Origin: Gammaproteobacteria bacterium
GTDB taxonomy: Bacteria > Pseudomonadota > Gammaproteobacteria > Eutrophobiales > Eutrophobiaceae
NCBI GenBank assembly: GCA_041556555.1
Contig: JBFFIE010000006.1
Span: forward strand, 5,452 to 69,451
Direction of reading: 5' to 3'
DNA length: 64,000 nt
This document shows positions 1 to 64,000 of this stretch, one piece after another. A program made the position numbers and the translations under genes. The notes under the pieces were generated by a model that saw only the letters and a program-made list of their open reading frames with translations, did no database searches and was not told the DNA's origin. How positions within the stretch are numbered: position 1 is the first letter of the stretch; each line of letters begins with the position of its first letter.

Positions 1-1
1 C

Positions 2-646
2 ATGGCAGTATTGAAGCCTTTACGGGTTGTGATTACAAATTATCCGGAAGACCATACCGAAATGCTGGAAGCACCCTATCACCCCAATAAGGAAGATTTG
101 GGTAGCCGGGAAGTGCCGTTCTCTCGCGTGCTTTACATTGAGCAGAATGATTTCATGGAAGACCCGCCAAAGAAATTTTTCCGGCTTGGACCAGGTCGCG
201 AAGTCAGGTTACGTTATGCTTACTTTATTACCTGTCATGATGTGATTAAAGATGAGGAAACCGGAGAGATCATTGAATTGCGCTGCACGTATGATCCAGA
301 GACCCGCGGCGGTAATGCCCCGGACGGTCGCAAGGTCAAGGGGACCATACACTGGGTCTCGGCGGAACATGCATTGAATGCAGAAGTCAGGCTATATGAT
401 CGGCTGTTTACTGTACCGGAACCCGGTCGGCAGGATGACTGGCATAAAGCACTGAATCCGGATTCGGTCGTGACCCTGACTGAAGCTGCGCTGGAGCCTG
501 GCTTGACAGAAGCTGAGCCGGAAGAACAGTTCCAGTTTGAACGTATTGGCTATTTCTGCGCTGACAGAAAAGACAGTCTTTCAGGTAAACCAGTATTTAA
601 CCGGACAGTGACTTTGAGAGATTCCTGGGCCAAGCAGAAAAAATAA
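2..646 (+). CDS. glnS: Glutaminyl-tRNA synthetase, C-terminal anticodon-binding part (5' end of the gene lies outside the window)
   Basis: The ORF is open at the window edge. The translation matches the GlnRS C-terminal beta-barrel region (motifs LRCTYD, GTIHWVS). Confidence 0.8.
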
Positions 647-656
647 CAGCGTTACG

Positions 657-1460
657 TTAGCGATAGATATTCCTGCTGTAAAAGATCTCTTCAATTTCTT
701 CCCGCAAGCGTTTTTCAATCGAAATCTTCTGCTCTATCTCAATATCGTCAGCAGATATATCAAACAAGTAGGTGTCCAGGTCGAATTCCTTGAGCATCAT
801 TTTTGTGTGGAAGATGTTTTCTTCATAGATATTCACATCAACCATTCGATACTTTGCCTTGGTTTCATCATCTATAAAGTTTTGAATGGAAGTAATCTCA
901 TGATCGATATAGTGCTTGGTTCCAGATGTATCACGGGTAAAGCCGCGTACCCGGTAATCCATGCTGACAATGTCAGATTCGAAACTGTGAATCAGAAAAT
1001 TCAGGGCCTTCAGTGGCGAGATTTCGCCACATGTGCTGACGTCTATATCGACCCGAAAGGTACTGATACCAAAATCCGGATGGTTTTCCGGGTAGGTGTG
1101 CACGGTCAAATGACTCTTGTCAAGGTGGGCAACCACCGTTTCCGGTGTCGGACCTGGTGATTCTGCATTGGTGACTCCCGGTATGGCCGGTGCCTCTTCG
1201 GAAATCAGTATGGTGACGCTTGCGCCCAGTGGTTCATAATCAGCCTTGGCAACATTGAGGATATTTGCACCGATGATCGAGGCCACATCTCTCAGGATTT
1301 GGGTCAATCGATCCGAGTTATAGGCTTCGTCGATATACTCCATGTATTCCTTAATCTGCTCTTCGGAGCGTGCATAACAGACATCGTAGATATTGAAGCT
1401 CAGTGTCTTGGTCAGGTTATTGAAACCATGCAGACGGATATTCCCGCTTGAGTTTGTCAT
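657..1460 (-). CDS. speD: S-adenosylmethionine decarboxylase proenzyme
   Basis: 267 aa with near full-length similarity to E. coli SpeD. Shared motifs include [22 protein letters not shown] and a KEFDL-type C-terminus. ATG start; its start overlaps the upstream ORF by 4 nt. Confidence 0.9.
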
Positions 1461-1870
1461 GTCCGCTCTCCATAGAGATGTTCTAATGGGGGATGATAGA
1501 TCATCTGCACGGTATTGCCTTCGGGATCTTCACAGTAAAAGCTCCGGGCCCCATCACGGTGGGTCCTGGGCCTGGTTTTCATCTTAACCTCGTGACTGTT
1601 AAGAAAACTATACCAGTCATCCACCAGCTCAGGCTTCTTCAGAATGAAACCAATATGATCCAGCCTCTGGGGACCTGATCCGCGCTGGTCTTTCGGGACA
1701 CGATGCAGGGCCAGATTGTCTGATCCGGAACAAAGGTAAACGTTATCAGTATCGGGGCGCCACTCAACCTCCATACCAAGCAGGTCTACATAAAATGCCT
1801 CGCAGGCTTCCAGGTTTGAGACATTCAACGCGACATGATGCATGCCGCTGGTCGCAGCCGGTCTTTGCAT
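1457..1870 (-). CDS. VOC / glyoxalase-bleomycin resistance family protein
   Basis: 137 aa. Glyoxalase-like motifs are present (HHVALNV, DHIGF). Translationally coupled to speD through an ATGA overlap. Confidence 0.6.
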
Positions 1871-2004
1871 AACGTAGATCAGGTTAAACGGTTAAAGGGA
1901 AACGCACCTTACACCAGAGTAAGAAATTATGGAAGCTGGAGGATTCAACAGGATGGCGGCCGTGGCGAAGGTGTGGGAAAATAAAAATAAAGACCGGATC
2001 AAGC

Positions 2005-2898
2005 ATGAATACATCTCAAGACGCGCTTTACAAGGCTGATCTCTCCTCCTTGCCGCTACTTTACAGTGGCAAGGTACGTGATATTTATGAGATTGATGCC
2101 GAGCACATGTTGATAGTCACCACTGACAGATTGTCCGCATTTGATGTCATCCTGCCTGACCCAATCCCGGGAAAGGGCGTGGTATTAACCACATTATCAA
2201 ACTTCTGGTTTGCCAGGATGACCAATATAGTGCCCAATCATTTAACCGGACGATCACTCACTGATGTTATTTTTGATCCTAGGGAGCTACGAATGCTCGA
2301 GGGCCGGGCTGTCATCGTCAGAAAGCTCAAGCCCTTACCGGTAGAGGCAATCGTACGAGGTTACATTATCGGTTCTGGCTGGAAGGACTATCAGAAAAGC
2401 GGCGGAATTTGCGGCATCAATCTTCCAGCAGGTTTGAAACAGGCTGAAAAATTACCCCAACCGATATTCACCCCATCGAGTAAGGCAGACATCGGTGATC
2501 ATGATATCAATATCGGATTCTACGACGTGGTCGAAAAGATTGGTAAGGAACTGGCAGAACAAGTAAGAGATATCAGCCTGAAGATATATCAGGATGCGGT
2601 AGTTTATGCGATGGATCGTGGCATTATCATTGCAGATACCAAGTTCGAATTTGGTATGGATGAAGAAGGCAATCTGGTTCTGATTGATGAAATACTGACT
2701 CCTGATTCTTCACGTTTCTGGCCGGCGGATTCCTACCAGGTAGGTACCAGCCCGCCAAGCTTTGATAAACAATATGTCCGGGATTACCTGGAGACACTGG
2801 ACTGGGATAAATCTCCACCTGCTCCCAGGCTGCCCGAGGAAGTAATTAAAAACACCGCAGCCAAATACCGAGAGGCTCAGGAGAGACTGACAAAATAG
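2005..2898 (+). CDS. purC: Phosphoribosylaminoimidazole-succinocarboxamide (SAICAR) synthase, long form
   Basis: 297 aa. SAICAR synthetase motifs are present ([19 protein letters not shown]). Confidence 0.85.
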
Positions 2899-2912
2899 AG
2901 GAGGCAATAAAC

Positions 2913-3554
2913 ATGTCAGGACTGGAAAAACTGAAATCTGGTTTTAGAAAATTCAGAAAACATTACTTTGAAGAACATCCGGAACTTTACGAAAAGCTCA
3001 CCATCAAGGGCCAGTCACCGGAGGTCCTGGTGGTAGCCTGTTGTGATTCACGGGTACACCCGGCACAGGTACTTGCTACCGAGCCCGGGGATATCTTTGT
3101 AGTCAGGAATGTGGCAAATCTGGTGCCACCTTTTGAAGATGATGGCAAGTCCCATGGTACGAGTGCCGCCATAGAGTTCGCCGTCAAGCACCTCAAGGTT
3201 AAACATATCATTGTTTTTGGACATGCCCAGTGTGGTGGTGTCAGGAGCCTGATGGAAGGAGAGCATGAAAGCCACAAGTACAGTTTTATTGACCCATGGA
3301 TGTCAACTGTACGCCCGGCGAGGGAAAAAGTACTGAAACAGTTTTCCGAAGCAGATTTTGATCGACAGTGCCGGTATTGTGAAGAAGAAGTAATCAGGGT
3401 TTCCCTGAAAAACCTGATGAGTTTTCCGTTTATCAAGGAAGCAGTTGACGCTGGCTCATTAACAGTCGGTGGCTGGCATTTTGATATCACGAAAGGCGAA
3501 ATAAACTCGCTTGATGAAAAAACAGACCAGTTTGTGTCTATACTGGGATCATGA
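2913..3554 (+). CDS. Beta-class carbonic anhydrase
   Basis: 213 aa. It carries the CCDSR...HxxCGG zinc-ligand pattern typical of beta-CA (Can/CynT type). It lies 14 nt downstream of purC. Confidence 0.85.
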   Translation: MSGLEKLKSGFRKFRKHYFEEHPELYEKLTIKGQSPEVLVVACCDSRVHPAQVLATEPGDIFVVRNVANLVPPFEDDGKSHGTSAAIEFAVKHLKVKHIIVFGHAQCGGVRSLMEGEHESHKYSFIDPWMSTVRPAREKVLKQFSEADFDRQCRYCEEEVIRVSLKNLMSFPFIKEAVDAGSLTVGGWHFDITKGEINSLDEKTDQFVSILGS

Positions 3555-3739
3555 AGTCATTATATATTTCTTTTTTTCTTTGCGTTTTTCTGGGCGCTTG
3601 CTCTGATAGCAGTGATACGGTTGATGAGCACGTCTGGAGTGATCAAGTGAAAACCATCGAAAGGGCAGAGGCCGTTGAGGGTATCATTCAGGAGTCTGTT
3701 GATCTACAGAAGCAGGAAATAGAAAGAGCGACACAGTAA
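3551..3739 (+). CDS. Small putative lipoprotein
   Basis: 62 aa with a signal peptide and an LGAC lipobox. The start overlaps the carbonic anhydrase stop (ATGA). Confidence 0.4.
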   Translation: MKSLYISFFLCVFLGACSDSSDTVDEHVWSDQVKTIERAEAVEGIIQESVDLQKQEIERATQ

Positions 3740-3845
3740 CAGCAACTGTTTCAGCAAAGTCCCCCAGGGTCTATACAGCCCAGCCGATGGCGATCATCAA
3801 GTAACCCGGGAGGTATGACTTGCTCTGGCAAGCATCTGGCGCTGG

Positions 3846-4184
3846 TCAGTGGGTGCCCTGTTTGCCAGCATCGCCGGTAAGTTTTATCAGCAATTGCTCC
3901 CTGGCGTCCTTGTCAGAAACGGACTGCATGGCATTGTTAAATAACGCCACAGCCTCGTTGTGGATCCCAAGCAACTTTTCCAGCTGCAGGTTTTCAGCAA
4001 TCGTTGGTGAGCCACCATTCTTGTATTTCTGATCGATTTCGGAGAGGAAAGTAAAATAGGCAGTCTTGGTTTCGCTCATGGAGAGATAGGCTTCCCATGC
4101 AATCTGTGCATCCGCGGGCAGTGAGTTATCTGTATCTGACATGATGGGTTTAAATATAATGAGGGGTTGGACTGTTAACTCCAA
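3846..4184 (-). CDS. Hypothetical protein (start may be the internal ATG at 4142)
   Basis: ORF of 112 aa or 98 aa. It sits directly downstream of fba on the same strand. I recognise no motif in it. Confidence 0.35.
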   Translation of the reverse strand: MELTVQPLIIFKPIMSDTDNSLPADAQIAWEAYLSMSETKTAYFTFLSEIDQKYKNGGSPTIAENLQLEKLLGIHNEAVALFNNAMQSVSDKDAREQLLIKLTGDAGKQGTH

Positions 4185-4214
4185 CCCGTCATTTACTTAT
4201 CTTATAGAATGTAT

Positions 4215-5237
4215 TCAGGCAGCCTGCTCCATTTCTTCGCTGTATTTACCCAGACAGGCAAGGTGATTGCACTTCTCACGATGCAGTAAGGCTGCCTGTG
4301 CGGCGGCAACATTTTCGGAATCGCCGGCCCAGGTCTTGAGGCAAGGTTCCTGCAGGGCACGACCATATGAAAAACTGAGTGGCCATGGAAGATCAGGGAA
4401 GTTCTTATTCATCTCATTCAAATGCGCTGTCGCGAGCTCGGCACTCTGTCCGCCTGAAAGAAAAACAATACCAGGCAGCGCAGCCGGCACGGTCTGTAAC
4501 AGGCAATGCACTGTCTTTTCTGCCACTTCTTTGACGCCAGCCTGTTCCTTGCACTTCTTGCCGGAGATGACCATGTTGGTTTTAAGTATCGTGTGTTCAA
4601 TGCTGACATCCAGTTTGAACAGGGCATCAAACACGGTCTTCAGGGTCATGCGGGTGACATCAAAACAGGTATCGATGGTGTTGTCAGCATCCATCAAGAC
4701 CTCGGGTTCGATGATGGGTACGATCCCGGCCTCCTGGCAGAGGCCAGCATAACGGGCCAGAGCATGGGCGTTGGCGTCGATACAGGCCATGCTCGGGATG
4801 CCATCACCAATCGTAATCACGGCCCGCCATTTTGCGAACCTGGCACCCAGTTGCTTGTATTCAGCAAGGCGATCGCGCAAGCCATCCAGGCCTTCCGTGA
4901 TCTTTTCACCCGGGTGACCGGCAAAATCCTTGGCGCCGGTGTCAACCTTGATGCCGGGCATAATGCCTTGCTTGATCAACGCCTCAGCAAACGGTGTACC
5001 ATTGTTCGTGGACTGACGAATGGTCTCGTCAAACAAGATCATGCCACTGATATAGTCCGCACCTCCGGGATTAGTAATCAGCAGGTCACGGTAATTCCTG
5101 CGAGATTCTTCTGTAGATTCAATATTTATGCTGTCAAAGCGTTTTTTTATTGTCGGAAAGCTTTCGTCTATGGCCAGTATGCCTTTGCCCTTGGCCACCA
5201 TTGCCTCGGCGGTTTTTTGAAGTTCATCTGCGCTCAT
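4215..5237 (-). CDS. fba: Fructose-bisphosphate aldolase, class I (eukaryote-type)
   Basis: 340 aa. Similarity to class I aldolase runs the full length. The active-site lysine region is present. Confidence 0.85.
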   Translation of the reverse strand: MSADELQKTAEAMVAKGKGILAIDESFPTIKKRFDSINIESTEESRRNYRDLLITNPGGADYISGMILFDETIRQSTNNGTPFAEALIKQGIMPGIKVDTGAKDFAGHPGEKITEGLDGLRDRLAEYKQLGARFAKWRAVITIGDGIPSMACIDANAHALARYAGLCQEAGIVPIIEPEVLMDADNTIDTCFDVTRMTLKTVFDALFKLDVSIEHTILKTNMVISGKKCKEQAGVKEVAEKTVHCLLQTVPAALPGIVFLSGGQSAELATAHLNEMNKNFPDLPWPLSFSYGRALQEPCLKTWAGDSENVAAAQAALLHREKCNHLACLGKYSEEMEQAA

Positions 5238-5309
5238 GGGTCTGCCTCTGTCAATATTTTAAGTTTATGCCGGATTATATTAATCCTGTTCAGCCACGAC
5301 CAGTCCCGC

Positions 5310-6752
5310 CTAAAGCGAGTGCTCGACGGCTTCGCCTACCTTGATAATTTTCATGTTGTTGGTTCCACCGCGTTTGCCCAGCAAATCACCTTTGGTGATG
5401 ATGATGTAGTCCCCATCATCAAGATAGCCCATGCCCATGAGATCATCGATGATTTCGCGGTTGGCGGCCAACGGGTCGGTATGAGTGATATCAAATTTCA
5501 CAGGGTAGACTCCACGGTAAAGTGTCACCCGTCGCCGGGTGGATGCATGCCGTGTGAATGCAAATATCGGAATGTTGGAACTGATGCGCGACATCCACAG
5601 GCAGGTTGAGCCGGTCTCTGTCAAGGCGGCAATGGCCTTGGCGCCCATGTGATTGGCTGAATACATTGTGGCCATGGCGATGGCCTCGTCAATGGCCTCG
5701 AAGCGCTGGTTGATGCGGTGATCGGAGACTTGCACGACACGCTGTTTCTCTGCTTCTTCGCAGATGCGGGACATCGCCTCCACGGCCCGGTCTGGATAAC
5801 GACCGATGCTGGTTTCCGCCGACAACATGACTGCGTCGGTGCCGTCAAGTACGGCGTTAGCCACATCAAATACCTCGGCGCGGGTCGGGATCTGGTGTTC
5901 GATCATGGACTCCATCATCTGGGTAGCCGTGATAACGGCCCGATCCATATCACGGGCCATCTTGATTAGACGTTTCTGAACCGGGGGAAGGGCAGCATCG
6001 CCGATCTCTACCCCCAGGTCGCCGCGGGCTATCATGATGGCGTCGGATGCTTCGATGATTGCCTCGATATTTTCTACTGCTTCAGTTCTCTCGATCTTGG
6101 CAATAATGCGAGCCTTGTTGCCCAGATCGTCAAGCATCTTGCGGGCCTGGTGTACATCATTGGCACCGCGGGCGAACGAGATTGCAATAAAATCCGCACC
6201 GATCTTTACCGCATGTTCAAGGTCTATCTTGTCCTTTTCTGTCAAGGCGTTCGCTGAAAGCCCACCTCCCTTGCGGTTGATTCCCTTGTTGTTGGAGAGC
6301 CTCCCGCCCGTGATGACCTTAGAAATTACCCTGGTGTCCTCGACTGCCTCGACCAGTAGCACAATATGGCCGTCATCGATCAGCAAATTATCACCGGGGC
6401 GGACATCCCGTGGTAATTCCTTGTAGGTTACACCTACCGCATGTTTATCGCCCTGGTCTGAAGCGAGCCTGGTATCAATAATAAATTCATCGCCTTCCTT
6501 GAGCTGAATCGGACTCTTTTTGAACTGCTCGATTCGAATCTTGGGGCCCTGCAGGTCGGCAATGATACCGACTGCCCAGTCCTTTTCCCTGGAAATCTTG
6601 CGGATTTCCTTTGCTCGGCGCTCATGGTCGGTATGGGTCTGATGGGAATAGTTCAGGCGGAATACGTCCACGCCCATTTGAAACAGCTTGTCGATAACCC
6701 CTGGCTTGTCCGTGGCCGGACCAGTGGTCGCAATAATCTTGGTTCTTCTCAT
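5310..6752 (-). CDS. pyk: Pyruvate kinase
   Basis: 480 aa. The N-terminus reads MRRTKIIATTGPA, and the central and C-terminal domains are typical of pyruvate kinase. Confidence 0.9.
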   Translation of the reverse strand: MRRTKIIATTGPATDKPGVIDKLFQMGVDVFRLNYSHQTHTDHERRAKEIRKISREKDWAVGIIADLQGPKIRIEQFKKSPIQLKEGDEFIIDTRLASDQGDKHAVGVTYKELPRDVRPGDNLLIDDGHIVLLVEAVEDTRVISKVITGGRLSNNKGINRKGGGLSANALTEKDKIDLEHAVKIGADFIAISFARGANDVHQARKMLDDLGNKARIIAKIERTEAVENIEAIIEASDAIMIARGDLGVEIGDAALPPVQKRLIKMARDMDRAVITATQMMESMIEHQIPTRAEVFDVANAVLDGTDAVMLSAETSIGRYPDRAVEAMSRICEEAEKQRVVQVSDHRINQRFEAIDEAIAMATMYSANHMGAKAIAALTETGSTCLWMSRISSNIPIFAFTRHASTRRRVTLYRGVYPVKFDITHTDPLAANREIIDDLMGMGYLDDGDYIIITKGDLLGKRGGTNNMKIIKVGEAVEHSL

Positions 6753-6788
6753 TTAGTGTTAGTTTAATGTCCCCGGGGATGTTTACTG

Positions 6789-8000
6789 CTAGTATTCCCG
6801 GGCCCTTTCCATCAAGGCCCAGGCACGGGCGGATTCTTCCAGTATTTGCACCGCGGGCAGCTTTTTCCCCTCCAGAAACTCGAGAAAGGCCCCACCTCCG
6901 GTGGAGATGTAAGAAATGTTGTCAGCAACATCAAACTTGGCGATGGCGGAAAGGGTGTCTCCGCCACCGGCTACCGAGTAGGCATCACTTCTGGCAATGG
7001 CTTCTGCCACTTTTCTAGTGCCAAGACTGAACTGTTCAAACTCAAATACCCCAAGCGGACCATTCCAGACGATAGTCCTGGCCTTTGTGATCATATCGGC
7101 AAAACGGTCTGCAGTTTCCGGTCCAATATCGAGGATGAGATCATCATCCTCTATGGCATCCAGAGGCTTGATGGTTGCCGTGGCATCTTCAGAAAATGAT
7201 TTTGCACAGCTGACATCAGTGGGCAGTGGTATCTCAGCGCCTTTTTGTCTTGCCTTGGCGATTAGTTTCTTCGCATTATCAACAAGCTTGTCCTCACACA
7301 GGGATTTGCCGATGGTATGGCCCCCGGCCTTGAGGAAAGTATTGGCAATGCCGCCACCGACTATCATTTGATCAACAAGATCTAGGAGTGATTCCAATAT
7401 GGTCAGCTTGGTCGATATCTTTGAGCCACCAACAATGGCTAACAAAGGTTTTTCAGGTTTTTTGATAATCGCTGACAGGGCCTTAAGCTCAGCAATTAAC
7501 AGCGGACCTGCGCAGGCGATCGGCACATACTTGGCCACACCGTGGGTTGATGCCTGGGCACGATGTGCTGTGGCAAAGGCATCATTTACATAAACTTGGC
7601 ACAGGTTTGCCATTTGCCGGGCCAGTTCATCATCGTTGGCCTTCTCGCCTTTCTGGAAACGGACATTCTCACATAGCACGATATCGTTTGATTCCAGATC
7701 CACACCGTCGATCCAGTCCCTGATCAGTGGCACATCGCGGCCCAGTAATTCAGACAGTTTTTTTGCAACCGGTGCCAGTGAAAAAGCCTCGTCAAACTGT
7801 CCCTCTTCAGGGCGCCCGAGGTGTGAAAGCAGGATGATCTTAGCGCCGCTATCAAGAATGGACTGCAAGGTAGGCAGACTGGCCCTGATTCGGGTGTCAT
7901 CTTCAATTACGCCGTTTCTGAGCGGGACATTGTAATCTTCACGGATCAAGACCCGTTTTCCGCTCAGATCCAGGTCGGCAATTTTCAGAAGATCGGACAT
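6789..8000 (-). CDS. pgk: Phosphoglycerate kinase
   Basis: Similarity to PGK runs the full length. The ORF as called begins at a TTG at 8009. The ATG at 8000 gives an MSDLL... N-terminus that aligns with known PGK starts. Confidence 0.85.
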
Positions 8001-8016
8001 ACCATTCAATCCATGG

Positions 8017-9030
8017 CTAGTTTGCGTTCACCAACGCGATTGTGGTGTCCAGCATGCGATTGGAGAAACCCCATTCATTATCATACCAGGCAACTATCTT
8101 GACCAGTGTGCCGTCAATGATCTTGGTCAGGCCTGCATCGTAAGTTGATGAGGCTGGGTCATGGTTGAAATCAATGGAAACCAGCGGTTCATTGTTGTAG
8201 GCGAGGACACCCTTTAAGGCACCTTCCGCTGCATCTTTCATGAGTGAATTGATTTCCTCGATACTAGTCTCACGTGCCGCCTGGAAAGTAAGGTCAACCA
8301 TAGACACGTTGATGGTCGGCACACGAACGGCATAACCATCCAACTTGCCGTTGAGTTCCGGCAATACCAGGCCGACTGCCGCCGCCGCACCGGTCTTGGT
8401 CGGGATCATGGACATTGTCGCAGAACGGGCCCGGCGCAGGTCTGAGTGATAGACATCAGTCAGTACCTGATCATTGGTATAGGCGTGCACCGTGGTCATA
8501 ATGCCGTGGATCATCCCGATGTTTTCATGGACGACCTTGGCAACCGGCGCCAGACAGTTTGTAGTGCAGGACGCATTGGAAATCACAGTGTCGGAACTTT
8601 TCAAAACGTTCTCGTTGACACCGAATACCACAGTGGCATCGACATCATTAGCACCCGGAGCGGAAATGATGACTTTCTTTGCCCCGCCCTTGAGGTGTGC
8701 GGATGACTTTGCCTTACTGGTGAAGAGTCCAGTGGACTCATGCACAACCTCAACCCCCAAGTCACCCCAGGGAATTTTGGCCGGGTCGCGTTCTGAAAAG
8801 ACCTTGATGGCCTTGCCGTTAACGATCATGTTATCGCCTTCAACCGTGACCGTCCCCGGGAACCGTCCATGTGCTGTATCAAACCGCGTTAAATGGGCAT
8901 TGGTTTTGGCATCACCCAGGTCATTAATCGCGACAATCTCGATTTCATCTGTGCGATTGGATTCGAACAGTGCCCGCAGGATATTGCGGCCGATTCGACC
9001 ATAACCATTAATGCCTACTTTTATTGCCAT
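8017..9030 (-). CDS. gap: Type I glyceraldehyde-3-phosphate dehydrogenase
   Basis: 337 aa. The [13 protein letters not shown]-binding motif and the SCTTNC active-site motif are both present. Confidence 0.9.
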
Positions 9031-9077
9031 TGCTAACTCTCCGCTTGCTTTATCATTGCTTATTCTGTGATTTGTGC

Positions 9078-11072
9078 TTACAGCATCAGATTGATTTTTT
9101 GTTTCAGACTGTCCTCATTCAGCCCGAGGTAATCATAAACATCTGGTCCCGGCGCAGACTCTCCAAACCGATCAATACCCAGTACCTCACCGTCCAGGCC
9201 AACGTACTTGCGCCAGTAATCGCTGACACCAGCCTCGACGGCAATACGCTTGCGACAATCAGGGGGCAGAACCATATCACGATATGGGGCATCCTGCGCA
9301 TCAAAAACATCGGTACATGGCATGGAGACCAGCCGTATGCCATTACCTTGATTGTTCATTTCCTTGACGACGTTATAGGCCAGCCCGGTTTCAGAACCCG
9401 TGGCGATGACGACAAGTTCTGGTGAACTGGAACCTTCGATAAGAACATATCCCCCTAGCCCGATAGCCTCGATCTGTGCAGCAGTCCTTGGGATGTGTTC
9501 CAGGTTTTGCCTCGAGAACAACAGGCTGGTAGGGCCATGCAAATTCTCAATCGCCGCCTTCCAAGCCACTGCGGATTCAACGGTATCCGCAGGACGCCAG
9601 ACCGACATGTTCGGTATCAGTCTCAGAGTTGCAGCCTGTTCGACGGCCTGGTGAGTCGGACCGTCCTCACCCAAGCCGATAGAATCATGGGTAAGGATAA
9701 AGATATTCCGTTGTTTCATCAGTGCCGCCATGCGCAGGGCATTGCGGGCATAATCTGAAAAAATCAGAAAGGTAGCGCCATAGGGTATAAAGCCGCCATA
9801 CAAGGCAATGCCACTATTGATAGCGCTCATACCAAACTCGCGCACACCATAATAAATGTAGTTCCCGTCCGGTGTGTCTGCGGTATTGGTTTTTGAACCC
9901 GACCAGATGGTCAGGTTGGAACCGGCGAGATCGGCAGAACCGCCAATCAGTTCCGGCAACAGCGGACCGAATGCTTCCAGCGTATTTTGCGATGCCTTAC
10001 GGGTGGCTATGGTTTCGCCCTTGTCTGCGGTGTTCTTGATAAATTCTGCCGTTGCCGTTTGCCAGTTATCTGGCAGCGACTTGTCAATGCGACGTTTGAA
10101 TTCACTGGCAAGTTCGGGGTATTTGTCCTGGTAAGTCTTGAACACGTCCTGCCAGGCCGCCTCGAGGTCCTTGCCTTTTTGCCTGGCATCCCAGCCTTCA
10201 TAGTATTCATCCGGAATGACGAAAGGTTCATATTCCCAGCCCAGTTGCTTGCGGGCCAGGGCCACTTCATCCGCACCCAGGGCGGCGCCGTGACTGGATT
10301 CCTTGCCCTGCTTATTGGGTGAGCCCCAACCAATGATGGTATGGCAGACGATGAACGAGGGTTTGTCCGTTTCCTTGCGCGCCAGTTCAAGCGCGGCCTT
10401 GACCTGTTCAGCGTCGTGACCCTCCACATCACGGATCACATGCCAACCGTAGGCTTCCATGCGTGTCGCAGTATCATCTGTAAACCAGCCTTTCACATCA
10501 CCGTCGATAGAGATTTGGTTGCTGTCATAGATGCAGATCATCTTGCCCAGTTTGAGGGTACCGGCCAGTGAACAGGCTTCATGTGAAATGCCTTCCATCA
10601 GGCAGCCGTCGCCTGCAGACACATAGGTGTAGTGATCGATAATATTGATCCCGCCCCGGTTAAACTGGGCAGCCAGGGTACGTTCGGCAATAGCCATACC
10701 CACGGCATTGGCCAGGCCCTGCCCCAGCGGGCCGGTAGTGGTTTCAATGCCAGGGGTGTCGCCATATTCCGGATGGCCGGGTGTTTTCGAGTGCAGCTGC
10801 CGGAAATTCTTGATCTCTTCCATCGACAGGTCGTAACCGCTGAGATGCAGTAATGAATAAAGCAACATTGACCCATGGCCGTTGGACATAACAAACCGGT
10901 CCCGGTTAGGCCAGTGCGGGTTGGCCGGGTTATGCTTCAGAAAATCATTCCACAGTACTTCCATGATGTCGGCCATGCCCATGGGGGCACCGGGGTGACC
11001 GGATTTGGCCTTTTCAACTGCATCCATGCTGAGCGCACGAATGGCATTGGCTAGTTCACGCCTTGAAAGCAT
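9078..11072 (-). CDS. tkt: Transketolase
   Basis: 664 aa. It has the thiamine-diphosphate-binding N-terminus ([10 protein letters not shown]) and a transketolase C-terminal domain. It is the first gene of the tkt-gap-pgk-pyk-fba block. Confidence 0.9.
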
Positions 11073-11285
11073 TAATTTCTCCGCTGATTGGATGGTGATA
11101 TGAACGACAACAGAGCCGGATGTGTTACAAGACTGAAGTGTCCGCCGTTTTCAACGGATTGATATTATTCTCGGTATTTCAGTCAAGACCACGGAACGTG
11201 GAATCCCCGCCAGACGCTGTTCATACAGAAACGGCGTATTTTCACCCAGTCACGCGGGATGGGCAAGTTCAAGGTGGTTAGAGTT

Positions 11286-11843
11286 TTATGATTTCCGCCA
11301 TTTGATCGAGCAGCCCTGACTGATGAATTGCTCCTCCGGACCGTGCCCGGTTTCAGCGATCTGTTTCATGGCCTCAACAAGATCCCGTCTGGTATCGGTT
11401 GGTGCCGGTTGCATGCCACTGGCATCCAGCCTGCCCCGGTATTGCAACTCGAGGTCAGCGTTGTAGCCAAAGAAGTCCGGTGTGCAAACGGCACCGTAGG
11501 CCTTCGCAACCTCCTGTGTTTCGTCGATGAGATAGGGGAAGGGATAGGCGAATTTATCGGCGATCTTTTTCATATTATCAAATGAGTCTTCCGGATAATC
11601 CTCCGGGTCATTTGCCATGATGGCGACACTATTGATGCCGTATTTTTGCATTTCGCGTGTGTCCTCGACCAGACGTTTCTGGATAGCTTTCACATAGGGG
11701 CAGTGATTACAGATGAACATAACGAGGGTGCCTTTATCACCACGACAGTCTGACAATGACCAGTCCTTGCCATCAGTGCCGCGTAATTTGAAATCCGGTG
11801 CTGGCAGGCCAAAATCGCATACCGGGGTTTGCATTAGCGCCAT
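11286..11843 (-). CDS. Thioredoxin-fold protein (AhpC/TSA/TlpA-like) with a CxxC motif
   Basis: 185 aa. It contains the motif FICNHCPYV. It lies upstream of tkt on the same strand. Confidence 0.55.
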   Translation of the reverse strand: MALMQTPVCDFGLPAPDFKLRGTDGKDWSLSDCRGDKGTLVMFICNHCPYVKAIQKRLVEDTREMQKYGINSVAIMANDPEDYPEDSFDNMKKIADKFAYPFPYLIDETQEVAKAYGAVCTPDFFGYNADLELQYRGRLDASGMQPAPTDTRRDLVEAMKQIAETGHGPEEQFISQGCSIKWRKS

Positions 11844-11952
11844 AAAATCCTCCCTAAGTTTTTGACTCTAGTGTATCAAATGCAAAGGCCGTGTATTTAT
11901 GGAAGTTACACGTTAGAATGCCGCGTTTTAAACCGGATGGGCAGGAAACCCG

Positions 11953-13122
11953 ATGATCAGGAATCATTTATTTACCTCGGAATCCGTTTCCGAAGGGCAT
12001 CCCGACAAGGTAGCCGACCAGGTGTCGGATGCCGTGGTGGACGCTATTTTCAGCAAAGACCCCAAGGCCCGTATTGCCTGTGAAACCTTGGTGACAACCG
12101 GTCTGGTGGTGATCGCCGGCGAGGTGACAACCACTGCGACAATCGATATCCCCGAACTTGCCCGGGACACTATCCGTGACATCGGCTATACCAGCTCCGA
12201 TATTGGTTTCGATGCCGATACCTGTGGCGTGATGGTCTCGCTGGACAAACAATCTCCGGACATTGCCATGGGTGTCGATGAGGGCGATAACAAGGAACAG
12301 GGCGCCGGTGACCAGGGCCTGATGTTCGGTTATGCCTGCGATGAGACAGATACCCTGATGCCGGCACCGATTGATTTTGCCCATCGTCTGGTCCGGCGCC
12401 AGTCCGAGGTGCGAAAGTCCGGGCAACTGGCCTGGCTAAGGCCCGATGCCAAGAGCCAGGTGACCTTCCGCTATGCCGAGGGCAGGCCGGTGGCCATTGA
12501 TGCCGTGGTCCTCTCCACCCAGCATGATCCTGATATCAGCACGGCCGACCTGCGTGAGGCCGTGATGGAAGAGGTAATCAAACCGGTGTTGCCCGCAGAA
12601 TGGCTCGACAAGGAAACGCTCTATCATATTAACCCGACCGGGCGGTTTGTGATTGGTGGTCCCATGGGAGACTGTGGATTAACCGGCCGCAAGATTATCG
12701 TTGATACCTATGGCGGGATGGCCCGTCACGGCGGCGGCGCCTTTTCCGGCAAGGACCCGACCAAGGTCGACCGATCAGCCGCCTATGCGGCCCGGTATGT
12801 AGCCAAGAATATAGTCGCCGCTGGCCTGGCACGGCGTTGCGAGGTGCAGATTTCCTATGCCATCGGAGTTGCGGAACCCACCTCCATCAGTGTTGATTCC
12901 TTCGGTACTGGTTCGGTGAATGAGAAAAAACTGGCGGCTGCCATCCGCCACCACTTTGACCTGCGGCCCAAGGGGATTATCGCCATGCTAGATCTGCTGC
13001 GGCCAATCTACAAGCCAACTGCCGCCTATGGGCATTTTGGCCGCGGTGACCTTGATCTGCCCTGGGAAAAGACCGACAGGGCCGAGATCCTGAAGTCGGA
13101 ACTGGGCAAACAGATCGCCTGA
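11953..13122 (+). CDS. metK: S-adenosylmethionine synthetase
   Basis: 389 aa. The N-terminus [15 protein letters not shown] and the [16 protein letters not shown] motif are typical of MetK. Confidence 0.92.
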
Positions 13123-13195
13123 GCTATCAGGGACAGTACTGCAAACTTGAAACTCTGTTTCGGGGCGCTATACTTCGCAATCTCACAAAAAACTG

Positions 13196-13272
13196 TGTCC
13201 TTGAGGAGCGTTGCGACGGGCTGACCCCGCCAGGCTCGAGAATACAGCAAGTTTCAAACGGCGCTCGCTTAA
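13196..13272 (+). ncRNA. SAH (S-adenosylhomocysteine) riboswitch in the ahcY leader
   Basis: Three conserved SAH-element blocks appear in order: GAGGAGCGTTGCGAC, GCCAGGCTCG and AACGGCGCTCGC. They sit immediately 5' of a GGAGG Shine-Dalgarno and the ahcY ATG at 13289. The context is the one typical for this riboswitch. Confidence 0.7.
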
Positions 13273-13288
13273 TTTGGAGGAAAACCAG

Positions 13289-14704
13289 ATGAGCGTAGTC
13301 GCTACCGATATATCCAAAGACCATCACGTTGCTGACCCGTCCCTGGCCCAGTGGGGGCACAGGGAGATACGTATTGCCGAGACTGAAATGCCCGGCCTGA
13401 TGGCAATTCGCGAGGAGTACAAGGGTCAAAAGCCTCTGCAAGGAGCCCGGATTGCTGGTTCCCTGCACATGACCATTCAGACCGCGGTCCTGATCGAAAC
13501 CCTGGTTGAACTGGGGGCCGAGGTCCGCTGGGCCTCTTGTAACATCTATTCCACCCAGGATCATGCCGCGGCCGCTATCGCCGATCAGTCCATTCCCGTG
13601 TTTGCCTACAAGGGCGAGTCACTGGAGGATTACTGGGAATACACCCATCGCATCATGAGTTGGCATGACGGCGGTTCGCCGAACATGATCCTCGACGATG
13701 GCGGTGACGCGACCCTGTTATTGATCCTGGGCAGCAAGGCGGAAAAGGATCCCTCCGTCATTTCCAGTCCCGGCAGCGAGGAGGAGAAATACCTGTTTGC
13801 GGCGATCAAGAAAAAGCTCGAAAGCGATAAGAATTTCTATTCGAGGACTCTCGCCTGTATCCGGGGCGTTACGGAAGAAACCACGACGGGTGTTCAGCGC
13901 CTGTACCAGATGAAGAAACAGGGCGAGCTGCCTTTTCCGGCCATTAATGTCAACGATTCAGTCACCAAGTCCAAGTTCGATAACCTCTATGGCTGCCGTG
14001 AATCGCTGGTCGATGGCATCAAGCGTGCCACCGACGTCATGATTGCCGGCAAGATTGCCGTTGTGCTGGGATATGGTGATGTTGGCAAGGGCTGTGCCCA
14101 GTCACTCAGGGGTCTGGGGGCAACCGTCTGGATTACCGAGATTGATCCGATCTGCGCCCTGCAGGCCGCGATGGAAGGTTATCGTGTTGTGTCTCTTGAT
14201 GATGTGGCCGAAATGGCCGACATCTTCGTTACTGCGACCGGTAACTTCAATGTGATCCGTCATGAACACATGCAGCAGATGAAGGATCAGGCGATTGTTT
14301 GCAACATCGGTCATTTTGATAACGAGATAGATGTGGCCAGCCTCGAGCAATATGAGTGGGAAGAAATCAAACCTCAGGTAGATCATGTCATCTTTCCTGA
14401 CGGCAAGCGTATCATCTTGCTGGCGCGTGGCCGCCTTGTGAACCTTGGCTGTGCAACCGGCCATCCAAGTTTTGTGATGTCGAACTCTTTCACTAACCAG
14501 GTTCTGGCACAGATCGAGTTGTTTACCCGTAATGCTGATTATGAAAACGATGTCTATGTATTACCCAAGCACCTGGATGAAAAAGTCGCGCGATTGCACC
14601 TGCAGCGTATTGGTGCCAAGCTGACCCGGTTGACGGAAAAGCAGGCCGATTATATCGGCGTTAATGTGGACGGACCCTATAAATCCGATCACTATCGTTA
14701 CTGA
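13289..14704 (+). CDS. ahcY: Adenosylhomocysteinase
   Basis: About 470 aa counted from the ATG at 13289. The ORF caller's upstream start at 13211 would run through the riboswitch. The protein has an NAD-binding domain and AhcY signature regions. Confidence 0.9.
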
Positions 14705-14719
14705 TGCGGGGCTCAGACA

Positions 14720-15628
14720 ATGTCAGTCATGGACTCCCAGAAACAGTTTACGCCGAAGTACAGCTTCGAATTTTTTCCGCCACGCACACCGGAAGCTTTC
14801 GGGAAATTACAGACTACCAGTGAGCGCCTGAGCAGGTATCGTCCGGACTTCTTCTCCGTGACCTTTGGTGCCGGCGGCAGTACCCGCACCCGCACTTTTG
14901 ATACCGTCACGGATATTAAGGAAAAGACGGGCATTGAGGCTGCCCCGCACATCTCCTGTATTGGTCAGACGCTAGAGGAGATCCGCGAGGTTCTGGATCT
15001 TTACAAAAATGCCGGTATTCGCCATATAGTTGCCCTGCGTGGTGACCTGCCTTCGGGGCAGGCCAGTTATGGGCCATTGCGTTATGCCAATGAACTTGTG
15101 GAATTCATTCGCAAGGAAACCGGTGATCATTTTCATATTGAAGTAGCGGCCTATCCGGAATTTCATCCCCAGGCACCCAGTCCGACGAAAGACCTGGAGA
15201 ACTTCAAGCGGAAGATCGATGCCGGCGCCAACAGTGCAATAACCCAGTATTTTTATAATACCGAGGCATATTATCGGTTCATTGATGATTGTGAAAAGCT
15301 GGGCATCAATGTTCCTATCGTGCCCGGCGTGATGCCAATTATTAACTGCACGCAACTCGTCCGTTTTTCCGAAGCCTGTGGCGCGGATATACCACGCTGG
15401 ATACTTAAACGCCTGCAGGAATTTGGCGACGACCGGGCCTCGATACGTGCATTTGGTATTGATGTAACCACGCAGATCTGTGCTGATCTGCTGGGCAATG
15501 GTGCGCCGGGTATACATATGTATACAATGAACCAGTCAGAGGCGAGCGAAGCGATTTGGGAAAACCTGATTCTCAAAAAACGCAAGAAGGAACAGAAAGA
15601 GCAGGAGAAGAAAGCCTCTGTCGGTTAG
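14720..15628 (+). CDS. metF: 5,10-methylenetetrahydrofolate reductase
   Basis: 302 aa with a MetF fold. The motif EFFPPRT is present. Confidence 0.88.
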   Translation: MSVMDSQKQFTPKYSFEFFPPRTPEAFGKLQTTSERLSRYRPDFFSVTFGAGGSTRTRTFDTVTDIKEKTGIEAAPHISCIGQTLEEIREVLDLYKNAGIRHIVALRGDLPSGQASYGPLRYANELVEFIRKETGDHFHIEVAAYPEFHPQAPSPTKDLENFKRKIDAGANSAITQYFYNTEAYYRFIDDCEKLGINVPIVPGVMPIINCTQLVRFSEACGADIPRWILKRLQEFGDDRASIRAFGIDVTTQICADLLGNGAPGIHMYTMNQSEASEAIWENLILKKRKKEQKEQEKKASVG

Positions 15629-15681
15629 AGTTGGATTTTATCCGCCGGTATACCGACGGAAATCAAACCGGAGTTGCCAAT

Positions 15682-17124
15682 TTGTCTGAATATTCAGGCA
15701 GTGTGCTGGAAAAAAACCTTGCCGGGAAACCCGGCCTGTTACTGGTCGACGATGATCCACTCATCGTAGAATCACTCGGCTTGGTTCTGCAAAAAAATTA
15801 CTCACTGATCACCGCAGAAACGCGCAAGCAGGCCATCAAACAGATACAGGCGTTGCCGGAATTCCCGCCACTGGCACTGATTGATCTTGGCTTGCCGCCC
15901 AAGCCCCATAGTGTGGAGGAAGGGTTTGCTTTAATCCATGATTTGCTGGGGTATAACCGCAACATAAAGATACTGGTTCTTTCGGGCCAGAATGAGCAGG
16001 AAAACATTCGTCATGCTTTAACGCTCGGCGCCGTGGATTTTATTCCCAAACCCTGCGACGCTACCTTGTTGCAAACCCGACTGCAGCATCAATTGATGAT
16101 GCTGGAGGCCGAGCAGGAAGAGGATACCCGGGATCTGTCCACTGAACGATTACTGGGCGAGAGTCAGGCAGTGAAAACCCTGAAAAGTCTGGTTGAACAA
16201 TTCGCTGACACACCATTCCCGGTGTTGATCGAAGGGGAGTCCGGCGTCGGCAAGGAACTGGTTGCCCAGAGCCTGCACAGCATGAGTAACCGCAGTCGGC
16301 ACCCTTTCCTGACATTGAACTGTGCGGCATTTACAGCGGAGTTACTGGAGGCGCAGTTGTTCGGTTATTGCAAGGGGGCATTTACCGGTGCAACAACCAA
16401 TAAAGCCGGATTTTTCGAGGAGACCAGCGAGGGCAGCCTGTTTCTTGATGAAATTGGTGAATTGCCACTGGATCTGCAATCCAAGCTTTTAAGGGTATTG
16501 GAAAATGGCGAGTATTACCGCGTGGGTGAAACACGCCCAAATATTTCCAATGCGCGGATCATCGCTGCAACCAATCGGGACCTGAAAGAATCAGTTCAGG
16601 CCGGACAATTTCGCCAGGACCTCTATCACCGCCTGAGTGTGTTAACGATCAACGTACCGCCCTTGCGTGAACGGGGTGATGATCCATTGTTATTGCTTAA
16701 TCATTTCATCAAGTTTTATGCCCAGGGCGGTCCCGCTTTCGAACTTGATGAATCAGCTCTGGCCCTGTTAAAAGACTATGATTTTCCCGGCAATATTCGC
16801 GAATTAAGAAACATTGTCATCCGCCTGGGGGCAAAATATCCGGGTGAGCGCGTCAGCAAAGACCAGCTTGCCGGAGAACTGGAGCTTGCTGTGTCAGGCA
16901 TGACTCACATTCAGGGGCCTGATTTTGATGAAATTGCCAGAAAAGAATTACAGGACAGCGATTTTATATTGGATCAAACTCTCGGCGAATGGGAAAGACG
17001 ATACATTTATATTGCCCTTGAGATGGCAAACGGAAATCTCAGCAAGGCAGCGCGGCTACTGGGCATCAACCGGACAACCCTGTACAGTCGCATGCAACGC
17101 CTGGATATAGAGGAACAGGGATAA
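15682..17124 (+). CDS. Sigma-54-dependent response regulator (REC + AAA+ sigma-54 activator + Fis-type HTH), PilR-like. First gene of the pilus operon
   Basis: A receiver domain reads LLLVDDDP...LIDLGLPP. A sigma-54 activator domain follows, with GESGVGKE and the GAFTGA motif. The C-terminal HTH reads [19 protein letters not shown]. The start is probably the TTG at 15682, which has a GGAG 9 nt upstream; a GTG at 15703 is an alternative. The stop overlaps the next gene's ATG (TAATG). Confidence 0.8.
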
Positions 17125-18446
17125 TGTATTACCAGTATTTTGGTCTGGAGCAACCGCCGTTCCGAATCACACCGGATACCTCCCTGTTTTATCCCGGCGG
17201 CAACCGTGGCGCGATCCTCGAAGCTCTGATTTATGCCATTGTCAATGGCGAAGGCATGATCAAGGTGGTCGGAGAGGTCGGCAGCGGCAAGACTATGTTA
17301 TGCCGTATGCTGACGGTGGAATTACCTGATCATATCGAAGTGGTCTATCTTGCGAACCCGAGTCTCTCTCCGGACAACATCCTGCATGCGATTGCCTTTG
17401 AACTGAAGCTGGACGTCAAGGCCGATGATGACCGCCTGGAGGTGATGAACAAGTTGCAGAATTACCTCCTTGAGCGGCATGCCCAGAGCCAGCAGGTGGT
17501 TGTGTTTGTTGAAGAGGCCCAGGGCATGCCTGTCCAGACCCTGGAACAGATTCGGCTGTTGACTAATCTCGAAACCAATGAGAACAAGCTGTTGCAGATT
17601 GTATTATTCGGTCAGCCGGAACTCGACGAGATGATTTCCAGTCGTGACATTCGTCAGCTGAAGGAGCGCATCACCTACAGTTTTAATCTGGGACCGCTTA
17701 ATGCCGAAGAGATCAAGGACTATATCAATACCCGGATCCGGGCCTGTGGTTGCCGTTCCGGTGATCTCTTTACCAGGCAGGCTATTCAGCAGATCAGCAG
17801 ATACTCGAATGGCCTGTTACGACGCATCAATATTCTCTCGGACAAATCATTGCTGGCCAGCTATGCGGCCAATGATCGGAGTGTCAAGCCACGCCATGTC
17901 AAACTGGCAGCGCGTGATACTGAATTCATCACGCCCTGGCAAAGGTATCGTCTGCCCATGTTTGTTCTGGCTGCATTGGTAATAATGGCCATCTTGGTAT
18001 TTTTAACGCCACTGGGCCAGACAGTGACGGACCTGATGAAAGCGACCCCGGTATCGCTCACTGATCCAGAAGACACTGACCTGACGGTTGATACAGCGAG
18101 ACCGGATATCCCGGTAGAATTGGGCAATGAGGCAAGTTCTGCACCCGAAGAGCCACAACCTGAGGCCGGGCAGGCAGCCGCCAGCATGCTTGCGAACGAT
18201 CTGGCAATTGAGCCCCCTGCCGAGGAGGCGCCAGATGAGCAGGAAATTCTCGAATCCATCCTCAAGGATTATTCAGCACGTTACCTGGCTATTGATGAGA
18301 TCATGAATGAGCAGGATGCCGAGTTATTTATCCAGCAAATCAAGTCCCGCCTCCCGGAGTCAGTGTACCTGGGACAACCAGAGTTACCCTGCCGTCTATG
18401 CCCTCTGATTGTTTACCGTCCTGTGAAATCTGACGAAAATCTATAG
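17124..18446 (+). CDS. ExeA/GspA-like AAA ATPase (MshM-like) with a C-terminal TM helix and an acidic Pro-rich tail
   Basis: The N-terminus [13 protein letters not shown] and the Walker A motif GEVGSGKT are characteristic of the ExeA family. One TM helix is present (LPMFVLAALVIMAILVFL). No peptidoglycan-binding domain is recognisable. Confidence 0.7.
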   Translation: MYYQYFGLEQPPFRITPDTSLFYPGGNRGAILEALIYAIVNGEGMIKVVGEVGSGKTMLCRMLTVELPDHIEVVYLANPSLSPDNILHAIAFELKLDVKADDDRLEVMNKLQNYLLERHAQSQQVVVFVEEAQGMPVQTLEQIRLLTNLETNENKLLQIVLFGQPELDEMISSRDIRQLKERITYSFNLGPLNAEEIKDYINTRIRACGCRSGDLFTRQAIQQISRYSNGLLRRINILSDKSLLASYAANDRSVKPRHVKLAARDTEFITPWQRYRLPMFVLAALVIMAILVFLTPLGQTVTDLMKATPVSLTDPEDTDLTVDTARPDIPVELGNEASSAPEEPQPEAGQAAASMLANDLAIEPPAEEAPDEQEILESILKDYSARYLAIDEIMNEQDAELFIQQIKSRLPESVYLGQPELPCRLCPLIVYRPVKSDENL

Positions 18447-18531
18447 TCGTCAGTTATTTATATAAACTATATAATCTGATAATGTAACGTTGGGGGTGGT
18501 TGTCGAGCGGCTAACGGAGGCAGTTTGTGTG

Positions 18532-20175
18532 ATGAATAAATATATAAAAATCAATAGCTTGCTATTGCTATTGTTGATCTCATCCTGTTCGCTGATAGAA
18601 CCCAAACCGTTTGAACCCTCGCCCGGCCATATCGAGGATCAGCCGGCCCCGCCCGGCGAAATCCCGGAACTGGTCGAGGAAGTCCCCCCGGCCCTGCCTG
18701 AACCATCGCCGCCTGTAGAGCTGGAGAAATACACGGTTGTGGTGAACGAAGTGCCTGTCAAGGAGCTGCTGTTTGCCCTCGCCCGCGACTCAAAGGTCAA
18801 TGTCGATATCGATCCCGGGATCAGTGGTGTAGTGACCCTGAACGCTGTAGACCAGACCTTCCCGCAGATACTTGATCGGATCAGTCAGCAGGTGAATCTG
18901 CGTTATGAATTCCAGGGCGTCAACCTCTTGGTGAAACCCGACAAGCCCTACCTCAAGGCTTACAAGATTGGCTACATCAATATGAGCCGGGAGACGACCA
19001 GTGATGTTGCCATCGCAACTCAGATTTCAACGACCGGTGGAGGATTTCAGGCCGGTGGGGGTACGACCGGTGGTGGCGCCGGGGGGGGAGATAATAATTC
19101 CACCACAGCGATAAAGAATACCTCGAATAACTTGTTTTGGGGAAACCTGGTCAATAACGTCCAGGCCATTCTGGAGCAATCAACCGGAAGTGCCGGTGGT
19201 GAGGCATCCGCCAATGTTGAGATTTCCAACAGCGTCATCCCCAATCCCGAAACCGGTATACTGACTGTGCGTGCAACCCACCGCCAGCATGCCGAGGTCC
19301 AGAGGTATATCGATGCCGCCATGGAAAGCGCACATCGCCAGGTATTGATCCAGGCGACGATTCTGGAAGTGCTCCTGACCGATGATTACCAGGCAGGCGT
19401 CGACTGGAGTTTCCTGGATGACACAGGCATTAGTGTGATTTCAACTACGGCAGGGGGTCCATTGACCGGTGAAGTTGCTTCATTTGTACTCGAATATTTC
19501 GATGCAGGTGTTGATGGTGAAGACACCGTTGACGCAACCTTGACCCTGCTTGAGGAATTCGGCGATATAAATGTCCTCTCCAGTCCCCAGATCATGGCCC
19601 TGAATAACCAGACCGCTATCCTCAAAGTGGTTGAGAATGATGTCTTTTTTACGATCGAGTCTGATACCACTCAGTCACAAACCAGTGCAGTCACCACTTT
19701 TACAACGACCATCAACACGGTTCCAGTGGGTATCGTGATGTCGGTAACGCCGCAGATAAATGACAATGACAGTATCATGCTCAACATCAGGCCGACCATT
19801 TCCAGGATTGTGCGTAGGGTAAGTGATCCCAATCCCTCTTTGACTACTGTGCAGAACTTAATCCCCGTAATTAATGTTCGTGAAATGGAGTCGCTGTTAA
19901 GATTGAGCAATGGACAGGTCGCCGTACTTGGTGGCCTGATTGAAAATCAGGAAACCGACAGGGTAAACAGTATTCCAGGCTTTTCCAGGCTCCCGCTTAT
20001 TGGCGAGGCCTTTAAAACAACCGTCAAGGAATATCAGAAATCCGAACTTATCATCTTTCTGAGACCAGTGATTGTTAATAACCCGACCGTGGATTCAGAT
20101 CTAGATATATTCAAGCCGTACCTCGATAGCCGGCGCCAGTCTTCCGGGTCTGAATCAGGAGCTAGTTCCCGGTGA
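18532..20175 (+). CDS. Lipoprotein secretin, MshL-like (type II/IV secretin family)
   Basis: ATG at 18532 with a GGAGG upstream. Lipobox LISSC. The N-domain carries a Gly-rich insert. The C-terminal secretin domain includes the motifs LSSPQIMALNNQTA and IPGFSRLPLIGEAF. Confidence 0.8.
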   Translation: MNKYIKINSLLLLLLISSCSLIEPKPFEPSPGHIEDQPAPPGEIPELVEEVPPALPEPSPPVELEKYTVVVNEVPVKELLFALARDSKVNVDIDPGISGVVTLNAVDQTFPQILDRISQQVNLRYEFQGVNLLVKPDKPYLKAYKIGYINMSRETTSDVAIATQISTTGGGFQAGGGTTGGGAGGGDNNSTTAIKNTSNNLFWGNLVNNVQAILEQSTGSAGGEASANVEISNSVIPNPETGILTVRATHRQHAEVQRYIDAAMESAHRQVLIQATILEVLLTDDYQAGVDWSFLDDTGISVISTTAGGPLTGEVASFVLEYFDAGVDGEDTVDATLTLLEEFGDINVLSSPQIMALNNQTAILKVVENDVFFTIESDTTQSQTSAVTTFTTTINTVPVGIVMSVTPQINDNDSIMLNIRPTISRIVRRVSDPNPSLTTVQNLIPVINVREMESLLRLSNGQVAVLGGLIENQETDRVNSIPGFSRLPLIGEAFKTTVKEYQKSELIIFLRPVIVNNPTVDSDLDIFKPYLDSRRQSSGSESGASSR

Positions 20176-21842
20176 GTCTCTTAATGGATGCCTTGAAAAA
20201 GGCGGAACGGGAGAAAAAAGAAGCAGCCAAACGTTTAAAGGAGTCGCAGGAAAGGTCCGGTATGGATCTCACCCTGGAAGAAGCGACACCCCGACCTGAA
20301 GCAGAGACAGAGGCAGAAGACAGCACGAAGAGTCAACAGCCGGAAATAACCGCTGATCAGCCAGAACAACAAGAGGAATCTGCCGGTGATCTTTCTCTTT
20401 CACCGATCGAAGACGAGATTGATACCGAGGCACCAACCCAGAAGATTGACCTTTCGAAAATGAAGGACCCCGGTACGTCCGGACTTTCACTTGAAGACAA
20501 AAATGATTTGACTCTTGATCAACCGGATCTGGTGGAGTCGGTTGAGGACGAGGAAACTGACGAGGAAACTGGTCCCGAAGCACCTGTCTTTGCTATCAAT
20601 TCACTTTCAACGGAAGAGGATTATATCTCCCCGCTGGAAGATTCCGGCCTGCATGAATTACCGGAACAAACCCTTGAAGATAGCGGCATCTTTACCCGCT
20701 CACTCGATGAAGGCAAGACTCTGCAGTCAGCACTTTCAGCAGAAGAGCTGGCCAGGGAGATGGGCGATGACCCAAATGCGCCCTTGCCGGTAGCCGCGCA
20801 AACTGTGTTTAATGCCTCTGCCGGTCAAAGCAGCAAGCGACAATTTATGGAATGGTTTTTATTTGTGGCCTGTTTTGCAGTTTTGATCATTGCTGGCAGT
20901 ATTTTTTACTATCTGAAAACAACACCTGAAATCTCGCCTCCGATCCGCCCGCAAATGGCAGAGACCGAGACTGCTACAGTCGAACAGATTATAGAACAGG
21001 CGCAAGTATCTTCAGATGTATCCGGTGAATTTACTAGTACCGAGACAGGACAGGAAATAGTGCTGGATGATTCCGCAGCACAGACAGCCAGTATTGGGAT
21101 ACCTGAAAAACCAGACGCCATAGAGGCTGCTGATAAGGAAACCATTGCCATGCGACAACCTTTGCCAGAGCACAAACAAGGACAGGAAAATATTTTACCG
21201 AACGAAATCAGGGTTGAACCGAGGGTGTTGCAAATAAGTCGCAGCCGTGCTGTCCGCGAGAGTGATTTACTGGTGCATGATGCTTACGCCGACTATAAAG
21301 CCGGAAATTTTGACTCTGCGGCAGCAGCCTACCAGAAAGTACTGATTACCCATCCTGAAAACCGCGATGCACTCCTTGGCCTGGCTGCCATAGCGCAGAA
21401 CAGGGGTAACCAGCAGCAGGCAAGTCAATACTACCTGCGTGTTCTCAAGAATTATCCTTCTGATGTGATTGCCAAGGCTGCTTTGCTTGCATCAACCAAT
21501 AGCAAGGAATCGGCCGCCGAAAATGAAAGCTTGTTAAAATCAATGATCAGCGATTCACCGGACACGGCTGATTTACATTTTATCCTTGGCAACGTATTTG
21601 CCAGTACTTCCCGCTGGAACGATGCGCAACAATCCTTCTTTGAAGCATTCAGGCTGGATAATGAAAATGCAAACTATGCTTATAATCTTGCAGTCAGCCT
21701 GGATCATCTCGGCAAGACGCAGGCTGCCTTGCAATATTACCGTCTGGCAATGGAGTTGGCCGAATCATCTTCAATAACACTGAACACCAACGTCCTTGCC
21801 TCCAGAATTGCTGCGCTCTCTGATTTTTCGCAGGATCAATAA
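20172..21842 (+). CDS. TPR-repeat membrane protein, MshN-like, with a long acidic cytoplasmic N-terminal region
   Basis: GTG start that overlaps the secretin stop (GTGA). The first 220 aa or so are D/E-rich. One TM helix follows, then C-terminal TPR repeats. Confidence 0.6.
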   Translation: MSLLMDALKKAEREKKEAAKRLKESQERSGMDLTLEEATPRPEAETEAEDSTKSQQPEITADQPEQQEESAGDLSLSPIEDEIDTEAPTQKIDLSKMKDPGTSGLSLEDKNDLTLDQPDLVESVEDEETDEETGPEAPVFAINSLSTEEDYISPLEDSGLHELPEQTLEDSGIFTRSLDEGKTLQSALSAEELAREMGDDPNAPLPVAAQTVFNASAGQSSKRQFMEWFLFVACFAVLIIAGSIFYYLKTTPEISPPIRPQMAETETATVEQIIEQAQVSSDVSGEFTSTETGQEIVLDDSAAQTASIGIPEKPDAIEAADKETIAMRQPLPEHKQGQENILPNEIRVEPRVLQISRSRAVRESDLLVHDAYADYKAGNFDSAAAAYQKVLITHPENRDALLGLAAIAQNRGNQQQASQYYLRVLKNYPSDVIAKAALLASTNSKESAAENESLLKSMISDSPDTADLHFILGNVFASTSRWNDAQQSFFEAFRLDNENANYAYNLAVSLDHLGKTQAALQYYRLAMELAESSSITLNTNVLASRIAALSDFSQDQ

Positions 21843-21844
21843 CA

Positions 21845-23560
21845 ATGGCGAAATCAAATAAGAAACATCTACGTCTGGGTGAAATACTGGTACAGCAAGG
21901 TGTTACCACCCCGGATCAGATCGAGATAGCATTAACCGAGCAAAAGAAAAGCAAGGAAAAGCTGGGCAAGATACTGGTGCGCCTCGGCTTTGCAACAGAA
22001 GCCATCATTCGTGATGTTATCGGCGGTGTCATTGGCCAGGAAAGTGTCAACCTTGATTATGCCGTTCCCGACAGCGAGGCTGTGAAACTGATCCCGAAAA
22101 ACCTCGCCAGACGATTGCATGTCCTGCCCCTTACCTACGACAACACAGCAAAGACACTGACGGTAGCCATGACGGATACCTTCAACGTCGTTGTGCTGGA
22201 CCAGATTAGCGTCCAGGTAGGCCGTGAGATTGAACTGGTTCCTGTGCTCGCCGGCGAGGCCGAAATTGAAAAGGCCATCGACCAGTTTTACGGATTTGAA
22301 TTATCGGTTGATGGCATCCTGAATGAAATTGAAACCGGTGAAATCGACTACCAGAGCCTTGATTCGGAAACGGACGAATACAGTCAGCCGGTAGTAAGAT
22401 TGGTTAATGCATTGTTATCTGATGCGGTAAAGCGTGGGGCATCAGATATTCACTTTGAACCGGAAGAAGGATTCCTGCGTTTCCGTTATCGTATTGATGG
22501 CGTACTGCGACAGATACGTAGTATCCACAAGAACTACTGGTCTGCCATTGCAGTCCGCCTGAAAGTGATGTCGGGCATGGATATTGCTGAAACCCGCGCA
22601 CCACAGGATGGTCGAATTTCTCTTTCCCTCTCCGGCCGTATTGTCGATTTTCGCGTGTCAACCTTGCCGACAGTGCACGGTGAAAATATTGTCCTCCGGG
22701 TACTGGACCGGCAAAAAGGCATTGTCGCACTGGACAAATTGGGGCTTAAGGATGATGCACTGAATACTCTGAAGATCATGGTCGGCCGACCGGAAGGCAT
22801 CATCCTCGTCACCGGGCCCACGGGCAGTGGTAAAACCACAACGCTCTATTCCATCCTCAATTACCTGAATGAGGAAAACGTCAACATCATGACCCTGGAA
22901 GACCCGGTAGAATATCCGACCAGCATGATCCGCCAGACTTCGGCTAGCGAAACTTCGCGCCTGGATTTTGCCAGTGGTATCCGTTCCATGATGCGTCAGG
23001 ACCCCGACATTATCCTGGTCGGTGAGATTCGTGATGAGGACACGGCAAGTATGGCCCTGCGCGCCGCCATGACCGGTCACCAGGTGTTTTCCACCCTGCA
23101 CACCAATTCGGCCCTTGGTGCCATTCCCCGATTGCTGGATATCGGTGTCCAGGCCGATATCCTCGCCGGTAATATCATTGGTGTGCTCGCCCAGCGCCTG
23201 GTCAGGAAATTATGTGATGCCTGCAAGGAATCCTACCAGATGAGTGACCTGGAAAGGACACTTCTGAACCTGAAATCCACAGACAGGCAGCAGGATATTT
23301 TCCGGGCCAAGGGCTGCCAGCAGTGTGATGGTCAGGGTTACCGTGGTCGGTTGGCTATACTGGAAATACTGCACTTTGATGCAGATATGGATGAACTCAT
23401 TGCCCGGCGAGGCACCCAGCGAGAACTCATGCGCGCGGCCTTGTCCAAGGGTTTCAAGACACTGGCTGATTCCGGCTCTGACCGGGTCCTGGATGGCTCA
23501 ACATCACTTGAAGAAGTTTCCCGTGTAATTGACCTGACTGGACGTATAACACACAAGTAA
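21845..23560 (+). CDS. GspE/PilB-family type IV pilus assembly ATPase with an N-terminal MshEN (c-di-GMP-binding) motif pair, MshE-like
   Basis: Two tandem 24-aa motifs are present: RLGEILVQQGV...LTEQ and KLGKILVRLGF.... Walker A (GPTGSGKTTT), Asp box, His box and a tetracysteine motif are also present. Confidence 0.85.
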   Translation: MAKSNKKHLRLGEILVQQGVTTPDQIEIALTEQKKSKEKLGKILVRLGFATEAIIRDVIGGVIGQESVNLDYAVPDSEAVKLIPKNLARRLHVLPLTYDNTAKTLTVAMTDTFNVVVLDQISVQVGREIELVPVLAGEAEIEKAIDQFYGFELSVDGILNEIETGEIDYQSLDSETDEYSQPVVRLVNALLSDAVKRGASDIHFEPEEGFLRFRYRIDGVLRQIRSIHKNYWSAIAVRLKVMSGMDIAETRAPQDGRISLSLSGRIVDFRVSTLPTVHGENIVLRVLDRQKGIVALDKLGLKDDALNTLKIMVGRPEGIILVTGPTGSGKTTTLYSILNYLNEENVNIMTLEDPVEYPTSMIRQTSASETSRLDFASGIRSMMRQDPDIILVGEIRDEDTASMALRAAMTGHQVFSTLHTNSALGAIPRLLDIGVQADILAGNIIGVLAQRLVRKLCDACKESYQMSDLERTLLNLKSTDRQQDIFRAKGCQQCDGQGYRGRLAILEILHFDADMDELIARRGTQRELMRAALSKGFKTLADSGSDRVLDGSTSLEEVSRVIDLTGRITHK

Positions 23561-23563
23561 CAA

Positions 23564-24769
23564 ATGGAAGCATTTCAATATAAAGCAGTTGATGATCGGG
23601 GCCGGATAACCGTCGGCAAGATCGACGCCGTCAATATTGCAGATCTGGAGACGCGCCTCGACAGGATGGGTCTTGACCTGGTCAATTATAAAGACCTTGG
23701 GCCGACTGGACCAAAAATTACCGGCGTTGGTGTTTCGCGTCGTGACCTCATCACATTTTGTTTCCATCTTGAGCAAACCGGTCGTGCCGGCGTGCCGATT
23801 CTGGAGAGCCTCGAAGACCTGCGTGACAGTAGTGATAACCCCAGGCTGCGCGAAGTCATTGCAGCGATGATTGATTCCATCGAGGGTGGGCAAACACTAT
23901 CCCAGGCAATGCGTAATTACCCTGCGGTCTTCGACAGCATATTTTGCAACCTGGTCAGAGCGGGTGAACAGTCGGGTGAAATTGCCCAGGTATTCTATCA
24001 GCTGGGCGAGAACCTGAAATGGCAGGACGAGCAAGCAGCCCAGACCAAGAAACTCCTCATCTATCCGGCATTCGTCGGTACAGTTGTCATAGCCGTTGTT
24101 TTCTTCCTGATGGTCTACCTGGTGCCGGAATTGCTCCGCTTTGTAAAAACCATGGGCCAAGAGCTGCCCATGCACACCAAGATTCTGATCGTGGTTTCCA
24201 ATGCCTTTGTCCAGTACTGGTATCTGTTTGTCCTGATCCCGGTACTGGTGGTTGGCGGATTGATGATTGCGATAAGGGTGAACGAAACTGCAAGGTACCA
24301 ATATGATGCCTTCAAACTAAAAATACCGATTATTGGCCCGATACTTCGCAAAATCATCCTGACTCGCTTGACCAGCTTTTTTGCCATGATGTATGCATCT
24401 GGCATTACCATCATCGAGTGCATTCGTACCGGTGAACAGATAGTAGGTAACAAGGTAATTGAGCAGGCAATGCACCAGGTTGGTCAGCACATTGCCGACG
24501 GCGCAACGCTGAGTACCAGCTTTGAAAGAACAGAACTGTTTCCACCACTGGTGTTAAGAATGATACGTGTTGGCGAGAATACCGGAGCCCTTGAGGAATC
24601 ATTGATCAATATCAGCTACTTTTACACCCGCGATATCAAGGAATCGATTGAAAAATTGCAATCCATGATTGAGCCTACGATGACGGTTGTCCTTGGTGCA
24701 ATTATTGGCTGGGTCATGTTATCTGTCCTTGGACCTATTTATGATCTCATCACTAAAGTCAAAATTTGA
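23564..24769 (+). CDS. GspF/PilC-family inner-membrane platform protein, MshG-like
   Basis: 401 aa. Two GspF repeats and three TM segments are present. Confidence 0.85.
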   Translation: MEAFQYKAVDDRGRITVGKIDAVNIADLETRLDRMGLDLVNYKDLGPTGPKITGVGVSRRDLITFCFHLEQTGRAGVPILESLEDLRDSSDNPRLREVIAAMIDSIEGGQTLSQAMRNYPAVFDSIFCNLVRAGEQSGEIAQVFYQLGENLKWQDEQAAQTKKLLIYPAFVGTVVIAVVFFLMVYLVPELLRFVKTMGQELPMHTKILIVVSNAFVQYWYLFVLIPVLVVGGLMIAIRVNETARYQYDAFKLKIPIIGPILRKIILTRLTSFFAMMYASGITIIECIRTGEQIVGNKVIEQAMHQVGQHIADGATLSTSFERTELFPPLVLRMIRVGENTGALEESLINISYFYTRDIKESIEKLQSMIEPTMTVVLGAIIGWVMLSVLGPIYDLITKVKI

Positions 24770-26351
24770 TACGGGCGACCGCAGGGCAATCCTGCTCAGT
24801 TCAACCAAGCTTTTTGTTTACCTCTGGACAGACGGCAAGCTTGGTCGGACCTATATGTTTGACGTAACCGATCAGGGCCGGGCATTTTTTGACAATTACA
24901 TTAAGGAATCCGAGCTTCTGGAAACCTATTTCGTGGTTGATATTGTCGAGGAGGAATATCGCCAAGAAACGATACCTCATGTATTTGGTGGCGATCGCCG
25001 GGCGGTCATAAAGCGCAAAAAGGAGCGACTGTTTCGAGACACACCCTATTTTCATGCTGAGATACAGGGTCGGGTTGAAGAGGGCAGACGGGATGACCGG
25101 GTCCTGTTTACAGCATTAACCAACCAGGACATTATCCAGCCCTGGATTGATATTCTTCTGGAAAACAAGGTTCCGCTTGCCGGGATTTATTCCATTCCGC
25201 AGATTACCTCGTTATTACTCGACAAGCTGCCCGAGCCCTCGGAACACATGCTGATAGTCAGCATGCACAGCATTACAGGCCTCAGGCAGACATTTTTTCA
25301 CAAAAAGGAACTTAAAATCAGCCGACTGGTTGATCTGCCGCGCTACGGGACATCGCCCTATGCACCGATCATCCGCGAGGAGGTTGATGTCATTACCCGG
25401 TATCTTAACAGCTTGCGCCTCATTGACAGCGAGAAGCCATACGAGGTTTATTTTCTGGCTGACAACAAACTGCTGAGCGAGATCAAAAGCGAGTTGGATG
25501 AGTCTGCTTCGGTTAACTATCACTTTGTAAATCTGAATACCTTTGGCAGAGAGTGCGGACTTGAAATTGAAACAGCCAATCCGTTCAGTGAAAAACTGTT
25601 TATTTATCATCTGCTGAAAGAGAGGCCCGGTAATTACTACGCCCAGAAAAACGAAACGCATTATTATCGTATGTCACGCATCAGGGGCGCGATGTATGTC
25701 ACCAGCGTCTGCATGGTTCTCGCCAGCCTAATCTGGGGCAGTATTAATTTCACAATAGGTCTGAGTTACAGAAAACAGGCAGAATTGTCCCAGAAACAAT
25801 ACCAGTATTACAGTGAGCGGCTGAAAGAGGCACGCAAAGAGCTTGCTCCGAGTCCGGTCAGCCCCTATGACCTTAAAACACTGGTGGAAATGGCAGACAC
25901 ACTGAAAAAATACAAGACAGACCCTGCCGATATCTTCCAGGTCATCAGTCGTGGGCTGGCCCGGTTTCCACAGATTGAACTGACCAATATCACCTGGAAT
26001 TCATCCAGTAAACCTGCAAGCCAGGAAAACACCGTTGCCACCGGAGATCTCGGACGTGGTTTGGCAGGTTATAGCACGCTTGAAGTTAATAGCTCGGATT
26101 ACAAGTATTTCCAGAATATTTATCTCGATGGTTATCTAGCGTCCTTCGATGGCAACTATCGCAAGGGCATAGCCACGATAAACAATTTTGTTGAATCACT
26201 AAGAGGCATTGATGCGGTTGAGGATGTAGCTGTGATCAAGCTGCCATTAGACACCGGCTCAGATAATCCCCTGAGCGGTGATACCAATAATGAATCTCTG
26301 GAAGCTAATTTTTCAGTCAGGCTGGTAATGGGAGTCATGCCAAATGGATAG
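24741..26351 (+). CDS. PilM/PilN-type fusion assembly protein (MshI-like). Cytoplasmic actin-like N-domain, one TM helix, periplasmic coiled-coil domain
   Basis: ATG at 24741 overlaps the platform gene by 29 nt. About 330 aa are cytoplasmic. A TM helix (MYVTSVCMVLASLIWGSINF) is followed by a PilN-like periplasmic part. Confidence 0.5.
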   Translation: MISSLKSKFDTGDRRAILLSSTKLFVYLWTDGKLGRTYMFDVTDQGRAFFDNYIKESELLETYFVVDIVEEEYRQETIPHVFGGDRRAVIKRKKERLFRDTPYFHAEIQGRVEEGRRDDRVLFTALTNQDIIQPWIDILLENKVPLAGIYSIPQITSLLLDKLPEPSEHMLIVSMHSITGLRQTFFHKKELKISRLVDLPRYGTSPYAPIIREEVDVITRYLNSLRLIDSEKPYEVYFLADNKLLSEIKSELDESASVNYHFVNLNTFGRECGLEIETANPFSEKLFIYHLLKERPGNYYAQKNETHYYRMSRIRGAMYVTSVCMVLASLIWGSINFTIGLSYRKQAELSQKQYQYYSERLKEARKELAPSPVSPYDLKTLVEMADTLKKYKTDPADIFQVISRGLARFPQIELTNITWNSSSKPASQENTVATGDLGRGLAGYSTLEVNSSDYKYFQNIYLDGYLASFDGNYRKGIATINNFVESLRGIDAVEDVAVIKLPLDTGSDNPLSGDTNNESLEANFSVRLVMGVMPNG

Positions 26352-26961
26352 GGGCATGGATGTTTCGGTTCTCAAGGGCGCAGCTATTGTGTTTCTCATT
26401 AGTCTTTTGTTCAGTGGCGGCCTCGTCTGGAGCGGGTGGTATTTCAAGGATGAAATGCTGAATGCCTACAACAGGGCGAAAGCCCAACAAAAAAGTGTTG
26501 CAAGCAGCTATGTTTCCATTGATGAGGAGAAAAGACTGGTCAGGGAATATCTGCCAGTATTCAAGAATCTCCATACGTTTGGTGTATTTGGTCAGGAACA
26601 TAGACTTAATTGGCTGGAAACACTGCGCAGTACGGGTGAAAAGCTGAAACTCCCGGCATTGCGCTACGAAATTGATTCACAAGATATCTATGTTCCTGAT
26701 TACACGGTCAATAGTGGAACCTTCAAAATATACGCCAGCCCGATGATATTGAATGTTGAACTGGTTCACGAAATTGATTTACTTGATCTGCTGGATAACC
26801 TTGATCGGAAGGCACAGGGGATTTATAACCTTAAATCATGTGAACTGATCCGGTCTCCAAAGGATGTTTCCCGGGAAAAATTAGATTCATATGTAAATGC
26901 AGATTGCAAGCTGATGTGGTTTAACATCAAGAAATCTGACGGTAGAACGATAGATATCTAG
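26344..26961 (+). CDS. PilO-like (MshJ-like) bitopic inner-membrane protein
   Basis: 205 aa with an N-terminal TM helix, then a coiled coil, then a periplasmic domain. It overlaps the previous gene by 8 nt (ATGGATAG). Confidence 0.45.
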   Translation: MDRGMDVSVLKGAAIVFLISLLFSGGLVWSGWYFKDEMLNAYNRAKAQQKSVASSYVSIDEEKRLVREYLPVFKNLHTFGVFGQEHRLNWLETLRSTGEKLKLPALRYEIDSQDIYVPDYTVNSGTFKIYASPMILNVELVHEIDLLDLLDNLDRKAQGIYNLKSCELIRSPKDVSREKLDSYVNADCKLMWFNIKKSDGRTIDI

Positions 26962-26964
26962 ATA

Positions 26965-27438
26965 ATGAAAAAAGGCAAACACATCATTATATTCCTGGCA
27001 GGTAGCCTTTTTGTTACCCTGCTTCCGGCCAGAGATTTGTCTTCTCAGGATAACATCGGTCGCCTGTTCATGACACCGGAAGAGAGGAGAACGCTGGATC
27101 TATTACGGAATCAGGAAGATCGCTCGACTATTACCGTTCCAAGTCTTGCCATTGAAGATGATCCTGATGAGGTATTGGATGAACAAATAACCGGTATAAC
27201 GGTTGACGGAATTGTTTACAGGAAAAACGGCAAGAGCACAGCCTGGGTCAATGATGGAAATACCTACGAAGGAGACCTTTCTACCCAGTATCTTGACATC
27301 AACCCGGAGCATATCAGCCCCGGTGGCGTAAAGATAAAAGTCAAGAATAACGATAAATCCAGATTAATCAGGATGGAAACCGGGCAAACCTATGATCCTG
27401 TAAAAGATGAAGTTGTTGACCCGGTAAAGTACAAATAA
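26965..27438 (+). CDS. PilP-like (MshK-like) periplasmic protein with a signal peptide
   Basis: 157 aa with a signal peptide. Its position and size match the PilP/MshK slot. Confidence 0.4.
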   Translation: MKKGKHIIIFLAGSLFVTLLPARDLSSQDNIGRLFMTPEERRTLDLLRNQEDRSTITVPSLAIEDDPDEVLDEQITGITVDGIVYRKNGKSTAWVNDGNTYEGDLSTQYLDINPEHISPGGVKIKVKNNDKSRLIRMETGQTYDPVKDEVVDPVKYK

Positions 27439-27483
27439 CTCCCTCCCGCTTAATCACACCTGAATATTGTGGGATAGTTCAAT

Positions 27484-29178
27484 ATGAAAAAACCTGTGCC
27501 ACAAAAACAAAAGGGTGCCGTATTACTTGCTACTACACTTATCTTGATACTGGGCTCTGCCTGGTTATTGATTATCAACCTTAACAACAATGCCAGGCGT
27601 TTTGCGAATTACGAGGAGAGTATGCAAGTACTCAGAGAGGCAAAACAGGCCCTGATTGCCTATGCGGTTAACTATTACGAATCCAATCCTGGCCATTTCG
27701 GTTTTTTACCTTGCCCGGATTCAAGTACCACTGGTGAGGAGGGTAACCAGGAAGCCCCCTGTGGGGCACGATATGTCAATGTCATGGGTAAGTTTCCCTG
27801 GCAAGCGCTGGATCTTCCCCCACTGAAGGATGCTTATGGTCAATGCCTGTGGTATGCCGTCTCCGGTGCGGTCAAGGGAGGTAGTAGCCGCTCTGAAATG
27901 TTGAATGAAGATACCCATGGCACATTCCAGATTATGGATCCGGATGGCGTCACAGTGGTTGCCGGGGCCACACCCAGGGAAAGGCCGGTGGCCGTTATTT
28001 TCGCCCCGGGACGTTCCATTAATAACCAGACACGGGCCGATAGCAACGGCGCTATCTGTGAAGGGAATGAAGCGGTGAATTATGTGGCGAGTAATTATCT
28101 TGATGCCGAGGTACCGTCAAACCCCCTGTTGGGTATCAGGAATTATGTCGTAAGTTCCACAGCGGATACGGTAGACCAGTTCATAATGACAGGCGATCCG
28201 GAGAGTGAGGATTTCAATGATCTGATGCTTTACATCACGATTGATGAGATCTTTGATGCCATCAAGCAGCGTAACGATTTTGCAGATAAGCTTTACGACG
28301 AGGCCGCCTTGAATAATCTTACCTATCGGGTAGCAGAATGTATTGCCGGCTATGGCCAGTACCATGCCGATAAACACGTTGACGATGGTGATGGGGATTA
28401 CAATCGCAGCCTGCCTTGGCCTGCGCGTTTCGATTTTGCGGATGATGACAACCGTTACCGGTATGAAGCAGAATATTATGATATTGATAATAGTTCACTG
28501 CTCATGGGGAGAGTCCCCATAGATATCAGCAACAGCAACGATGAGATATATAATGGCTGCAGTTCACCGCATACCTGTTTACCCCCGTCTGACAGACTCA
28601 TAGACACCAGTACGTCGCCATATTCGGGGTTTTGCAGGGCGTTCTGGCTGGTGTATTCGGATAACCCGATTAGTCCATCTGCCACAAATGAGTTGATTGA
28701 CTTATGGAATAACTGGAAAGACCATTTATTCTATATTGTGTCGGAGGAATATCAGCCACAGCCCATGAGCGCAGATACAGATGCCTGCCTCGACACTACT
28801 CAATCACCGGATGAAATCGAACCTAGATGTATTACAATAAATGTGCCGTTCACTTATCCGCCGAATGACCAGTCGTTGAATATGACAATGGTGGCTGCAA
28901 TAGTTATTTTCTCTAATGAGACATTACCATCGTTATCACAGTCAAGATCGGCACCACCGATCGATACCGATGACAAGCAGAATCCTGCCTCGAATCTGGA
29001 AGACCGGAATATCATCCCCTATACGACTTCTGATGTAGGGATAGATACAGAGTTTTCCAGTAATCAAGTCAGTGCTACTTTTAATGATGTTCTTTATTGC
29101 ATCAATGAAGATACGGATGAAACGTCGATTGGCGGACCACCGCCGTTCAAGGCGGGCAGATGCCCGGTGAATCCATAA
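27484..29178 (+). CDS. Large PilX_N-type pilus-associated protein (pseudopilin-like N-terminal helix without the canonical G-F-T-L-I-E)
   Basis: The N-terminus QKGAVLLATTLILILGSAWLL resembles the PilX N-domain. It shares an LPCPD...C...G-x-F/L-PW-x-x-L-x-x-P block with the downstream pilin. The large C-terminal region is acidic. Confidence 0.5.
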   Translation: MKKPVPQKQKGAVLLATTLILILGSAWLLIINLNNNARRFANYEESMQVLREAKQALIAYAVNYYESNPGHFGFLPCPDSSTTGEEGNQEAPCGARYVNVMGKFPWQALDLPPLKDAYGQCLWYAVSGAVKGGSSRSEMLNEDTHGTFQIMDPDGVTVVAGATPRERPVAVIFAPGRSINNQTRADSNGAICEGNEAVNYVASNYLDAEVPSNPLLGIRNYVVSSTADTVDQFIMTGDPESEDFNDLMLYITIDEIFDAIKQRNDFADKLYDEAALNNLTYRVAECIAGYGQYHADKHVDDGDGDYNRSLPWPARFDFADDDNRYRYEAEYYDIDNSSLLMGRVPIDISNSNDEIYNGCSSPHTCLPPSDRLIDTSTSPYSGFCRAFWLVYSDNPISPSATNELIDLWNNWKDHLFYIVSEEYQPQPMSADTDACLDTTQSPDEIEPRCITINVPFTYPPNDQSLNMTMVAAIVIFSNETLPSLSQSRSAPPIDTDDKQNPASNLEDRNIIPYTTSDVGIDTEFSSNQVSATFNDVLYCINEDTDETSIGGPPPFKAGRCPVNP

Positions 29179-29181
29179 GCC

Positions 29182-29946
29182 ATGAACCAAAAAAACAAAA
29201 GCCTTGCTAGCCACGGTTTCACCCTGATAGAACTCGCTATCGTGTTGTTCATTGTCAGCCTGTTACTGGGCGGCTTGCTCATGCCCTATGCGACCAGTGT
29301 CGAACAACGGGAGCGTGAGGACACAGCCGAGATCCTGGAGGACATCAAGGAAGCTCTGTATGGACACGCATTGGTTAACGGTTACCTGCCTTGCCCGGAT
29401 TGCGAGACAGGCCAGGCCTGTGCAGCCGGTACACCGGATGACGGGATAGAAGACAGAAATGGCAACCTGTGTTCAGTAACGCTTTCTGCTCAAAATACCT
29501 ACACAGGGAATCTGCCCTGGGCCACGCTCGGCGTTCCCCAGTTTGATGCCTGGGAAAAACCATTTACCTACAGCGTGACCGATACTTTTTCAAATGACGC
29601 GGTTCCTTTTACCCTGACGGATACCGGGACGATAGACATACTCGACCAGGACGGCGCCGCCACGGCCCGGATAGCGCAGAGCATCCCCGCTATCGTAGTT
29701 TCCCACGGCAAGGATCATTATGTGCCCGCGCAAAGCGCAGACCAGGTAGAAAACTACGAGCGCGATGCGAACATATATGGCACAACCAATAGTATCCTCA
29801 CAGCATATTCAGGTGATAATGCCGGTGAATTTGTCTTTACCGATTACAGGCTCTTGGGGGGTAATATTGATTACGACGATATGATGATCTGGATTTCCCC
29901 GTTTGTCATCAAAAACCGGATGATTGCCGCAGGTCAACTGCCCTGA
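29182..29946 (+). CDS. Type IV (prepilin-type) minor pilin, Cys-rich
   Basis: The prepilin cleavage/methylation motif reads HG|FTLIELAIVLFIV. Five Cys residues fall within about 40 aa (LPCPDCETGQACAAG...NLC). It is the last gene of the operon. Confidence 0.75.
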   Translation: MNQKNKSLASHGFTLIELAIVLFIVSLLLGGLLMPYATSVEQREREDTAEILEDIKEALYGHALVNGYLPCPDCETGQACAAGTPDDGIEDRNGNLCSVTLSAQNTYTGNLPWATLGVPQFDAWEKPFTYSVTDTFSNDAVPFTLTDTGTIDILDQDGAATARIAQSIPAIVVSHGKDHYVPAQSADQVENYERDANIYGTTNSILTAYSGDNAGEFVFTDYRLLGGNIDYDDMMIWISPFVIKNRMIAAGQLP

Positions 29947-31610
29947 TTCAGAGACCGTGACTTCTCCAGCCTGAAGCATACCTTGCCATCCGAATTATGT
30001 TTCAGTTTCAACTCATAACCCAGTGTCCCGGCCTGCTTGGCTGCCTGTAACAGGCCAATACCCAGACCATTGTCTGATTTAACCGGTTCCTGAAAAAGCC
30101 TTTCGACGAGTTCTTTGGGTATGGCCTGGCCGTTATCCTCTACTTCAATAGAAATTCCTTCATCGTTTCCCTGCAGGGTAACGGTAATATCGATTTCCGG
30201 ATCCAGCTTGCGTTTGTTTATAGCATTTTCAACGAGGTTTTCACTGACACTATCAAATAAATCAAAAGGGATACGAAGGTCACTGTTGATATCATCTTTG
30301 AACTGAATATCAAACGACCTGTAATGATTCATGAACTCATTCCACCAGTCTCTGAGATAGATTTCGTCCGCGATCAGTTGCTCGGGTGATTGTAACTTGT
30401 TGACTGCTTGTTCCAGGCGCTGTATGAAATAAGGAAACTGCTTTTTCAGTATCAACAATGACCTGGCATCTCTTTCGTCTGTATCAGCTTGCAAAATTGT
30501 TACCATGGAGTGCATGGACTGCAAGAGGTTCTTGATGTCATGAGTAATCCTGGCACCGGTCTCAAATATGGCCTGAAGATGTGCCTGCTTGGCAAGTTCA
30601 ATCTCGTTCAACTTGGCCTGATAGAAATATTCAATCAGCCGGATTAATAATTTGCAATGTATCAGCACGGCCCCGCCTACTCGTATATGCGTGTAAATCT
30701 CAATGGGCTTATTACTAATATCCAGGCTAATCCTGTGGCTGGATTTTTTCCCCTTTAGCTGGTTATTCCAGTATGTACCGGATATCCAGTCCAGTGTAAG
30801 CAGCTTTTCTATGGCCACATCCAGGTATTCCTCAGCAGAATCATGTTGATCCTTGAGCGCGGAAAGTTCATCCAGCCAGGTTTCAAACGGGGTTCCGATA
30901 CTGAGCAGTGATTTGGTCCAGATCTGGGAAAATCCACTGAGCCCGATATTTGCAGAAAGCAACCAGCTGATAAAAAGCAGGAATAGGCCAATTGCCAGGA
31001 GAATCCGGATCAGCGCTGTGACGTAATCGGTGCCAGCAGAATACATGATGACAAGACTGCCGAGCGCAATCAAACTCACCAGTAATGAAGTAGTGATAGC
31101 ATATATGATGTCAACTGGAACCGGTGATCGTTTTGCAGGTTTGAATAACGGCATTAAAACCGGGACCAGTAGCAAGAGGTAGTTCAGTGATGATATGCCC
31201 TTGGGCAGGGTGGCAATCGTGAACATCATGGGCAGGCAGATAAGAAGTATCTCAGAGAACAGAAATACCATGACGATATAGTAAACAAAACGCTCAGCAC
31301 GGCTGTTGACAACGCGTCCTCCAACGATGCCCAGTATCAGTACCAGCCAGACAAAGACAAGCCACCAGTTGATAAAATAGACAAACAGGAAACTCAGCAG
31401 AATAAGTAACAGACTGTTATACCAGCTATAACGTTCTTCAGTCCTTTCTATGGGTTGCCAGAGGAGAAAAAAACCCAGGTGAATGAGAAACAGCGCCCGT
31501 GAGAGCAGACTGCCGAAATCAATCCAGATCGCAAGATGCAGACTTGCCAGCATTGCTGCCAATAACAGGTAATCGCGACGATCACTGACGAATCTGAAGA
31601 GACTGGTCAT
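29934..31610 (-). CDS. Multi-TM sensor histidine kinase, PilS-like (about 8 predicted TM helices + DHp + HATPase_c)
   Basis: The N-terminal 250 aa or so are polytopic. The H-box reads ARITHDIKNLL, followed by N and G boxes (NGLGIGL). It is convergent with the pilus operon and overlaps it by 13 nt. Confidence 0.75.
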   Translation of the reverse strand: MTSLFRFVSDRRDYLLLAAMLASLHLAIWIDFGSLLSRALFLIHLGFFLLWQPIERTEERYSWYNSLLLILLSFLFVYFINWWLVFVWLVLILGIVGGRVVNSRAERFVYYIVMVFLFSEILLICLPMMFTIATLPKGISSLNYLLLLVPVLMPLFKPAKRSPVPVDIIYAITTSLLVSLIALGSLVIMYSAGTDYVTALIRILLAIGLFLLFISWLLSANIGLSGFSQIWTKSLLSIGTPFETWLDELSALKDQHDSAEEYLDVAIEKLLTLDWISGTYWNNQLKGKKSSHRISLDISNKPIEIYTHIRVGGAVLIHCKLLIRLIEYFYQAKLNEIELAKQAHLQAIFETGARITHDIKNLLQSMHSMVTILQADTDERDARSLLILKKQFPYFIQRLEQAVNKLQSPEQLIADEIYLRDWWNEFMNHYRSFDIQFKDDINSDLRIPFDLFDSVSENLVENAINKRKLDPEIDITVTLQGNDEGISIEVEDNGQAIPKELVERLFQEPVKSDNGLGIGLLQAAKQAGTLGYELKLKHNSDGKVCFRLEKSRSLNQGS

Positions 31611-31667
31611 CTGAGAGAGAAGTTTTTTTAAGCATATATAGTATATTATTTACAGTTGTTTTGATAT

Positions 31668-32453
31668 TTGTCGGGATCACTAATGAAATATCCTGTCGGG
31701 GCCATTGCCCGTTATAGTTTGCTGGAAGCAGTAAGAAGTCATATTTTCCTGCTCGTGGTACCGGGCGTGATAATTCTTTTCGGCATCTCGCAATTCGTTG
31801 GTGAACTGGCCGTCACTGAATCCAGGGAAATTCAGGCTGCTATAACCGCTTATATAATTCGAGTTCTTGCCGTAATTATTACATGCCTCTTTATTGTTTT
31901 ATCCTGTTTGCGGGAATTTAATGAAAAGACAGTCGATATAATTTTTGCATTACCGGTTCCACGATATGTTTATTACCTGGGCAAGCTGTTCGGTTTCTCA
32001 GGCCTTGTTTTTATAGTAGCCGTGTTATTTTCGTTACCACTTTTTCTTTATGCAGATATGATGCCAGTAGCTTACTGGTCAATATCGCTGGTCTGCGAGT
32101 TATTTATTATGACGAGCCTCAGCCTGCTGTTTTTACTGACTCTTGGAAATGCCACATTGACCCTGAGCCTGGTCTTTGCGTTCTATGTTTTGTCACGAAC
32201 CATAAATACAATCCAGTTAATAGCAGCCAGCCCTGTTATTGAAGCAACATCTTTTTCGCAACATTTAATAAGCGGTATCATTGATGTGATCGCCTTTCTA
32301 TTGCCGGATTTTTCCCGCTTTGCCCAAACGGAATGGTTAATGACAGGTTCAGTCGATATCAACGAAATAAGTTTTGTATTTTTGCAGACGACGGTCTATG
32401 TGGTGTTATTATCAGCCGCAGCACTGTTTGACCTCTATCGAAAGGAATTCTAG
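31668..32453 (+). CDS. ABC-2 family transporter permease
   Basis: 261 aa with about 6 TM helices. The hydrophobicity profile is ABC-2 type. Confidence 0.6.
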   Translation: MSGSLMKYPVGAIARYSLLEAVRSHIFLLVVPGVIILFGISQFVGELAVTESREIQAAITAYIIRVLAVIITCLFIVLSCLREFNEKTVDIIFALPVPRYVYYLGKLFGFSGLVFIVAVLFSLPLFLYADMMPVAYWSISLVCELFIMTSLSLLFLLTLGNATLTLSLVFAFYVLSRTINTIQLIAASPVIEATSFSQHLISGIIDVIAFLLPDFSRFAQTEWLMTGSVDINEISFVFLQTTVYVVLLSAAALFDLYRKEF

Positions 32454-33196
32454 TGTTTCATAGATTCAGTCGCTCGGGTTTATTTACCCATTCTACCCAA
32501 CGGCCCGTTTCCAGCGTTCCCGGGACAGTGTCACTGGTCTTGTTGCTTGCCCTGGGTCTGCAGTTCGTCTTGCATGGTTATTATGTTGAGAGGGATGTGG
32601 TCGGTAAATCGCTTACGCTGGCACCATCCGAACACCATGCCAGCATGCTGGGCCTGGGGGACAATATCGCGATCGCCAAGATACTGATGCTTTGGTTGCA
32701 GGCCTTTGATAATCAACCGGGCCTGAGCATACCGCTTGCTAGACTTGACTACGGGAGGGTAACAGGCTGGCTGCAACTGATACTTGATCTGGATCCACGG
32801 GGTCAATACCCGTTATTTGCAGCGGCACGCATCTATGCCGGGATTCAGGACGAGGACAAACAACGCCAGATGCTTGGATTTGTCTACCGGAATTTTTTCA
32901 AGGATCCAAACCATCGATGGCCGGCCCTGGCGCACGCCGTGTACATAGCCAAACACCGCCTGAATGATATGCCATTAGCCTTAAAATATGCCGAGGCAAT
33001 GGCAGATAATGTAACCGCAAAAGATGTACCCTTCTGGGTCAAGCAGATGCACATTTATGTGCTCGAAGATATGGGTGAACTGGAAGCGGCAAGGATTCTG
33101 CTGGGCGGGCTCATCGAGAGTGGTACCATCAGGGATCCAAATGAGCTCGAGTTCCTGCGTTCACGGCTCAGGAATCTGGAGGAAAAGACTGAATAG
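32453..33196 (+). CDS. Hypothetical membrane-anchored protein (the PilG-slot gene in a pilGHI-like arrangement)
   Basis: GTG start that overlaps the permease stop (TAGTG). One N-terminal TM helix is present. I recognise no domain. Confidence 0.4.
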   Translation: MFHRFSRSGLFTHSTQRPVSSVPGTVSLVLLLALGLQFVLHGYYVERDVVGKSLTLAPSEHHASMLGLGDNIAIAKILMLWLQAFDNQPGLSIPLARLDYGRVTGWLQLILDLDPRGQYPLFAAARIYAGIQDEDKQRQMLGFVYRNFFKDPNHRWPALAHAVYIAKHRLNDMPLALKYAEAMADNVTAKDVPFWVKQMHIYVLEDMGELEAARILLGGLIESGTIRDPNELEFLRSRLRNLEEKTE

Positions 33197-33331
33197 GAGC
33201 GGGAATCGGGACCTGGCGATGTTCAATAAAAGTGTCGAGATTTCGACAAACTGATGACAGCTCGTCAGTTTTTCCCGTGTTCACCCAGATATTAAATTAT
33301 AAAAGTTAATAATTACAGATAGTTAGTGGTT

Positions 33332-33346
33332 TGGCATGGAAAATGC
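33332..33346 (+). promoter_or_regulatory. Sigma-54 (-24/-12) promoter of the major pilin gene
   Basis: The sequence is TGGCATGGAAAATGC. The GG and GC elements are at the consensus spacing (TGGCAC-N5-TTGC). It lies 38 nt upstream of the pilin ATG. Confidence 0.65.
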
Positions 33347-33383
33347 GAGATGACTGGCAGAGAAAACGCTGAGGTGTATTGAG

Positions 33384-34097
33384 ATGACGACAATGAAAAG
33401 ACAATCCGGTTTTACCCTGGTCGAAATTGCCATCGTACTGGTTATCGTTGGCCTGTTGCTCGGAGGCATACTGAAAGGCCAGGAATTGATCAACAGTGCC
33501 CGAGTCCGCAACCTGGCGGATCAGAACGCCGCGGTTCAGGCAGCCTATTATGGTTTCATCGACCGCTATCGGCAGATTCCCGGAGATTGGCCGGCAGCTG
33601 CGGCGACCACCGGTATCGGGGTGACTATCGTCAGCCCGACTTCAGCCAATGCCGGTAATGGTCGTATCGATGACGGTGACTGGGACGAAGCCTCCGGAGT
33701 CTGGGAACAGCTGGCCGGCGCCGGTTTTATCGCGGGTAACTACAGTGGTGGCGGTACTGCCGCGAACTACACTGACGGTACCCGTGCGCCAGTGAATGCA
33801 TTTAATGGTTCGGTATTACTTGGTCGCATGGACCAGTACCAGGACAATGGCACCGCCGTTGAGCGCCTGGCCTTTTCCTTCGGCAACCAGATCCCGGCTA
33901 AGATCCTGCGTGAGCTGGATGTGAAGCTGGATGATGGTCGGCCACTGACCGGTATTCTAAGGGCCTCGGGGACGGCCACCGGTGGTTGGGCCACCATGTT
34001 TACCTCTGTTGCTGCCTGTACTGCCGGTACGGCCCCGAATATAGAATGGGACGTGGCCACGGACTCACAGGATTGTGGCGCAGTCTCGCTCTATTAA
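33384..34097 (+). CDS. Type IVa major pilin candidate (prepilin with a C-terminal disulfide loop)
   Basis: The leader MTTMKRQSG|FTLVEIAIVLVIVGLL has the class III signal with Glu at +5. A C-terminal Cys pair (C...19 aa...C) forms the D-region. Its own sigma-54 promoter lies upstream and an intrinsic terminator downstream. Confidence 0.8.
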   Translation: MTTMKRQSGFTLVEIAIVLVIVGLLLGGILKGQELINSARVRNLADQNAAVQAAYYGFIDRYRQIPGDWPAAAATTGIGVTIVSPTSANAGNGRIDDGDWDEASGVWEQLAGAGFIAGNYSGGGTAANYTDGTRAPVNAFNGSVLLGRMDQYQDNGTAVERLAFSFGNQIPAKILRELDVKLDDGRPLTGILRASGTATGGWATMFTSVAACTAGTAPNIEWDVATDSQDCGAVSLY

Positions 34098-34124
34098 TCC
34101 TGTTTGATAAGCAAACATTAAAAA

Positions 34125-34150
34125 GGCCCGCACTAACGCGGGCTTTTTTC
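34125..34150 (+). terminator. Rho-independent terminator after the pilin gene
   Basis: GGCCCGC-actaa-GCGGGCC stem-loop followed by TTTTTT. Confidence 0.7.
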
Positions 34151-34176
34151 TTCAAAGTTGCTGAAAGATAGAATCG

Positions 34177-34896
34177 ATGACTATTCCTGTAGTTGAAATC
34201 AATGCTGTGTCCAAGTCCTATGGGCGTAAACAGGTCCTTTCAGATATCAGTCTTTCTATCTCTGAGGGTGAATACATTGGTCTCGTGGGTCTGAACGGTG
34301 CCGGCAAAACAACCCTGATTAAATGTCTGCTGGATTTCTGTGCCCTGGACAGTGGCCAAATCCGTATCTTCGGTCGTGAACATCGGGATACTGAATCCAG
34401 GAAATCGCTGGTTTTTTTGCCGGAGAAGTTTATTCCACCCTATTTCCTGAAGGGTAATGATTTTCTCAAATACATGGCAGCACTTTATCAAATTAATGTC
34501 GATAACGAATTAATTGATTCATTGTTACAAGTGATGGATCTGGATGCAGAGTCACTGGACCAGCCGGTCTACAAATATTCGAAAGGTATGTCACAGAAAC
34601 TGGGTTTAATAGCCAGCCTCATGACCGGGAGGCAGTTACTGGTTTACGACGAACCCATGAGTGGTCTGGATCCCAGAGCCAGGGCGCGTTTAAAAAAGCA
34701 TTTGCTATCACTCAAGTCTGCCGGGCAAACCCTGTTTTATTCTTCCCATTTGCTCGAAGACGTTAAAGCCATGTGCGATCGTCTTGTCATTCTGCATCGC
34801 GGTCAGGTCCGTTTTTTTGGCACACTGGATGAATGTATAAAATCATTTGTTGCAAACGATCTGGAAGAGGCCTACTTACATTGCATCGATCAGTGA
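34177..34896 (+). CDS. ABC transporter ATP-binding protein (ABC-2 / CcmA-like)
   Basis: Walker A (GLNGAGKTT), ABC signature (YSKGMSQKL) and Walker B (LLVYDEP) are present. Confidence 0.85.
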   Translation: MTIPVVEINAVSKSYGRKQVLSDISLSISEGEYIGLVGLNGAGKTTLIKCLLDFCALDSGQIRIFGREHRDTESRKSLVFLPEKFIPPYFLKGNDFLKYMAALYQINVDNELIDSLLQVMDLDAESLDQPVYKYSKGMSQKLGLIASLMTGRQLLVYDEPMSGLDPRARARLKKHLLSLKSAGQTLFYSSHLLEDVKAMCDRLVILHRGQVRFFGTLDECIKSFVANDLEEAYLHCIDQ

Positions 34897-34897
34897 T

Positions 34898-35353
34898 CTA
34901 GCCGAGCAGATCTCTGAGGTAATCACTGGCGCGTGATTGAATCCCGGCGTATTTGCTTTCTCTCGGTCCGGCAACATTCAGTACCCTGATCCGGTTTGCC
35001 GACAACCAGTCGTGAAACACGGATCTATCCACCGGTTTATTCAGGTCTACCAGCAGGAATGGTCGTCCCAGCTCTTTTGCAATCAGGATGGTCCTTAATG
35101 TCCCTCCGGAAGTTTCACCTATGGTTAAAATCAACGTCCCGTCCGAGTCTCTGACATTCAATCTGGTCCGGGTGACGTAATCGGTCTCCCTCGTTTCAGT
35201 CAGTCTGTAGTGTGGCGGTATTGGCCCGTCCTCCGCCTTTCTTCCAGCGGGACACCAGCCGCCATGATCAATGCCAAGCTCAATTGCCACATCGATGGCA
35301 GCACGGTCAACACCTGATTGGCCACCCGATATGATTTTTCCGGGTCTGTACAT
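34898..35353 (-). CDS. Putative molybdenum-carrier / SLOG-LOG-like Rossmann protein
   Basis: The ISGGQSGVDRAA N-terminus is characteristic of the MoCo-carrier / YpsA-LOG superfamily. Confidence 0.45.
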   Translation of the reverse strand: MYRPGKIISGGQSGVDRAAIDVAIELGIDHGGWCPAGRKAEDGPIPPHYRLTETRETDYVTRTRLNVRDSDGTLILTIGETSGGTLRTILIAKELGRPFLLVDLNKPVDRSVFHDWLSANRIRVLNVAGPRESKYAGIQSRASDYLRDLLG

Positions 35354-35371
35354 ACGTCAGATGTTCCCTGC

Positions 35372-36610
35372 CTATATCTGGCGAGAGGTCAGATCAATCA
35401 GTTTTCCAATGGTTAGCCCCTGTACCAGTATTGAAAAGATGACTACAAAATAGGTAATGCTAAGTATCAGCTCACGTTCGCTACCCGCCGGAAGCGAAAG
35501 TGCCAGAGCGACTGATATGCCACCGCGGAGACCTCCCCACGTTAGAATTTTTACGGTATGGGGACTGAATTCCCGGTAACGTTCCAGGATTTTCACTGGA
35601 ATACTCACACTGATAAAACGGGCAAGCAGCACAACCAGCACTGCGAGCATGCCTATAATCGCAAGTTTGGGGCTGAAACTGATAATCAATACTTCAAGGC
35701 CGATTAGGACAAAGAGGATGGCATTGAGTATTTCATCAACAAGTTCCCAGAATGTATCAAGGTGTTCGCGCGTTAAATCACTCATGGCCAGCAGGCGGCC
35801 ATGGTTACCGATCATGAGTCCGGCAACTACCACAGCAATGGGGCCGGAAACATGCAGGGCCAGTGCAAGTGCATAGCCACCTGTAACCAGGGCGAGTGTC
35901 AGCAGGATTTCCACCTGATAATTATCTACCCGGCTCAGTAAGGTATAGGTAATAAATCCGGTGATCAGACCGAAAAGTGCACCACCGACCGCCTCTTCAA
36001 GAAAAAGGCTCAGCATGGTGCCTGCGCTCATATCCACCTTTCCATATGCCAGGGCCGAGATAATGATGAACAGAACCACACCTATACCGTCATTGAACAA
36101 TGACTCGCCGGTTATCTTTATCTCAAGAGACTTTGGTGCGCCGGCCTTTCGCAGGATAGACAAGACTGCAATGGGATCAGTAGGAGATATAAGTGCACCG
36201 AATAGCAGACAATAGATATAGCCTAGAGACAAGCCAAACCACCTCAGTACAAACCAGATCAGTGTACCGATAATGAAAGTGGAGAGTAGAGTACTGATGC
36301 TTGCCATGCTGCCAATGATCCATTTTCTTTTTGCAAGATCATCCAGATTGACATGCAGAGCGCCGGCAAACAAAAGGAAGCTCAATAATCCGTGCATTAA
36401 TGTTTCATCAAAATCAACCTGCAGCAGCATCCTTTCCGCGGTTGATGAAATATCCAGCCCTGCAAGGTCCAGCAAAATAATAAAAATTGAGACAACCAGA
36501 CTGATGACCATGACTCCGATTGTCGTCGGCAGGCGAAGATAACAGAAATTCAGGTAGGCAAATGCCGCCGTGATGGTAATCAGAATAGCTATCAAGTCGA
36601 ACAAATGCAT
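35372..36610 (-). CDS. Na+/H+ antiporter (CPA1 family)
   Basis: The profile is polytopic with 12 TM helices or so. The ORF as called begins at a TTG at 36655. The ATG at 36610 has a GGGGA 6 nt upstream. Confidence 0.75.
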   Translation of the reverse strand: MHLFDLIAILITITAAFAYLNFCYLRLPTTIGVMVISLVVSIFIILLDLAGLDISSTAERMLLQVDFDETLMHGLLSFLLFAGALHVNLDDLAKRKWIIGSMASISTLLSTFIIGTLIWFVLRWFGLSLGYIYCLLFGALISPTDPIAVLSILRKAGAPKSLEIKITGESLFNDGIGVVLFIIISALAYGKVDMSAGTMLSLFLEEAVGGALFGLITGFITYTLLSRVDNYQVEILLTLALVTGGYALALALHVSGPIAVVVAGLMIGNHGRLLAMSDLTREHLDTFWELVDEILNAILFVLIGLEVLIISFSPKLAIIGMLAVLVVLLARFISVSIPVKILERYREFSPHTVKILTWGGLRGGISVALALSLPAGSERELILSITYFVVIFSILVQGLTIGKLIDLTSRQI

Positions 36611-36691
36611 AAACTGTCCCCGGTTATTGAACTCAAGTAGTAGATATTTTATCAATGGTCAATGCTATAATGTCCATGAAATTATATTAAT

Positions 36692-37216
36692 ATGGAAATC
36701 ATGTACATTACCCGGATTATTTTCATTTGCCTGCTCATTTCCAGTTTCTCACTGGAAGCGAGAATGTATCAATGGCGAGATCCTGAGACCGGGACTACGC
36801 AATTGTCCGGCAAGCCGCCGTCCTGGTATCGAAGTGCGGAGCGGGGACCACGTGTCATTGTCTTTGATGGAGAGAAGGTTATTGATGATACGGCAATTCC
36901 CCTGGATCCCCATCAGAGCAGGGAATTGCGCAAACAGGCCATGATTAAGGCCGAGGAAGATATGCAAACGGCAAAGGCAAAAGCCACGGCAGCAGAGCAG
37001 ATGAAGCCATTTATCGATGATCAATCTTCTTATCAAAATAATAATTCAATGACTGAGCCTGTAATAGAAAACACAGCCACTAATCCTGTAGTTCAGAAAG
37101 AAGAAAAACTACGTTCCCTGGAAGAGCTGACTAAGGAAGAGATGCAGGCAATCATCCGGGAACTGGATAAATTGATAGAGTCAGAAGAAGAACTTGCGGA
37201 AGAACCCGGATCCTGA
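36692..37216 (+). CDS. DUF4124 domain secreted protein
   Basis: A signal peptide is followed by the hallmark YQWRDPETGTTQLSGKPP motif. The C-terminus is a charged coiled coil. Confidence 0.6.
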   Translation: MEIMYITRIIFICLLISSFSLEARMYQWRDPETGTTQLSGKPPSWYRSAERGPRVIVFDGEKVIDDTAIPLDPHQSRELRKQAMIKAEEDMQTAKAKATAAEQMKPFIDDQSSYQNNNSMTEPVIENTATNPVVQKEEKLRSLEELTKEEMQAIIRELDKLIESEEELAEEPGS

Positions 37217-37229
37217 ATCTGTCTGAGCC

Positions 37230-38609
37230 TCAGAACATTTCCTTTACTTTTTCCAACAGGGATTTCTCACTGGTTTCATCCACAAGTGCTTGCAGTGAAC
37301 GTAAAGCGGAATTTTGGGAATCAATTTTAAGTCCAATGCTGATATATGCTTCTGTTTTATCAACATCATTATTGGCGAAAGATTTCTCTGCAAGGAAGGC
37401 GTAGCGTTCTGCGATCTCCTTAATGCCATTTTTTGCAATTTCATTGTCCGGCCTGATCTTGAGTAACCTGGAAAAATAATAATAGGCGTTATCTTTTTCC
37501 GGATAGGTCAATTTGTATTCCTCCAGGCTTTTATTGCCGAGCCAGACCAGGGCATTAATCATTTCTTCCGTTACTTTTATATCAGGGCTGGGCATCAACT
37601 GTGAATGGCCGGCAGAATCAAGCGTGGTTGCAACAGGAATTGACTCAAGATCAACAACAGGAATGCTTTTGAGCCGGTAATCAACATATTGTACAGCACC
37701 GAAGAAAACTACAGAAACGAATAGAAGTAAGAATAAAACAATGTGATGCGCTTTGAATTTTTTCTCCGCATATTTTCCTGTCAGGTCAAGGTCCAGTAAT
37801 GAAGGTTCCGATTTCCCCAGTATCTCCTTGATGCCGTCCATCATTTCAACCGCGCTGGCAAATCGCTCCTCCTTGTTTTTAGCCATGATTTTGTCAAGAA
37901 ATGGCTGGTACCTGGACAGGCTCTCGGGAAGTTCGGGTACCGGGGCTTTCAGGTGCTGGGTCACAACCTTGTAAACATTTTTTCCATAGTACGGTTTAAC
38001 ACCGGTAAGCATTTCATAGAACACACAGCCAAGGCTGTAGATATCGGACCGTTCATCAATTTCATTTCCGCCGGCCTGTTCCGGGCTGATGTAATTCGGA
38101 CTTCCCAGGAAACCGGAAGTTTTGGTCAGATCCAGATCATTGTCCATTTGTTTTGCTATGCCAAAATCTGTCAACAGGGGCGTATTGTCTTCACGAAAAA
38201 GAATGTTGGCAGGCTTTACATCGCGATGAACAATACCATGCTCATGGGCAACTTTAAGACCACTGCCGATCTGCATCAGGTAATTCAGGGCCTCAACCGG
38301 ATCAAAGGGAATGCCCATGCGTGATTTGAGATCACCGCCTTTTATATACTCCATTGAAATGTACAGGGAATTGGAATCCGTAACCCCGATGTCATGGACG
38401 GTTATGATGTTGGGATGGTTTAATGAGGCTACAATACGACCTTCCTCGAGAAATCGCCCGATACGCACGGCATCGTCACTCTCATTACCCGCGAGTTCCA
38501 TGATTTTCAGCACAACAGGCCTGGAAAGGGATAGTTGGGTAGCCAGATAAACGCTGGCCATACCTCCCTTGCCGATTTGCTCGGTTATCTCGTAGCCGGG
38601 GATTTCCAT
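37230..38609 (-). CDS. Hanks-type Ser/Thr protein kinase with a TM helix and a C-terminal TPR-like extracytoplasmic domain
   Basis: The kinase motifs GKGGMASVY, VLK, HRDVKPANILF, DFGIAK and SPEQ are present. One TM helix follows (HHIVLFLLLFVSVVFFGAV). Confidence 0.85.
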   Translation of the reverse strand: MEIPGYEITEQIGKGGMASVYLATQLSLSRPVVLKIMELAGNESDDAVRIGRFLEEGRIVASLNHPNIITVHDIGVTDSNSLYISMEYIKGGDLKSRMGIPFDPVEALNYLMQIGSGLKVAHEHGIVHRDVKPANILFREDNTPLLTDFGIAKQMDNDLDLTKTSGFLGSPNYISPEQAGGNEIDERSDIYSLGCVFYEMLTGVKPYYGKNVYKVVTQHLKAPVPELPESLSRYQPFLDKIMAKNKEERFASAVEMMDGIKEILGKSEPSLLDLDLTGKYAEKKFKAHHIVLFLLLFVSVVFFGAVQYVDYRLKSIPVVDLESIPVATTLDSAGHSQLMPSPDIKVTEEMINALVWLGNKSLEEYKLTYPEKDNAYYYFSRLLKIRPDNEIAKNGIKEIAERYAFLAEKSFANNDVDKTEAYISIGLKIDSQNSALRSLQALVDETSEKSLLEKVKEMF

Positions 38610-38822
38610 TTGTCTTTTCGGATATTGGCAAACAACATGTCAGATATTGTCAAGGATAATGATTTATTGATTTTTTGAATAGATGTTTGTCATCACAATA
38701 ATTGGTAGAATTCTGTCCAGGGTACATCAGGAGCATGCCTGATTTGGTTATCTTCTGGCATTGCGCCTCTACTCATGGTCAGGGATACTGGTCGATATAA
38801 CAAATTCAAGAAAAGATATTTC

Positions 38823-39281
38823 ATGGTACCGGATATTTCAAATGACCGTCGGTCAACATCCAATCCGCACATAGATCACATGCTGGATGGACGCAGAGAG
38901 CTGTTGTCCCTCTATGTGAAATTGGCAAAGATTCAACCTGAAAATATGGACAGCGAAGATCAGGATTTAATGGAAGAATTCTGTCAGGCGCTGGTTGACT
39001 ATATCGCAGCTGGCCATTTTTGCCTGTATGACCGTATTGAATCGGGCCGGGAAAGGCGCAAGGCTGTGGCGGAGTTTGCACAAAAGATATATCCACACGT
39101 TGAAGAGTCCACGCGCATCTCACTGGAGTTCAGCGAGCGCTATAATTCGGGGATTGAGCAAAGAGACCATTCTAATTTCGCATTACATGTATCCAAGCTG
39201 GGAGAATATCTCACCACCCGGATTGAGCTCGAGGACCAGTTAATCCAGTGTCTTCTGCCATCTGCCCCAAAAATAGCCTGA
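38823..39281 (+). CDS. rsd: Rsd/AlgQ-family regulator of sigma-70 (anti-sigma D)
   Basis: The sequence aligns with E. coli Rsd (FCQALVDYIAAGHFCLYDRI versus FCQSLVDYLSAGHFSIYERI). The ATG at 38823 gives an Rsd-length N-terminus. The ORF caller starts at 38775. Confidence 0.7.
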   Translation: MVPDISNDRRSTSNPHIDHMLDGRRELLSLYVKLAKIQPENMDSEDQDLMEEFCQALVDYIAAGHFCLYDRIESGRERRKAVAEFAQKIYPHVEESTRISLEFSERYNSGIEQRDHSNFALHVSKLGEYLTTRIELEDQLIQCLLPSAPKIA

Positions 39282-39299
39282 ATAAAAATATTTTGCCGG

Positions 39300-39617
39300 C
39301 TAGTTGTCCTGCTGCTTTCTGATATATAAACCATCAACAAAATCGCAAAAATAGTCGTTAATCTGGGGGTGTATGATTGGCTGGAGTGAATCATCTGGCT
39401 CAAGATTTCTTTCTGCCACATAGGTTTCGTGCAATGCGTTGTGGACGAGGACCCGGTACCATGGGGCATCACGGGGTGGCCTGGTCAATGCTATATTCTG
39501 ATACCAGTCCTCTGAACCGAGGTAGACTGGGTCAACATCAACGATAACACCCCGGTAATTGAACAATTTGTGCGTGATTAGCTGGCCTACGCTGAATTTT
39601 GACTTGCTGATGCGCAT
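39300..39617 (-). CDS. hspQ: Heat shock protein HspQ (YccV-like hemimethylated-DNA-binding domain)
   Basis: MRISKSKFSVGQLITHKLFNYRGVIVDVDP matches the HspQ N-terminus. The start is the internal ATG at 39617 (the longer ORF runs to 39734). Confidence 0.75.
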   Translation of the reverse strand: MRISKSKFSVGQLITHKLFNYRGVIVDVDPVYLGSEDWYQNIALTRPPRDAPWYRVLVHNALHETYVAERNLEPDDSLQPIIHPQINDYFCDFVDGLYIRKQQDN

Positions 39618-39681
39618 TCTGGTTTCAATACATCCATCACCCTGGAAAGAATAGCAGATAATTGTATTTCCCTGATTAATT

Positions 39682-41028
39682 ATGTCCTCTGATTTTGCCA
39701 AGCGTGATTTAAATGTAGTCTGGCACCCATGCACCCAGATGAAAGATCATGAAACCATTCCCCTGATAACCATCAGGCGGGGGAAAGGTGTCTGGCTGGA
39801 AGATACGGATGGAAATCGTTACATAGATGCAATCAGTTCCTGGTGGGTCAACCTGTTTGGTCACAGCAACCCCGTTATTAATGCAGCGATTAGTCGCCAG
39901 GTCGAGCAAATTGAACATGTGATGCTGGCAGGGCTCTCCCATGAACCGGTGATCAGCCTGTCGGAAGAACTGGTTTCACTGACGCCACCGGGACTGGCCC
40001 ATTGCTTTTATGCCGATAATGGATCTTCCGCTATCGAGGTTGCCCTGAAAATGAGTTTCCATTACTGGCGAAACATGGGGAAACACAGGAAACAGCGTTT
40101 TATCAGCCTTGATAACAGTTATCATGGTGAGACGCTGGGTGCCCTGTCTGTCGGCAACGTTGCCTTATATAAGGAGACGTACTCACCGCTTCTCCTTGAC
40201 ACTCTTATTGCCCCGAGTCCGGATTGCTACGATCGGGAGCCGGGTGAGTCGTGGGATTCACACAGCCGCAAGCAATTCACTGAAATGGAGAAGCTGCTAC
40301 AGCAACATGCCGATGAGGTTTGTGCCGTATTTATTGAGCCCCTGGTCCAGTGCGCGGGCAATATGCGCATGTATCATCCAGTATATCTGTCCCTTCTGAG
40401 AGAAGCCTGTGATCGTTATGGTGTGCATCTTATTGCAGATGAGATCGCAGTTGGCTTTGGCCGCACAGGCACCATGTTTGCCTGTGAACAGGCCGATATC
40501 ACACCGGACTTCCTGTGTTTGTCCAAGGGCCTGACCGGTGGTTATCTGCCGTTGGCCGTTACCATGACGACAGACGAGGTGTACCGGGCGTTTTACGATG
40601 ACTACATCAACCTGACGGCTTTTCTGCACTCCCACAGTTATACTGGTAATCCACTGGGCTGTGTCGCCGCCCTGGCTACCCTTGAACTGTTTACGGCGTC
40701 TGATGTGTTGGGCAGAAACCGTGAACTGGCTGGGCAAATGCAGAACATGACGCGGGACCTCATTGACCATCCGAACGTAGCCGATGTCCGTCAACATGGC
40801 ATGATCCTCGCTATTGAACTGATCAAGAACAGGGAAACCCGTGAGCCTTTCCCCTGGCAGGAACGACGCGGCATGAGAGTGTATCAATATGGCTTGACCC
40901 GGGGTGTGTTCTTGCGTCCGCTCGGCAACGTGGTTTACCTGATGCCTCCTTATGTGATCAGTAATGATGAACTGGCCCAGGTGATCCGCGTGGCCGGGGA
41001 AGGTATAGACAAGGCCGTGCAGGACTAG
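39682..41028 (+). CDS. bioA: Adenosylmethionine-8-amino-7-oxononanoate aminotransferase
   Basis: 448 aa class III aminotransferase. BioA-specific N-terminal motifs are present (VWHPCTQM, ISSWWVNLFGH). Confidence 0.88.
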   Translation: MSSDFAKRDLNVVWHPCTQMKDHETIPLITIRRGKGVWLEDTDGNRYIDAISSWWVNLFGHSNPVINAAISRQVEQIEHVMLAGLSHEPVISLSEELVSLTPPGLAHCFYADNGSSAIEVALKMSFHYWRNMGKHRKQRFISLDNSYHGETLGALSVGNVALYKETYSPLLLDTLIAPSPDCYDREPGESWDSHSRKQFTEMEKLLQQHADEVCAVFIEPLVQCAGNMRMYHPVYLSLLREACDRYGVHLIADEIAVGFGRTGTMFACEQADITPDFLCLSKGLTGGYLPLAVTMTTDEVYRAFYDDYINLTAFLHSHSYTGNPLGCVAALATLELFTASDVLGRNRELAGQMQNMTRDLIDHPNVADVRQHGMILAIELIKNRETREPFPWQERRGMRVYQYGLTRGVFLRPLGNVVYLMPPYVISNDELAQVIRVAGEGIDKAVQD

Positions 41029-41030
41029 CC

Positions 41031-41759
41031 ATGCGCACACTCAGGGTCTTTGTAGACGCACCGCTTGCGGCAGGCTCAAGCCAGATACTTGCAAACGAGA
41101 CCGCACATCACCTGAGAACGGTATTGCGCATCAAACCAGGCCAGTCCTTGCAGGTGTTCAACGGCAAAGGCGGCTATTTTGATGCCAACATTACTGCGTG
41201 CAATAAAAAGCAGGTAAGCATCGAGCTTGGTCAACACCATGAGGTCGACAATGAATCACCCCTTGCCATTACGCTATTACAGGGCATATCACGTGGACAA
41301 AAAATGGACCTGGCCCTGCAAAAGGCCGTGGAACTCGGCGTGACCCGGGTGATCCCGGTCAACTGTTGCCATACCGGTGTCAAGCTGGACCAGGACAAGA
41401 CCGGGAAACGCCGCGACCATTGGCAAAAGATCGCTATCAATGCCTGCGAGCAATGTGGCAGGAATACAGTCCCAGATGTGGATTTACCCCAGGATTTCAA
41501 TGAGGCCCTTGCGGCTCAGCCAGAAGGACTGAAGATTATCCTCCACCCTGCCGACGGAGTGTCCTTGCAATCACTGGATCCACCTCATCATGTGATATTG
41601 CTGGTTGGCCCGGAAGGCGGTTTCAGTGAAACTGAAATCGAACAGGCCAGGAAGGCAGCATTTCAGAGCGTCACGCTCGGTCCCCGCGTATTACGTACAG
41701 AAACGGCAGCCATGGCGGCGCTGGCGGCGTGTCAGGCCCTGTGGGGAGATATCCGGTAA
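41031..41759 (+). CDS. rsmE: 16S rRNA (uracil1498-N3)-methyltransferase
   Basis: 242 aa with an RsmE PUA-like N-domain and a SPOUT C-domain (LLVGPEGGFSETE). Confidence 0.85.
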   Translation: MRTLRVFVDAPLAAGSSQILANETAHHLRTVLRIKPGQSLQVFNGKGGYFDANITACNKKQVSIELGQHHEVDNESPLAITLLQGISRGQKMDLALQKAVELGVTRVIPVNCCHTGVKLDQDKTGKRRDHWQKIAINACEQCGRNTVPDVDLPQDFNEALAAQPEGLKIILHPADGVSLQSLDPPHHVILLVGPEGGFSETEIEQARKAAFQSVTLGPRVLRTETAAMAALAACQALWGDIR

Positions 41760-41800
41760 AATCTACTTCTCACTCATGTTTAAGCTACAATGAAACCGTT

Positions 41801-43123
41801 ATGATGAATCAGACCGTGCCACATTTGACAACGGCTCTCAGTGGGCCACTGCACCTGGTCGAAAGCCATTTACAGTCGCATATGACAGAAATTGAATCCT
41901 GGTTCCGGTGTCAGTGGAAGCATGTCAAGGAGCCATTTTACACCTCAGTCGATATTCGCAATGCCGGTTACAAGATCGCCCCGGTTGATACCAATCTGTT
42001 TCCTGCCGGTTTTAATAACCTGAATCCCGTATTTGAATCCCTCTGTATCCAAGCGGTGCAGTTGACCATTGAGCGTATGGCCGAACCAATCGACCGGATC
42101 ATGGTGATTCCCGAAAAACATACCCGCAACCTCTATTATCTTGAAAACCTGGCGGTACTGGTTGAGATCATAGAGAAGGCCGGTTTCGAGGTCCGGATTG
42201 GCTCAACCCTGGAGGACCTTGAGGCACCTAAAACCATAGCGTTGGATTCAGGCCGTGAAGTGGTTCTCGAACCTGTAACCCGTGAGGGCAGTAAACTGCA
42301 AGTCGGTGACTTCGTGCCGGAACTTATTATCCTCAATAATGATTTGTCTTCGGGACGGCCGGCCCTGCTGGAAAATCTTAATCAACGTATTACGCCTGAT
42401 TTAAACATGGGCTGGAGCACTCGGCTCAAGTCTACCCATTTTGCCCATTACCAGACCGTGTGTCAGGATTTTGGCAAGCACATCGGTCTTGATCCATGGT
42501 TGATCGATCCCCTGTTTCGAAATTGTGGCGAGATCGACTTTATGAAACGGGAAGGGGAATCCTGCCTGGAAAAAAACGTGGCTGCCCTGCTGGAAGAGAT
42601 TCGCAAAAAGTACGATGAATATGATGTGCAGTGTGAACCCTTTGTCATGATCAAGGCCGATAGCGGGACCTATGGCATGGGCATTATGACAGTGAAGGGT
42701 GTTGATGAAATCAAGGACCTGAATCGCAAACAACGCACCCGCATGGCTACGGTCAAGGAAGGGCAGAAGGTTAGCAAGGTCCTGATCCAGGAAGGGGTGT
42801 ACACCCATGAAAAATGGGGTGATGTCGATTCAGTTGCTGAACCGGTAGTGTATCTCGTTGGCCACAGTGTGGTCGGAGGTTTTTATCGGGTGCACAGCGG
42901 CCGTTCCGCGAATGAGAACCTCAATTCACCCGGGATGCGTTTTGAGCCCTTGGCGTTCGATGATTGTTGTATATCGCCGGACAAGCACCAGTCACCTGAT
43001 GCGCATGCCAATCGCTTTTATACTTATGGTGTAATTGCGCGGCTCGCCATGCTGGCAGCAGCCAGGGAAATGACCGGCACTACTCCGGCGGCGGCTGCTT
43101 CAAATTCTTCCGGATGTAACTGA
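41801..43123 (+). CDS. gshA: Glutamate--cysteine ligase, GshA family of the Acidithiobacillus-type (pfam08886-like)
   Basis: About 440 aa counted from the ATG at 41801. It has ATP-grasp-like features (MIKADSGTYGMG). The family assignment rests on recognition alone and needs an HMM check. Confidence 0.5.
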   Translation: MMNQTVPHLTTALSGPLHLVESHLQSHMTEIESWFRCQWKHVKEPFYTSVDIRNAGYKIAPVDTNLFPAGFNNLNPVFESLCIQAVQLTIERMAEPIDRIMVIPEKHTRNLYYLENLAVLVEIIEKAGFEVRIGSTLEDLEAPKTIALDSGREVVLEPVTREGSKLQVGDFVPELIILNNDLSSGRPALLENLNQRITPDLNMGWSTRLKSTHFAHYQTVCQDFGKHIGLDPWLIDPLFRNCGEIDFMKREGESCLEKNVAALLEEIRKKYDEYDVQCEPFVMIKADSGTYGMGIMTVKGVDEIKDLNRKQRTRMATVKEGQKVSKVLIQEGVYTHEKWGDVDSVAEPVVYLVGHSVVGGFYRVHSGRSANENLNSPGMRFEPLAFDDCCISPDKHQSPDAHANRFYTYGVIARLAMLAAAREMTGTTPAAAASNSSGCN

Positions 43124-43823
43124 TATTCCGACGGCTCACCGCCAACCTGGCATCTACTCCATTCAGCAAGATTTCCGGTTGGCCCTGATCATCTTTGACG
43201 ATACTGTCAATATGTTTGCGGGCAACCAGCGCATTACGGTGAATCCGAACAAACTGATCCCCGAATTCTTCTTCCAGTGACTGCAAGGATTCGTCCAGCA
43301 ACAACTGGCCACCTGGCCAGCCAGCGACGACATATTTTTGTTCTGCCTTGAAGTAACGGATGTCTTCAACAGCTACCAGTTTCAATTCACCTTTAAATGT
43401 TGCACTGAGGTAAGTCCTGTTTTTCTCAGGTTCCTGTTCTCGTCTTAGCTGGTTAATTGCTGCCTCTTTCAACAAGCTGGCACGACGTAACGCCAGTTCA
43501 AGCCGGTCTTTTTTTACGGGCTTGAGCAGGTAATCAATAGCGTGAGCCTCAAAGGCCTGCAAGGCATGGTCTTCATATGCGGTGGTAAAGATGATTACCG
43601 GGCCGGGGTCGAGGTGACTCAGGTGATGTGCCGCTTCGAGGCCGTCCATCACCGGCATGCGGATATCCATCAAGATAATATCTGCTGGCGATGAGGACAT
43701 TTTGTTTACCGCATCCAGACCATTTTCCGCCTGCTCGGTTTCATAGTGCTCGTCAATATCGGCCGTAAGTCTCTGCAACCGTTCCCTGGCCAGTGGCTCA
43801 TCATCAACGATCAATATCTTCAT
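43080..43823 (-). CDS. LytTR-family response regulator (AlgR-like)
   Basis: A REC domain ([21 protein letters not shown]) is followed by a C-terminal LytTR DNA-binding domain. It is coupled to the upstream kinase through a 20-nt overlap. Confidence 0.85.
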   Translation of the reverse strand: MKILIVDDEPLARERLQRLTADIDEHYETEQAENGLDAVNKMSSSPADIILMDIRMPVMDGLEAAHHLSHLDPGPVIIFTTAYEDHALQAFEAHAIDYLLKPVKKDRLELALRRASLLKEAAINQLRREQEPEKNRTYLSATFKGELKLVAVEDIRYFKAEQKYVVAGWPGGQLLLDESLQSLEEEFGDQFVRIHRNALVARKHIDSIVKDDQGQPEILLNGVDARLAVSRRNISYIRKNLKQPPPE

Positions 43824-44865
43824 ATGGATACGGTATCACGATTTCGGCACAGTACTCATCGCCTTCTATGTAGGATGAGAGTTTTCCACGGTGACCGAAA
43901 AAAACCTCGACACGTTGGCGTATGTTTTTCAACGCCAGCTGATTGCCGCTGTGTGGATCGGTCGGATCATCTTCCGGCAGTGGATTGATGACCTGAATGG
44001 TGAAGGCTTTCGGATCTTTCCTGCCGCGGATAGTAATATAGCCGCCTTCCGGTAATCGCTCGATGCCGTGGTATATCGCGTTTTCAATCAGAGGTTGCAC
44101 CGTCAGCGAGGGCAAACGGGCATCCAGTGGCAGGTCATCCAAATCCCAGTTGACCGTAAGCCGTTTACCCAGCCGGTGTTCCTCGATCCGCAAATAGCCA
44201 CGGCAAAGCGAGATTTCCTCACTCACGTTGACCAGTTGCCGGGCATCCTGCAGGCTGACACGGAACAGATCGGAAAGGTCTTCAATGGCCTCTTCCGCAA
44301 GTCGGGGTTCACTGCGTGTCAGACTGGCAATGATGTTCATGCAGTTGAAAAGAAAATGTGGTCTGATGCGGGACTGTAAGGCCTGGATGCGGGATTCCGA
44401 TTCCCGTTCCAGGTTTCGTCGCCATTGATGCTGAACATAGAAATAGCGAAGTGCCAGCGCACTGACAATCGCACTGATGCCCAGTGATCGGCCGGTAAAC
44501 AGGGCGTGTGAATCGGTGCTGCCAAATGACAGCTCCGGCGAATTCTGGATTAACCACCAGGCGATCTCGGTAATGACAAGGCTTACCAGCAGGATTAACA
44601 GGTAACTCAGTGTCGCCACGACCGGGTCAGGCAGCTTTTTGAGATAGGGTCGACTGATGCATAACATGGCCACGCTGCTCAACGCTATCCACTGAATGAA
44701 CAGGGAGTAATGTGCGAGGTCAGATGCACTCCTGAGCAGACGTGTAGAAAGTCCCAGTGTCAACAAGATCGCTAACAATTCGGCGATCAGTACAACTACG
44801 AAGACCATGCGCACATTGCAGAAATCGGGCAGAAATGAGCTGTTGTCAAGGTCGTCGGAATTCAT
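43804..44865 (-). CDS. LytS/YehU-type (pfam06580) sensor histidine kinase, AlgZ/FimS-like
   Basis: Four TM helices or so precede an His_kinase internal region ([15 protein letters not shown]) and an HATPase. The likely start is the ATG at 44865 (MNSDD...FLPDFC). The ORF caller's GTG at 44940 would leave 14 bp to argH. The gene is divergent from argH, as algZ is in Pseudomonas. Confidence 0.75.
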
Positions 44866-44954
44866 GGTTTGAAAACAATTATTTGTTGTACGCTTGCGAT
44901 ATAATGCGGGCCATTCCCCGGCAGCATAATGCCAGTGCACAGTATACAGCCGAT

Positions 44955-46358
44955 ATGACTACAAAAAACAAAAACACCAAGCCCTGGAGCGGACGGTTCA
45001 CCATGCCAACTGCTGAATTCGTGGAATGTTTCACTGAATCGGTGTCCTATGATCAACGTCTGGCTCTGGTGGACATCAAGGGTTCGATGGCACATGCAGA
45101 AATGCTCGCTCACGCCGGCGTATTGAGCAAACAGGAAGCCAAACAGATCACCCAGGGCCTGAAGGCTATTGAGAAACAGATTCAACAGGGCAAGTTCAAG
45201 TGGGATCCGGCCCTGGAAGATGTACACATGAACATCGAGTCTGCACTGACGGCACAGATCGGTGATGTTGGCAAGAAATTGCACACCGGCCGTTCACGTA
45301 ATGATCAGGTGGCAACGGATATCCGTCTCTACCTGCGGGATGAAATACAGGCCATTCGTCGATTATTGACCGAGGTCATGTCCACATTACTGGATATCGC
45401 CGAGAAAGAGACTGAAACGATCATGCCCGGCTTCACGCATTTACAAACTGCGCAGCCCATCACCTTCGGACATCACATGCTGGCCTGGTTCGAAATGCTT
45501 TACCGCGACAGCCTGCGTCTGGAGGATTGCCGGAAACGTGTCAACGTGATGCCTCTGGGTGCCGGCGCACTGGCTGGTACCAGTTACCCGATCGACCGCG
45601 CGTATACGGCAAAGCTGCTGGATTTCCCGGCCATCACGGAAAACTCACTGGATGCAGTCAGTGATCGCGATTTTGCCATCGAATTTTGCCATTGTGCGGC
45701 CGTTATCATGATGCACTTGTCGCGTTTTTCCGAGGAACTGGTTCTATGGATGTCACAGCAGTTTGCGTTTATCGATCTGGACGATGCCTGGTGTACCGGA
45801 TCGTCGATCATGCCGCAAAAGAAAAACCCGGACATACCGGAACTGGTGCGGGGCAAAACCGGCCGGGTCTATGGTCATCTCATGGCCTTGCTGACGCTGA
45901 TGAAGTCTCAGCCCCTTGCCTATAACCGGGACAACCAGGAAGACAAGTTGGCCCTGTTTGATGCCATCGATACTGTCAAACAGAGTTTGCAGGCCTACCT
46001 GGGGATCATTCCCGGTATCAAGGTTAGGGCAGAGAACATGCGAGCGGCTGCAAATCAGGGGTATGCCACGGCCACCGACCTTGCAGATTATCTGGTCCGC
46101 AAGCAAGTTCCGTTTCGTGATGCCCATGCCATTGTCGGCCAGGTAGTGCATTACGCGATTGAGCAAAACAAATCACTGTCGAAGTTGTCTATTAAAGAAC
46201 TGCAGCAATTCTCAAAACAAATAGATCAGGATGTCTTTGCTTGCCTGAGCCTGGAAGGGTCCGTCTCTGCACGGGCCCATGTCGGCGGGACAGCGCCTAA
46301 ACAGGTGCAAAAGGCGATCAAGCAAGCGCATAAGCGCCTGGCAAAAATCACAATTTAA
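44955..46358 (+). CDS. argH: Argininosuccinate lyase
   Basis: The ATG at 44955 gives [15 protein letters not shown]. The [12 protein letters not shown] signature is present. The upstream extension in the called ORF is spurious. Confidence 0.9.
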
Positions 46359-46370
46359 AGACGGAGCAGC

Positions 46371-49169
46371 ATGAAAAAAATTTTCAAGCGAGTAATTATA
46401 GTTACCCTTATCCTCATCGTGGCACTGGTGTTGATCGCTGGTATAACTCTCGCCGTATTCGATCCCAATGAGCACAAGGATTTTATTGTTTCCCGAGTTG
46501 AGCAGGCGACGGGACGATCGTTTGCCATCACGGGTGATATCAAACTCAGCTATTATCCCTGGCTGGGTCTGGAAGCGGGTGGTATTACCCTGGGCAATGC
46601 CAAAGGCTTCGGCAAGGAGCCGATGTTACAACTGGACAAGGTAGCAGTGCGCATCAAGACCCTGCCGTTGTTCAGTGAGCAATACATCCTTGATACCTTC
46701 CGCCTTACCGGGTTGCGACTCAATCTCGCGAAAAACAAGGACGGCAAGACCAACTGGCAAGATCTGGCTGCGGGCGATGGCAAACCCGCAGACAAGCTTG
46801 CCCGGGAAGAACGGCCGGACAAACCTAGTCCCAAGTTACTGGGTGCCCTGGTGCTGGGTGGTGTCGATGTCCGCGATGTGGAACTGAATTGGGATGATCA
46901 GGCCAGTCAACAAAAAGTCAGGATAAGTAACGTCAAGTTCAAGACGGGCGAATTGACTTACGGCGCTCCGATTGACCTTGACCTCAGCCTCAATACCTCG
47001 TCCAACAAGCCCGCCCTGAAAACCACCTTAAACCTGAACGGGACCCTGAATTACAACCAGGACACCGAGATTTATGCCTTTGAGCCCATTGATCTCAAGC
47101 TCAAACTGACCGGCGATAGCGTTCCCGGCGGATCCACGGACCTGGTCATGAAAGGCGGTCTCGAGGCCAATCTTGATGATGACACAGCGACGATCCGGGG
47201 CCTGACCATCGATGTGCTGAATACCCACGTCGAGGCCGATATCAAGGCCAGCGAGGTACAATCCGATGAGCCCCACACCGAAGGACAGCTACTGGCCAAG
47301 GGTAGCGACCTGGCGCAGCTGCTGAGTATCTTCGAAATCCCCGCCGGCAAGGACCTGGCGCGGCTGAAAGACCGTTCATTCGATATTCAGCTGGGCTTTA
47401 ATGCCAACCCGGCAAAGGGTGATATCAAGGTTGATCAACTGAATGTACGGGCCCTGGGAATCAAGGCCGACGGCAGTCTTGATGCATCGGCCATAACCTC
47501 CAGCAAGGGCAAGATGGACGGTCAACTGAACGCCACCGGCAAGGACCTGGGTCCGTTGTTAGCGGCCCTGGGACAGGGGGATCTGGGGGAGGTGCTGCAA
47601 CAGGCCAGCCTGAATGCCAAACTCAAGGGCGACAAGGGCGAATTCCAGATCAGCCCCTTGCAGGTAAAAACCACCTTCTCCGGTCCCAAGATTCCCAACT
47701 CGCCGGTGGACATTACCCTCACAGCCGACACCCGTGCCAACCTGGACAAGGGGCGCCTTGAGATCCCCAGCCTCAACCTCAAGGGACTGGGCCTGGATCT
47801 GTCGGCCAAGCTGAATGCAGAAAACATCATGGAAGACCCGGCCTATGAGGGCCAGATTCAGTTGGCTGAATTCAACCTGCGAAAACTCGCCGGCCAGCTC
47901 AACCAGACATTGCCGAACATGGCCGATAAACAGGCCCTGAAGAAAGTGGCCCTAGGTACAGAATTTTCCGGCCACCTGAACCTGCTGGAGCTGGATAAGC
48001 TGCAGGTGACTCTGGATGACACGACTCTCAAGGGTGATGTGTCGGTTGCAGACTTCGCGGATCCGGACATCGAGTTTGACTTGAAGGTCGATAGCATCAA
48101 TGCAGACCGCTATTTGCCACCGAAACAGGAAGGCAAGAAAACCGCTGCAGCCACGCCGGAAACGACCTCCGGTGCAGCATCCGAGTTACCCGTTGAGACC
48201 CTGCGCGCCCTCAAGGCCAAGGGTGACCTGTCGGCAGAGCGGATTATCGTCTCCAACGCCACACTTCAGAATCTCAAGCTGGGCATCCGGGCCCGTGATG
48301 GAGACATTCGCCTCGAACCCATCAAGGCGGATCTGTACGAGGGCAAATACGATGCCGTCATTGATATGGATGCCAAGGGTGAAGCACTGAAACTGGTGAT
48401 CAATTCGCGACTGGACAAGGTAAACCTCGATCCCCTGCTGCGGGATTATCTGCAGCAAAAAGAATCACCCCTGGCCGGAATCGCCAACATATCACTCGAT
48501 GATATCCGCGCGACCGGTAAAAATACGGATCAGGTCAAGCAAACGCTGACTGGTAAAGGGCGTATGGAAGTCAAGCAAGGTATTCTGCGAGGGATTGATA
48601 TCGCCAATGTCCTCGAACAGATCGAAGTCATGCTGGAAAGTAAGCGTTATACCCAGATCGACTCCAGCGGCAACACACCGTTTGAAGAACTCAGCGCTAC
48701 GCTCGATATCAACAAAGGCGTGATTACCAACAAGGATCTGATCATGCTCGCCAAGGGCTTCAAGGTGACCGGTGAAGGCATGATTGCCAATCTGAACGAT
48801 GAAACCATCAAGTACAACATGAAGACCCGTGTGGACGATTCCCGCACGGCGCGCGGTGAGGAAACCTTTAACATTGGTGGTTATGGTGTCCCTATCCAGT
48901 GCCGGGGCAGTTTTGAAAAGCCGAAATGTGTACCCGATGCCGATGAGATTGCCAAAGCACTTTTCAAGAAGAGCGGGGAAGACAAGTTAAAGGGATTGCT
49001 TGAAAAGAAACTGGGTCTCGGAGGTGACAAGACAGAAACCGCACCCGCAGATTCGACCGCGCCGGCCCAAAAACAGGAAGCCACACCGAAACAGGAGACG
49101 ACCGAGCCCAAGTCCAAGGAGGAACAATTGAAAGATACGGTCGAAGACGTGCTGAAAGGGTTCTTCTGA
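46371..49169 (+). CDS. AsmA-family outer-membrane assembly protein
   Basis: 932 aa with an N-terminal TM anchor. The AsmA N-domain and C-domain are present, and the central region is repetitive and beta-rich. Confidence 0.75.
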   Translation: MKKIFKRVIIVTLILIVALVLIAGITLAVFDPNEHKDFIVSRVEQATGRSFAITGDIKLSYYPWLGLEAGGITLGNAKGFGKEPMLQLDKVAVRIKTLPLFSEQYILDTFRLTGLRLNLAKNKDGKTNWQDLAAGDGKPADKLAREERPDKPSPKLLGALVLGGVDVRDVELNWDDQASQQKVRISNVKFKTGELTYGAPIDLDLSLNTSSNKPALKTTLNLNGTLNYNQDTEIYAFEPIDLKLKLTGDSVPGGSTDLVMKGGLEANLDDDTATIRGLTIDVLNTHVEADIKASEVQSDEPHTEGQLLAKGSDLAQLLSIFEIPAGKDLARLKDRSFDIQLGFNANPAKGDIKVDQLNVRALGIKADGSLDASAITSSKGKMDGQLNATGKDLGPLLAALGQGDLGEVLQQASLNAKLKGDKGEFQISPLQVKTTFSGPKIPNSPVDITLTADTRANLDKGRLEIPSLNLKGLGLDLSAKLNAENIMEDPAYEGQIQLAEFNLRKLAGQLNQTLPNMADKQALKKVALGTEFSGHLNLLELDKLQVTLDDTTLKGDVSVADFADPDIEFDLKVDSINADRYLPPKQEGKKTAAATPETTSGAASELPVETLRALKAKGDLSAERIIVSNATLQNLKLGIRARDGDIRLEPIKADLYEGKYDAVIDMDAKGEALKLVINSRLDKVNLDPLLRDYLQQKESPLAGIANISLDDIRATGKNTDQVKQTLTGKGRMEVKQGILRGIDIANVLEQIEVMLESKRYTQIDSSGNTPFEELSATLDINKGVITNKDLIMLAKGFKVTGEGMIANLNDETIKYNMKTRVDDSRTARGEETFNIGGYGVPIQCRGSFEKPKCVPDADEIAKALFKKSGEDKLKGLLEKKLGLGGDKTETAPADSTAPAQKQEATPKQETTEPKSKEEQLKDTVEDVLKGFF

Positions 49170-49715
49170 TTGAAATGGCCGGTGGCACTATTGTTGCTGT
49201 TGCTGTGTCATGCGCAGGCTGCACAGGCAGGTGAAATTCAGCAGGTATCCGTCACCCGGCAGGGACCAATCTACAGCATCAACTTCCTGGTGTTAATTGA
49301 GCGGGAATTATCGCAAGTAAGGTCACGGCTGCTTGAACATCAGCGCTTCCACGAACTCAGTGACATGGTTCTTGTGAGTAAACATCTGAGGGAAAATCAG
49401 ACGAATCTGCGGCAACTGGAAGTCAGGGCCTGCCTGATTTTCTTCTGCCCGGAGTTTGTGGTGCGTGAACGCATTGATCCCGGCCCGGACGGGTTTACCG
49501 CAACCGTGATCCCGGATCACAGTGACTTCTACAGCGGGGTGAGCCACTGGCTGCTGACATCAGACAGGCCTGGCCAGACTACACTGACGTTCAACAGCAT
49601 TCTCGAACCCAAGTTCTGGATCCCGCCCCTGATCGGTCCCTGGTACCTGGAAAAACGACTGACACGGGAACTTGGAATACTGATAGAGCGAGTAGAAACG
49701 GATGACCAACGATAA
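49170..49715 (+). CDS. Hypothetical secreted protein (possible SRPBCC/START-like fold)
   Basis: A signal peptide (MKWPVALLLLLLCHAQAAQA) is present. I see no clear motif. The gene is coupled to asmA (TGATTGAAATG). Confidence 0.4.
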   Translation: MKWPVALLLLLLCHAQAAQAGEIQQVSVTRQGPIYSINFLVLIERELSQVRSRLLEHQRFHELSDMVLVSKHLRENQTNLRQLEVRACLIFFCPEFVVRERIDPGPDGFTATVIPDHSDFYSGVSHWLLTSDRPGQTTLTFNSILEPKFWIPPLIGPWYLEKRLTRELGILIERVETDDQR

Positions 49716-50751
49716 ATTAGCCGGGAAGTTACTGGCGTGGTTTAAGCACCATGGCCGGCACGACCTGCCCTGGCAGGAAAACCCGACCCCTTACCGGGTC
49801 TGGGTCTCTGAAATCATGTTGCAACAGACCCAGGTCAAAACCGTCATCCCCTACTATCAGCGTTTCATGACACGGTTCCCGGACGTGGCTTGCCTGGCCC
49901 GGGCCGGGCAGGGCGAGGTCCTGCATGTCTGGACCGGTCTGGGTTATTACGCCCGCGCTCGTAACCTGCACCGTGCTGCCAAGGAAATCACGCAAAATCA
50001 CCACGGCCACTTTCCGGACACACTGGCAGGCCTGATGGCCCTGCCCGGTATCGGCCGTTCCACGGCCGGCGCCATACTCTCCCTGGCAATGGGTCGGCGT
50101 GCCGTGATTCTGGACGGCAATGTCAAACGGGTCCTGACCCGCTATCATGCCGTGACCGCTTGGCCGGGCAAGGTGGCCGTGCAAAACCAGCTCTGGGCCC
50201 TGGCTGACGAGCACACGCCGGTAAAGCGCGTTGCAGAATACTCCCAGGCCATCATGGACCTGGGGGCGACAATCTGCGTTCGACGCGATCCCCACTGTGA
50301 AAGCTGCCCGCTGAAAAATTCATGTCTTGCCAGTGCGCAGGGCAACCCAAATGATTACCCTGGTGCTCGAGCCGCCAAATCGAAACCGGTCAGGAAGGTC
50401 CTGTTTGCCGTTTTGAAAAACCAGTTCAACGAAATCCTGCTGGAACAGCGTTCACCAAACGGGGTGTGGGGCGGTCTGTGGAGTTTCCCCGAGTATGGAC
50501 CAGACTTTGATATTCAGGGCTGGATCACGCATGATCTTGGCCTGGTTGTAGAAAAGCTCGATTACCGCCCCCTGTTCCGGCATACCTTCAGTCACTTCCA
50601 CCTGGATATCACACCGGTACAGATTCAGGTCTCGAGCACATGTGGCCAGATCCAGGAGCCGGGCAAGTACTGCTGGTATCATCCGGCCAAAGACCAGCGA
50701 CTGGGCATGCCAAGGCCGGTGTGCCAGATCATGCAGCAGCTCGAAACGTGA
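49702..50751 (+). CDS. mutY: A/G-specific adenine DNA glycosylase
   Basis: An HhH-GPD domain, a 4Fe-4S cluster loop (CxxxxxxCxxCxxxxxC) and a NUDIX-like C-domain are present. Confidence 0.9.
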   Translation: MTNDKLAGKLLAWFKHHGRHDLPWQENPTPYRVWVSEIMLQQTQVKTVIPYYQRFMTRFPDVACLARAGQGEVLHVWTGLGYYARARNLHRAAKEITQNHHGHFPDTLAGLMALPGIGRSTAGAILSLAMGRRAVILDGNVKRVLTRYHAVTAWPGKVAVQNQLWALADEHTPVKRVAEYSQAIMDLGATICVRRDPHCESCPLKNSCLASAQGNPNDYPGARAAKSKPVRKVLFAVLKNQFNEILLEQRSPNGVWGGLWSFPEYGPDFDIQGWITHDLGLVVEKLDYRPLFRHTFSHFHLDITPVQIQVSSTCGQIQEPGKYCWYHPAKDQRLGMPRPVCQIMQQLET

Positions 50752-50763
50752 GGACATGACAGA

Positions 50764-51039
50764 ATGAGCAGGACCGTACAATGCATCAAACTGGGCAAAG
50801 AGGCCGAAGGTCTGCCAATGGCGCCCTATCCTGGAGAACTGGGCAAACGGATTTTTGAAAACGTGTCTAAGGAAGCCTGGCAATTGTGGCTGGCCCACCA
50901 GACCATGTTAATCAATGAGTATCACCTCACCCCGATTGAACCCAAGGCACGGCAATTCCTTGAGGAAGAGATGGAGAAATTTTTCTTTGGCAGTGGCTCG
51001 GAAAAACCGAAGGAGTATGTTCCCCCGAAGGACGACTAA
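50764..51039 (+). CDS. yggX: Fe(2+)-trafficking / oxidative damage protection protein YggX
   Basis: 91 aa. The [16 protein letters not shown]...YPGELGKRI...QTMLINE region matches E. coli YggX closely. Confidence 0.9.
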
Positions 51040-51067
51040 TGGGGTTTGGCTTGACGGGCACCTTCCC

Positions 51068-51098
51068 GACCGCTTTAATACGCGGTCTTTGATTTTTA
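51068..51098 (+). terminator. Rho-independent terminator after yggX
   Basis: GACCGC-tttaatac-GCGGTC stem-loop followed by a T-rich tract. Confidence 0.55.
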
Positions 51099-51111
51099 TC
51101 CTTCCCTCAAT

Positions 51112-51187
51112 GGCCAGGTAGCTCAGTTGGTAGAGCAGGGGACTGAAAATCCCTGTGTCGGCAGTTCGATTCTGTCCCTGGCCACCA
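51112..51187 (+). tRNA. tRNA-Phe (GAA)
   Basis: 76 nt with a cloverleaf fold. The 7-bp acceptor pairs GGCCAGG with CCTGGCC. The anticodon loop reads cTGAAaa, the T-loop TTCGATT, and the 3' end is CCA. It is near-identical to E. coli tRNA-Phe. Confidence 0.95.
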
Positions 51188-51398
51188 TTAACTTCAGCTA
51201 TAAGCAATATGCATCCTGCCCTCGGACTGGGGTTTTCTCGGTTTAAGCGTCTATACTTATGTAATAAAACTGAAAATAGTGCCCTTCTGATATAAGTCAG
51301 TCTGTTAGGGGTTGACGGCCCATCCCAATTTGAGTTGCGTTTGCTGCAACGACCGCCATATCTATTCACAAGCTTTCATTAAAGAGGGGGGGTATCCT

Positions 51399-51791
51399 AT
51401 GTATAGTCACCAATCAGTAGCGGCTCGGGCTAGCAAGATCGGCTTGGTTCTTGTGATAGTTTTTGCAGGTGCATGGTTTGCTTTTGTCGATAAAGGCAGC
51501 AGTTCTCAAGTCTCGGCTCAAACACTTACCCAAATCGAAGTCACCATATTTTCCTATGATGGCCGGGATTTTGTTCGAGACCAGACCACATTAGTTGGCG
51601 AAGATGGAAAATCCGCCGTCCATACAATACTCGATCGTAATTCTCCGGCGTATAAGGCCTTAATTCAAAAGCACTCCTACACCGGGAAGGTCACTCTGTT
51701 TGGTCGAAAATATGATTCTACCTATGCGCCTCTAATTGACAATGATGATCGACTAACAGGCGCCCTGTTTGTTGCTGTGTCAATTCACTGA
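51399..51791 (+). pseudogene. Truncated sensor fragment: TM helix + Cache-like ligand-binding domain with no signalling module
   Basis: A strong SD (AAGAGGGGGGG) precedes the ATG. A TM helix (IGLVLVIVFAGAWFAF) is followed by a Cache-like domain ending ...YDSTYAPLIDNDDRLTGALFVAVS. The ORF stops right after the domain. It lies in an AT-rich tract downstream of tRNA-Phe. Confidence 0.4.
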
Positions 51792-52158
51792 CACTGTATT
51801 AACACAAGTCAGAGTTTATGTTGTCATTTCCCGACGTCGGAGGCTGGAATCCAGCCTCCGGTTGGGGGCAGGCCGCACGGATGGCAGAATTTCCAATTGC
51901 TATTACCAGAACGCCGTCGGTCGTGATTTTCCCTTATCCACATTCTGAGACCCTTTGATATCGTTCCCTGATATGAAATAAGAGCCATTCTAAGAATATC
52001 CCCAAAATACTCTTCTAAAGTTTGCTAATTTCCGGTGGCGGCGTATATTTATCGGGTCATCTGATATTATATAATTCATATGTAAAATCCGGATAGAATA
52101 TCTGCTGACGTAAAAGCAATAACAATCTGCTTCATATTAGATAACTGGGGGAAATAAT

Positions 52159-52674
52159 ATGACAAGTCTAGTTGCTCTTTGTGTAAGTATCGGGGTTCTT
52201 GGCGGCGTTGCAACCTATCTGGCATTGGGTCCATTACAGGGAATCATCCTGATCTGGGGTGTATTCATTGGCTGGGCCACATTTTTTGCCACCGGTGGAA
52301 GTACATCGTCACTTCAAAAATCGATCGCATGTAATGTATTTGGTGTTATTTGTGCCTGGATAATGGCCATTATCCTGTTAAGTACGCCTCTGGGCGGATG
52401 GGGGGCAGTAGGCGCGGGCATCGCTGTTGGCTTGACAGTTCTTGGTATGTGTCTCGCTGCTCATATAAAGATGCTAGATGCCATTCCTGCCAGTGTTTAT
52501 GGTTATGCTGCCACAGCCGCTTATTTACTACAGACTCAAGGCGCATTGGACATGAGTGCCTTGACAGGTGCGAACTTCAGTAATGCGCTGGTTATTATTT
52601 CAGTATCATTGATTGTTGGCGCATTTTTCGGATTGTTATCCGCAAAGCTTGGAGAAATGTTAACTAAAAGCTGA
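52159..52674 (+). CDS. DUF1097-family inner membrane protein
   Basis: 171 aa with 4-5 TM helices. It is Gly/Ala-rich in the manner of YcdZ-like proteins. Confidence 0.45.
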   Translation: MTSLVALCVSIGVLGGVATYLALGPLQGIILIWGVFIGWATFFATGGSTSSLQKSIACNVFGVICAWIMAIILLSTPLGGWGAVGAGIAVGLTVLGMCLAAHIKMLDAIPASVYGYAATAAYLLQTQGALDMSALTGANFSNALVIISVSLIVGAFFGLLSAKLGEMLTKS

Positions 52675-52775
52675 ATATCAGCAGTTGATTACATCTTATT
52701 AACATTAATAAAGATCACACCTGGAAGAAGTTAAGTATATAAACGTAAGGATACTTTTAAGCAACTTTTAAAATA

Positions 52776-52797
52776 CCCCGCCTTGGCGGGGTTTTTA
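52776..52797 (+). terminator. Rho-independent terminator
   Basis: CCCCGCC-tt-GGCGGGG followed by TTTTT. Confidence 0.65.
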
Positions 52798-52864
52798 TTG
52801 AACTTATTAAATTATGAAAAGTTGGTTAATTGACAGCTTGCTATGGCACGCAGAAAATACAGGT

Positions 52865-53416
52865 ATGGACAGACTAATTAAAATCAATTGTTTCTGCTTG
52901 TTTTTATTGTTGTTGGGATTAAGTTTCATCACAATGGCAGAGACAGAACCCGGCGTGGTTACGGTCATGTCTGATGTCTATTCCCAGCCGGATCGGAACA
53001 CGCCAGCGATAATGACTATCCCAGCCGATGCCAAAGTGACCATTCTGGAACGCAAGGGAACCTGGTATCGGATAGAACAGCAATCGCCTGCAAATATTCA
53101 GGGCTGGATCTGGTTTAATGTCCAGCCGGAATCCAACCTGAGCTGGCTGGAACGGTTTCGCCGGGTGTTGAAAGGTGGCTACTCAACACAGGAATCAACC
53201 GCAGTGGCAACTATCGGTATCCGTGGCCTGGGGCCGGGAGATATTCGCAAGGCAACACCAGACACCAATGAACTTGGCAAACTGGATCGCTATCAGAGTG
53301 ATACGAGTCGAGCCAGACGCATGGCCGGTGCGGCCGGGCTGCATAGTCAACCGGTAACCTACTTGATAAAACCGGATACTCGCGAGTCGGGAACACAAGG
53401 AGGATATCCCCGATGA
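52865..53416 (+). CDS. Secreted bacterial SH3 (SH3b) domain protein
   Basis: A signal peptide starts at the ATG at 52865 (MDRLIKINCFCLFLLLLGLSFITMA). An SH3_3-like core follows (KGTWYRIEQQSPANIQGWIW). An alternative ATG lies at 52814. Confidence 0.5.
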   Translation: MDRLIKINCFCLFLLLLGLSFITMAETEPGVVTVMSDVYSQPDRNTPAIMTIPADAKVTILERKGTWYRIEQQSPANIQGWIWFNVQPESNLSWLERFRRVLKGGYSTQESTAVATIGIRGLGPGDIRKATPDTNELGKLDRYQSDTSRARRMAGAAGLHSQPVTYLIKPDTRESGTQGGYPR

Positions 53417-54294
53417 TGAAATTTGTGCTAAGCACGGTAATGGTATTCGCCATCATGTGGGGAACTATGTCGAATGTTTCCGCGGACTGGGGTGATGCAC
53501 TAAAGTTACTGGAAAAGGGCAGCGAAAAGTTGATCCAACACAAGGACGCCTTCATTGAAATCAATGAGCCCAGGGAAATTGAACTGGGGGAAGGTATGTC
53601 GGCACAATTGCTGGGTGCGGCGCCCCTGGTGGATAACAGGGAATTGCAACAGTATGTCAATGACGTCGGTCTCTGGCTGGCACTGCAGACCGAACGTCCC
53701 GACCTGCCCTGGCATTTTGGCGTTCTCGATGATAATGACATTAATGCCTTTGCAGCACCCGGCGGTTACATCTTCATTTCCAAAGGCCTGTTCATGTTGA
53801 TGCGCAATGAATCCGAACTGGCCGGCGTGCTTGCGCATGAGATTTCACACGTACTGGTGAAACATCACTTGGAAGATATTAGAGAGAAGGCACAGTCCGG
53901 AATATTGAAGGACATCGGGTCTGTCGCAGCCGAAGAACTGGCAGGTCCTGAATGGCAGCAAGTGGCCAGGCAATTGATCAATACCGGTGTCGATGTCTGG
54001 GAAAGCGGACTCAATCGTGACGACGAACTGGAGGCCGATCAACTGGGTGTCGTGATCGCTGCACGTGCCGGTTATGATCCTTATGGACTGGTCGGTGTCT
54101 TGCATACCCTGAGCCTCATTAGCCCGCAAGCGAAAACCTATCAATTAATGCACGCCACCCATCCACCGGCAGTGGATCGTGTTGAAAGACTGGAACAAGC
54201 CATGCAGGGGCAACTGGATAAATATTCAGACCAGGTGCAGGTCACCGGTCGGTTGATCAAGCTGCAACAACTGCTGGAAGACGATCAGGCCTGA
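53413..54294 (+). CDS. Periplasmic M48-family zinc metalloprotease (BepA/YcaL-like)
   Basis: A signal peptide, the HEISHV (HExxH) motif and the M48 fold are present. It is coupled to the previous gene through an ATGA overlap. Confidence 0.7.
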   Translation: MMKFVLSTVMVFAIMWGTMSNVSADWGDALKLLEKGSEKLIQHKDAFIEINEPREIELGEGMSAQLLGAAPLVDNRELQQYVNDVGLWLALQTERPDLPWHFGVLDDNDINAFAAPGGYIFISKGLFMLMRNESELAGVLAHEISHVLVKHHLEDIREKAQSGILKDIGSVAAEELAGPEWQQVARQLINTGVDVWESGLNRDDELEADQLGVVIAARAGYDPYGLVGVLHTLSLISPQAKTYQLMHATHPPAVDRVERLEQAMQGQLDKYSDQVQVTGRLIKLQQLLEDDQA

Positions 54295-54331
54295 AAACAA
54301 CATTTCATGAATAGGTTTTTCAGGGATCTGT

Positions 54332-55438
54332 TTACCAGCCCTGTAATAAGCCACCATCCGCGAAATCCCAGATGAGATATAGATATGCTTTATAGTCATA
54401 CCTGTCTGTATCGTTGATGGGTAATTCAGCACCCAGGTTCAAAGCAATATGTCCGCCCTTGCTCAGCCCGATCTGTGCCTGTGGAATAAGGCTGAGTTGC
54501 GCAAAATCTGCACGGTCGCTGCCTGTGCCACGTTCAATTGGAAATGATGCAACGAGTTCCAGTCCGGGATGCAAACTGCGTGGCCAGGGGCTCGGTGTCC
54601 AGTGAACAACCCCCGAAAGCTCGACAGAGCCGTCACTGAACCTGTCAAATGGCAGGTCTGCCCTGGCAGTACTCTGAAAAGTAATTTTATCAGTCAAGCG
54701 CTTCGCAGCAGCAATATATGGAATAAACTCATTGGAGTCACCGTGCTCTTCGGTCTTGATTGCAACCAGTGTACCCAGAGATGTGATGAACTGGTGTGCC
54801 GTGCTGGAATATAAAACGTACTTAATACCAGGCTCTATTTGATCAATGTTCCCTTTATTATCATCAATCGCATCATCAAAAGTATGGCTGAGTTCGAAGG
54901 AAAACTGGAACCGTTTCAGGAATCGTTTTTCAATTTCGAGAACATTTCGAACCTGGTCCCTGCTTGTATCACCGATATTATTTTGAAAGCGGAATTTCCA
55001 CACCACCTCGTCTTCGGGAAACGCCTTCTTGGTGCGTATCGGTAATATAAAGTTCATATCACCGGAGGGATAGCCATGATCGCCTGCAAGCGTCTTGATA
55101 TAGGCGACAATCAGATGAATCTCTTCATCACTTAATGAATCCTTGAATGCCGGCATGATCTCGGACCGCCCAAGTGCAGCGCCGCCATGCTTGATGACCA
55201 TGAACCAGTCCCTGGAAGGTTCACGACTATTGAATAACGGGTCCGTGAAATTTGCCGGAAATATGCCCAGCTCCCTGAATACGGGGTTCTCCGGGTCAGG
55301 TTTACCAGTGGCCCCGTGACAAGCAGCACAATTTGTTTGGTAGAGCTTGCCGGCATCCATATGTTCGTTTGCGTAGACGTATTGAACGGATACCAGGCAC
55401 AAAATAGAAATGCTGGATTTAATAAGATATCTGAACAT
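54332..55438 (-). CDS. Monoheme class I c-type cytochrome fused to a C-terminal beta-rich domain (putative outer-membrane beta-barrel)
   Basis: A signal peptide is followed by CAACH and a distal Met (EIMPAF). About 250 aa of alternating beta-strand pattern come next. The protein ends ...GGLLQGW with an aromatic terminus. Confidence 0.55.
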   Translation of the reverse strand: MFRYLIKSSISILCLVSVQYVYANEHMDAGKLYQTNCAACHGATGKPDPENPVFRELGIFPANFTDPLFNSREPSRDWFMVIKHGGAALGRSEIMPAFKDSLSDEEIHLIVAYIKTLAGDHGYPSGDMNFILPIRTKKAFPEDEVVWKFRFQNNIGDTSRDQVRNVLEIEKRFLKRFQFSFELSHTFDDAIDDNKGNIDQIEPGIKYVLYSSTAHQFITSLGTLVAIKTEEHGDSNEFIPYIAAAKRLTDKITFQSTARADLPFDRFSDGSVELSGVVHWTPSPWPRSLHPGLELVASFPIERGTGSDRADFAQLSLIPQAQIGLSKGGHIALNLGAELPINDTDRYDYKAYLYLIWDFADGGLLQGW

Positions 55439-55552
55439 GGGATGCCCGCTAGTTAAAACTATATGAATTATTAATACAGCGCTCGTTCAGGATATTGATA
55501 CAGATCAAGCGCTCTGATTTATATTGTGATTATGAAGCTGCCAGGTCGACAG

Positions 55553-56440
55553 TCAATCGGGTAACGGGATTACCGTGCCCACACCGGAGAAAACATAATC
55601 ATCTTCCCACATATCATGGAAAATATATTGGGCCGGTTCTCCGGTACAATGACCCGGCGCAAGATGCCTGACCTTAAACAGGTTCTTTAAAGCATCTGCA
55701 ATCGAATAAATTTTCTCATCAGGCATGGTGGGCATGTGATAACCACCCAATACCATATAGATATTGTTATTAATAGCGGATGCTTCATTGACAATATTGT
55801 CAACGCCGGGATGTGAACAGCCAACAATAATCACCAGTCCCTGGCTGGTTTCAATCACCAGTGAAATTTCACGCAATTCCTTGGTGCCCGGTGTGTCAGA
55901 CACTAATGAGACGAGGAGAATGCCCGGCATGATTTGTCGGGTGGTATCAATATACTCAAAATCACCCTTGGGCCAGGCTTTGCCAAACGTCATGATCTCG
56001 GGAGGATGGCCATCATAATAGCGAAGATAATCCGGCAACTCGCTATTCTTGCGATAGAAACTGCTGGGCAGCTCACTGCCGAAGATCCCGAATGACTCCA
56101 CGGGTGCATAAATCCTGACGTCGGGATTCACTTGCATTAAATAATTAACACCGGCCGTGTGATCCAGGTGCCGGTGGGAGAGGACCACGAAATCGAGCTG
56201 GTTTAAGTCAACACCGGCCGCTTTCACATTATGCGCAAAGATCTCTGCATTATTACCGGTATCAAACAGGATCCGTTTGTCATTGAACCTGATTAATGCA
56301 GAGAAGCCCCAGTCCTTGGTCATATGGGGATCTTTGCCGAAGGCATCATATAGGATGGTGATAGAATTGCTGGAAGCCGCGCTTGCAGTGCCGGTAAAAG
56401 CAACAAGGATCAGATACAGTAATATCAATCGAAATTGCAT
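55553..56440 (-). CDS. Secreted MBL-fold metallo-hydrolase
   Basis: A signal peptide and an HRHLDHTAG motif (HxHxDH) are present. Confidence 0.7.
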   Translation of the reverse strand: MQFRLILLYLILVAFTGTASAASSNSITILYDAFGKDPHMTKDWGFSALIRFNDKRILFDTGNNAEIFAHNVKAAGVDLNQLDFVVLSHRHLDHTAGVNYLMQVNPDVRIYAPVESFGIFGSELPSSFYRKNSELPDYLRYYDGHPPEIMTFGKAWPKGDFEYIDTTRQIMPGILLVSLVSDTPGTKELREISLVIETSQGLVIIVGCSHPGVDNIVNEASAINNNIYMVLGGYHMPTMPDEKIYSIADALKNLFKVRHLAPGHCTGEPAQYIFHDMWEDDYVFSGVGTVIPLPD

Positions 56441-56614
56441 TGATAAATACTGGTTAGTTTAGTCATCTTATCTCAAAGTATAGCTCGATAAGGCAGCAGT
56501 AAAAGTCAGGTAATCTTTCAATCGTAGTGTGATAGTTAAACTCATGCTGCTCAATATAATGTTCACGAAAGATATGACACGCAATTTTGCGAAAAAGTGT
56601 AAATAACCGGATAA

Positions 56615-57472
56615 CTACCGGAGATAGGGTGTCCAGTCGAATAACGGATCCGCGATGGCAATAAACTGAGGATTCAGCAGCTCTGCTTTCATATTATAAG
56701 TCAGCCTGTTCATGGACATGTCCAAGACAGCACCCCCGGCTTCCTCGACAATGCACTGCGCAGCGGCTGTATCCCACTCACTGGTAGGACCAAAACGCGG
56801 GTAAATGTCTACCAATCCTTCTGCTACCAGGCAGAATTTCAGGGAACTACCGATACTGAGTAACTCCACATCACCGAGTTTTTCAATGAATGCGCGCAAT
56901 TTCTTGCTTCCGTGTGAACGACTACCGGCAACCTTGATGGCTTCCTTATGCGTCTGTCTTGTCTGAATCTGTCTGGCAGGATCACCTGGTCCTTTGATGA
57001 ATGCGCCATTACCCTGACTGGCGTAATAGGTTTTGCCAGTGACCGGAACATTAATCACGCCAATGACAGGTTGATGTGCATGAATCAAGGCAATGTTAAC
57101 TGTGAATTCGCCGTTTTGTTTGATGAATTCACGGGTCCCATCCAGAGGATCGATAAGCCAGTAATATGTCCATGACTTGCGTGTCTCGAAACTGACACTG
57201 GATGATTCTTCCGTGAATACCGGAATATCGGGGGTTAACTGCGTCAGGTAATCGCAGATACAATGATGAGAGGCCATGTCAGCTTCGGTGAGCGGGGACT
57301 TGTCGTCCTTCTGTACAACAGAAAAGCTGGAGTTATAGACAGTCAGGATCCTTTCGGCTGCCCTGGAGGCTATATGAATGACTTCATCGGTCAATTCAGA
57401 CAGGGGTGGTATCTGCTCAAATGAGGGCATATGCGGCATTCTATGTGAAATATTCATTGAAGTGGAATCCAA
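56615..57472 (-). CDS. cysQ: 3'(2'),5'-bisphosphate nucleotidase
   Basis: Inositol monophosphatase family motifs are present (WLIDPLDGT, WDTAAA). The start is uncertain. The called ORF begins at a TTG, and internal ATGs lie at 57457, 57439 and 57430. Confidence 0.8.
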   Translation of the reverse strand: MDSTSMNISHRMPHMPSFEQIPPLSELTDEVIHIASRAAERILTVYNSSFSVVQKDDKSPLTEADMASHHCICDYLTQLTPDIPVFTEESSSVSFETRKSWTYYWLIDPLDGTREFIKQNGEFTVNIALIHAHQPVIGVINVPVTGKTYYASQGNGAFIKGPGDPARQIQTRQTHKEAIKVAGSRSHGSKKLRAFIEKLGDVELLSIGSSLKFCLVAEGLVDIYPRFGPTSEWDTAAAQCIVEEAGGAVLDMSMNRLTYNMKAELLNPQFIAIADPLFDWTPYLR

Positions 57473-57499
57473 ATCCCTGGAACTTGATATACTTCATTT

Positions 57500-58159
57500 A
57501 TGGTTGATTGGAAAAATATAGAGACTGTGCTACTGGACATGGATGGCACGGTCCTGGATCTGTATTTCGATAATTATTTCTGGCAGGAATACCTGCCATC
57601 GCACTGGGGCAGATTGCGCGGTCTGGATGCAGAGACCGCAAAACAAAAACTGATCCCGAAGATGAAAAGTCTTGAAGGTACCCTTTCCTGGTATTGCCTG
57701 GATTTCTGGTCAAAAGAACTGGAGATTGAAGTTATTCAATTGAAAACAGATATCGAACATTTGATCCAGATAAGGCCAAGTGCACTGGAATTTCTCAAAG
57801 CGCTGAACGTCCATGGCCGGAAGCCAATTATGGTGACCAATGCTCACATGGATCTCATTGACATGAAATTAACAAAGACCGGCATTGGTGATTACTTCAG
57901 CCATATCATCAGCTCACATACATTGGGTTGCGCCAAGGAAGAAGTGACTTTCTGGGAGCGCTTGCGGGAGAATATTGAATTCAGTCCGGAGAGAACCTTG
58001 TTGGTGGATGATAACGTGACTGTTTTAAGAACGGCTCGAAGCTATGGGATCAGCCATCTGTTGAGTATCGCGGTCCCGGATAGCCGCGGGCCGGAGCGAG
58101 ACACAGCAGAATTCCCGGCGGTCTATGATTTTAATGATGTACTTTCTGTTGCCCTGTAG
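57500..58159 (+). CDS. yrfG: HAD-family GMP/IMP nucleotidase YrfG-like
   Basis: The motif VLLDMDGTVLDLYFDNYFWQ is near-identical to the E. coli YrfG N-terminus. Confidence 0.8.
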   Translation: MVDWKNIETVLLDMDGTVLDLYFDNYFWQEYLPSHWGRLRGLDAETAKQKLIPKMKSLEGTLSWYCLDFWSKELEIEVIQLKTDIEHLIQIRPSALEFLKALNVHGRKPIMVTNAHMDLIDMKLTKTGIGDYFSHIISSHTLGCAKEEVTFWERLRENIEFSPERTLLVDDNVTVLRTARSYGISHLLSIAVPDSRGPERDTAEFPAVYDFNDVLSVAL

Positions 58160-58830
58160 GTAAATACCAGATCAAACACTTCATGCTCAAGCTTAATTCC
58201 CCGACGCTCAAACTTTGTGACCGGTCGCCAGTATGGGCGTGGCGCCATTAGCCCTTCACCGGCAAGATTTACGTACCCGGGAACTTCAGCAAATGCATCC
58301 AGTATAGATTCTGAATAATCCTTCCAGTCGGTTGCGATGTAAACCCGTCCATGGGATTTGAGACATTTGGCTAGCGTCCTCAGAAAATCCGGATTAATCA
58401 GCCTTCTCTTGAAATGACGTTTCTTGGGCCAGGGATCGGGAAAGAAAATATAGACTGCATCCAGGCATAGAGGAGGCAACTGATATTGCAGGACTTCAAA
58501 GACATCGTGATTCGAAATCCGGATGTTGTGAAGTTTAAGTTCGCGGATCTGGCGTAGCAGACTACCTATACCGGGTCTGTGGACTTCCACGGCAAGGTAG
58601 TTATTTTCCAGGTGTTGTTTGGCAATGGTAATACAGGAATCACCCATGCCCGTGCCGATGTCCAGTATCGTCGGAGCACGACGGCCAAATACTGTTTCCA
58701 GATCAAGGTATTCCCTCGAAAACGGAATTCCAAAGTCATGCCAGTAATATTCCAGGGCCTGGCGCTGACTCTCGGTCATTCTGCCTTCCCGGCGGACGTA
58801 GCTGCGAATATGACTAAATGCCTGAGTCAC
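58123..58830 (-). CDS. trmB: tRNA (guanine46-N7)-methyltransferase
   Basis: The motifs LDIGTGMG, FFPDPWPKKRH and VTKFERRG match TrmB. Confidence 0.88.
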   Translation of the reverse strand: MTQAFSHIRSYVRREGRMTESQRQALEYYWHDFGIPFSREYLDLETVFGRRAPTILDIGTGMGDSCITIAKQHLENNYLAVEVHRPGIGSLLRQIRELKLHNIRISNHDVFEVLQYQLPPLCLDAVYIFFPDPWPKKRHFKRRLINPDFLRTLAKCLKSHGRVYIATDWKDYSESILDAFAEVPGYVNLAGEGLMAPRPYWRPVTKFERRGIKLEHEVFDLVFTYRATESTSLKS

Positions 58831-58860
58831 CGGGTTTATAGCCAGTCAATATGTGTTTTA

Positions 58861-59652
58861 CTAGAAGAACCGACCATCCAGCGGCGAAGAGGCACTGGCA
58901 TAAGCACGCCTCGGCATGCGTCCGGCAAGGAAAGCTTCGCGGCCGGCCTCAATTGCTTTTTTCATGGCTGAAGCCATGAGGACAGGATCCTTGGCTTCGG
59001 CAATTGCAGTGTTCATAAGGACACCGTCGCAGCCCAGTTCCATGGCTATTGCAGCATCAGAGGCGGTACCAACCCCGGCATCAACAAGGATAGGCACGCT
59101 GGCGTTTTCAATGATGGTACGAATGTTGTAGGGATTGCGAATTCCGAGTCCTGAACCTATCGGCGCCGCCAGGGGCATCACGGCAATACACCCCAGTGAC
59201 TCGAGGCGCTTTGCAATGACCGGATCATCTGTGGTGTAAACCATGATCTCAAAATCATCGGCAATAAGGGCCTCCGCTGCCTTCAGCGTTTCAGTGATAT
59301 CCGGATAGAGTGTTTTTTCATCACCGAGTACTTCCAGCTTGACCAGTCGCTGCCCATCCAGTATCTCCCTCGCCAACTGGCAGGTCCTGATAGCGCTATC
59401 AGCATCGTAGCAACCGGCTGTATTGGGCAGGATGGTATATTTCTCCGGCGAAATGACATCAAGCAGGTTGGGTTCATTCTGATTCTGGCCGATATTAGTC
59501 CGTCGGATCGCCACGGTAACGATTTCCGCACCGCTGGCCTCAATGGCTGCACGGGTTTCTTCCAGATTACGGTATTTGCCCGTACCGACGAGCAGGCGGG
59601 AACTGAAGGTCCGGCCCGCTATCTTGAGTTGTTCGGTTTTCTTCGTATTCAT
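58861..59652 (-). CDS. thiG: Thiazole synthase
   Basis: The core (LLVGTGKY...TIL...PNTAGC...VMPL) is ThiG. The ATG at 59652 gives about 263 aa. The longer called ORF starts at 59778. Confidence 0.85.
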
Positions 59653-59671
59653 CCGCTGTCTGATTATCTCT

Positions 59672-59869
59672 CTAGCCGCCGCCAATTGCATGGACGATTT
59701 CGATATTGTCATTTGGCTTGACGGGATGAGTTTGAAAGTGGCTGCGGGGTACAATCTCGTGGTTAATCTCGACAGCAAGCTTACCCTTTAACTCAAGTCT
59801 TTCCAGCAGATCCTGAACGGTATTTATACCTTCAACCTGGCATGGTTTGCCGTTGAGATTTATCTGCAT
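59672..59869 (-). CDS. thiS: Sulfur carrier protein ThiS
   Basis: 65 aa ending in GG. It lies upstream of thiG. Confidence 0.8.
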
Positions 59870-59892
59870 GATGAGGGGTTATTGTGGTTTGA

Positions 59893-60798
59893 CTATAAAT
59901 CTACCCGCAAACCTTCGCGGGCTACATGGCACTTCAAATTCGATTTTCTATCGGAGATTATATCCAATGCATGCTGATGAATACCGTCAATCATTTCATC
60001 ATCATAATTTGGATCATGATGATACAGGTAAAGTTCCTTTACTCCAGCATCAATCGCCATATTGACGGTATCAATATAACAGGAATGGCCCCAACCGCGT
60101 TTTCTGTTGTAATCCTCGGTCGTGTATTGGGCATCATGAATCAAAATGTCCGCATTGCGGATGATTTCCAGTTCCGATTGATGCTCTTCCCTGATCATAT
60201 CGTCATAGAGTGATTGCTCTTCGTGGTTTAGTTCGGAACGTTGCTTGGAAACCGATTTCTCGATGAACTTGCATTCATTATCAGATATATAAATGACAGT
60301 CTTTCCATTTACACAAATCCGGTATCCGAAAGTTGCTCCGGGATGATGGACATTCCTGAATGTAATCTTCATTGGTCCGTGTTGCAATGTATCATTATTG
60401 GGACAGACGTAGTTGATTTTAGCAAGCCAGGATTCAGTGCCGACGGGGAAATAAGGCGCCTTCATTTGGGCAGAAACATGTTTTTCGACATCATGCATGT
60501 CATTACCGGGTCCGAAGAAGTTGATTGTCCATTCTTCCAGGAAGGCCGGGACAAAAAAGGGAAGCCCGCAGACATGGTCCCAGTGATAATGGGTAAGGAG
60601 CAGCATCAGTTCGCGGGCATTGCCTTTTACAAGTTCATTGCCCAGAGGAATGACACCAGTACCCGCATCGCATATCAAGGTATGACCGTCAGCGCTGATC
60701 TCGACGCAGGACGTATTGCCTCCGACTTTCAGGTGTGAGTCAAACGGGGCTGCATAGGAACCACGCACACCCCAAAAGCGGAGATATTTATTGCTCAT
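59893..60798 (-). CDS. MBL-fold metallo-hydrolase (cytoplasmic)
   Basis: The motifs THYHWDHV and HD...H are present. Confidence 0.7.
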   Translation of the reverse strand: MSNKYLRFWGVRGSYAAPFDSHLKVGGNTSCVEISADGHTLICDAGTGVIPLGNELVKGNARELMLLLTHYHWDHVCGLPFFVPAFLEEWTINFFGPGNDMHDVEKHVSAQMKAPYFPVGTESWLAKINYVCPNNDTLQHGPMKITFRNVHHPGATFGYRICVNGKTVIYISDNECKFIEKSVSKQRSELNHEEQSLYDDMIREEHQSELEIIRNADILIHDAQYTTEDYNRKRGWGHSCYIDTVNMAIDAGVKELYLYHHDPNYDDEMIDGIHQHALDIISDRKSNLKCHVAREGLRVDL

Positions 60799-60812
60799 AC
60801 GGTGATGTTAAA

Positions 60813-61199
60813 TCAATTACTGGTATTGGCTGTATATTTGATTACGGCATCAGTGATCATCTGTATGGGCATGGGTTTGGTAATAAAATCCACGACACCC
60901 AGCTCAACAGCATCAAGCTTGTCTTGCGCATAATCTTTTGAGCTTACCATAATAACAGAAGTATTTTGATGCAGAGCCAGTTTTCTGAGGTCTTTCAACA
61001 GGCTGAGACCATTTTTGTCAGGCAGGATGATACTCAGGAACAACAAATCAGGTTGGTTATCTTCCAGGTAATTCCAGGAGTCCGCAGCCGTGTCAAAGAT
61101 CTTCAGTTCTACACCGAGGTCTTTAATACTGCGTCGGAATAATTTTTTAATTGCCGGGCTGTTGTCGACGAGCACAACAGTAGGCGCTTCGGTTCCCAT
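60813..61199 (-). CDS. Single-domain CheY-like response regulator (receiver only)
   Basis: 128 aa with the REC fold (VVLVDNS...DLLFLSIILPD...K). It is the first gene of a minus-strand string: RR, MBL, thiS, thiG, trmB. Confidence 0.75.
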   Translation of the reverse strand: MGTEAPTVVLVDNSPAIKKLFRRSIKDLGVELKIFDTAADSWNYLEDNQPDLLFLSIILPDKNGLSLLKDLRKLALHQNTSVIMVSSKDYAQDKLDAVELGVVDFITKPMPIQMITDAVIKYTANTSN

Positions 61200-61473
61200 G
61201 TGATCAAGCTCACTATTGTTTGGGCCAATATAGCCGCCAAGTAACTGAATTAGTTAGTTTTTTGATTATTGTACTGAGTATATCCCAAGGATATGCAGGC
61301 TCCCCAACCAGACCTGATCAAGTTTACACCAAAATTGAAAAATCTCCCAAAGAACAGGGTCTTAAATGAATGACAATACCGAAATACAATACAAAAACTG
61401 TGAGCCAGTTCCAGAATCTGCTATGGCTGCGGTAAGCTACTGGTGAATCAGATTGGAGACAGGGTTATATCGG

Positions 61474-61547
61474 GCGGGTGTAGTTCAATGGCAGAACATC
61501 AGCTTCCCAAGCTGAGAACGTGGGTTCGATTCCCATCACCCGCTCCA
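61474..61547 (+). tRNA. tRNA-Gly (CCC)
   Basis: 74 nt. The acceptor pairs GCGGGTG with CACCCGC. The anticodon loop reads cTTCCCAAg and the 3' end is CCA. It is near-identical to E. coli glyU. Confidence 0.93.
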
Positions 61548-61658
61548 AAATTCCAGCCATAAACGGGCATTGACTATGGATCTTACCGACGATGATAGAC
61601 AACATTGTAATTGGGCGAGTGCTCGCATGTGTGGGTACCTTAACCGCCGCGAATTAAG

Positions 61659-62897
61659 ATGCCCGGTGCTTTGTCTTTGATTTCACAAAACCTATGCTTC
61701 GCCTCGCGTCTGGCAGCGGTGGTGTGCATGCTTATCGCCATCTCTGCCTGCGCGACACAGATGTTTGTTCCGTCCACCATTGAGTCCCATGGCTTTGAAC
61801 AACGAGCACTGTCGCAGACCGAAGATTTCGTCAAGGTAACTGCCGCGGTACCTTCGCCCGAGGAGGTGATTGAGTTATTCGGTATCGATCTTTATGCAGA
61901 CGGAATTCAGCCAGTCTGGCTCAATGTAGAGAATACTGGCGATAAGCATGTACGAGTCACCATGTTCAGTATCGATGAAGACTACTACTCGCCGCTTGAA
62001 GTTGCCTGGCTGTATCGGAAACGCTTCACGAAGAGCAGCCGCAGATCCCTGGAGCGCTGGCTTCTGGATAATACGCTACCAAGGTTTATCCCTGCAGGTG
62101 GATCGCGCTCTGGGTTCGTCTTCACGCATACTAGCGTGGGTACCAAGGGCTTCAATGTCGACGTTTATACCGATCTCACCGCAATGAATTTTACATTCTT
62201 TGTGCCGCTACCAGGTTTCCAGCCGGACTATATGAACGTCGATTTTAAGAACCTGTATCAGGACGATGAAATTATCAGGGGCGATCTTGACACGCTGCGC
62301 AGGATGCTCAGCGATATGCCCTGTTGCACAACGGATGAGTCCAGCGAGGCATTTGGTGATCCACTCAATATCGTAATTGTAGGTACACCCGAAGCCGTGC
62401 GTCGCTCCCTGCTTCGTGGCCAATGGCAAGAGACGGAAGCAAACAGTCCGGTTACTCGTATTGCCCGAACCCATTTCTATCGCGGAAGACAGCCGGACGG
62501 TACATTTCACAAGGCGCGGCCCGACGGCCGCGAGCGCAAGGAGCTGCGATTATGGCGGGCACCGATCCTTGTTGACGGTGAGGCCGTATGGCTCGGGCAT
62601 GTCAGTTACGATATGAGTGGAGCCTTGTTTTCACTCGACATGGCAAATTATCAAATCGACCCGGACGTCGACGATGCGCGCATGTTCGTGTTGCAAAATT
62701 TCTGGTACAACCAGTCGCTGAGAGGATTCGCGATGGCTGATGGAATTCCGCCAGCAGCCATTGAAGCTCCACATACGAATTTTCACGGCTCGGACTACTT
62801 TACCGATGGTATGCGTGCTGTACTGCTAGTATCCGAGGAACCGGTCGCAATGGACGAGACGGAGATACTCGTTTGGGAGACGTATGTTTCCAAGTAA
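61659..62897 (+). CDS. Putative lipoprotein, paralog 1 (PCCTTD / GDPLNIVIVG motif; possible LssY_C-like domain)
   Basis: Lipobox IAISAC. It is about 40% identical to the next ORF. Confidence 0.5.
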   Translation: MPGALSLISQNLCFASRLAAVVCMLIAISACATQMFVPSTIESHGFEQRALSQTEDFVKVTAAVPSPEEVIELFGIDLYADGIQPVWLNVENTGDKHVRVTMFSIDEDYYSPLEVAWLYRKRFTKSSRRSLERWLLDNTLPRFIPAGGSRSGFVFTHTSVGTKGFNVDVYTDLTAMNFTFFVPLPGFQPDYMNVDFKNLYQDDEIIRGDLDTLRRMLSDMPCCTTDESSEAFGDPLNIVIVGTPEAVRRSLLRGQWQETEANSPVTRIARTHFYRGRQPDGTFHKARPDGRERKELRLWRAPILVDGEAVWLGHVSYDMSGALFSLDMANYQIDPDVDDARMFVLQNFWYNQSLRGFAMADGIPPAAIEAPHTNFHGSDYFTDGMRAVLLVSEEPVAMDETEILVWETYVSK

Positions 62898-64000
62898 TAA
62901 CACCCACATCCGTGTGAGGGGCGTCATCATCACCAGCTTCTTTTTGTATCTGTGTCTGGCCTGTCAGCTGGTGCAGGGGCAAACTCACGACGACGTCGGC
63001 AGCCAACAGGTTGCTCCACCAAACGAGCGCTTTTATGTTAAAACAGAACGCGATGTCCGCGTGACAACAGCTGTGCCAACAGTCTTTGAAACGTTCCAGA
63101 TATTCGGCGTTAGCCTCTATGCAAGGAACATTCAGCCGGTTTGGGTGCAGATCGAGAATCTCGGCGACGAGGAACTCTTGTTCCTGCCAACCAGTGTTGA
63201 CGAGGCATACTTCACTCCGATTGAGACGTCATACCGTCGCCAGAACAGGATTACCATTCTGGACTGGGCCCTGAGTCGCGACTATTACGACATGAATATG
63301 AGCATGTATATTGAACCGGGTGAGTTACGATCCGGGTATATCTTTACTCGCATCGATGAAGGAACCAAATCCTTCAACGTCGATGTCGTCAGTAAGGAAG
63401 AGCAATTCCGGATGAGCTTCTTCGTGCCTGTGCCGGGGCTGAAGCTCGATCATTACAAGATCAACTGGCAAGACCTGTATACCAAAGAAGAGATCAAGGA
63501 CGTTGATCTTGATGGCCTGATTGCAGGACTCGAAGCACTGCCCTGCTGCACCACCGACAAGAAGGCGGAATCCGATGGCGATCCCCTGAACCTTGTGATC
63601 GTCGGTAATGTCCGGGACGTCTACTATGCGTTCATACGAGCTGGATGGGATGAGACAGAGACCATCTATGGTGCATCACTTTGGAAAACCATGACATCCG
63701 CTATCGGGGGAAGTGAGTATCGATATTCACCAGTCAGCGCACTATACGTCTATGGCCGCGCACAGGATGCAGCACTGCAAAAGGCACGCACAAGTATCCA
63801 TCAGCGGAATCACTTGCGGTTGTGGATGACACCGATGCGTTACGAAGGCAAGCCGGTATGGATTGGACAGATCAGTCGTGACATTGGCGTACGAATGACC
63901 TGGAAAACCATCACCACCCACAAGATCGATCCGGATGTTGACGAAACGCGCGAATACCTGCTGGAGGACCTGGCCTACGCGCAGTCACTTGCTGCGTTTG
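62884..64000 (+). CDS. Putative lipoprotein, paralog 2 (runs off the window end)
   Basis: ATG at 62884 overlaps paralog 1 by 14 nt. Lipobox-like LCLACQ. The conserved blocks PCCTTD, GDPLNLVIVG, NHLRLW and HKIDPDVDE are shared with paralog 1. No stop codon falls within the window. Confidence 0.5.
   Translation, partial: MFPSNNTHIRVRGVIITSFFLYLCLACQLVQGQTHDDVGSQQVAPPNERFYVKTERDVRVTTAVPTVFETFQIFGVSLYARNIQPVWVQIENLGDEELLFLPTSVDEAYFTPIETSYRRQNRITILDWALSRDYYDMNMSMYIEPGELRSGYIFTRIDEGTKSFNVDVVSKEEQFRMSFFVPVPGLKLDHYKINWQDLYTKEEIKDVDLDGLIAGLEALPCCTTDKKAESDGDPLNLVIVGNVRDVYYAFIRAGWDETETIYGASLWKTMTSAIGGSEYRYSPVSALYVYGRAQDAALQKARTSIHQRNHLRLWMTPMRYEGKPVWIGQISRDIGVRMTWKTITTHKIDPDVDETREYLLEDLAYAQSLAAF

Follow-up and report, generated by a model that had tools for sequence, protein, structure and literature searches.

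Gene content and layout of the locus

The window analysed here is the whole stretch of 64,000 nt. Between positions 15682 and 29946 it carries eleven co-directional plus-strand ORFs, located where an earlier note on this DNA had placed them, followed by a convergent kinase gene and a separately transcribed pilin gene with ABC transporter genes on either side (Table 1). Measured from the longest starts or from those chosen in the earlier note, neighboring ORFs overlap by 1, 4, 29, and 8 nt or are separated by gaps of 43, 2, 3, 3, 45, and 3 nt. The claim that no overlap exceeds 29 nt and no gap 45 nt holds for those starts; the MshM-secretin gap is really about 85 nt, because the secretin signal peptide and lipobox (MNKYIKINSLLLLLLISSC, LLLLLISSC) begin at ATG 18532. 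The region's best sigma-70-like match (10/12) falls in this AT-rich gap. The regulator ORF has an alternative start (TTG 15556) and its stop overlaps the mshM start by 1 nt; metF lies 53 nt upstream, and no terminator was predicted between the two.

HMM searches supported seven of the eleven plus-strand genes, namely the regulator, MshM/ExeA-like ATPase, secretin, TPR protein, MshEN ATPase, GspF platform, and prepilin. ORF7, ORF8, ORF9, and ORF10 matched no Pfam or NCBIfam family, and the ORFs previously labeled PilO-like, PilP-like, and PilX_N (ORF8 to ORF10) had no Pfam match even at E <= 10. The earlier gene labels stand for seven genes by HMM and for ORF7 at the fold level only, and are unconfirmed for these last three.

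Table 1. Features of the locus, with window positions and the basis of each assignment
Feature	Position	Strand	Basis or remark
NtrC-family sigma-54 response regulator (REC, AAA+ with GAFTGA, Fis-type HTH)	15682..17124	+	Pfam Response_reg, Sigma54_activat, HTH_8
MshM/ExeA-like AAA_22 ATPase	17124..18446	+	Pfam AAA_22, E 3.9e-28
Lipoprotein secretin, MshL type	18532..20175	+	TIGR02519 pilus_MshL; longest ORF from TTG 18490
MshN-like bitopic TPR protein	20172..21842	+	TPR families; TM helix 230-248
Assembly ATPase with N-terminal MshEN c-di-GMP-binding domain	21845..23560	+	T2SSE 440 bits, MshEN
GspF/PilC/MshG-family inner-membrane platform	23564..24769	+	T2SSF in two stretches
ORF7, GspL/MshI analogue: PilM-like actin-fold cytoplasmic domain, TM helix, PilN-like periplasmic domain	24741..26351	+	AF2 model
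ORF8, bitopic, TM 7-25	26344..26961	+	No family match
ORF9, small exported protein	26965..27438	+	N-terminal hydrophobic segment
ORF10, giant pilin-like protein without Glu5 (G/AVLLA)	27484..29178	+	10 invariant cysteines, variable middle region
ORF11, 254-aa minor prepilin (HG/FTLIE)	29182..29946	+	N_methyl E 1.5e-5; TIGR02532 above cut-off
Sensor histidine kinase, 7 predicted TM helices, convergent	29934..31610	-	HATPase_c
Six-TM ABC-2-type permease, weak match	31668..32453	+	ABC2_membrane_3, E 1.2e-3, below cut-off
Conserved single-TM protein	32453..33196	+	Sub-threshold DUF2944 match only
Perfect palindrome TGTCGAGATTTCGACA	33233..33248	.	Sole 0-mismatch site in window
Sigma-54-type -24/-12 element TGGCATGGAAAATGCG	33332..33347	+	37 nt upstream of pilin ATG
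Major prepilin, 237 aa (SG/FTLVE)	33384..34097	+	N_methyl E 1e-7; TIGR02532 above cut-off
Intrinsic terminator, GCCCGC-loop-GCGGGC then T6, after pilin gene	34126..34149	+	Sequence
ABC transporter ATPase	34177..34896	+	ABC_tran, E 1.9e-22

Machine components and pilin-like proteins

The secretin scored 264.3 bits against the MshL model TIGR02519 (cut-off 250.2) and stayed below the cut-offs for GspD (150.9; cut-off 351.35) and PilQ (119; cut-off 284.35). The MshM-like ATPase has one TM helix (277-295) followed by a periplasmic C-terminal tail of about 140 aa, and shares 42% identity with Aeromonas MshM across 270 aa (E 1.5e-71). Downstream of the secretin, the TPR protein combines an acidic cytoplasmic N-terminus carrying the motif LMDALKKAEREK, a TM helix, and a TPR domain in the periplasm, with weak similarity to Aeromonas MshN (E 0.019). 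Like ExeA/ExeB, MshM and the TPR protein would assist secretin assembly through the cell wall.

The assembly ATPase, with the motif RLGEILVQQGVTTPDQIEIALTEQ, scored 60.1 against the c-di-GMP motif model NF053729 (cut-off 38), and c-di-GMP would turn this motor on. Its PilB and GspE equivalog models both fell below cut-off, and its identity to MshE, PilB, and GspE was 36-42% (about 38%) alike; of the six ATPase places in the Aeromonas genome, MshE came closest, at 38%. A small NJ tree separated the ATPase from four GspE sequences (85% bootstrap) and grouped it with MshE at 28% bootstrap only, so that the check proposed earlier against MshE, PilB, and GspE placed it outside GspE and left the MshE grouping weak. 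In the same tree the window clade and Ferrigenium formed a separate clade with 100% support, and by these comparisons the ATPase appears as a deep clade of its own. The platform protein is 27% identical to Aeromonas MshG and 51% to its Ferrigenium orthologue.

Three ORFs are candidates for the alignment complex. The AF2 model of ORF7 (pLDDT 79.8) gave as top Foldseek matches in the PDB PilM 5eox (E 9e-11), 2ych, and, for the cytoplasmic domain of GspL, 4pht_Y and 1yf5, and its periplasmic part was modeled as a ferredoxin-like domain; the model shows ORF7 as a PilM-PilN-fusion (GspL-like) inner-membrane protein, of a family with 2548 clusters at 50% identity. For ORF8 a profile search of the PDB returned nothing meaningful and hhalign against Aeromonas MshJ gave a probability of 0.2. 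It was detected in 74 of 80 related loci, the remaining contigs ending near ORF7, and by position and topology it may be the PilO/GspM/MshJ-type partner of ORF7. ORF9, for which family and PDB profile searches were both empty, has the conserved motif ITLxGxVYRSxGKxTAWIND; its position would suit a PilP/MshK/GspC-like link to the secretin. Together the three would form a bridge from the ATPase and the platform protein to the secretin.

ORF10 is paralogous to ORF11 and has a pilin-like fold that is mostly without a PDB match; its length varies among relatives and it is a candidate tip subunit or adhesin. The earlier count of only one minor pilin was inexact because ORF10 is itself pilin-like. 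ORF10, without Glu5 and with a variable middle, and ORF11 would prime and cap the filament, and ORF10 may be an adhesin. The window pilins match GspG and GspH weakly.

Relatives of the machine and what it may build

All 80 related loci, which come from uncultured Gammaproteobacteria, showed the same gene order and strand, bearing out the synteny that was to be checked. Ten machine genes recur in the same order in the cultured Ferrigenium kumadai (FGKAn22_18860-18950), the ATPases being 63% identical, the platform and MshM proteins 51% each, the secretins 40%, and the ORF7-11 products 27-35%. That locus lacks the leading regulator, convergent kinase, adjoining permease, ABC ATPase, and pilin module, and its annotation is generic, five genes being "hypothetical" in GenBank and ORF7-10 still so in RefSeq. 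A distant metagenomic relative has all eleven genes, the leading regulator included. In Sideroxydans (ES-1) and Gallionella (ES-2), MSH-homologous clusters were reported to show "a significant gene rearrangement" relative to V. cholerae, with data not shown (Emerson et al. 2013, PMC3770913), and we liken them to the window locus by that description. The claim that the architecture is not a described one therefore gives way in part, since rearranged MSH clusters are known and Ferrigenium shares the ten-gene order; the lineage itself is uncharacterised. The cluster is a widely conserved, uncharacterised variant of a known system class, distantly related to MSHA.

We read the locus, known here from its genes, as specifying a complete type IV filament machine that belongs to a deep MSHA-related (MSH-class) lineage. 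Its most likely product is a non-retractile, adhesive pilus on the cell surface, and we give this reading a probability of roughly two in three. Its parts are an MshL-type lipoprotein secretin, an MshM/ExeA-like ATPase, a TPR partner, an ATPase with intact MshEN, and a GspF-family platform; its subunits are the paralogous ORF10 and ORF11 and the separately transcribed 237-aa prepilin. A scan of the large window ORFs, about 10 ORFs of 140-300 aa excepted (e.g., 57500-58159 and 59893-60798), turned up neither a prepilin peptidase nor a PilT-like gene, and within that scan their reported absence holds. It is no anomaly: MSH loci, a class defined as single-locus and peptidase-free, are described as normally lacking both (Denise et al. 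2019, PMC6668835). A peptidase encoded elsewhere in the genome would process the pilins.

A type II secretion-like machine, in which a short periplasmic pseudopilus pushes substrates through the secretin and no extended adhesive pilus forms, is unlikely although several features recall one. ORF7 is as GspL-like as it is PilM/PilN-like (4pht_Y, 1yf5) and shares the GspL architecture of actin-like cytoplasmic domain, TM helix, and periplasmic ferredoxin-like domain; ORF10 is enlarged and without Glu5, similarly to GspK; the nearest solved secretins are GspD; an ExeA/ExeB-like pair also serves the T2SS as an accessory; and the weak GspG/GspH matches and absent retraction ATPase would fit. Against it, the equivalog models for GspD (score above), GspE (533.5; cut-off 630.25), and GspF (309.5; cut-off 424) were all below cut-off, whereas the secretin passed the MshL cut-off and the ATPase lay outside the GspE group. 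The window proteins have no sequence match to the T2SSL, T2SSM, or GspK families, and GspC and the GspG-H-I-J set are absent. The 237-aa pilin, with its own strong promoter and terminator, fits a bulk filament subunit, the length variation of ORF10 is adhesin-like, and no conserved exoprotein gene candidates were found in the locus among related loci.

Less probable still is a plain orthologue of the Vibrio/Aeromonas MSHA system with shuffled genes, ORF7-9 being MshI/J/K and ORF10-11 MshP/Q-type minor pilins. The window locus and MSHA (Vibrio cholerae/Aeromonas, mshHIJKLMNEGFBACDOPQ) both have an MshL-type lipoprotein secretin, an MshM AAA ATPase, a TPR MshN-like protein, an MshEN c-di-GMP ATPase, and a GspF-family platform, and both are single-locus without prepilin peptidase or PilT. 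Parts correspond one-to-one in position and size, and the literature names such Gallionellaceae clusters MSH or MSHA (PMC3770913, PMC10734482). However, ORF7-10 have no BLAST or profile similarity to Aeromonas MshI/I2/J/K/O/P/Q, and the previous equation of ORF7-9 with MshI/J/K and of ORF10 with PilX_N rests on position and fold, sequence homology being undetectable. ATPase and platform are no closer to MshE and MshG than to PilB or GspE, and the 100% support for the clade with Ferrigenium sets it apart. MshF, MshH, and the MshB/C/D set are missing, with two pilin-like accessory proteins here versus five to six in MSHA; the order is M-L-N-E-G-(I/J/K analogues)-tip pilins rather than I-J-K-L-M-N-E-G-F-pilins, and the sigma-54 two-component system and ABC transporter are extra. 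What stands of the original assignment is that this type IV filament locus is related to MSHA and that its gene order differs from that of Vibrio.

Regulation and the pilin module

Three proposed regulatory features were confirmed, namely a sigma-54 response regulator at the head of the locus, a convergent multi-TM kinase, and a sigma-54-type promoter before the separately transcribed pilin gene. The regulator translation shows GAFTGA and Walker A motifs; its best NCBIfam match, PrsR, reached 355.7 bits where the cut-off is 502.6, and the kinase, presumably its partner, matched PrsK best, weakly. Regulator, mshM, and kinase occur together in 27 loci, the first two alone in 3, and all are missing together in 7.

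The -24/-12 motif was present upstream of the pilin gene in 11 of 14 loci and missing from exactly the 3 without regulator and kinase, which are the regulator-less loci with a readable pilin upstream region. Across 82 loci these 11 cases were the only ones; no motif preceded the regulator, mshM, secretin, or other machine genes. TGTCGA-N4-TCGACA is identical in three loci (L007, L028, L064), and L018, L022, and L058 have half-sites related to it; in the window its single perfect copy lies upstream of the pilin gene and none upstream of the regulator or machine genes. This palindrome is a candidate enhancer (UAS) for the regulator. Judged by motif, the putative sigma-54 promoter is carried by the pilin gene alone and the machine is without one, and co-occurrence across the 14 loci is comparative evidence for a link between regulator and promoter. 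The 7-TM kinase would phosphorylate the NtrC-type regulator, which would bind the palindrome about 95 nt upstream of the -24/-12 promoter and switch on sigma-54-dependent transcription at the pilin gene alone, a PilS-PilR-like circuit that would control subunit supply and not the machine. rpoN is not in the window.

The earlier proposal that the first-cistron regulator autoregulates one sigma-54-dependent machine operon, making the whole apparatus sigma-54-dependent, draws on the regulator being the first gene, translationally coupled to mshM, and on its leading position in 40 loci and a distant relative, but is very improbable given the motif-free and palindrome-free machine upstream regions, the machine genes kept without regulator in 7 gammaproteobacterial loci and Ferrigenium, the sigma-70-like match before the secretin, and the closeness of metF with no intervening terminator.

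In the PilS-PilR-RpoN/pilA system of Pseudomonas aeruginosa, Myxococcus, and Geobacter there is likewise a multi-TM kinase, a GAFTGA NtrC-type regulator, and a major pilin gene preceded by a palindrome and then a -24/-12 promoter. The window kinase differs in its 7 predicted TM helices and lack of a HisKA Pfam match, and the best (sub-threshold) families are PrsK and PrsR instead. Here the machine cluster opens with the regulator gene, the kinase is convergent at its end, and the circuit serves an MSH-like system, not T4aP.

The "split ABC-2 transporter" described earlier is really a weak permease, an unrelated single-TM protein, and an ABC ATPase, with the pilin gene between; as an ABC-2 permease, the single-TM protein was rejected for its one TM helix and sub-threshold DUF2944 match. 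The permease is syntenic in 40 loci and the single-TM protein in 36, and the ABC ATPase keeps its position after the pilin wherever the contig reaches so far. The ABC transporter genes bracketing the pilin gene are a conserved accessory. In the Myxococcus xanthus pil cluster, the PilGHI ABC transporter genes lie beside the major pilin gene and PilSR-type regulators (PMC6060248). The window ABC genes likewise adjoin a major pilin gene and regulators of that type, a likeness of gene context, and in the window the pilin gene stands between the permease and ATPase genes.

Gene layout and conservation of the locus

Eleven co-directional ORFs run from 15556/15682 to 29946, followed by a convergent ORF and four more plus-strand ORFs, and ten of the eleven form a cassette in the order MshM-secretin-TPR-ATPase-platform-ORF7-ORF8-ORF9-ORF10-ORF11. 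Junctions agree with the short overlaps and gaps of the earlier note except at the secretin, where a signal peptide and lipobox (MNKYIKINSLLLLLLISSC) put the start at ATG 18532 and leave an AT-rich gap of 85 nt behind the MshM-like gene. The gap holds the region's best sigma-70-like match (TCGTCA-17-TATAAT).

Features of the pilus locus and its surroundings, with domain assignments and BLASTP comparisons to the Aeromonas msh locus
Feature	Coordinates	Strand	Domain or description	Aeromonas comparison
SAH riboswitch	13197-13273	+	Rfam RF01057, 55.4 bits
Regulator	15682-17124	+	REC, sigma-54 AAA+, Fis HTH
MshM-like ATPase	17124-18446	+	AAA_22	MshM, 42% identity, E 1.5e-71, whole ATPase domain
Secretin	18532-20175	+	TIGR02519	MshL, 24% identity
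TPR protein	20172-21842	+	TPR	MshN, marginal
TPR protein, N-terminal region	20172-20860	+	~230 aa, highly acidic
Assembly ATPase	21845-23560	+	T2SSE, MshEN (PF05157)	MshE, 38% identity
Platform	23564-24769	+	T2SSF	MshG, 27% identity
ORF7	24741-26351	+		MshI/J/K/O/P/Q, no match
ORF8	26344-26961	+		MshI/J/K/O/P/Q, no match
ORF9	26965-27438	+		MshI/J/K/O/P/Q, no match
ORF10	27484-29178	+		MshI/J/K/O/P/Q, no match
ORF11	29182-29946	+	N_methyl prepilin
Kinase	29934-31610	-
ABC-2-type permease	31668-32453	+
TGGCATGGAAAATGCG	33332-33347	+	Candidate pilin promoter
Pilin	33384-34097	+	237 aa	MshA/B, similarity confined to N-terminal 20 residues
ABC ATPase	34177-34896	+
Ser/Thr kinase and Rsd/AlgQ homologue	37230-39281	- (kinase)	Hanks-type kinase; anti-sigma-70 homologue
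LytTR regulator and sensor	43080-44940	-	LytTR; His_kinase (PF06580)
argH	44757-46358
AsmA-family gene	46371-49169
TGGCACTATTGTTGCT	49183-49198	+	TGGCAC-N5-TTGCW

The window is chromosomal housekeeping DNA, with tkt-gap-pgk-pyk-fba and metK-ahcY-metF upstream of the locus and a YpsA-like gene, a Na/H exchanger, the Ser/Thr kinase and rsd downstream. The kinase and the Rsd/AlgQ homologue lie within a few kb of the locus, and metagenomic contigs with the same sequence have the same neighbourhood. The LytTR response regulator and His_kinase sensor adjoin argH, as algR/fimS do in Pseudomonas, where the pair controls the minor-pilin operon; the arrangement may point to another filament system, of T4aP type, outside the window.

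When one genome per GTDB species was scanned with a degenerate pattern, 182 stretches encoding ORF7 relatives emerged, and the best 80 of these loci, all from MAGs of uncultured Gammaproteobacteria, were mapped with the window proteins. All 80 were collinear with the window in order and strand, and 36 had metF upstream. At least 80 species-level genomes, and as many as 182, belong to the lineage. In the window, an SAH riboswitch precedes ahcY-metF. Given this metF synteny, the spacing of 53 nt between the end of metF and the regulator gene and the lack of a predicted terminator between them, transcription may read through from the methyl-cycle operon into the regulator-mshM pair.

Among loci covered on both flanks, 27 had regulator, MshM and kinase, three lacked the kinase alone, and seven lacked all three (L025, L027, L044, L068, L077, L083 and L086). 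These seven kept the secretin and the rest of the machine, as well as the ABC permease (except L027); in L068 and L077 metF is followed directly by the secretin. MshM therefore travels with the two-component system and not with the secretin, an unexpected pattern for a factor proposed to help in secretin assembly. The regulator and MshM genes resemble an accessory bicistron in front of a machine operon able to exist without it.

The identical order of the ten machine genes was reached, via ORF10 homologues, in the cultured Ferrigenium kumadai (Gallionellaceae), whose locus has no regulator, kinase, permease or adjacent pilin. Its genes bear generic names, five being "hypothetical" in GenBank and ORF7 to ORF10 still so in RefSeq. 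In the Ferrigenium record AP019536, an ABC_tran gene (L088 1-112, minus strand) is the immediate, divergently oriented upstream neighbour of the MshM-like gene and may be a counterpart of the ABC ATPase after the window pilin. On another metagenomic contig, a distant ORF7 relative sits in the order regulator-MshM-secretin-TPR-ATPase-platform-ORF7-ORF8-ORF9-ORF10-prepilin. The cassette is environmentally abundant, with more than 1000 ORF7 clusters at 50% identity; its carriers are Gammaproteobacteria of marine and groundwater origin and iron oxidisers of the Gallionellaceae. A 2023 study names such clusters simply MSHA (PMC10734482). The permuted order, which the earlier note did not recognise as a described locus type, is standard in this large, mostly uncultured lineage and had been glimpsed before in Gallionellaceae, where Emerson et al. 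noted rearranged MSH-homologous clusters.

Components inside and outside curated families

HMM searches confirmed the labels previously given to seven of the eleven genes (see the table). In translation, the regulator shows the acidic pocket together with GAFTGA and Walker A motifs. With 264.3 bits versus a cut-off of 250.2, the secretin is accepted by the MshL equivalog of NCBIfam (TIGR02519); it falls below cut-off for the GspD (150.9/351.35), PilQ (119/284.35) and SctC models. The assembly ATPase exceeds the cut-off of NF053729, the MshE-related c-di-GMP motif model (60.1 versus 38), and its c-di-GMP motif RLGEILVQQGVTTPDQIEIALTEQ is intact. The N-terminus of the TPR protein opens with a LMDALKKAEREK motif, which resembles the N-termini of MshN and GspB/ExeB; its acidic N-terminal region is cytoplasmic and of low complexity, and is followed by a TM helix.

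For ORF7, ORF8, ORF9 and ORF10, neither Pfam (with the limit relaxed to E <= 10) nor NCBIfam gave a match, and the PilO, PilP and PilX_N labels earlier attached to ORF8 to ORF10 consequently find no profile support. An AlphaFold2 model of ORF7, built with 26 homologues (pLDDT 79.8), comprises an actin-like domain (about residues 1-300), a long membrane-spanning helix (307-367) and, at the C-terminus, an alpha/beta domain. A Foldseek search of the PDB placed PilM of P. aeruginosa and Thermus at the top (E about 1e-10), with further matches to the cytoplasmic domains of GspL/EpsL and FtsA. By the model and these PilM/GspL fold matches, ORF7 is a PilM-PilN fusion of GspL-equivalent architecture, and the fusion proposed earlier holds at the level of the predicted fold. 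In an exhaustive profile search, the ORF7 relatives made up 2548 clusters (50% identity), of which 1121 lay below E 1e-30; the family has no Pfam or NCBIfam model, and its sampled members carry no Pfam domain.

ORF8 has a single N-terminal TM helix, and ORF9 an N-terminal hydrophobic segment plus a small conserved beta-rich motif; their family profiles produced only chance-level matches to designed proteins among PDB sequences. By position and topology they are putatively PilO-like and PilP-like. Comparison by hhalign of the ORF7, ORF8 and ORF9 profiles with Aeromonas MshI2, MshI3, MshJ and MshK gave probabilities of at most 0.23; the targets were single sequences, which limits the power.

ORF10 is pilin-like. 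Its model (pLDDT 86.9, pTM 0.87) has an N-terminal helix of 57 residues and no Foldseek match in the PDB. Its residues 44-177 and the globular domain of ORF11 are paralogues (BLASTP E 6e-6; LPCPD and LPW motifs in both), and the N-terminus, KG/AVLLA, has no Glu5, a trait of GspK/PilX-type tip subunits. Ten cysteines are invariant across the family, whose members (L009-L086) are 342 to 1159 aa long, conserved towards both termini and variable in the middle. We read ORF10 as a putative giant pilin-like tip protein, the other roughly 400 residues of which are without a solved structural relative. A 2026 paper mapped MshD/O/P/Q to PilV/W/X/Y1 and described PilK homologues of enlarged size where a system lacks a tip adhesin (PMC13533445), in keeping with ORF10.

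Relation to known type IV filament classes

Systems of the MSH class, which occur in diverse Proteobacteria, have mandatory mshA/E/G/L/M and, as a criterion, a single locus without prepilin peptidase or PilT (Denise et al. 2019; PMC6668835). The locus described here has an MshL-type secretin and an MshM-like ATPase, and it is a single locus without peptidase or PilT: neither Peptidase_A24 nor PilT-like proteins occurred among the large ORFs scanned in the 64-kb window, about ten ORFs of 140-300 aa falling outside the scan. The absence remarked on earlier thus stands for the scanned ORFs but is no anomaly, being normal for the class (PMC6668835).

The classical mshH-Q locus of an Aeromonas caviae chromosome (in a mislabelled record) served as reference. 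Its mshE was the best full-length match of the assembly ATPase and ranked first among the record's six ATPase places. MshE, PilB and GspE reference sequences came from a plasmid collection, in which the closest relative of the ATPase had 41% identity. Identity was 36-42% to MshE, PilB and GspE alike, and in a search of PDB sequences PilB and GspE were about equally close, Tad- or DotB-type ATPases being distant. A small neighbour-joining tree of the ATPase (558 columns, 100 bootstraps) joined the window clade and Ferrigenium with 100% support and set it apart from four GspE sequences with 85%; it grouped with Aeromonas MshE in only 28% of replicates.

The ties to the MSH class are the MshEN domain and a module of outer-membrane and accessory proteins (MshL, MshM, MshN-like); MshI, MshJ and MshK were not matched, and ORF7 is analogous in fold alone, single reference sequences having been compared. 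The observation of the earlier note was largely correct, and its MSHA-like reading stands for this outer module. The alignment proteins and pilins, like the motor and the platform, point to a separate deep lineage. For T4aP, PilB scored below cut-off (534.2/675.65), no PilM_2, PilN, PilO or PilP Pfam match was found, and the scanned ORFs of the window held no PilT. ORF7 has a GspL-equivalent architecture; the T2SS models GspE (533.5/630.25), GspF (309.5/424) and GspG (29.5/88.85) all remained below cut-off, and a role as a secretion pseudopilus appears to us improbable. For Tad/Flp, the TadA-family model gave 53.5 bits versus a cut-off of 373.15, and RcpA was a weak secretin match. An XrtA/PEP-CTERM link, considered because PrsR (355.7/502.6), TIGR03015 (209.1/324.5), PrsT (51.5/312.2) and PrsK (45.8/300) were the best NCBIfam matches, was rejected because these scores are far under cut-off and no exosortase occurs among the ORFs scanned in the window.

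A more far-reaching reading, to which we give a probability of roughly 0.3, is that the ten-gene cassette represents a separate deep type IV filament family, distinct from canonical MSH, T4aP and T2SS, with its own sequence-orphan alignment complex and a minimal two-member tip complex centred on a giant, disulfide-rich pilin whose fold is for the most part without a solved relative. In that case a class of its own and new Pfam families would be warranted. Type IV filament machines have been classified largely from cultured pathogens; here, a large and widespread lineage keeps MSH hallmarks, and its inner-membrane alignment proteins and tip complex appear to be replaced by proteins outside curated families. 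Because no curated family covers these replacements, genome annotation leaves four genes hypothetical.

Pilin promoter, regulation and proposed function

Upstream of the pilin, TGGCATGGAAAATGCG presents GG and GC in -24/-12 register, 37 nt before the ATG. With three mismatches to the consensus, it is recognised by position and cross-locus conservation only; a generic sigma-54 consensus scan of the window at two mismatches gave 48 matches versus 40.4 expected from shuffles, which is no enrichment, so the case for a pilin promoter rests on the comparison of loci. Of the 14 loci extending as far as the pilin gene, 11 carry TGGCA[CT]-N5-NTGC about 55 nt ahead of its ATG, and the three motif-less loci (L025, L068 and L086) are exactly those without regulator and kinase. 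Across 82 loci, the 300 nt upstream of mapped genes contained the motif before the pilin only, with one exception within the permease gene; it was never found before regulator, mshM, secretin or other machine genes. Sigma-54 control is therefore apparently confined to the pilin gene, as in PilS-PilR systems; the autoregulated, sigma-54-dependent assembly put forward in the earlier note finds no support.

Some 95 nt before the -24 element stands a perfect palindrome, TGTCGAGATTTCGACA, the sole perfect copy in the window; L007, L028 and L064 also have TGTCGA-N4-TCGACA, and a further three loci contain related sites. The pilin gene is followed by a strong intrinsic terminator.

As judged from sequence, the locus has in common with PilS-PilR an NtrC-type GAFTGA regulator and a predicted sigma-54 promoter at the major pilin, an element that co-varies with the regulator; the best NCBIfam matches here were PrsK and PrsR, below cut-off. 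Since loci with and without the regulator-MshM-kinase trio exist, and the sigma-54 pilin promoter is present only where the trio is kept, a PilSR-like pilin-supply circuit outside T4aP is directly testable. In Myxococcus, the ABC transporter genes PilGHI adjoin pilA and pilSR (PMC6060248).

We infer that ORF7, ORF8 and ORF9 would link the motor and platform to the secretin, that MshM and the TPR protein would aid secretin assembly, and that ORF10 and ORF11 would prime and cap a filament built of the 237-aa pilin. Extension would be switched on by c-di-GMP, pilin supply adjusted by kinase and regulator, and the pilins matured by a peptidase encoded elsewhere. As there is no PilT, the filament is probably an adhesin and not a motility organelle. 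The general picture of how filament machines function is unchanged; what is new is a record of four components without a family, of the giant pilin and of a modular circuit like PilSR. Experimental access is offered by cultured Ferrigenium and probably Sideroxydans.

Elsewhere in the window, the only perfect match to the sigma-54 consensus TGGCAC-N5-TTGCW is TGGCACTATTGTTGCT. It closely follows the AsmA-family gene and marks the start of an ORF of 181 aa that has no Pfam match, with mutY downstream.

Follow-up and report, generated by a model that had tools for sequence, protein, structure and literature searches.

Minor pilins decide how a type IV filament starts and what its tip does, and, to our knowledge, almost everything currently known about them comes from sets of the GspHIJK/PilVWX type. 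Homologues of PilK and GspK invariably lack the glutamate at position +5, a feature that points to them as the subunit at the very apex (PMC13533445). [quoted passage not shown] In the 64-kb window, by which we mean the whole stretch of DNA analyzed here, Pfam and NCBIfam searches identified machine genes of this type at 17124..24769, all on the forward strand. They encode an ExeA/MshM-like ATPase (17124-18446; PF13401 AAA_22 and a partial match to the ExeA-like TIGR03015), an MshL secretin (18490-20175; TIGR02519, 264.3 bits, above the cut-off of 250.2), a TPR protein (20172-21842), an MshE-type ATPase (21845-23560; PF00437 and PF05157, the MshEN domain) and a GspF/MshG platform protein (23564-24769; PF00482). 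The secretin and the MshE-, MshG- and MshM-type components of the MSH definition are therefore present, the last by AAA_22 and the partial TIGR03015 match. All five proteins are shared with the MSHA system of Vibrio cholerae, as are the arrangement in a single locus and the lack of a prepilin peptidase gene in the cluster (PMC6668835). The Pfam and NCBIfam models detected neither an MshA major pilin nor MshB/C/D/O/P/Q, and both prepilins of the locus had only generic N_methyl or GspG/H N-terminal matches.

Downstream of the platform gene lie three conserved cluster genes of 554, 205 and 157 aa without a Pfam match (24687..27438, forward strand), which invariably have the platform gene on one side and BIG on the other (conserved synteny in 80 loci and also in Rugamonas). 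BIG (27484..29178, forward strand) encodes a pilin-like protein of 564 aa with two copies of a head domain, and after a gap of 3 nt it is followed by PIL254 (29182..29946, forward strand), which encodes a 254-aa prepilin with one copy. The PIL254 homologue is directly downstream of BIG in 76 out of 80 loci, and the remaining four loci stop at a contig edge. A second canonical prepilin, PIL237 (33384..34097, forward strand), has an N_methyl match and a C-terminal Cys pair, and gave no match to the head-domain module. Three genes separate the two prepilin genes: one for a histidine kinase (29934-31610, reverse strand), one for an ABC-2-like membrane protein (31668-32453) and one for a 247-aa protein (32453-33196). 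In some lineages the latter two accompany the cluster. The window encodes only these two canonical prepilins and no GspI/GspJ-type partners, while the loci compared hold one to three prepilins each and in no case a GspHIJK/PilVWX set. The conserved MSHA-like cluster was found in 466 species genomes. Its carriers are environmental Beta- and Gammaproteobacteria, including Gallionellaceae (iron oxidisers), Woeseiaceae, Chromatiaceae and Oxalobacteraceae.

The two proteins differ at the N-terminus. BIG has a basic, prepilin-like leader (MKKPVPQKQKG/AVLL) followed by a hydrophobic helix without Glu+5; in its family G-1 is present in 106 out of 107 members, and position +5 is I, V or L and never E. 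The absence of Glu+5 from an otherwise pilin-like N-terminus is the functional mark of GspK/PilK (PMC13533445), and BIG bears it. PF07963 (N_methyl) did not match BIG, and Pfam and NCBIfam searches assigned it to no family at E <= 0.01. An initial annotation of this DNA had labeled BIG as PilX_N-type; this label was not borne out, since PilX_N (PF14341) matched one out of 27 family members, with an E of 1.1, and neither T2SSK (PF03934/PF21687) nor the NCBIfam GspK models matched BIG. The leader of PIL254 is canonical (G12/FTLIE17, with Gly-1, Phe+1 and Glu+5; PF07963, 24.8 bits against a cut-off of 21.2), and its family retains G-1 in 114/114 and E+5 in 117/117 members.

Both proteins carry the same motif block. 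In BIG (27700..27819, forward strand) it reads G73-FLPCPD ... E86-G87 ... C93 ... G102-KFPWQALDLP112, and in PIL254 (29380..29538, forward strand) G67-YLPCPD-C74-ETGQA-C80 ... DG-I-ED ... C97 ... G109-NLPWATLGVP119, quoted as G67-YLPCPDCETGQAC ... C97 ... G109-NLPWATLGVP119. The initial annotation had recognized the shared pattern (F/Y)LPCPD ... C ... G-x-(L/F)-P-W-x-x-L, and we found both quoted strings exactly in place, together with the CxxxxxC pair of the pilin (C74-x5-C80). Other details required correction. PIL254 has four cysteines in total (71, 74, 80, 97), and not five; the loop between the motifs, given as 15-30 aa, is 22 aa in BIG but 35 aa in the pilin; and the block, rather than standing directly after the transmembrane helix, comes after the entire alpha-1 of 52-58 residues, about 30 residues past the membrane-spanning part. 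LPCP was present in 117/120 pilin relatives and 118/120 BIG relatives, and GxLPW in 116/120 and 118/120, respectively. Residues P76, C77, C93, G102, P105 and W106 of BIG are invariant among 114 homologues, as are C71, P72, G88, P112, D232 and D233 of PIL254 among 119 homologues. When the two families are aligned together, P-C-P, G, C, G, P-W, Y, A and G do not vary.

The similarity extends far beyond this block. BLASTP aligned the two proteins at 25% identity (residues 44-177 with 46-177; E 6e-6), a similarity beyond chance. When the families were compared by hhalign, the probability was 99.4% and the E 5.8e-21 over 212 columns, and the whole of PIL254 was homologous to residues 3-258 of BIG. 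The N-terminal helix can be excluded as the driver of this profile alignment, since the E was 2.2e-21 when the helix was removed. The proposal of a head domain duplicated on two proteins thus holds over the whole pilin length, but the unit they share is the entire globular pilin domain and not a short module. Head-domain copy 1 of BIG spans residues ~38-265 (27595..28278, forward strand) and is homologous in hhalign to the whole globular part of the pilin. Copy 2 (residues ~271-564; 28294..29175, forward strand) is degenerate, with a confident core at residues 415-540 (nt 28726-29103), and has LPWPA (309-314) where copy 1 has LPCPD. An hhalign comparison of residues 122-252 with 415-540 gave a probability of 95.5% and an E of 1.4e-8, and the predicted strands of the two copies line up in the AF2 models. 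Two other prepilins, P0242 and P0245, hold three full tandem copies, which indicates that the head domain stands as a unit of its own. At least 7,863 protein clusters contain this domain, and we found no match to it in Pfam, NCBIfam or the PDB, in agreement with the earlier remark that the block belongs to no named family. Judged from these alignments, the head domain is copied both within and between pilus subunits, and we propose that BIG and PIL254 are paralogues made by duplication.

The AF2 models of both proteins (BIG: pLDDT 89.2, pTM 0.89; PIL254: pLDDT 93.3, pTM 0.87) show an N-terminal helix of 52-58 residues, assigned by DSSP to residues 10-67 and 15-66, respectively, followed by a beta-sheet, as in pilins. 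In Foldseek searches only pilins and GspG pseudopilins gave any signal, the best E of 0.05 being non-significant, so that calling the head a "pilin fold" relies on its topology and on weak matches. When the family profiles were searched against PDB sequences, only the N-terminal helix was matched, or nothing at all. In the organization that we propose, the head domain would begin at the end of alpha-1, where the Pro-Cys-Pro break of LPCP would terminate the helix. The cysteine of LPCP would pair with the universal cysteine 16-26 residues downstream, stapling a variable loop with a conserved (D/E)-G in it. The motif G-x-(L/F)-P-W-x-x-L would then lead into the beta-sheet, which would continue with D-x-W ... 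(F/W)-Y, A-V-I-x-(S/A)-x-G and (F)-(N/D)-D ... I.

Taken as a whole, the explanation that we consider likely is that the shared block marks a complete type IV pilin head domain of ~215 aa which has as yet no name, and that BIG and PIL254 are subunits of a filament built by the MSHA-like machine (MshL, MshM-like ATPase, TPR protein, MshE and MshG). BIG would sit at the apex as a cap or initiator, like the Glu+5-less GspK/PilK/PilX/MshP. PIL254 would dock below it through Glu+5 and the homologous head, and the filament would then extend with PIL254 itself or with PIL237, a candidate major subunit. A place for BIG as a tip or minor subunit is plausible, and it is probably the tip cap, since its family, like the apical GspK/PilK subunits, never has Glu+5. 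The positions in the filament and the priming role are inferred from these likenesses.

The arrangement might also be read differently: PIL254 would be the major (pseudo)pilin, BIG a cap derived from its paralogue and PIL237 an accessory or alternative pilin, perhaps in a secretion-type pseudopilus. A PIL254-type protein is the only prepilin always present, and in Gallionellaceae loci no other prepilin was seen within 10 kb, so that in some lineages PIL254 may be the major subunit instead of a tip adaptor. Rugamonas has the same machine and a PIL254 homologue but no BIG, which implies that PIL254 works without BIG. (Two genes of 264 and 260 aa that follow the Rugamonas pilin were considered as split halves of BIG and rejected; they are homologues of the 261- and 247-aa genes of the window.) PIL254 is also conserved to its last residue, as major pseudopilins are: L253 and P254 of its C-terminus (...LP) are invariant in a 26-sequence alignment and present in at least 90% of 119 homologues. 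There is, in addition, weak similarity to T2SSG (PF08334), below threshold in 22/119 members with a best E of 3.3e-4, and to GspG (TIGR01710) at 29.5 bits, but the latter is far under the cut-off of 88.85. A T2SSG scan of 20 single pilin homologues showed its signal in one, where the match is limited to the helix up to "NG.LP", and the GspG relationship is accordingly a lead and not a result. Against a major role for PIL254 stands the position of its gene, which closes the machine operon and begins 3 nt behind BIG. PIL237, by contrast, has its own upstream region of 187 nt with a sigma-54-like -24/-12 element, although the strict pattern recurred upstream of PIL237 homologues in only 3/46 loci, one of them from the same species, and the sigma-54 promoter consensus was not enriched across the window (48 matches against 40 expected). 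Major pilin genes are often duplicated, and the PIL237-type gene, which in many loci comes immediately after the PIL254 homologue, is duplicated in several. Major pilin genes may moreover sit elsewhere in the genome, mshA being treated as a "loner" (PMC6668835). We regard the reading of PIL254 as the major (pseudo)pilin as possible but rather unlikely.

The cysteines bear on a further alternative, already raised in the initial annotation, in which the Cys-rich block is a metal-binding site (Zn, Fe or Cu) displayed on the pilus. PIL254 has four cysteines within 27 residues, CxxxxxC included, and the loop has a conserved acidic D-G-x-E-D that could bind Ca2+. However, only one Cys pair is universal across the two families and there is no conserved His, far from a set of at least four conserved Cys/His ligands at fixed spacing. 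The C74/C80 pair of CxxxxxC is clade-specific, absent in 55/114 pilin homologues having both motifs and in all BIG homologues. The loop contains one or three cysteines and the downstream region 0, 2 or 4, and the total is even in 102/114 BIG homologues and 109/119 pilin homologues. Cysteines gained and lost in twos point to disulfides rather than to metal binding, and both proteins are pilin-type proteins exported to an oxidising compartment. From Cys co-occurrence we infer disulfide pairing of C71 with C97 in the pilin and of C77 with C93 in BIG. We therefore rejected a metal site as highly improbable.

A generic minor pilin or pseudopilin motif, or a chance resemblance, has next to no probability and was rejected: the LP after the helix and D-x-W-G..F.Y do resemble the "NGrYP" and DPWG..Y.Y of GspG-type pseudopilins, a likeness that we followed through the weak Pfam matches, but the profile-profile E is 5.8e-21, the module profile matches no PDB chain at E <= 10 in spite of the many solved structures of pilins and pseudopilins, no Pfam or NCBIfam pilin model covers the module, PIL237 of the same locus is without it, and the homologues keep their cysteines, unlike a general PilV/FimT feature.

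The locus offers a natural test of the smallest number of different subunits that filament priming needs: its machine, present in hundreds of environmental species of Beta- and Gammaproteobacteria, manages with one to three pilins. The undescribed and putatively disulfide-stapled head, duplicated between genes and tandemly within genes, calls for the definition of a new domain family. For genetics, culturable entry points are Ferrigenium and Sideroxydans, which have BIG, and Rugamonas, Massilia and Duganella, which do not. No principle is overturned, as the proteins remain pilins in a type IV filament cluster.

Compared with known systems, BIG is closest in design to GspK/PilK/PilX/MshP, with which it shares the prepilin-like leader, Gly-1, the hydrophobic helix and the lack of Glu+5, a size above that of other pilins, and a gene encoded with the machine beside another pilin; by this likeness BIG should come first in the filament (PMC13533445). 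Unlike GspK, it owes its extra mass to a second pilin head in tandem and not to an inserted alpha-domain, and unlike the GspK set it has no GspI/GspJ-type partners and is dispensable in some lineages. PIL254 resembles the GspG-type pseudopilins (T2SSG, TIGR01710) in that alpha-1 ends with "N-G-x-(Y/L)-P", and GspG structures were among the top, non-significant Foldseek matches (TM ~0.45 over the target); it differs in a head ~100 aa longer, a conserved putative Cys staple, a C-terminal helix and the lack of a sequence match past the helix. S. sanguinis PilB/PilC, TcpB/CofB and CpaL, like BIG, combine a pilin module with one or more extra domains in one polypeptide and are thought to be located at the tip (PMC13533445). 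In BIG, unlike in these modular pilins, the added module duplicates the pilin head, relatives carry three full head copies behind one prepilin leader, and Pfam detected no adhesin, lectin or vWA domain. It is a tentative and on balance improbable idea that a widespread MSHA-like filament lineage swapped the canonical three-protein tip and initiation complex (GspI/J/K, PilV/W/X, MshD/O/P) for copies of one new head domain, two in BIG and one in PIL254 forming by duplication a pseudo-trimeric priming complex, of which the three-copy single-chain prepilins would be the fused version. The locus differs from Vibrio cholerae MSHA in its gene order and in the two-component system with a sigma-54 activator and the ABC-type genes attached to it, and it has BIG and PIL254 in place of MshB/C/D/O/P/Q.

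The 564-aa pilin-like protein BIG (27484-29178, + strand) and the neighbouring 254-aa prepilin PIL254 (29182-29946, + strand) are encoded by adjacent ORFs on the same strand, separated by 3 nt. An initial annotation had placed in 27484-29946 a Cys-containing module shared by both proteins, and its coordinates and quoted strings match these ORFs. In BIG, the block comprises G73-FLPCPD, E86-G87, C93 and G102-KFPWQALDLP112, while in PIL254 it comprises G67-YLPCPD, C74-ETGQA-C80, D87-G-I-E-D91, C97 and G109-NLPWATLGVP119. The CxxxxxC pair described for the pilin is real (C74-ETGQA-C80), but PIL254 has four cysteines in all (71, 74, 80, 97), not five; similarly, a loop of 15-30 aa between the two motifs holds for BIG (22 residues) but not for PIL254 (35). 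The block was said to follow the N-terminal transmembrane helix directly. It does adjoin the end of a long helix (residues 15-66 in PIL254 and 10-67 in BIG in AlphaFold2 models), so that in these models it follows the whole of alpha-1 and not only the membrane-spanning part.

The resemblance between the two proteins is more than chance. The pairwise alignment proposed as a check paired residues 44-177 with 46-177 (BLASTP, 25% identity, E 6e-6). When homologues of the two proteins were collected at E <= 1e-3 (319 and 421 proteins) and the families were compared profile to profile, the probability was 99.4% (E 5.8e-21, 212 columns), with an alignment spanning the whole pilin and BIG residues 3-258; the comparison still gave E 2.2e-21 with the hydrophobic helix removed. 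Because the alignment covers the whole pilin and survives removal of the helix, the common unit is the entire globular pilin domain. Thus, a duplicated head domain is retained from the initial annotation, but not the short Cys block as its unit. The common unit extends to a shared C-terminal (F/Y)-(D/N)-D-x-x-I-x-I element, after which comes a helix.

When the best 120 homologues were taken for each protein, LPCP was present in 117/120 for PIL254 and 118/120 for BIG, and G-x-(L/F)-P-W in 116/120 and 118/120, respectively. Invariant in the joint alignment were P-C-P, one Gly of (D/E)-G, the second Cys, G..P-W, a Tyr, and an Ala and a Gly of an A-V-I-x-x-x-G strand. Between the motifs, 116 of 118 BIG homologues have exactly one Cys in the loop, and pilin homologues have one (55) or three (59). 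A single pair, the Cys of LPCP together with the last one in the loop, is universal, which agrees with the expectation that cysteines be conserved across homologues; CxxxxxC, not found for example in Massilia, Duganella and Rugamonas, is an extra, clade-specific pair. After the motif there are 0, 2 or 4 cysteines, and the total is even in 102/114 BIG and 109/119 pilin sequences. A conserved His was sought in the homologue alignments of both families and none was found. As these exported proteins gain and lose cysteines two at a time and lack a conserved His, the sequences point to structural disulfides, and the metal site offered as the alternative was set aside.

The block had been left without a named family, and Pfam, NCBIfam, PDB sequence and Foldseek searches agree, all lacking a significant head match. 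BIG had no match in Pfam or NCBIfam, where PIL254 matched only the N-terminal methylation motif and, below threshold, GspG and GspH at its N-terminus. The PilX_N-type label given to BIG is not upheld, PilX_N matching 1 of 27 BIG relatives (E 1.1). Of 119 pilin relatives, 22 matched T2SSG, with E values down to 3.3e-4; in the one member examined, the match covered only the helix up to 'NG.LP'. Against all PDB sequences, the family profiles matched the N-terminal helix and nothing else, and the module profile had no match at E <= 10. The AlphaFold2 models, both of high confidence (pLDDT 93.3, pTM 0.87 for PIL254; 89.2, 0.89 for BIG), suggest a head of pilin-like topology. In Foldseek against the PDB, BIG had no match and PIL254 no significant one, its best being gonococcal pilin (E 0.05, non-significant), with GspG pseudopilins also among the best (TM about 0.45 over the target, non-significant). 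The head domain is in no described family, and the MSHA-like system carrying it is uncharacterised.

BIG itself has a second copy, a degenerate one (residues 415-540, aligned with 122-252; probability 95.5%, E 1.4e-8), in which LWYAVSG, VAVIFAPG..Q.R, NYLD and FNDxxxYI of the first copy correspond to LFYxVS, AAxVxFS..L..Q.R, NxLE and FNDxLYCI. Predicted strands of PIL254 and both BIG copies agree with these alignments (AlphaFold2). Greedy and global alignments extend the correspondence and suggest, more weakly, that a helix at 279-297 and L-P-W-P-A (309-314) are counterparts of alpha-1C and L-P-C-P-D. Searched against 1.84 billion cluster representatives, the domain profile matched 7,863 clusters at E <= 1e-3, of which 3,415 also passed E <= 1e-10. 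Two prepilins carry three complete tandem copies after one GFTLxE leader: P0242 (751 aa; L081 603-2858, L082 1034-3289) and P0245 (631 aa; L083 771-2666). The P0242 gene lies outside any pilus machine cluster, with a PIL237-like prepilin directly after it, and that of P0245 adjoins a divergent sigma-54 activator gene. The metagenomic P0241 (659 aa) has a second N_methyl motif (residues 508-529) and a second LPCP (566); it looks like a BIG-type protein fused to a downstream pilin, and the fusion is either real or a gene-calling read-through. Given BIG's second copy, the three-copy prepilins and P0241, the head domain is a self-contained, repeatable unit. Within the window, BIG and PIL254 alone carry it.

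BIG and PIL254 are the last genes of an MSHA-like type IV filament cluster, preceded in order by a sigma-54 response regulator, an ExeA/MshM-type ATPase, an MshL secretin (TIGR02519, above cut-off), a TPR protein, an MshE-type ATPase with MshEN domain, a GspF/MshG platform and three genes without family match (554, 205 and 157 aa). These three are kept in every locus and may encode PilM/N/O/P-like alignment proteins; the 554-aa ORF, listed from TTG, overlaps the platform gene end by 83 nt (24687-24769), and its true start is probably further downstream. MSH loci are typically single-locus and lack a prepilin peptidase (PMC6668835). After PIL254 come a convergent histidine kinase, an ABC-2-like membrane protein and a 247-aa protein with a weak DUF2946-type match (29934-33196), then PIL237 (33384-34097, +), the second of only two canonical prepilins in the window, and an ABC ATPase (34177-34896). 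PIL237 lacks the module and has a C-terminal Cys pair. A few kb past the cluster, a 459-aa ORF (37230-38609, -) resembles Ser/Thr protein kinases and has a C-terminal TPR-like region. Elsewhere, a SAH riboswitch (RF01057, 13197-13273, +; 55.4 bits, gathering score 37) has behind it an adenosylhomocysteinase-like ORF (13211-14704) and then metF-like 14720-15628, with metK-like 11953-13122 before it, an ordinary methyl-cycle arrangement.

With one genome scanned per species, BIG relatives were encoded in 466 stretches. An uncultured gammaproteobacterial MAG matches the window at 95% identity, and the other stretches belong to Gallionellaceae, Woeseiaceae, Chromatiaceae, Thiotrichales, Burkholderiales and related groups; Sideroxydans and Gallionella have rearranged MSH-like clusters of unknown function (PMC3770913). 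Gene order is kept in the best 80 of the 466 loci, which have one to three canonical prepilins each; in 76 of these 80, BIG has a PIL254 homologue directly after it, and the other four end at a contig edge. In Rugamonas sp. CCM 8940 (L084, 1-12953), the machine is followed directly by a PIL254 homologue of the 2-Cys type, without BIG, and then by counterparts of the 261- and 247-aa genes and a PIL237-like prepilin of 190 aa. That the 261- and 247-aa genes accompany the cluster even here suggests an unrecognised accessory module of the pilus system.

PIL254 may serve as a minor adaptor or as the major subunit. For the former, its gene is the last of the machine operon and starts 3 nt past the stop codon of BIG, and PIL237, duplicated in several loci, has its own 187-nt upstream region. 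This region holds a sigma-54-like element, TGGCATggaaaATGC (33331-33345, +), with correct -24 GG / -12 GC spacing some 40 nt before PIL237 starts, which fits the cluster's sigma-54 activator and histidine kinase; similar elements precede PIL237 homologues only in L001, L006 and L046 (3 of 46 loci, with 0.2% of 220-nt windows as background). For the major subunit, PIL254 is the sole prepilin present in every case, has no other prepilin within 10 kb in Gallionellaceae loci, and works without BIG in Oxalobacteraceae, where Rugamonas has it beside the same machine.

Both C-termini are kept to the last residue (...A-G-x-L-P-COOH in the pilin family, 29937-29946; ...C-P in BIG, 29161-29175), which may be relevant given that C-terminal strands are reported to license tip complexes (PMC13533445). 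A GspHIJK or FimU-PilVWX-type set was sought in the 80 loci and found in none. A more far-reaching reading, in which tandem and paralogous copies of this one domain stand in for the canonical tip complex of three proteins, seems rather unlikely. G|F-T-L-I-E is kept throughout the PIL254 family, while in the BIG family a basic leader with terminal Gly (106/107) precedes A-A-L-L and a hydrophobic helix, with Ile, Val or Leu and never Glu at position +5. The LPCP...C disulfide would act as a structural staple of the loop after alpha-1, and PIL254, as BIG's single-domain paralogue, would dock below BIG via Glu+5 and its related head. In the GspK/PilK/PilX/MshP class, Glu+5 is invariably missing, a trait marking the most apical subunit (PMC13533445); because BIG resembles this class in lacking Glu+5, we propose by analogy that it caps and primes the filament.

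Follow-up and report, generated by a model that had tools for sequence, protein, structure and literature searches.

The ABC transporter encoded in the pilA operon of Myxococcus xanthus, PilG/PilH/PilI (MXAN_5782/5781/5780), is reportedly essential for Myxococcus pili, a role said to have been known since the original PilGHI paper by Wu in 1998, and to our knowledge it was described as Myxococcus-specific. NosDFY of Pseudomonas stutzeri (PDB 7O0Y and related entries) belongs to the type V ABC engines and drives a partner protein in the periplasm instead of pumping a solute, and PmtCD, the phenol-soluble-modulin exporter of Staphylococcus, is an ABC-2 exporter thought to clear amphipathic helical peptides from the membrane. 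As for the MSHA pilus, we know of no ABC transporter in the canonical locus (mshH to mshQ), and a literature search for ABC transporters in MSHA-type loci found nothing relevant. In Myxococcus, the gene order pilA-pilG-pilH-pilI has been published (PMC3546991, PMC5544727), and pilG, pilH and pilI mutants have no pili and no S-motility (PMC3724824, PMC5544727).

Our analysis of a 64 kb stretch of DNA (the window) identified a module in which two genes for ABC transporter parts, one for a permease and one for an ATPase, are separated by genes for a membrane-anchored protein and a pilin:

31668..32453, + strand: PilI-like ABC-2 (type V) permease (AlphaFold model; profile match to PilI-like permeases)
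32453..33196, + strand: PilG-like accessory protein (hhalign, AF2 model)
33384..34097, + strand: probable major pilin, 237 amino acids (N_methyl motif, own promoter and terminator, GAGGTG ribosome-binding site)
34177..34896, + strand: PilH-like ABC ATPase, 239 amino acids, NBD only (ABC_tran, E 2e-22; PilH-like HMM)

All four ORFs lie in the order and at the positions given in the first-pass annotation, and no further ABC ATPase or ABC-2 permease was found in the 64 kb window besides this module. A search of the 29-36 kb region against Rfam matched no RNA families.

The reference PilG, PilH and PilI proteins were taken from metagenome contigs with the pilA-pilG-pilH-pilI order, not from M. xanthus itself; these loci were recognised by gene order, the seed being a peptide from the N-terminus of PilA, and they encode PilA, an accessory factor, an ABC ATPase and an ABC-2 permease, with all three ABC parts present. 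Reciprocal searches with the PilG-, PilH- and PilI-like HMMs match exactly three ORFs of the window, namely those of the accessory protein, the ATPase and the permease. Combined with the hhalign and profile E-values given below, these comparisons with metagenomic references identify the permease, accessory protein and ATPase as divergent homologs of PilI, PilG and PilH, so that the PilGHI-like arrangement proposed at first pass reflects homology of all three parts and not just a similar layout. It should be noted that identity to PilGHI-type proteins is low, and that the permease and the accessory protein need profile methods.

The ATPase is matched by the PilH-like HMM with an E-value of 2.8e-57, at about 40% identity (BLASTP). 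Its translation contains a Walker A motif (GLNGAGKT), a signature motif (YSKGM), a Walker B motif with the catalytic E (LLVYDE) and an H-loop (SSH), which together make up a catalytically complete NBD. Its phmmer score is about 150 bits for PilH-like proteins versus 128 bits for NosF, and NosF is among its best matches in solved structures (E 4e-36), where ABCA and TagH were also matched.

The permease likely starts at the ATG at 31683, not at the TTG at 31668, because its homologs are 256 amino acids long. It matches the Pfam ABC-2 models only weakly (E about 1e-3), and the PilI-like HMM has the ORF at 31665-32453 as its sole match in the window (E 3e-10). Its AF2 model (pLDDT 85.5) has the fold of type V ABC proteins; its top structural match is NosY (TM 0.65-0.72), followed by PmtD, ABCG and CcmB, all with probability 1.00, which supports its assignment, from the predicted structure, as a six-TM ABC-2 membrane subunit. 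The cytoplasmic-loop residues R77, E78 and K82 are invariant, including in the beta-proteobacterial members of the alignment, and may serve in NBD docking. Since NosFY are the closest solved structures and permease homologs carry the JGI labels NosY-like or NatB-like, these genes could in principle encode an unrelated housekeeping transporter for copper or sodium efflux that lies beside pilus genes by chance. However, the permease family profile matches PilI-like permeases with E-values of 1e-19 to 1e-9, versus 1.5e-3 for NosY and 0.1 for PmtD among known structures, and the scanned ORFs of the window include no nos genes; the neighbours there are pilus genes.

The accessory protein also sets the module apart from NosDFY, as the partner is a beta-helix protein (NosD) in the latter and an all-helical, TPR-like, membrane-anchored protein in the window. 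The final G of the permease stop codon TAG (32451-32453) doubles as the first base of the GTG start of the accessory gene, and GGAA is present 7-8 nt ahead of this start; the translational coupling of the two genes suggested at first pass is therefore plausible. The protein has a single N-terminal TM helix, and its AF2 model (pLDDT 84.7) shows a TPR-like, all-helical domain. This domain is probably periplasmic, judging by a positive-inside count that favours an N-in orientation in 98 of 120 homologs. Remote-homology comparison provided this formerly hypothetical protein with a PilG-like match (hhalign probability 96.8%, E 2.3e-10, 184 columns), and it is the only protein of the window matched by the PilG-like HMM (E 1.6e-9). 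Generic TPR likeness was ruled out as the source of this match, since hhalign controls against a genuine TPR family gave 0.7% and 0.5%, and since the PilG-like HMM misses the window's own TPR protein. Neither the accessory protein nor the PilG-like proteins themselves belong to a Pfam or NCBIfam family; DUF2946, the sole match of the accessory protein, was below cut-off (E 1e-3) and was disregarded. Foldseek against the PDB returned just generic weak TPR matches for the accessory protein (E 0.03 or worse), and a GspG pseudopilin domain considered for the C-terminal extension of PilG-like proteins was unsupported by a PDB profile search. We also set aside the ranking of the accessory protein as the best-conserved of the cluster, because the loci had been picked by similarity to that very protein, which biases per-gene identity.

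Comparison with other genomes revealed that the order permease, accessory protein, pilin and ATPase recurs at about 80 species-level loci of uncultured Gammaproteobacteria, and that the family is carried by about 260 species genomes; the arrangement, called unusual at first pass, is thus not rare. Among related loci, the permease is linked in 70 of 72, the pilin in 53 of 56, and a pilin followed by an ATPase in 49 of 56, while three have no pilin or ATPase after the PilG-like gene. Mere close kinship of the genomes was rejected as an explanation for this order: flanking genes turn over between loci, the kinase gene described below is variable and IS elements interrupt, as in one locus (L038) where the four-gene unit is intact behind them, yet the unit stays. 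The loci of Oxalobacteraceae (Massilia, Janthinobacterium, Duganella) keep the permease, the PilG-like protein and the pilin, and have neither an ATPase nor a kinase at the locus. Because these loci and a further PilG/PilI locus (L143) have no local ATPase, the ATPase partnership is either not universal or involves a partner encoded elsewhere. The first-pass description of the ATPase as matching the permease needs a correction: in Oxalobacteraceae it is missing from the locus. As for chance proximity of a housekeeping efflux transporter, linkage to the pilin across about 80 species despite changing flanks, together with an accessory protein that is PilG-like and not NosD-like, makes it very improbable, and we regard it as effectively refuted by the co-occurrence data. 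Although NosFY are the nearest solved structures, the genes co-occur with the pilin in dozens of species, in contrast to the unrelated efflux family confined to this locus against which the first-pass annotation had weighed its proposal.

The module is set among pilus genes located upstream in the window:

17124..24769, + strand: MSH-type machine genes (Pfam, NCBIfam)
24687..29178, + strand: four conserved ORFs of 554, 205, 157 and 564 amino acids, syntenic among related loci
29182..29946, + strand: second prepilin-like gene, 254 amino acids (N_methyl motif G|FTLIE)

The machine genes encode an AAA_22 MshM/ExeA-like protein, an MshL secretin (equivalog TIGR02519 of NCBIfam, 264 bits versus a cut-off of 250), a TPR MshN-like protein, an MshE ATPase with a c-di-GMP-binding MshEN domain (E 5e-14) and c-di-GMP motif (E 1e-16), and an MshG/GspF-like platform protein. 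These family matches place the pilus machine in the MSH class of type IV filament systems, in agreement with the MSHA-like setting recognized at first pass. The Vibrio/Shewanella MSHA locus has the same five components, including an MshE with a c-di-GMP-binding N-terminus, but its gene order differs from that of the window, where the alignment-complex proteins have no family match. The four conserved ORFs gave zero Pfam or NCBIfam matches; the N-terminus of the 564 amino acid product is hydrophobic like that of a pilin but lacks E5. The second prepilin-like protein is probably a minor pilin. Its gene is directly 5' of the module, and this position, just before the kinase or permease gene, is kept among related loci.

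Compared with Myxococcus PilGHI, the window encodes the same set of parts, consisting of a TM-anchored TPR-like factor, an ABC ATPase and an ABC-2 permease of roughly 255 amino acids, and in both cases the module adjoins the major pilin gene. As in Myxococcus (PMC3546991), control of the pilin in the window is also probably of a sigma-54/two-component type. In contrast, the order of permease, accessory protein, pilin and ATPase in the window differs from that of pilin, accessory protein, ATPase and permease in Myxococcus, and instead of a single pilA-G-H-I operon read from the pilA promoter, the window has a sigma-54 promoter inside the module and a pair of terminator-like hairpins, one after the PilG-like gene and one after the pilin. 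The window proteins are shorter as well: the ATPase has 239 amino acids versus about 320 in Myxococcus-type PilH, and the accessory protein has 247, without the C-terminal extension, versus 290-320 in PilG-like references. Moreover, the machine genes of the window are of the MSH type (MshL/MshE/MshM/MshN) rather than the type IVa set (PilB/T/C/M/N/O/P/Q) that goes with the Myxococcus T4aP, and the hosts of the window-type module are Gamma- and Betaproteobacteria, unlike Myxococcus.

Control of the pilin may involve the following features of the window:

15556..17124, + strand: sigma-54-dependent response regulator (Response_reg, Sigma54_activat and HTH_8 domains)
29934..31610, - strand: polytopic sensor histidine kinase (HATPase_c)
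33233..33275, + strand: two hairpins 3' of the PilG-like gene, with a U-run behind the second, terminator-like (-16.4 kcal/mol, z -2.95)
33332..33347, + strand: sigma-54 (-24/-12) promoter TGGCATGGAAAATGCG (sequence motif, 52 nt ahead of the pilin start)
34120..34152, + strand: intrinsic terminator or attenuator between pilin and ATPase (hairpin and U-run, -18.2 kcal/mol, z -5.4)

The pilin, with the prepilin motif G|FTLVE, is probably the major pilin, and its gene is tandemly duplicated in several related loci. As the first-pass annotation had stated, this gene has its own promoter and terminator; a correction is that the promoter is of the sigma-54 type and not the sigma-70 type. The terminator hairpin is strong and, with its U-run, spans 34120-34149. 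About 50 of 66 distinct related loci have an equivalent sigma-54 motif ahead of the pilin, at a distance of 41-137 nt, and the hairpin with a T-run between pilin and ATPase is kept in most of them. Only about 25 nt separate the pilin terminator from the ATPase start, and thus there is no space for a promoter of the ATPase's own. The ATPase is the only ABC gene that the pilin promoter could drive, via read-through, and two terminator-like hairpins lie between the module genes, so that their co-expression cannot be taken for granted. The response regulator, whose top NCBIfam match is a PEP-CTERM-box regulator below cut-off, is a candidate activator of the pilin promoter with a PilR-like role, and the histidine kinase, whose gene is divergent from that of the permease, may have a PilS-like role. 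This kinase is present in 46 of 59 related loci; loci without it also lack the sigma-54 promoter ahead of the pilin, and in these the five genes are spaced 17-74 nt apart, operon-like.

The divergent position of the polytopic kinase, its co-occurrence with the sigma-54 pilin promoter, and the beta-proteobacterial loci that have the permease and the PilG-like protein with no local ATPase could suggest that these two proteins act mainly as a sensory or scaffold partner of the kinase and report the membrane pilin load, in the manner of Bce-type transporter-kinase pairs, with ATP-driven transport being secondary or absent. We judge this quite improbable, since the module is present without the kinase in 13 of the 59 loci, including those of Oxalobacteraceae with neither kinase nor ATPase, since PilGHI-type loci of the Myxococcus kind hold all three ABC parts, and since the invariant R77, E78 and K82 of the permease would fit docking of an NBD.

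Taking into account the homology, the linkage and the setting, the module is likely a PilGHI-homologous, pilin-linked ABC engine that serves the MSHA-type pilus. In such an engine, two permeases and two ATPases would form a type V ABC unit, and ATP hydrolysis, relayed by the membrane domain and by a PilG partner that is TPR-like and probably periplasmic, would act on the inner-membrane pool of pilin, rather than pump a small solute. The engine would hold, fold, release or clear pilin, letting the MshE/MshG motor assemble it; PilS/PilR-like kinase and sigma-54 regulator would control the pilin, and read-through of the pilin terminator would tie ATPase expression to pilin transcription, so that the engine is energised during pilin synthesis. 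The export or quality-control role proposed at first pass is putative. By analogy, NosDFY may provide a useful working model, and it is possible that the removal of peptides by PmtCD parallels an action on the pilin N-terminal helix. PmtD is the second-best structural match of the permease, but its sequence likeness is very weak, and PmtCD has neither an accessory TPR protein nor a pilus setting.

Type V exporters also include polysaccharide and lipid exporters, and the ABCA and TagH matches of the ATPase and the ABCG match of the permease would suit a module that exports a surface polysaccharide or pilin-modifying glycan alongside the pilus, with an indirect effect on the latter. This has been proposed for XapD (GSU1501) of Geobacter sulfurreducens, an ABC ATPase that is encoded, like that of the window, near a pilin gene (pilA), that has a surface-structure phenotype, and that was described as a sugar ABC transporter required for electrode biofilms and read as a polysaccharide exporter (PMC5585712). 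In addition, Myxococcus pilGHI mutants are EPS-negative (PMC5544727), although this defect has been attributed to pilus loss (PMC3724824). Glycan export nevertheless appears improbable for the module, as neither the scanned ORFs of the window nor the related loci contain glycosyltransferase, Wzx/Wzy or sugar-nucleotide genes, and the module tracks the pilin gene and no polysaccharide locus.

The homology with PilGHI implies that the module is far commoner than the literature says, since hundreds of Gamma- and Betaproteobacteria carry a trimmed-down form within their MSH-type pilus loci; it is therefore no curiosity but an accessory module that belongs to type IV filaments generally. The PilG family, for which neither Pfam nor NCBIfam offers a model, is now defined as TM-anchored and TPR-like with sharply conserved motifs, and the regulatory layout of PilS/R-like kinase and regulator, sigma-54 promoter, pilin, attenuator and ATPase stands out as conserved. 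Janthinobacterium, Duganella and Massilia offer cultured hosts for genetics. More tentatively, and with some doubt on our part, PilG/PilH/PilI might represent an ancient, overlooked engine common to the T4aP (Myxococcus-type) and MSH-type (Gamma- and Betaproteobacteria) filaments, in which pilin embedded in the membrane is the direct target of a type V ABC motor together with a TPR-like adaptor in the periplasm. If true, this would define a new ATP-dependent step in pilin handling, which in Oxalobacteraceae may run without a dedicated ATPase.

In our analysis, the four-gene unit forms the final part of an MSH-type pilus cluster, and the coordinates that the first-pass annotation had assigned to all four ORFs proved correct. 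The unit and its regulatory signals are:

31668-32453: ABC-2 permease (weak Pfam ABC-2 matches, E about 1e-3, below the gathering score)
32453-33196: membrane-anchored hypothetical protein
3' of the hypothetical gene: weaker double hairpin with a U-run
33332-33347: sigma-54 promoter TGGCATGGAAAATGCG, 52 nt upstream of the pilin start codon
33384-34097: pilin, with the prepilin motif G|FTLVE
34120-34149: strong hairpin with a U-run, 3' of the pilin gene (-18.2 kcal/mol, z -5.4)
34177-34896: ABC ATPase, a complete NBD with its motifs legible in the translation

The rest of the pilus cluster comprises, in order:

15556-17124: sigma-54 response regulator
AAA_22 ATPase, MshM/ExeA-like
MshL secretin (NCBIfam equivalog, above its cut-off)
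TPR protein
MshE ATPase with a c-di-GMP-binding MshEN domain
Platform protein, GspF/MshG
Four ORFs lacking a family assignment
Second pilin-like gene
29934-31610, opposite strand: polytopic histidine kinase

No further ABC ATPase or ABC-2 permease is encoded in the 64 kb window. No polysaccharide genes were found among the ORFs scanned in the remainder of the window, which are housekeeping genes, and a role for the module as a polysaccharide or glycan exporter, comparable to the Geobacter XapD proposal (PMC5585712), finds no local support. For the sigma-54 regulator, AAA_22 ATPase and TPR protein (window 15556-21842) and for the kinase, the top NCBIfam matches come from the XrtA/PEP-CTERM system (PrsR, pepcterm_ATPase, PrsT and PrsK); all of them fall below their cut-offs, suggesting that these pilus accessory genes are paralogous to exosortase-system genes. 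In addition, the window encodes a 564 amino acid protein with a pilin-like N-terminus (27484-29178), in whose place other lineages have a protein of about 1050-1090 amino acids (e.g., L003:3498-6650 and L004:3459-6728). A circularly permuted YpsA SLOG-family gene (34898-35353, minus strand), convergent with the ATPase gene across a 1-nt gap, is retained in many, not all, related loci.

The AlphaFold model of the permease, built from 24 homologs (pLDDT 85.5), has a type V ABC fold, with NosY as the top structural match (TM 0.65-0.72), followed by PmtD, ABCG transporters and CcmB. Because its homologs are 256 amino acids long, the likely start codon is the ATG at 31683. The permease stop codon (TAG) overlaps by one base the GTG start of the hypothetical gene, which is preceded by GGAA 7-8 nt upstream; the translational coupling claimed earlier is thus plausible from sequence.

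The hypothetical protein has thousands of close, unannotated homologs, its family forming 688 clusters at 50% identity among 1.84 billion representatives; Pfam and NCBIfam lack a model both for this family and for the PilG-like proteins. The AlphaFold model (pLDDT 84.7) contains a single transmembrane helix (residues 24-42) followed by ten helices arranged in TPR-like pairs, with weak, generic matches to solved structures (designed TPRs, LapB, PilW and YfgM). Counts of Lys and Arg flanking the transmembrane helix favor an N-in orientation in 98/120 homologs, so the helical domain is probably periplasmic. Sharply conserved family motifs are ERPxxDVP (before the transmembrane helix), LWLQAFDNQPG, RRWP, and YVLEDMGE. 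The closest database relative, P0001 (258 amino acids, 100% identical over 247), has a sense codon in place of the TAG stop of the window (33194-33196) and 11 extra residues.

Reference loci for comparison were obtained by scanning metagenome contigs with a back-translated N-terminus of a Myxococcus-type PilA. The scan returned 80 loci, and in at least 25 of them the pilin gene is succeeded by three same-strand genes, encoding:

First gene after the pilin: transmembrane-anchored protein, 290-320 amino acids
Second gene: ABC ATPase, about 320 amino acids
Third gene: ABC-2 permease, about 255 amino acids

PilD or PilM/N/O genes lie past these three, and a sigma-54 regulator lies upstream. One metagenomic locus (L143:3120-5528), whose pilin is presumably the closest to M. 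xanthus PilA, has pilin, PilG-like and PilI-like genes, the PilH-like ATPase being absent between or after them. The layout of the reference loci is the published one for M. xanthus, where pilA (MXAN_5783) is followed by pilG ("accessory factor"), pilH (ATP-binding) and pilI (permease) in an operon driven by the pilA promoter and required for pili and S-motility (PMC3546991, PMC3724824, PMC5544727).

Each window protein matched its counterpart in these loci. The permease profile matched PilI-like permeases with E-values of 1e-19 to 1e-9, compared with 1.5e-3 for NosY and 0.1 for PmtD, and the ATPase is about 40% identical to PilH-like ATPases (E 1e-48; about 150 bits, versus 128 bits for NosF). 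Remote-homology comparison of the hypothetical protein with hhalign yielded a PilG-like match (96.8%, E 2.3e-10) over 184 columns, i.e., the whole helical domain, while a true TPR family used as control gave 0.7% and 0.5%. Among all window ORFs, the PilG-like HMM matched only the hypothetical (1.6e-9), the PilH-like HMM only the ATPase (2.8e-57), and the PilI-like HMM only the permease (3.1e-10); the window's own TPR protein matched none of them. These profile, hhalign and HMM results show that the three proteins are homologs of PilG-, PilH- and PilI-type proteins, the main caveat being that the references are metagenomic loci recognized by gene order.

With one genome scanned for each species, the family of the hypothetical protein was detected in about 260 species. 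The best 80 loci belong nearly all to uncultured Gammaproteobacteria (including Thiotrichaceae, Ectothiorhodospiraceae, Chromatiales, Thiogranum, and Ca. Parabeggiatoa), the closest being a gammaproteobacterial MAG (L006) whose hypothetical is 94% identical. We mapped the window proteins onto these 80 loci, counting only loci long enough to judge, and found that the four genes recur together: the permease lies directly 5' of the hypothetical in 70/72, a pilin lies within 3 kb downstream in 53/56, and pilin is followed by ATPase in 49/56. The PilGHI interpretation of the first-pass annotation is thus supported and strengthened by the homology of all three proteins and their recurrence with pilin. 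The same co-occurrence and homology data contradict the alternative that the ABC components belong to an unrelated efflux family, as a NosY/NatB-type pump linked to this pilin nowhere else.

Mere inheritance of gene order is opposed by several observations. The 3' flanks vary (cpYpsA/Na-H exchanger/Ser-Thr kinase, a sigma-54 regulator, or other genes), and the kinase is missing in 13/59 loci. IS transposases have taken the place of the upstream pilus genes in L038, where Mutator-family and DDE_3 transposase genes (L038:3916-7884) sit directly upstream of the permease, between the intact four-gene unit and the machine genes. Three loci have lost pilin and ATPase, one of which (L031) has GlnE and IlvE at that place. 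Separately, two or three tandem copies of the pilin gene are present in L015, L026, L029, L035, L048, L061, L062, L071, and L081, consistent with a diversifying major pilin.

The pilin gene had been proposed to have its own promoter and terminator; both are present, although the promoter is of the sigma-54 and not the sigma-70 class. As only about 25 nt separate the pilin hairpin from the ATPase start, leaving no room for a promoter, the ATPase would depend on read-through, either of the pilin transcript or of one begun farther 5'. Of 66 distinct loci, about 50 have a sigma-54 motif 41-137 nt 5' of pilin; in most of these, pilin and ATPase are additionally separated by a hairpin with a T-run. 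The loci lacking this motif are those lacking the polytopic histidine kinase; kinase (window 29934-31610) and promoter (33332-33347) are present or absent together (window and loci L019, L051, L063, L077, L080, and L082-L084). The module might be imagined as a sensory partner of the kinase, but it persists in kinase-less loci. There, the second pilin, permease, hypothetical, pilin and ATPase genes are spaced 17-74 nt apart, in an operon-like fashion, which argues that the pilin is an integral member of the module and not a recent insertion.

In many related loci, the PilG-like gene and pilin are separated by an opposite-strand gene for a class III nucleotidyl cyclase (Pfam Guanylate_cyc; e.g., L003:10789-12192 and L004:10762-12081, both minus strand); about 20 more loci, with a 1.5-2.0 kb gap there, are counted among them. 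This gene, missing from the window, may link cyclic-nucleotide signaling to pilin control.

The window differs from Myxococcus PilGHI in gene order (I-G-pilin-H versus pilin-G-H-I), in its internal sigma-54 promoter and terminator-like hairpins between genes, in its MSH-type pilus machine, in its NBD-only ATPase (239 versus about 320 amino acids), and in its accessory protein, which lacks the C-terminal 70-100 amino acids of PilG-like proteins. In an alignment of PilG-like proteins from the Myxococcus-type loci, this extension (columns about 250-330, e.g., L161:1650-1855) carries a conserved P-EP-GGRY...S...RLRV motif; a suspected resemblance to pseudopilin GspG domains was not detected by PDB profile search.

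The family also occurs in cultured Oxalobacteraceae (Massilia, Pseudoduganella, Duganella, Janthinobacterium sp. HH01, and Rugamonas). The three loci examined there, together with the metagenomic locus L087, have the order pilin, permease, PilG-like protein, pilin, and no adjacent ABC ATPase. The three are:

L086:10001-12144: Massilia
L088:9213-11359: Janthinobacterium sp. HH01
L089:9224-11354: Duganella

An APH-family kinase gene comes next in the Oxalobacteraceae loci, where no ABC ATPase stands.

The analysis establishes the homology of the three proteins, their lasting linkage to pilin, the fold of the permease, and the regulatory signals. Beyond these, a mechanism can be proposed in which two permeases and two ATPases would form a type V ABC engine, whose ATP cycle would act on the pool of pilin in the membrane by way of the membrane domain and the TPR-like partner. 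Solute efflux would be a poorer parallel for such an engine than NosDFY, in which a periplasmic protein partner is driven, or PmtCD, a system that rids the membrane of amphipathic helices. Myxococcus pilG/H/I mutants are reported to produce and process pilin without assembling it. The proposed action would also agree with the literature, in which Myxococcus PilGHI is considered necessary for pilin to leave the inner membrane (PMC3724824). The pilG/pilH/pilI genes have been described as Myxococcus-specific (PMC6060248); our analysis indicates that a PilGHI-type module also accompanies MSH-type pili in Gamma- and Betaproteobacteria.

Follow-up and report, generated by a model that had tools for sequence, protein, structure and literature searches.

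A predicted sigma-54 promoter and tandem upstream dyads precede the pilin gene of an MSHA-like locus

Control of major pilins by two-component systems and sigma-54 is textbook for type IVa pili. A comparable layout is familiar from NifA, for which the UAS has the form TGT-N10-ACA and is found ~100–120 bp upstream of the sigma-54 promoter; an IHF site may lie in the interval. Two further precedents come from the literature. In Pseudomonas, and other bacteria, regulation of the major pilin by sigma-54 and PilR is established (PMC6058289, PMC7170775). At targets of PrsR, an upstream motif called the PEP-CTERM box, ending in ...ACA and sometimes repeated, is separated by ~63 nt from a sigma-54 motif, which precedes a single-gene operon (Haft et al. 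2006, PMC1569441). With respect to the filaments themselves, the MSH model of Denise et al. (2019) has mshE, mshG, mshL, mshM, and mshA as mandatory genes, and MSH loci usually have no prepilin peptidase (PMC6668835). Our literature search revealed neither an account of mshA, or of MSHA pilins, under sigma-54 control nor a prior description of the pilus system considered here.

The DNA that we analysed is a stretch of 64 kb, taken from an uncultured MAG and referred to below as the window. An initial annotation had drawn attention to a stand-alone pilin gene with its own sigma-54 promoter and terminator. Table 1 lists the features of interest. For comparison, we used a set of 80 related loci from Gamma- and Betaproteobacteria.

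Table 1. Positions of predicted features in the window
Feature	Position	Strand	Details
Sigma-54-dependent response regulator	15682–17124	+	REC, AAA+ (GAFTGA), and Fis-type HTH; first assembly-operon gene; likely TTG start at 15682
MSHA-like assembly operon	17124–29946	+	Follows the regulator gene
Sensor histidine kinase	29934–31610	-	558 aa; H-box ITHDIKNLL; HATPase_c; 1.77 kb upstream of pilin gene
ABC-2-like permease	31683–32453	+	Weak ABC2_membrane matches; syntenic in most loci
p247, membrane-anchored TPR-like protein	32453–33196	+	Syntenic in most loci
Candidate distal enhancer (UAS) site 1	33233–33248		Perfect dyad TGTCGAGATTTCGACA, TGT-N10-ACA type; centre at ~-118 from predicted start
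Candidate proximal enhancer (UAS) site 2	33252–33267		Degenerate dyad TGATGACAGCTCGTCA; centre at ~-98; 19 bp, centre to centre, from site 1
Degenerate IHF-like element	33313–33325	+	AT-rich, TTACAGATAGTTA; between enhancer and promoter; weak in the window
Putative sigma-54 -24/-12 element	33332–33346	+	TGGCATGGAAAATGC; GG 33333–33334; GC 33345–33346; predicted transcription start ~33358
Shine-Dalgarno-like GAGGTG	33370–33375	+	8 nt before ATG; read from sequence
Prepilin gene	33384–34097	+	237 aa; 9-aa leader, G/FTLVE; Glu +5; Cys212–Cys231
Intrinsic terminator	34120–34149	+	A-tract; stem GCCCGC/GCGGGC 34126–34143; T6 34144–34149
ABC transporter ATPase	34177–34896	+	27 nt past pilin terminator; syntenic in gammaproteobacterial relatives

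The pilin and its transcription unit

The N-terminus encoded by the pilin gene is MTTMKRQSG/FTLVEIAIVL, with Gly at -1, Phe at +1, and Glu at +5. Note that an ATG at 33393 is an alternative start, used in some 234-aa annotations. Two prepilin models, Pfam N_methyl and TIGR02532, matched with 31.6 and 23.3 bits (cutoffs 21.2 and 16.3, respectively). The leader, Glu +5, and predicted N-terminal helix are those of a type IV pilin with a class III signal peptide, and the mature protein would have ~228 aa. Towards the other end, Cys212 and Cys231 are 19 residues apart and invariant across 33 homologues. The leader, the Glu residue, and the spacing of the C-terminal Cys pair had all been described before and are confirmed in the ORF translation. 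The C-terminus reads ...CGAVSLY and a PEP-CTERM tail is absent.

Structural modelling, suggested by the initial annotation, gave a confident AlphaFold2 prediction (pLDDT 91.9) with a TcpA-like fold, where a helix between residues 12 and 62 is followed by strands. The best match to this model among PDB folds was indeed TcpA (8uhf_D; E 1.8e-3, TM 0.53 on target), and GspG was far weaker. The model describes a long N-terminal helix on a beta-sheet head, with a predicted disulfide-bounded region at the C-terminus. Searches with sequence profiles were informative only for the first part of the protein. Briefly, GspH and GspG were the best-scoring models for the N-terminal region, a profile search of PDB sequences matched the N-terminal helix only, and the match to MshA was again confined to this helix (E 0.011).

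The pilin is a member of a large, uncharacterised family without a name, and relatives were found in at least 566 species-level genomes. Some related genomes have tandem paralogues. The window contains only two prepilin genes, this pilin included, and from the locus context we presume that the pilin is the major subunit. The codon adaptation of the gene (0.687) is the maximum for the locus, by a small margin. We discarded this measure as a proxy for expression, because differences within the locus are too small.

Downstream of the pilin gene, the hairpin GCCCGC-ACTAAC-GCGGGC is part of a 66-nt region predicted to fold at -22.3 kcal/mol (z = -4.6). A terminator no more than 150 nt past the stop codon follows 36 of 48 homologous pilin genes (75%), compared to a background of 2.2%. 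The strong hairpin and T6 run, noted previously, are thus confirmed and conserved in relatives. Given the flanking A and T runs, the terminator could be bidirectional. A match of the hairpin to Trp_leader, in Rfam, was sub-threshold and judged an artefact. The gene had also been called separate from the assembly operon. As a transcription unit it appears to be so. As a locus it is not, since the operon ends only 3.4 kb away and belongs to the same conserved locus.

The promoter element and upstream dyads

The putative promoter element, TGGCATGGAAAATGC, has the canonical GG-N10-GC spacing and agrees with TGGCAC-N5-TTGC at 13 of 15 positions. The departures are T for C at position 6 and A for T at position 12. 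Hence, the element is not the exact fit that had been claimed. Conversely, its position, the GG and GC at consensus places, and the 38 nt between the end of the GC element and the pilin ATG, at 33384, were all verified from the sequence. The weighted -24/-12 score is 12.75, where the maximum is 14, and scores of 12.5 or more are reached in ~1.1% of random 140-nt windows. If up to two mismatches are allowed, TGGCAC-N5-TTGC matches 87 times in the window, and 73.8 ± 9.1 matches are expected by chance. We therefore dropped the motif match as stand-alone evidence. Exact matches occur only twice (3114–3128 on the reverse strand and 49183–49197 on the forward strand), both in coding DNA. Among matches in the window scoring at least 12.5, only TGGCATGGAAAATGC is intergenic and upstream of a co-oriented gene. 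Since the motif count is at chance level, the significance of the element comes from its intergenic placement, the ~1% rate in random windows, and conservation in relatives.

To quantify the latter, we scored DNA upstream of pilin genes in the 80 related loci. A -24/-12 score of at least 12 was reached within 140 nt in 58% of pilin copies, compared to 2.8% of random windows. An element is at the matching place in 58 of 89 copies. In nearly all copies with a strong element, GC is 51–79 nt before the Gly-1 codon. In most relatives, the predicted -24/-12 element keeps a fixed distance to the start of the pilin gene. A high-scoring element is missing from about a third of the homologous copies, some of which are minor-pilin paralogues or have mis-set starts. 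Minor prepilin genes of the same loci score only 7.75–10 and have no sigma-54 signal. Similarly, motif and PWM scans of the window found no comparable sigma-54 element ahead of the assembly operon. A scan of the 187-nt intergenic region before the pilin gene found no sigma-70-like promoter. The rpoN gene is not within the 64-kb window.

An enhancer with dyad symmetry had been anticipated 80–150 bp upstream, and our search found two such candidate sites, at ~-118 and ~-98, both conserved and cross-validated. Exact enumeration of 5-mer dyads gave small counts only. The counts pointed to TGT-N10-ACA, for which we then used PWMs with cross-validation. Site 1, TGTCGAGATTTCGACA, is the sole perfect dyad match in 64 kb and the top PWM match of the window (21.6). 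It was found again by PWMs trained without the window. Across the 80 loci there are three copies of the perfect dyad, all upstream of the pilin gene. Site 2, TGATGACAGCTCGTCA, is the second-best match in the window (16.2). A T5 run follows site 2, giving it a weak terminator-like look, and none follows site 1. Together, site 2 and the T5 run could also weakly terminate transcription of the genes upstream.

In relatives, the consensus for each site is TGTCGA-N4-TCGACA, usually as a tandem pair ~20 bp apart. The half-site varies between classes, with TGTCGA in Gamma- and CGTCGA or TGCCGA in Betaproteobacteria. In two-fold cross-validation, a dyad was detected upstream in 48 of 51 held-out loci (23/25 and 25/26), against a background of 5–7%. 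Tandem sites separated by 19–21 bp were present in 37 of the 51 (18/25 and 19/26), where background is 1.7%. The simpler TGT-N10-ACA pattern occurs in 19 of 52 upstream regions, compared to 3% of background. Modal positions among gammaproteobacterial relatives are -118 and -98. Note that conservation extends to the half-site sequence itself, beyond the ability to pair, and that the dyads keep a fixed phasing of 19–21 bp and a fixed distance to the promoter. Upstream regions of relatives can be aligned only at islands corresponding to the dyads and promoter; the remaining intergenic DNA is unalignable. In sequence and placement, the tandem dyads are candidate upstream enhancer sites for the AAA+ class of enhancer-binding activator.

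Between the dyads and the promoter, TTACAGATAGTTA resembles an IHF site with three core mismatches. Relatives have AATCAATNAGTTA at an equal offset, and CAR-N4-TTR is at offset -16 in 10 loci. The exact consensus, WATCAANNNNTTR, is present in 7 of 53 upstream regions (0.46% in background). Given the enrichment of the consensus in relatives, and the degenerate state of the copy in the window, we keep TTACAGATAGTTA as a weak part only. It is a possible DNA-bending site.

The assembly operon, regulator, and kinase

After the regulator gene, the operon encodes an MshM/ExeA-like ATPase, the MshL secretin, a TPR protein, the MshE ATPase, a GspF/MshG platform protein, four unannotated proteins, and a minor prepilin of 254 aa, in that order. 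MshL scored 264.3 with TIGR02519 (cutoff 250). In MshE, an MshEN domain, which binds c-di-GMP, is combined with T2SSE (NF053729, 60.1 with a cutoff of 38; PF05157). The platform protein is of the GspF/T2SSF type. The MshM-like ATPase contains AAA_22, and its score with the PEP-CTERM-locus ATPase model is below the cutoff (209 compared to 324.5). As judged from these matches, one locus supplies the mshE, mshG, and mshL of an MSH-class filament. No prepilin peptidase motif was found in the window. In the locus, no retraction ATPase was seen and minor pilins are few.

The permease and p247 genes are translationally coupled and lie directly upstream of the pilin gene. For the p247 family we found no Pfam domain and no name. 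An AlphaFold2 model of p247 (pLDDT 86) predicts a TPR-like helical repeat. Overall, the conserved locus consists of the MSHA-like operon, the histidine kinase, the ABC-2-like permease, the TPR-like protein, the pilin, and the ABC ATPase.

The initial annotation placed a sigma-54-dependent response regulator at the head of the assembly operon, ~17 kb upstream. The GAFTGA motif and HTH bear this out. The gene is ~16 kb from the pilin promoter, and ~17.7 kb from the pilin gene, and encodes the only GAFTGA protein in the window. The PrsR model, TIGR02915, matches best (355.7 bits, cutoff 502.6), narrowly ahead of NtrC with 340. The place of the regulator, at the operon head, is conserved and its homologues share contigs with pilin homologues. 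Note that the flanks fetched around pilin loci (6 kb either side) stop short of the regulator gene, and co-occurrence of regulator and pilin was deduced from contigs of matching length and from two operon look-ups.

A PilS-like kinase was also reported, ~1.7 kb upstream of the pilin gene. The position (1.77 kb) and general architecture stand, but the identity does not; the best curated match is PrsK (TIGR02916). Even here, only the C-terminal part of the protein matches, with 45.8 bits against a cutoff of 300, and AtoS scores 40.4. Hydropathy predicts ~7–8 transmembrane segments in the first 220 residues. HATPase_c was the sole domain found in the kinase, with PAS and HisKA undetected. In most related loci the position and orientation of the kinase gene are unchanged. 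With 16 kb between the regulator gene and the promoter, and 13 kb between the regulator and kinase genes, the pairing is circumstantial. Judging from co-location and co-conservation, we presume that this regulator and kinase act on the pilin promoter.

A proposed circuit and its alternatives

We consider it probable that the major pilin of an MSHA-like machine is encoded here by a single-gene sigma-54 unit, driven via two dyads by the regulator and kinase of the locus. Sequence and comparison show the prepilin signature of the protein, the predicted promoter, terminator, and enhancer sites, how these are conserved, and what the locus is made of. From these we infer which regulator binds the sites, its pairing with the kinase, the involvement of a signal, and the status of the pilin as major subunit. 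Sigma-54 holoenzyme is unable to open a promoter alone. Hence, pilin transcription should depend on an enhancer-binding protein. We propose that transcription would be monocistronic, starting near 33358 from the element at 33332–33346 and ending at the terminator (34126–34149). The enhancer-binding protein would occupy the two TGTCGA-N4-TCGACA dyads, at ~-118 and ~-98, and reach polymerase by looping of DNA over the AT-rich IHF-like stretch. The most likely activator would be the response regulator (15682–17124), phosphorylated by the multi-transmembrane kinase (29934–31610). A signal would then switch pilin supply apart from the assembly operon, which is without such a promoter. Assembly of the filament would probably be gated by c-di-GMP via the MshE ATPase.

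Other readings of the same DNA differ in what they retain of this scheme. The promoter and dyads could be real, but bound by another enhancer-binding protein, such as a true PilR or a different NtrC-family member, with the locus regulator and kinase controlling something else. After all, the link between regulator and dyads is one that we infer, the regulator gene is 16 kb off, and our view is limited to 64 kb of the genome. Furthermore, at four related loci (L020, L028, L030, and L067), a different sigma-54 activator gene, 33–35% identical, adjoins the pilin gene. We nevertheless think another activator unlikely. The locus regulator is the sole sigma-54 activator of the window and is conserved at the operon head, on the same contigs as the pilin. 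The PrsK/PrsR pair is the best match for both proteins, and the cis-layout is as in PrsR targets. The simplest view of a conserved locus with one orphan kinase and one orphan regulator is that the two form a pair. We see less reason still to regard the sequence elements as illusory, with the -24/-12 match due to chance, transcription arising from a sigma-70-type promoter or read-through from the ABC-2-like permease and p247 genes, and the dyads being terminator hairpins of those genes. It is true that matches of equal quality occur at chance frequency, that exact consensus sequences sit inside coding DNA, and that a T5 run comes after the hairpin of site 2. However, the element keeps its position amid intergenic DNA that is otherwise unalignable. 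The half-site sequence, 19–21 bp phasing, and promoter distance of the dyads are similarly conserved, site 1 has no T-run, and the intergenic region has no sigma-70-like site. We judge this reading very improbable.

A separate question is what the protein does. It could belong to a secretion-type machine, as a pseudopilin, or serve as a specialised accessory subunit, such that regulation tunes secretion or adhesion rather than bulk supply. The GspH and GspG matches at the N-terminal region, the lack of a retraction ATPase seen in the locus, and the small number of minor pilins would fit. We give this little credence. The ~228-aa mature protein has an invariant Cys pair and a TcpA-like fold, to which GspG compares far less well, and the machine is composed of MshL, MshE, MshG, and an MshM-like ATPase. 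In addition, a strong dedicated promoter, a terminator, and tandem paralogues in some genomes suit a bulk subunit.

If the major pilin is indeed under control of the locus regulator and kinase, some consequences follow. Sigma-54 promoters are silent without an activator. Hence, a pilin gene of this type would represent an on/off decision on the filament and so on attachment and aggregation. By analogy with PilS, the multi-transmembrane kinase might sense the pilin pool in the membrane. The predicted regulatory map, of two activator sites, a promoter, and a terminator, is conserved for a large pilin family, in hundreds of proteobacteria that are uncultured and in a small number that have been cultured. 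Methylohalomonas lacus is a cultured relative with the locus, and Thiobacillus is a genus represented among the related loci. More tentatively, the locus may define a class of type IV filament, as yet without a name, that is widespread among environmental Gamma- and Betaproteobacteria, those of the sulfur cycle included. Though we would not favour this broader idea over its negation, such a class would combine a c-di-GMP-gated MSHA-like machine, a new ~230-aa family of pilins with TcpA-like heads, a conserved module of ABC-2 permease, TPR-like, and ABC ATPase genes on either side of the pilin gene, and a dedicated sister lineage of PrsK/PrsR. If true, one sigma-54 module would have been reused in evolution to activate two kinds of surface or matrix protein, namely PEP-CTERM proteins and pilins. 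The regulatory map itself hints at such an evolutionary connection, between the regulators that serve PEP-CTERM floc proteins and those that serve pili.

Comparison with described systems

In its working, the predicted circuit most resembles PilS/PilR control of pilA in Pseudomonas aeruginosa, Myxococcus, Geobacter, Dichelobacter, and Xanthomonas (PilRX/RpoN2). In both cases there is a membrane kinase, an NtrC-family regulator, a sigma-54 pilin promoter, and a major pilin transcribed apart from the assembly genes. Activator sites of the NifA-like type, TGT...ACA/AGA, are also shared (PMC6058289, PMC7170775). However, the consensus here is a clean TGTCGA-N4-TCGACA tandem. PilS has six transmembrane segments, PAS, HisKA, and HATPase, whereas the kinase described here has ~7–8 hydrophobic segments, with HATPase_c as the only domain detected. 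The pilS and pilR genes are adjacent, beside pilA; the equivalent genes in the window are 13 kb apart. Finally, the machine is MSHA-like, not type IVa, and the pilin belongs to a different and much larger family. On domain content, best model matches, and gene arrangement, we rejected PilS/PilR orthology. Hence, of the PilS/PilR-style circuit first proposed, the logic is supported by comparative evidence, but the regulators are not PilS/PilR orthologues; the nearest curated models are PrsR and PrsK.

The likeness to PrsK/PrsR systems extends to the cis-layout. The end of site 2 (33267) is separated from TGGCA (33332) by a 64-nt spacer, and the target is monocistronic with a terminator. Both share a long upstream region and a TPR protein in the locus. 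Against this, the target is a prepilin rather than a PEP-CTERM protein, the motif is TCGACA instead of TTTACA, and the regulator scores are under the curated cutoffs, only narrowly ahead of NtrC and AtoS. PrsK/PrsR targets belong to genomes with an exosortase (EpsH/XrtA), to which no match was found among annotated genes of the window. On the sub-cutoff scores and target type, we rejected membership of PrsK/PrsR. As for the NifA UAS, the outer dyad bases, spacing, and distance from the promoter agree. The inner half-site bases do not, being conserved here as TGTCGA, and the sites form a tandem pair 19–20 bp apart. The regulator is also a response regulator, not a GAF-domain NifA.

The machine is closest to Vibrio cholerae MSHA, with which it shares the MshL secretin, MshE with MshEN, MshG, an MshM-like ATPase, and an MshN-like TPR protein (PMC6668835). 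A prepilin peptidase is absent from both loci, and either may have a stand-alone pilin gene. The gene order differs, with the response regulator first in the operon, and the pilin gene lies among genes for ABC-2, TPR-like, and ABC ATPase proteins. The pilin is MshA-like in the N-terminal helix only. Its large globular head, and predicted disulfide-bounded C-terminal region, instead recall TcpA of the type IVb toxin-co-regulated pilus, with which sequence identity is 16%. Unlike TcpA, the leader is short (9 aa), Phe is at +1 as in type IVa pilins, and the machine is not type IVb. Nothing is overturned, given that type IVa pili already provide textbook cases of major pilins controlled by two-component systems and sigma-54. 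Sigma-54 control of a pilin is a familiar layout, and what is new is its predicted occurrence in an unstudied MSHA-like system.

Evidence for a probable single-gene sigma-54 transcription unit

A -24/-12 element, TGGCATGGAAAATGC, precedes the pilin gene; its GC element ends 38 nt ahead of the pilin ATG. The initial annotation was right about all of its coordinates, and about the GG and GC at consensus positions. The fit to TGGCAC-N5-TTGC, described there as exact, deviates at two positions. Note that a motif match by itself proves nothing, because the window holds 87 matches with at most two mismatches, versus 73.8 expected, and the only two exact matches, at 3114-3128 (-) and 49183-49197 (+), both lie in coding sequence. 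These two are an internal control, showing that chance alone can produce a match to the consensus; the second falls within the signal-peptide codons of ORF 49170-49715 and codes for part of MKWPVALLLLLL. The pilin element is the window's only high-scoring match that is both intergenic and upstream of a co-oriented gene. Its score, from our own weighting of the published consensus, is reached by about 1% of random 140-nt windows. That consensus is reportedly the one of Barrios et al. in 1999. The 187-nt intergenic region before pilin yielded no sigma-70-like site. Neither the assembly operon nor the kinase gene nor the flanking genes are preceded by a comparable sigma-54 element.

Scanning species-representative genomes gave at least 566 confirmed relatives, among the 600 pattern matches listed. 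From these we retained 80 gamma- and betaproteobacterial loci, almost all of which come from MAGs. Enough upstream DNA was available for 89 pilin copies, which were scanned up to 140 nt from the Gly-1 codon. Among these phylogenetically related loci, whose intergenic DNA is otherwise unalignable, 58 of the 89 copies (65%) had a -24/-12 score of at least 11.5, compared with 7.4% of random windows. At a score of at least 12, the values were 58% and 2.8%. With few exceptions, high-scoring copies have the GC element 51-79 nt ahead of the Gly codon, and the matrix derived from the loci reads TGGCAYG-N4-TTGCW. By contrast, scores of only 7.75-10 were obtained for the minor prepilin genes of these loci, that of the window at 29182 among them, so the sigma-54 signal is specific to the pilin gene that stands alone.

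The pilin gene does have its own terminator, as first annotated (folding energy -22.3 kcal/mol, z = -4.6). A GC-rich hairpin and T-run occur within 150 nt of the stop in 36 of 48 homologous pilin genes, versus 2.2% of random windows, and are mostly 17-35 nt past the stop codon. Promoter, pilin and terminator thus form a single-gene unit whose design is conserved. A sub-threshold Rfam match to Trp_leader at 34068-34151 (33.2 bits, gathering score 41) was rejected, since it likely reflects the hairpin and T-run common to leader models.

Features of the pilin locus, with coordinates in the window
Feature	Position	Remarks
Regulator, sigma-54 response regulator	15682-17124 (+)	probable start TTG 15682; first listed gene of MSHA-like operon
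MshM/ExeA-like ATPase		MSHA-like operon, after regulator
MshL secretin		after MshM/ExeA-like ATPase; above curated cutoff
TPR protein		after MshL
MshE ATPase	21845-23560	c-di-GMP-binding N-terminal motif NF053729, 60.1 bits (cutoff 38); Pfam MshEN
GspF/MshG platform protein		after MshE
Four unannotated proteins		after platform protein; one with GspK/PilX-like N-terminus
Minor prepilin, 254 aa		last listed gene of MSHA-like operon
Kinase, sensor histidine kinase	29934-31610 (-)	strand opposite to operon
ABC-2-like permease, then membrane-anchored TPR-like p247	31683-33196	between kinase and pilin
Enhancer site 1 (predicted)	33233-33248	TGTCGAGATTTCGACA; perfect 6+6 palindrome
Enhancer site 2 (predicted)	33252-33267	TGATGACAGCTCGTCA; degenerate dyad
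Sigma-54 -24/-12 element	33332-33346	canonical GG-N10-GC spacing
Ribosome-binding site of pilin	33370-33375	GAGGTG
Pilin	33384-34097 (+)	237-aa prepilin
Intrinsic terminator	34126-34143 (hairpin)	3' of pilin stop; A-tract, GCCCGC/GCGGGC hairpin, T6 run; strong
ABC ATPase	34177-34896	after pilin

Tandem dyads upstream of the promoter

Site 1 is a dyad of the kind that the initial annotation had proposed to search for, 80-150 bp upstream. Its perfect sequence occurs once in the window and three times among the 80 loci, always upstream of the pilin gene. The pattern TGT-N10-ACA is present in 19 of 52 upstream regions, versus 3% of random windows. One half of the loci, without the window, served to train a position matrix, and the other half to test it. 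Held-out loci had a site in 23/25 and 25/26 cases (background 5-7%), and a tandem pair, 19-21 bp apart, in 18/25 and 19/26 (background 1.7%). Sites 1 and 2 are the two best matches to the matrix in 64 kb. They occupy the modal positions of gammaproteobacterial relatives, where the enhancer centres are approximately -118 and -98 relative to the predicted start. Many betaproteobacterial loci have the sites further upstream. When the upstream regions of twelve loci were aligned, the only conserved islands were the enhancer sites, a AATCAATNAGTTA block directly upstream of -24, the -24/-12 element and the ribosome-binding site. The AATCAAT block agrees with the IHF consensus and is exact in 7 of 53 regions, versus 0.46% of random windows. 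The window's copy is degenerate.

The dyads might instead be terminators of upstream genes. We rejected this, and read them as predicted protein-binding sites, because half-site sequence and phasing are conserved beyond mere hairpin-forming ability. A further imperfect palindrome, CCGCCGGTATACCGACGG at 15643-15660, scores 12.0 with the enhancer matrix. It lies in the 53-nt gap from the metF stop to the regulator's probable TTG start, and could be an autoregulatory site or attenuator.

The pilin and its locus

The source organism is an uncultured gammaproteobacterium, known from a metagenome assembly. Its pilin begins MTTMKRQSG/FTLVEIAIVLVIVGLLLGG, with Gly at -1, Phe at +1 and the Glu at +5 noted initially; the protein scores above the cutoffs of Pfam N_methyl and TIGR02532. 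Public annotations of near-identical copies start at ATG 33384 or at 33393 (234 aa). The position of the ribosome-binding site favours 33384, and the mature pilin is identical with either. The family is large, with more than 120 clusters at least 50% identical to the pilin, and is annotated solely as 'prepilin-type N-terminal cleavage/methylation domain-containing protein'. All 33 homologues aligned have both Cys212 and Cys231. AlphaFold2 modelling, as first suggested, gave a confident result with the family alignment as input (pLDDT 91.9): an N-terminal helix of 50 residues and a mixed alpha/beta head. Using Foldseek, the sole meaningful PDB match was the type IVb pilin TcpA (E 1.8e-3, TM 0.53 on target, 16% identity), GspG being far weaker. 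The family profile matched solved pilins in the N-terminal helix only. The pilin thus combines a type IVa-like short leader and Phe +1 with type IVb-like size and predicted head, within an MSH-like machine.

We infer that this is the major subunit, because the locus contains just one other prepilin gene, and because the pilin gene has a promoter and a terminator of its own, tandem paralogues in some genomes and, marginally, the highest codon adaptation in the locus. Two or three copies are in tandem in L003, L035, L041, L044 and L065; in L041, a strong sigma-54 element is at the first copy only.

The pilin gene was initially described as separate from the assembly operon. This holds for transcription and fails for genomic association, since the pilin gene is an inherent part of a conserved ~19-kb locus. 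Regulator and pilin homologues share contigs, and most of the 80 loci keep the gene order minor pilin, kinase, permease, p247, pilin. In gammaproteobacterial loci the ABC ATPase directly follows pilin. Transporter genes are split around the pilin gene in conserved synteny. The operon front is conserved in the two genomes looked up, L085 and L086. In the window (11953-15628) and L085, three co-oriented genes of the methyl cycle, metK, ahcY and metF, directly precede the regulator and assembly operon; in L086, only metF precedes the regulator. The p247 family has ~4000 members, all 'hypothetical' and lacking a Pfam domain, and its AlphaFold2 model (pLDDT 86) gave generic TPR matches only, including PilW and LapB. 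A 564-aa protein (27484-29178) with no family match starts ...QKQKG/AVLLATTLILILG, and resembles GspK/PilX-type non-canonical minor pilins without Glu5. No prepilin peptidase motif was found in the window, an absence typical of MSH loci (PMC6668835). The MshE-type motif implies probable c-di-GMP gating of assembly.

Candidate regulators and comparison with known systems

The logic of the PilS/PilR-style circuit first proposed is supported by the comparative evidence; the locus encodes a sigma-54 activator and a kinase, neither of which resembles PilS or PilR. The regulator is the window's single sigma-54 activator with GAFTGA and Walker motifs. Among curated models it matches PrsR best (355.7 bits, cutoff 502.6), NtrC being close at 340. 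In the kinase, ~7-8 hydrophobic segments and the H-box ITHDIKNLL were recognised, and neither a PAS nor a HisKA domain was detected. PrsK is the model that the kinase matches best (45.8 bits, cutoff 300), by a small margin over AtoS. As both proteins score below curated thresholds, membership of PrsK/PrsR, the PEP-CTERM regulatory pair, was rejected.

An orphan kinase and an orphan regulator are conserved in one locus. Most simply, the two would be cognate partners, with the only sigma-54 promoter of the locus as their target. Alternatively, another sigma-54 activator may act on the pilin promoter. Four loci (L020, L028, L030, L067) have a different activator gene directly downstream of pilin, on the opposite strand, whose product is 33-35% identical to the window's regulator. 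This looks like an alternative wiring of the same idea.

With a cognate pair, the membrane kinase would sense a signal and the response regulator would be phosphorylated. The regulator would assemble on both dyads, on the same helix face. AT-rich DNA between dyads and promoter would bend, possibly with IHF, bringing the activator to sigma-54 holoenzyme at 33332-33346. ATP hydrolysis would open the promoter, yielding a transcript of ~790 nt from ~33358 to the terminator. Machine genes would be expressed from other promoters, and c-di-GMP at MshE probably licenses assembly (PMC4624765, PMC4624772). Hence, subunit supply, through sigma-54, and polymerisation would be under separate controls. More speculatively, the kinase transmembrane region might read the membrane pilin pool, like PilS (PMC6058289).

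These results, all of them computational, amount to a solid prediction, open to testing, of how a widespread and unstudied system is regulated, and will not surprise a specialist. For type IVa pili, it is well established that a two-component system and sigma-54 control a major pilin transcribed on its own. We found no report in the literature of sigma-54 control of an MSH-like machine, and the control predicted here is new for this class. Also new are the regulator lineage, apparently nearest PrsK/PrsR, the placing apart of the genes for regulator and kinase, the predicted enhancer with its clean TGTCGA-N4-TCGACA sites in tandem, the uncharacterised pilin family, and the conservation of ABC-2, TPR-like and ABC ATPase genes around pilin. 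The cis-layout is that of PrsR targets, which are single-gene operons with an upstream motif ending ...ACA, sometimes repeated, a spacer of ~63 nt and a sigma-54 motif (Haft et al., PMC1569441); in the window, the spacer is 64 nt.
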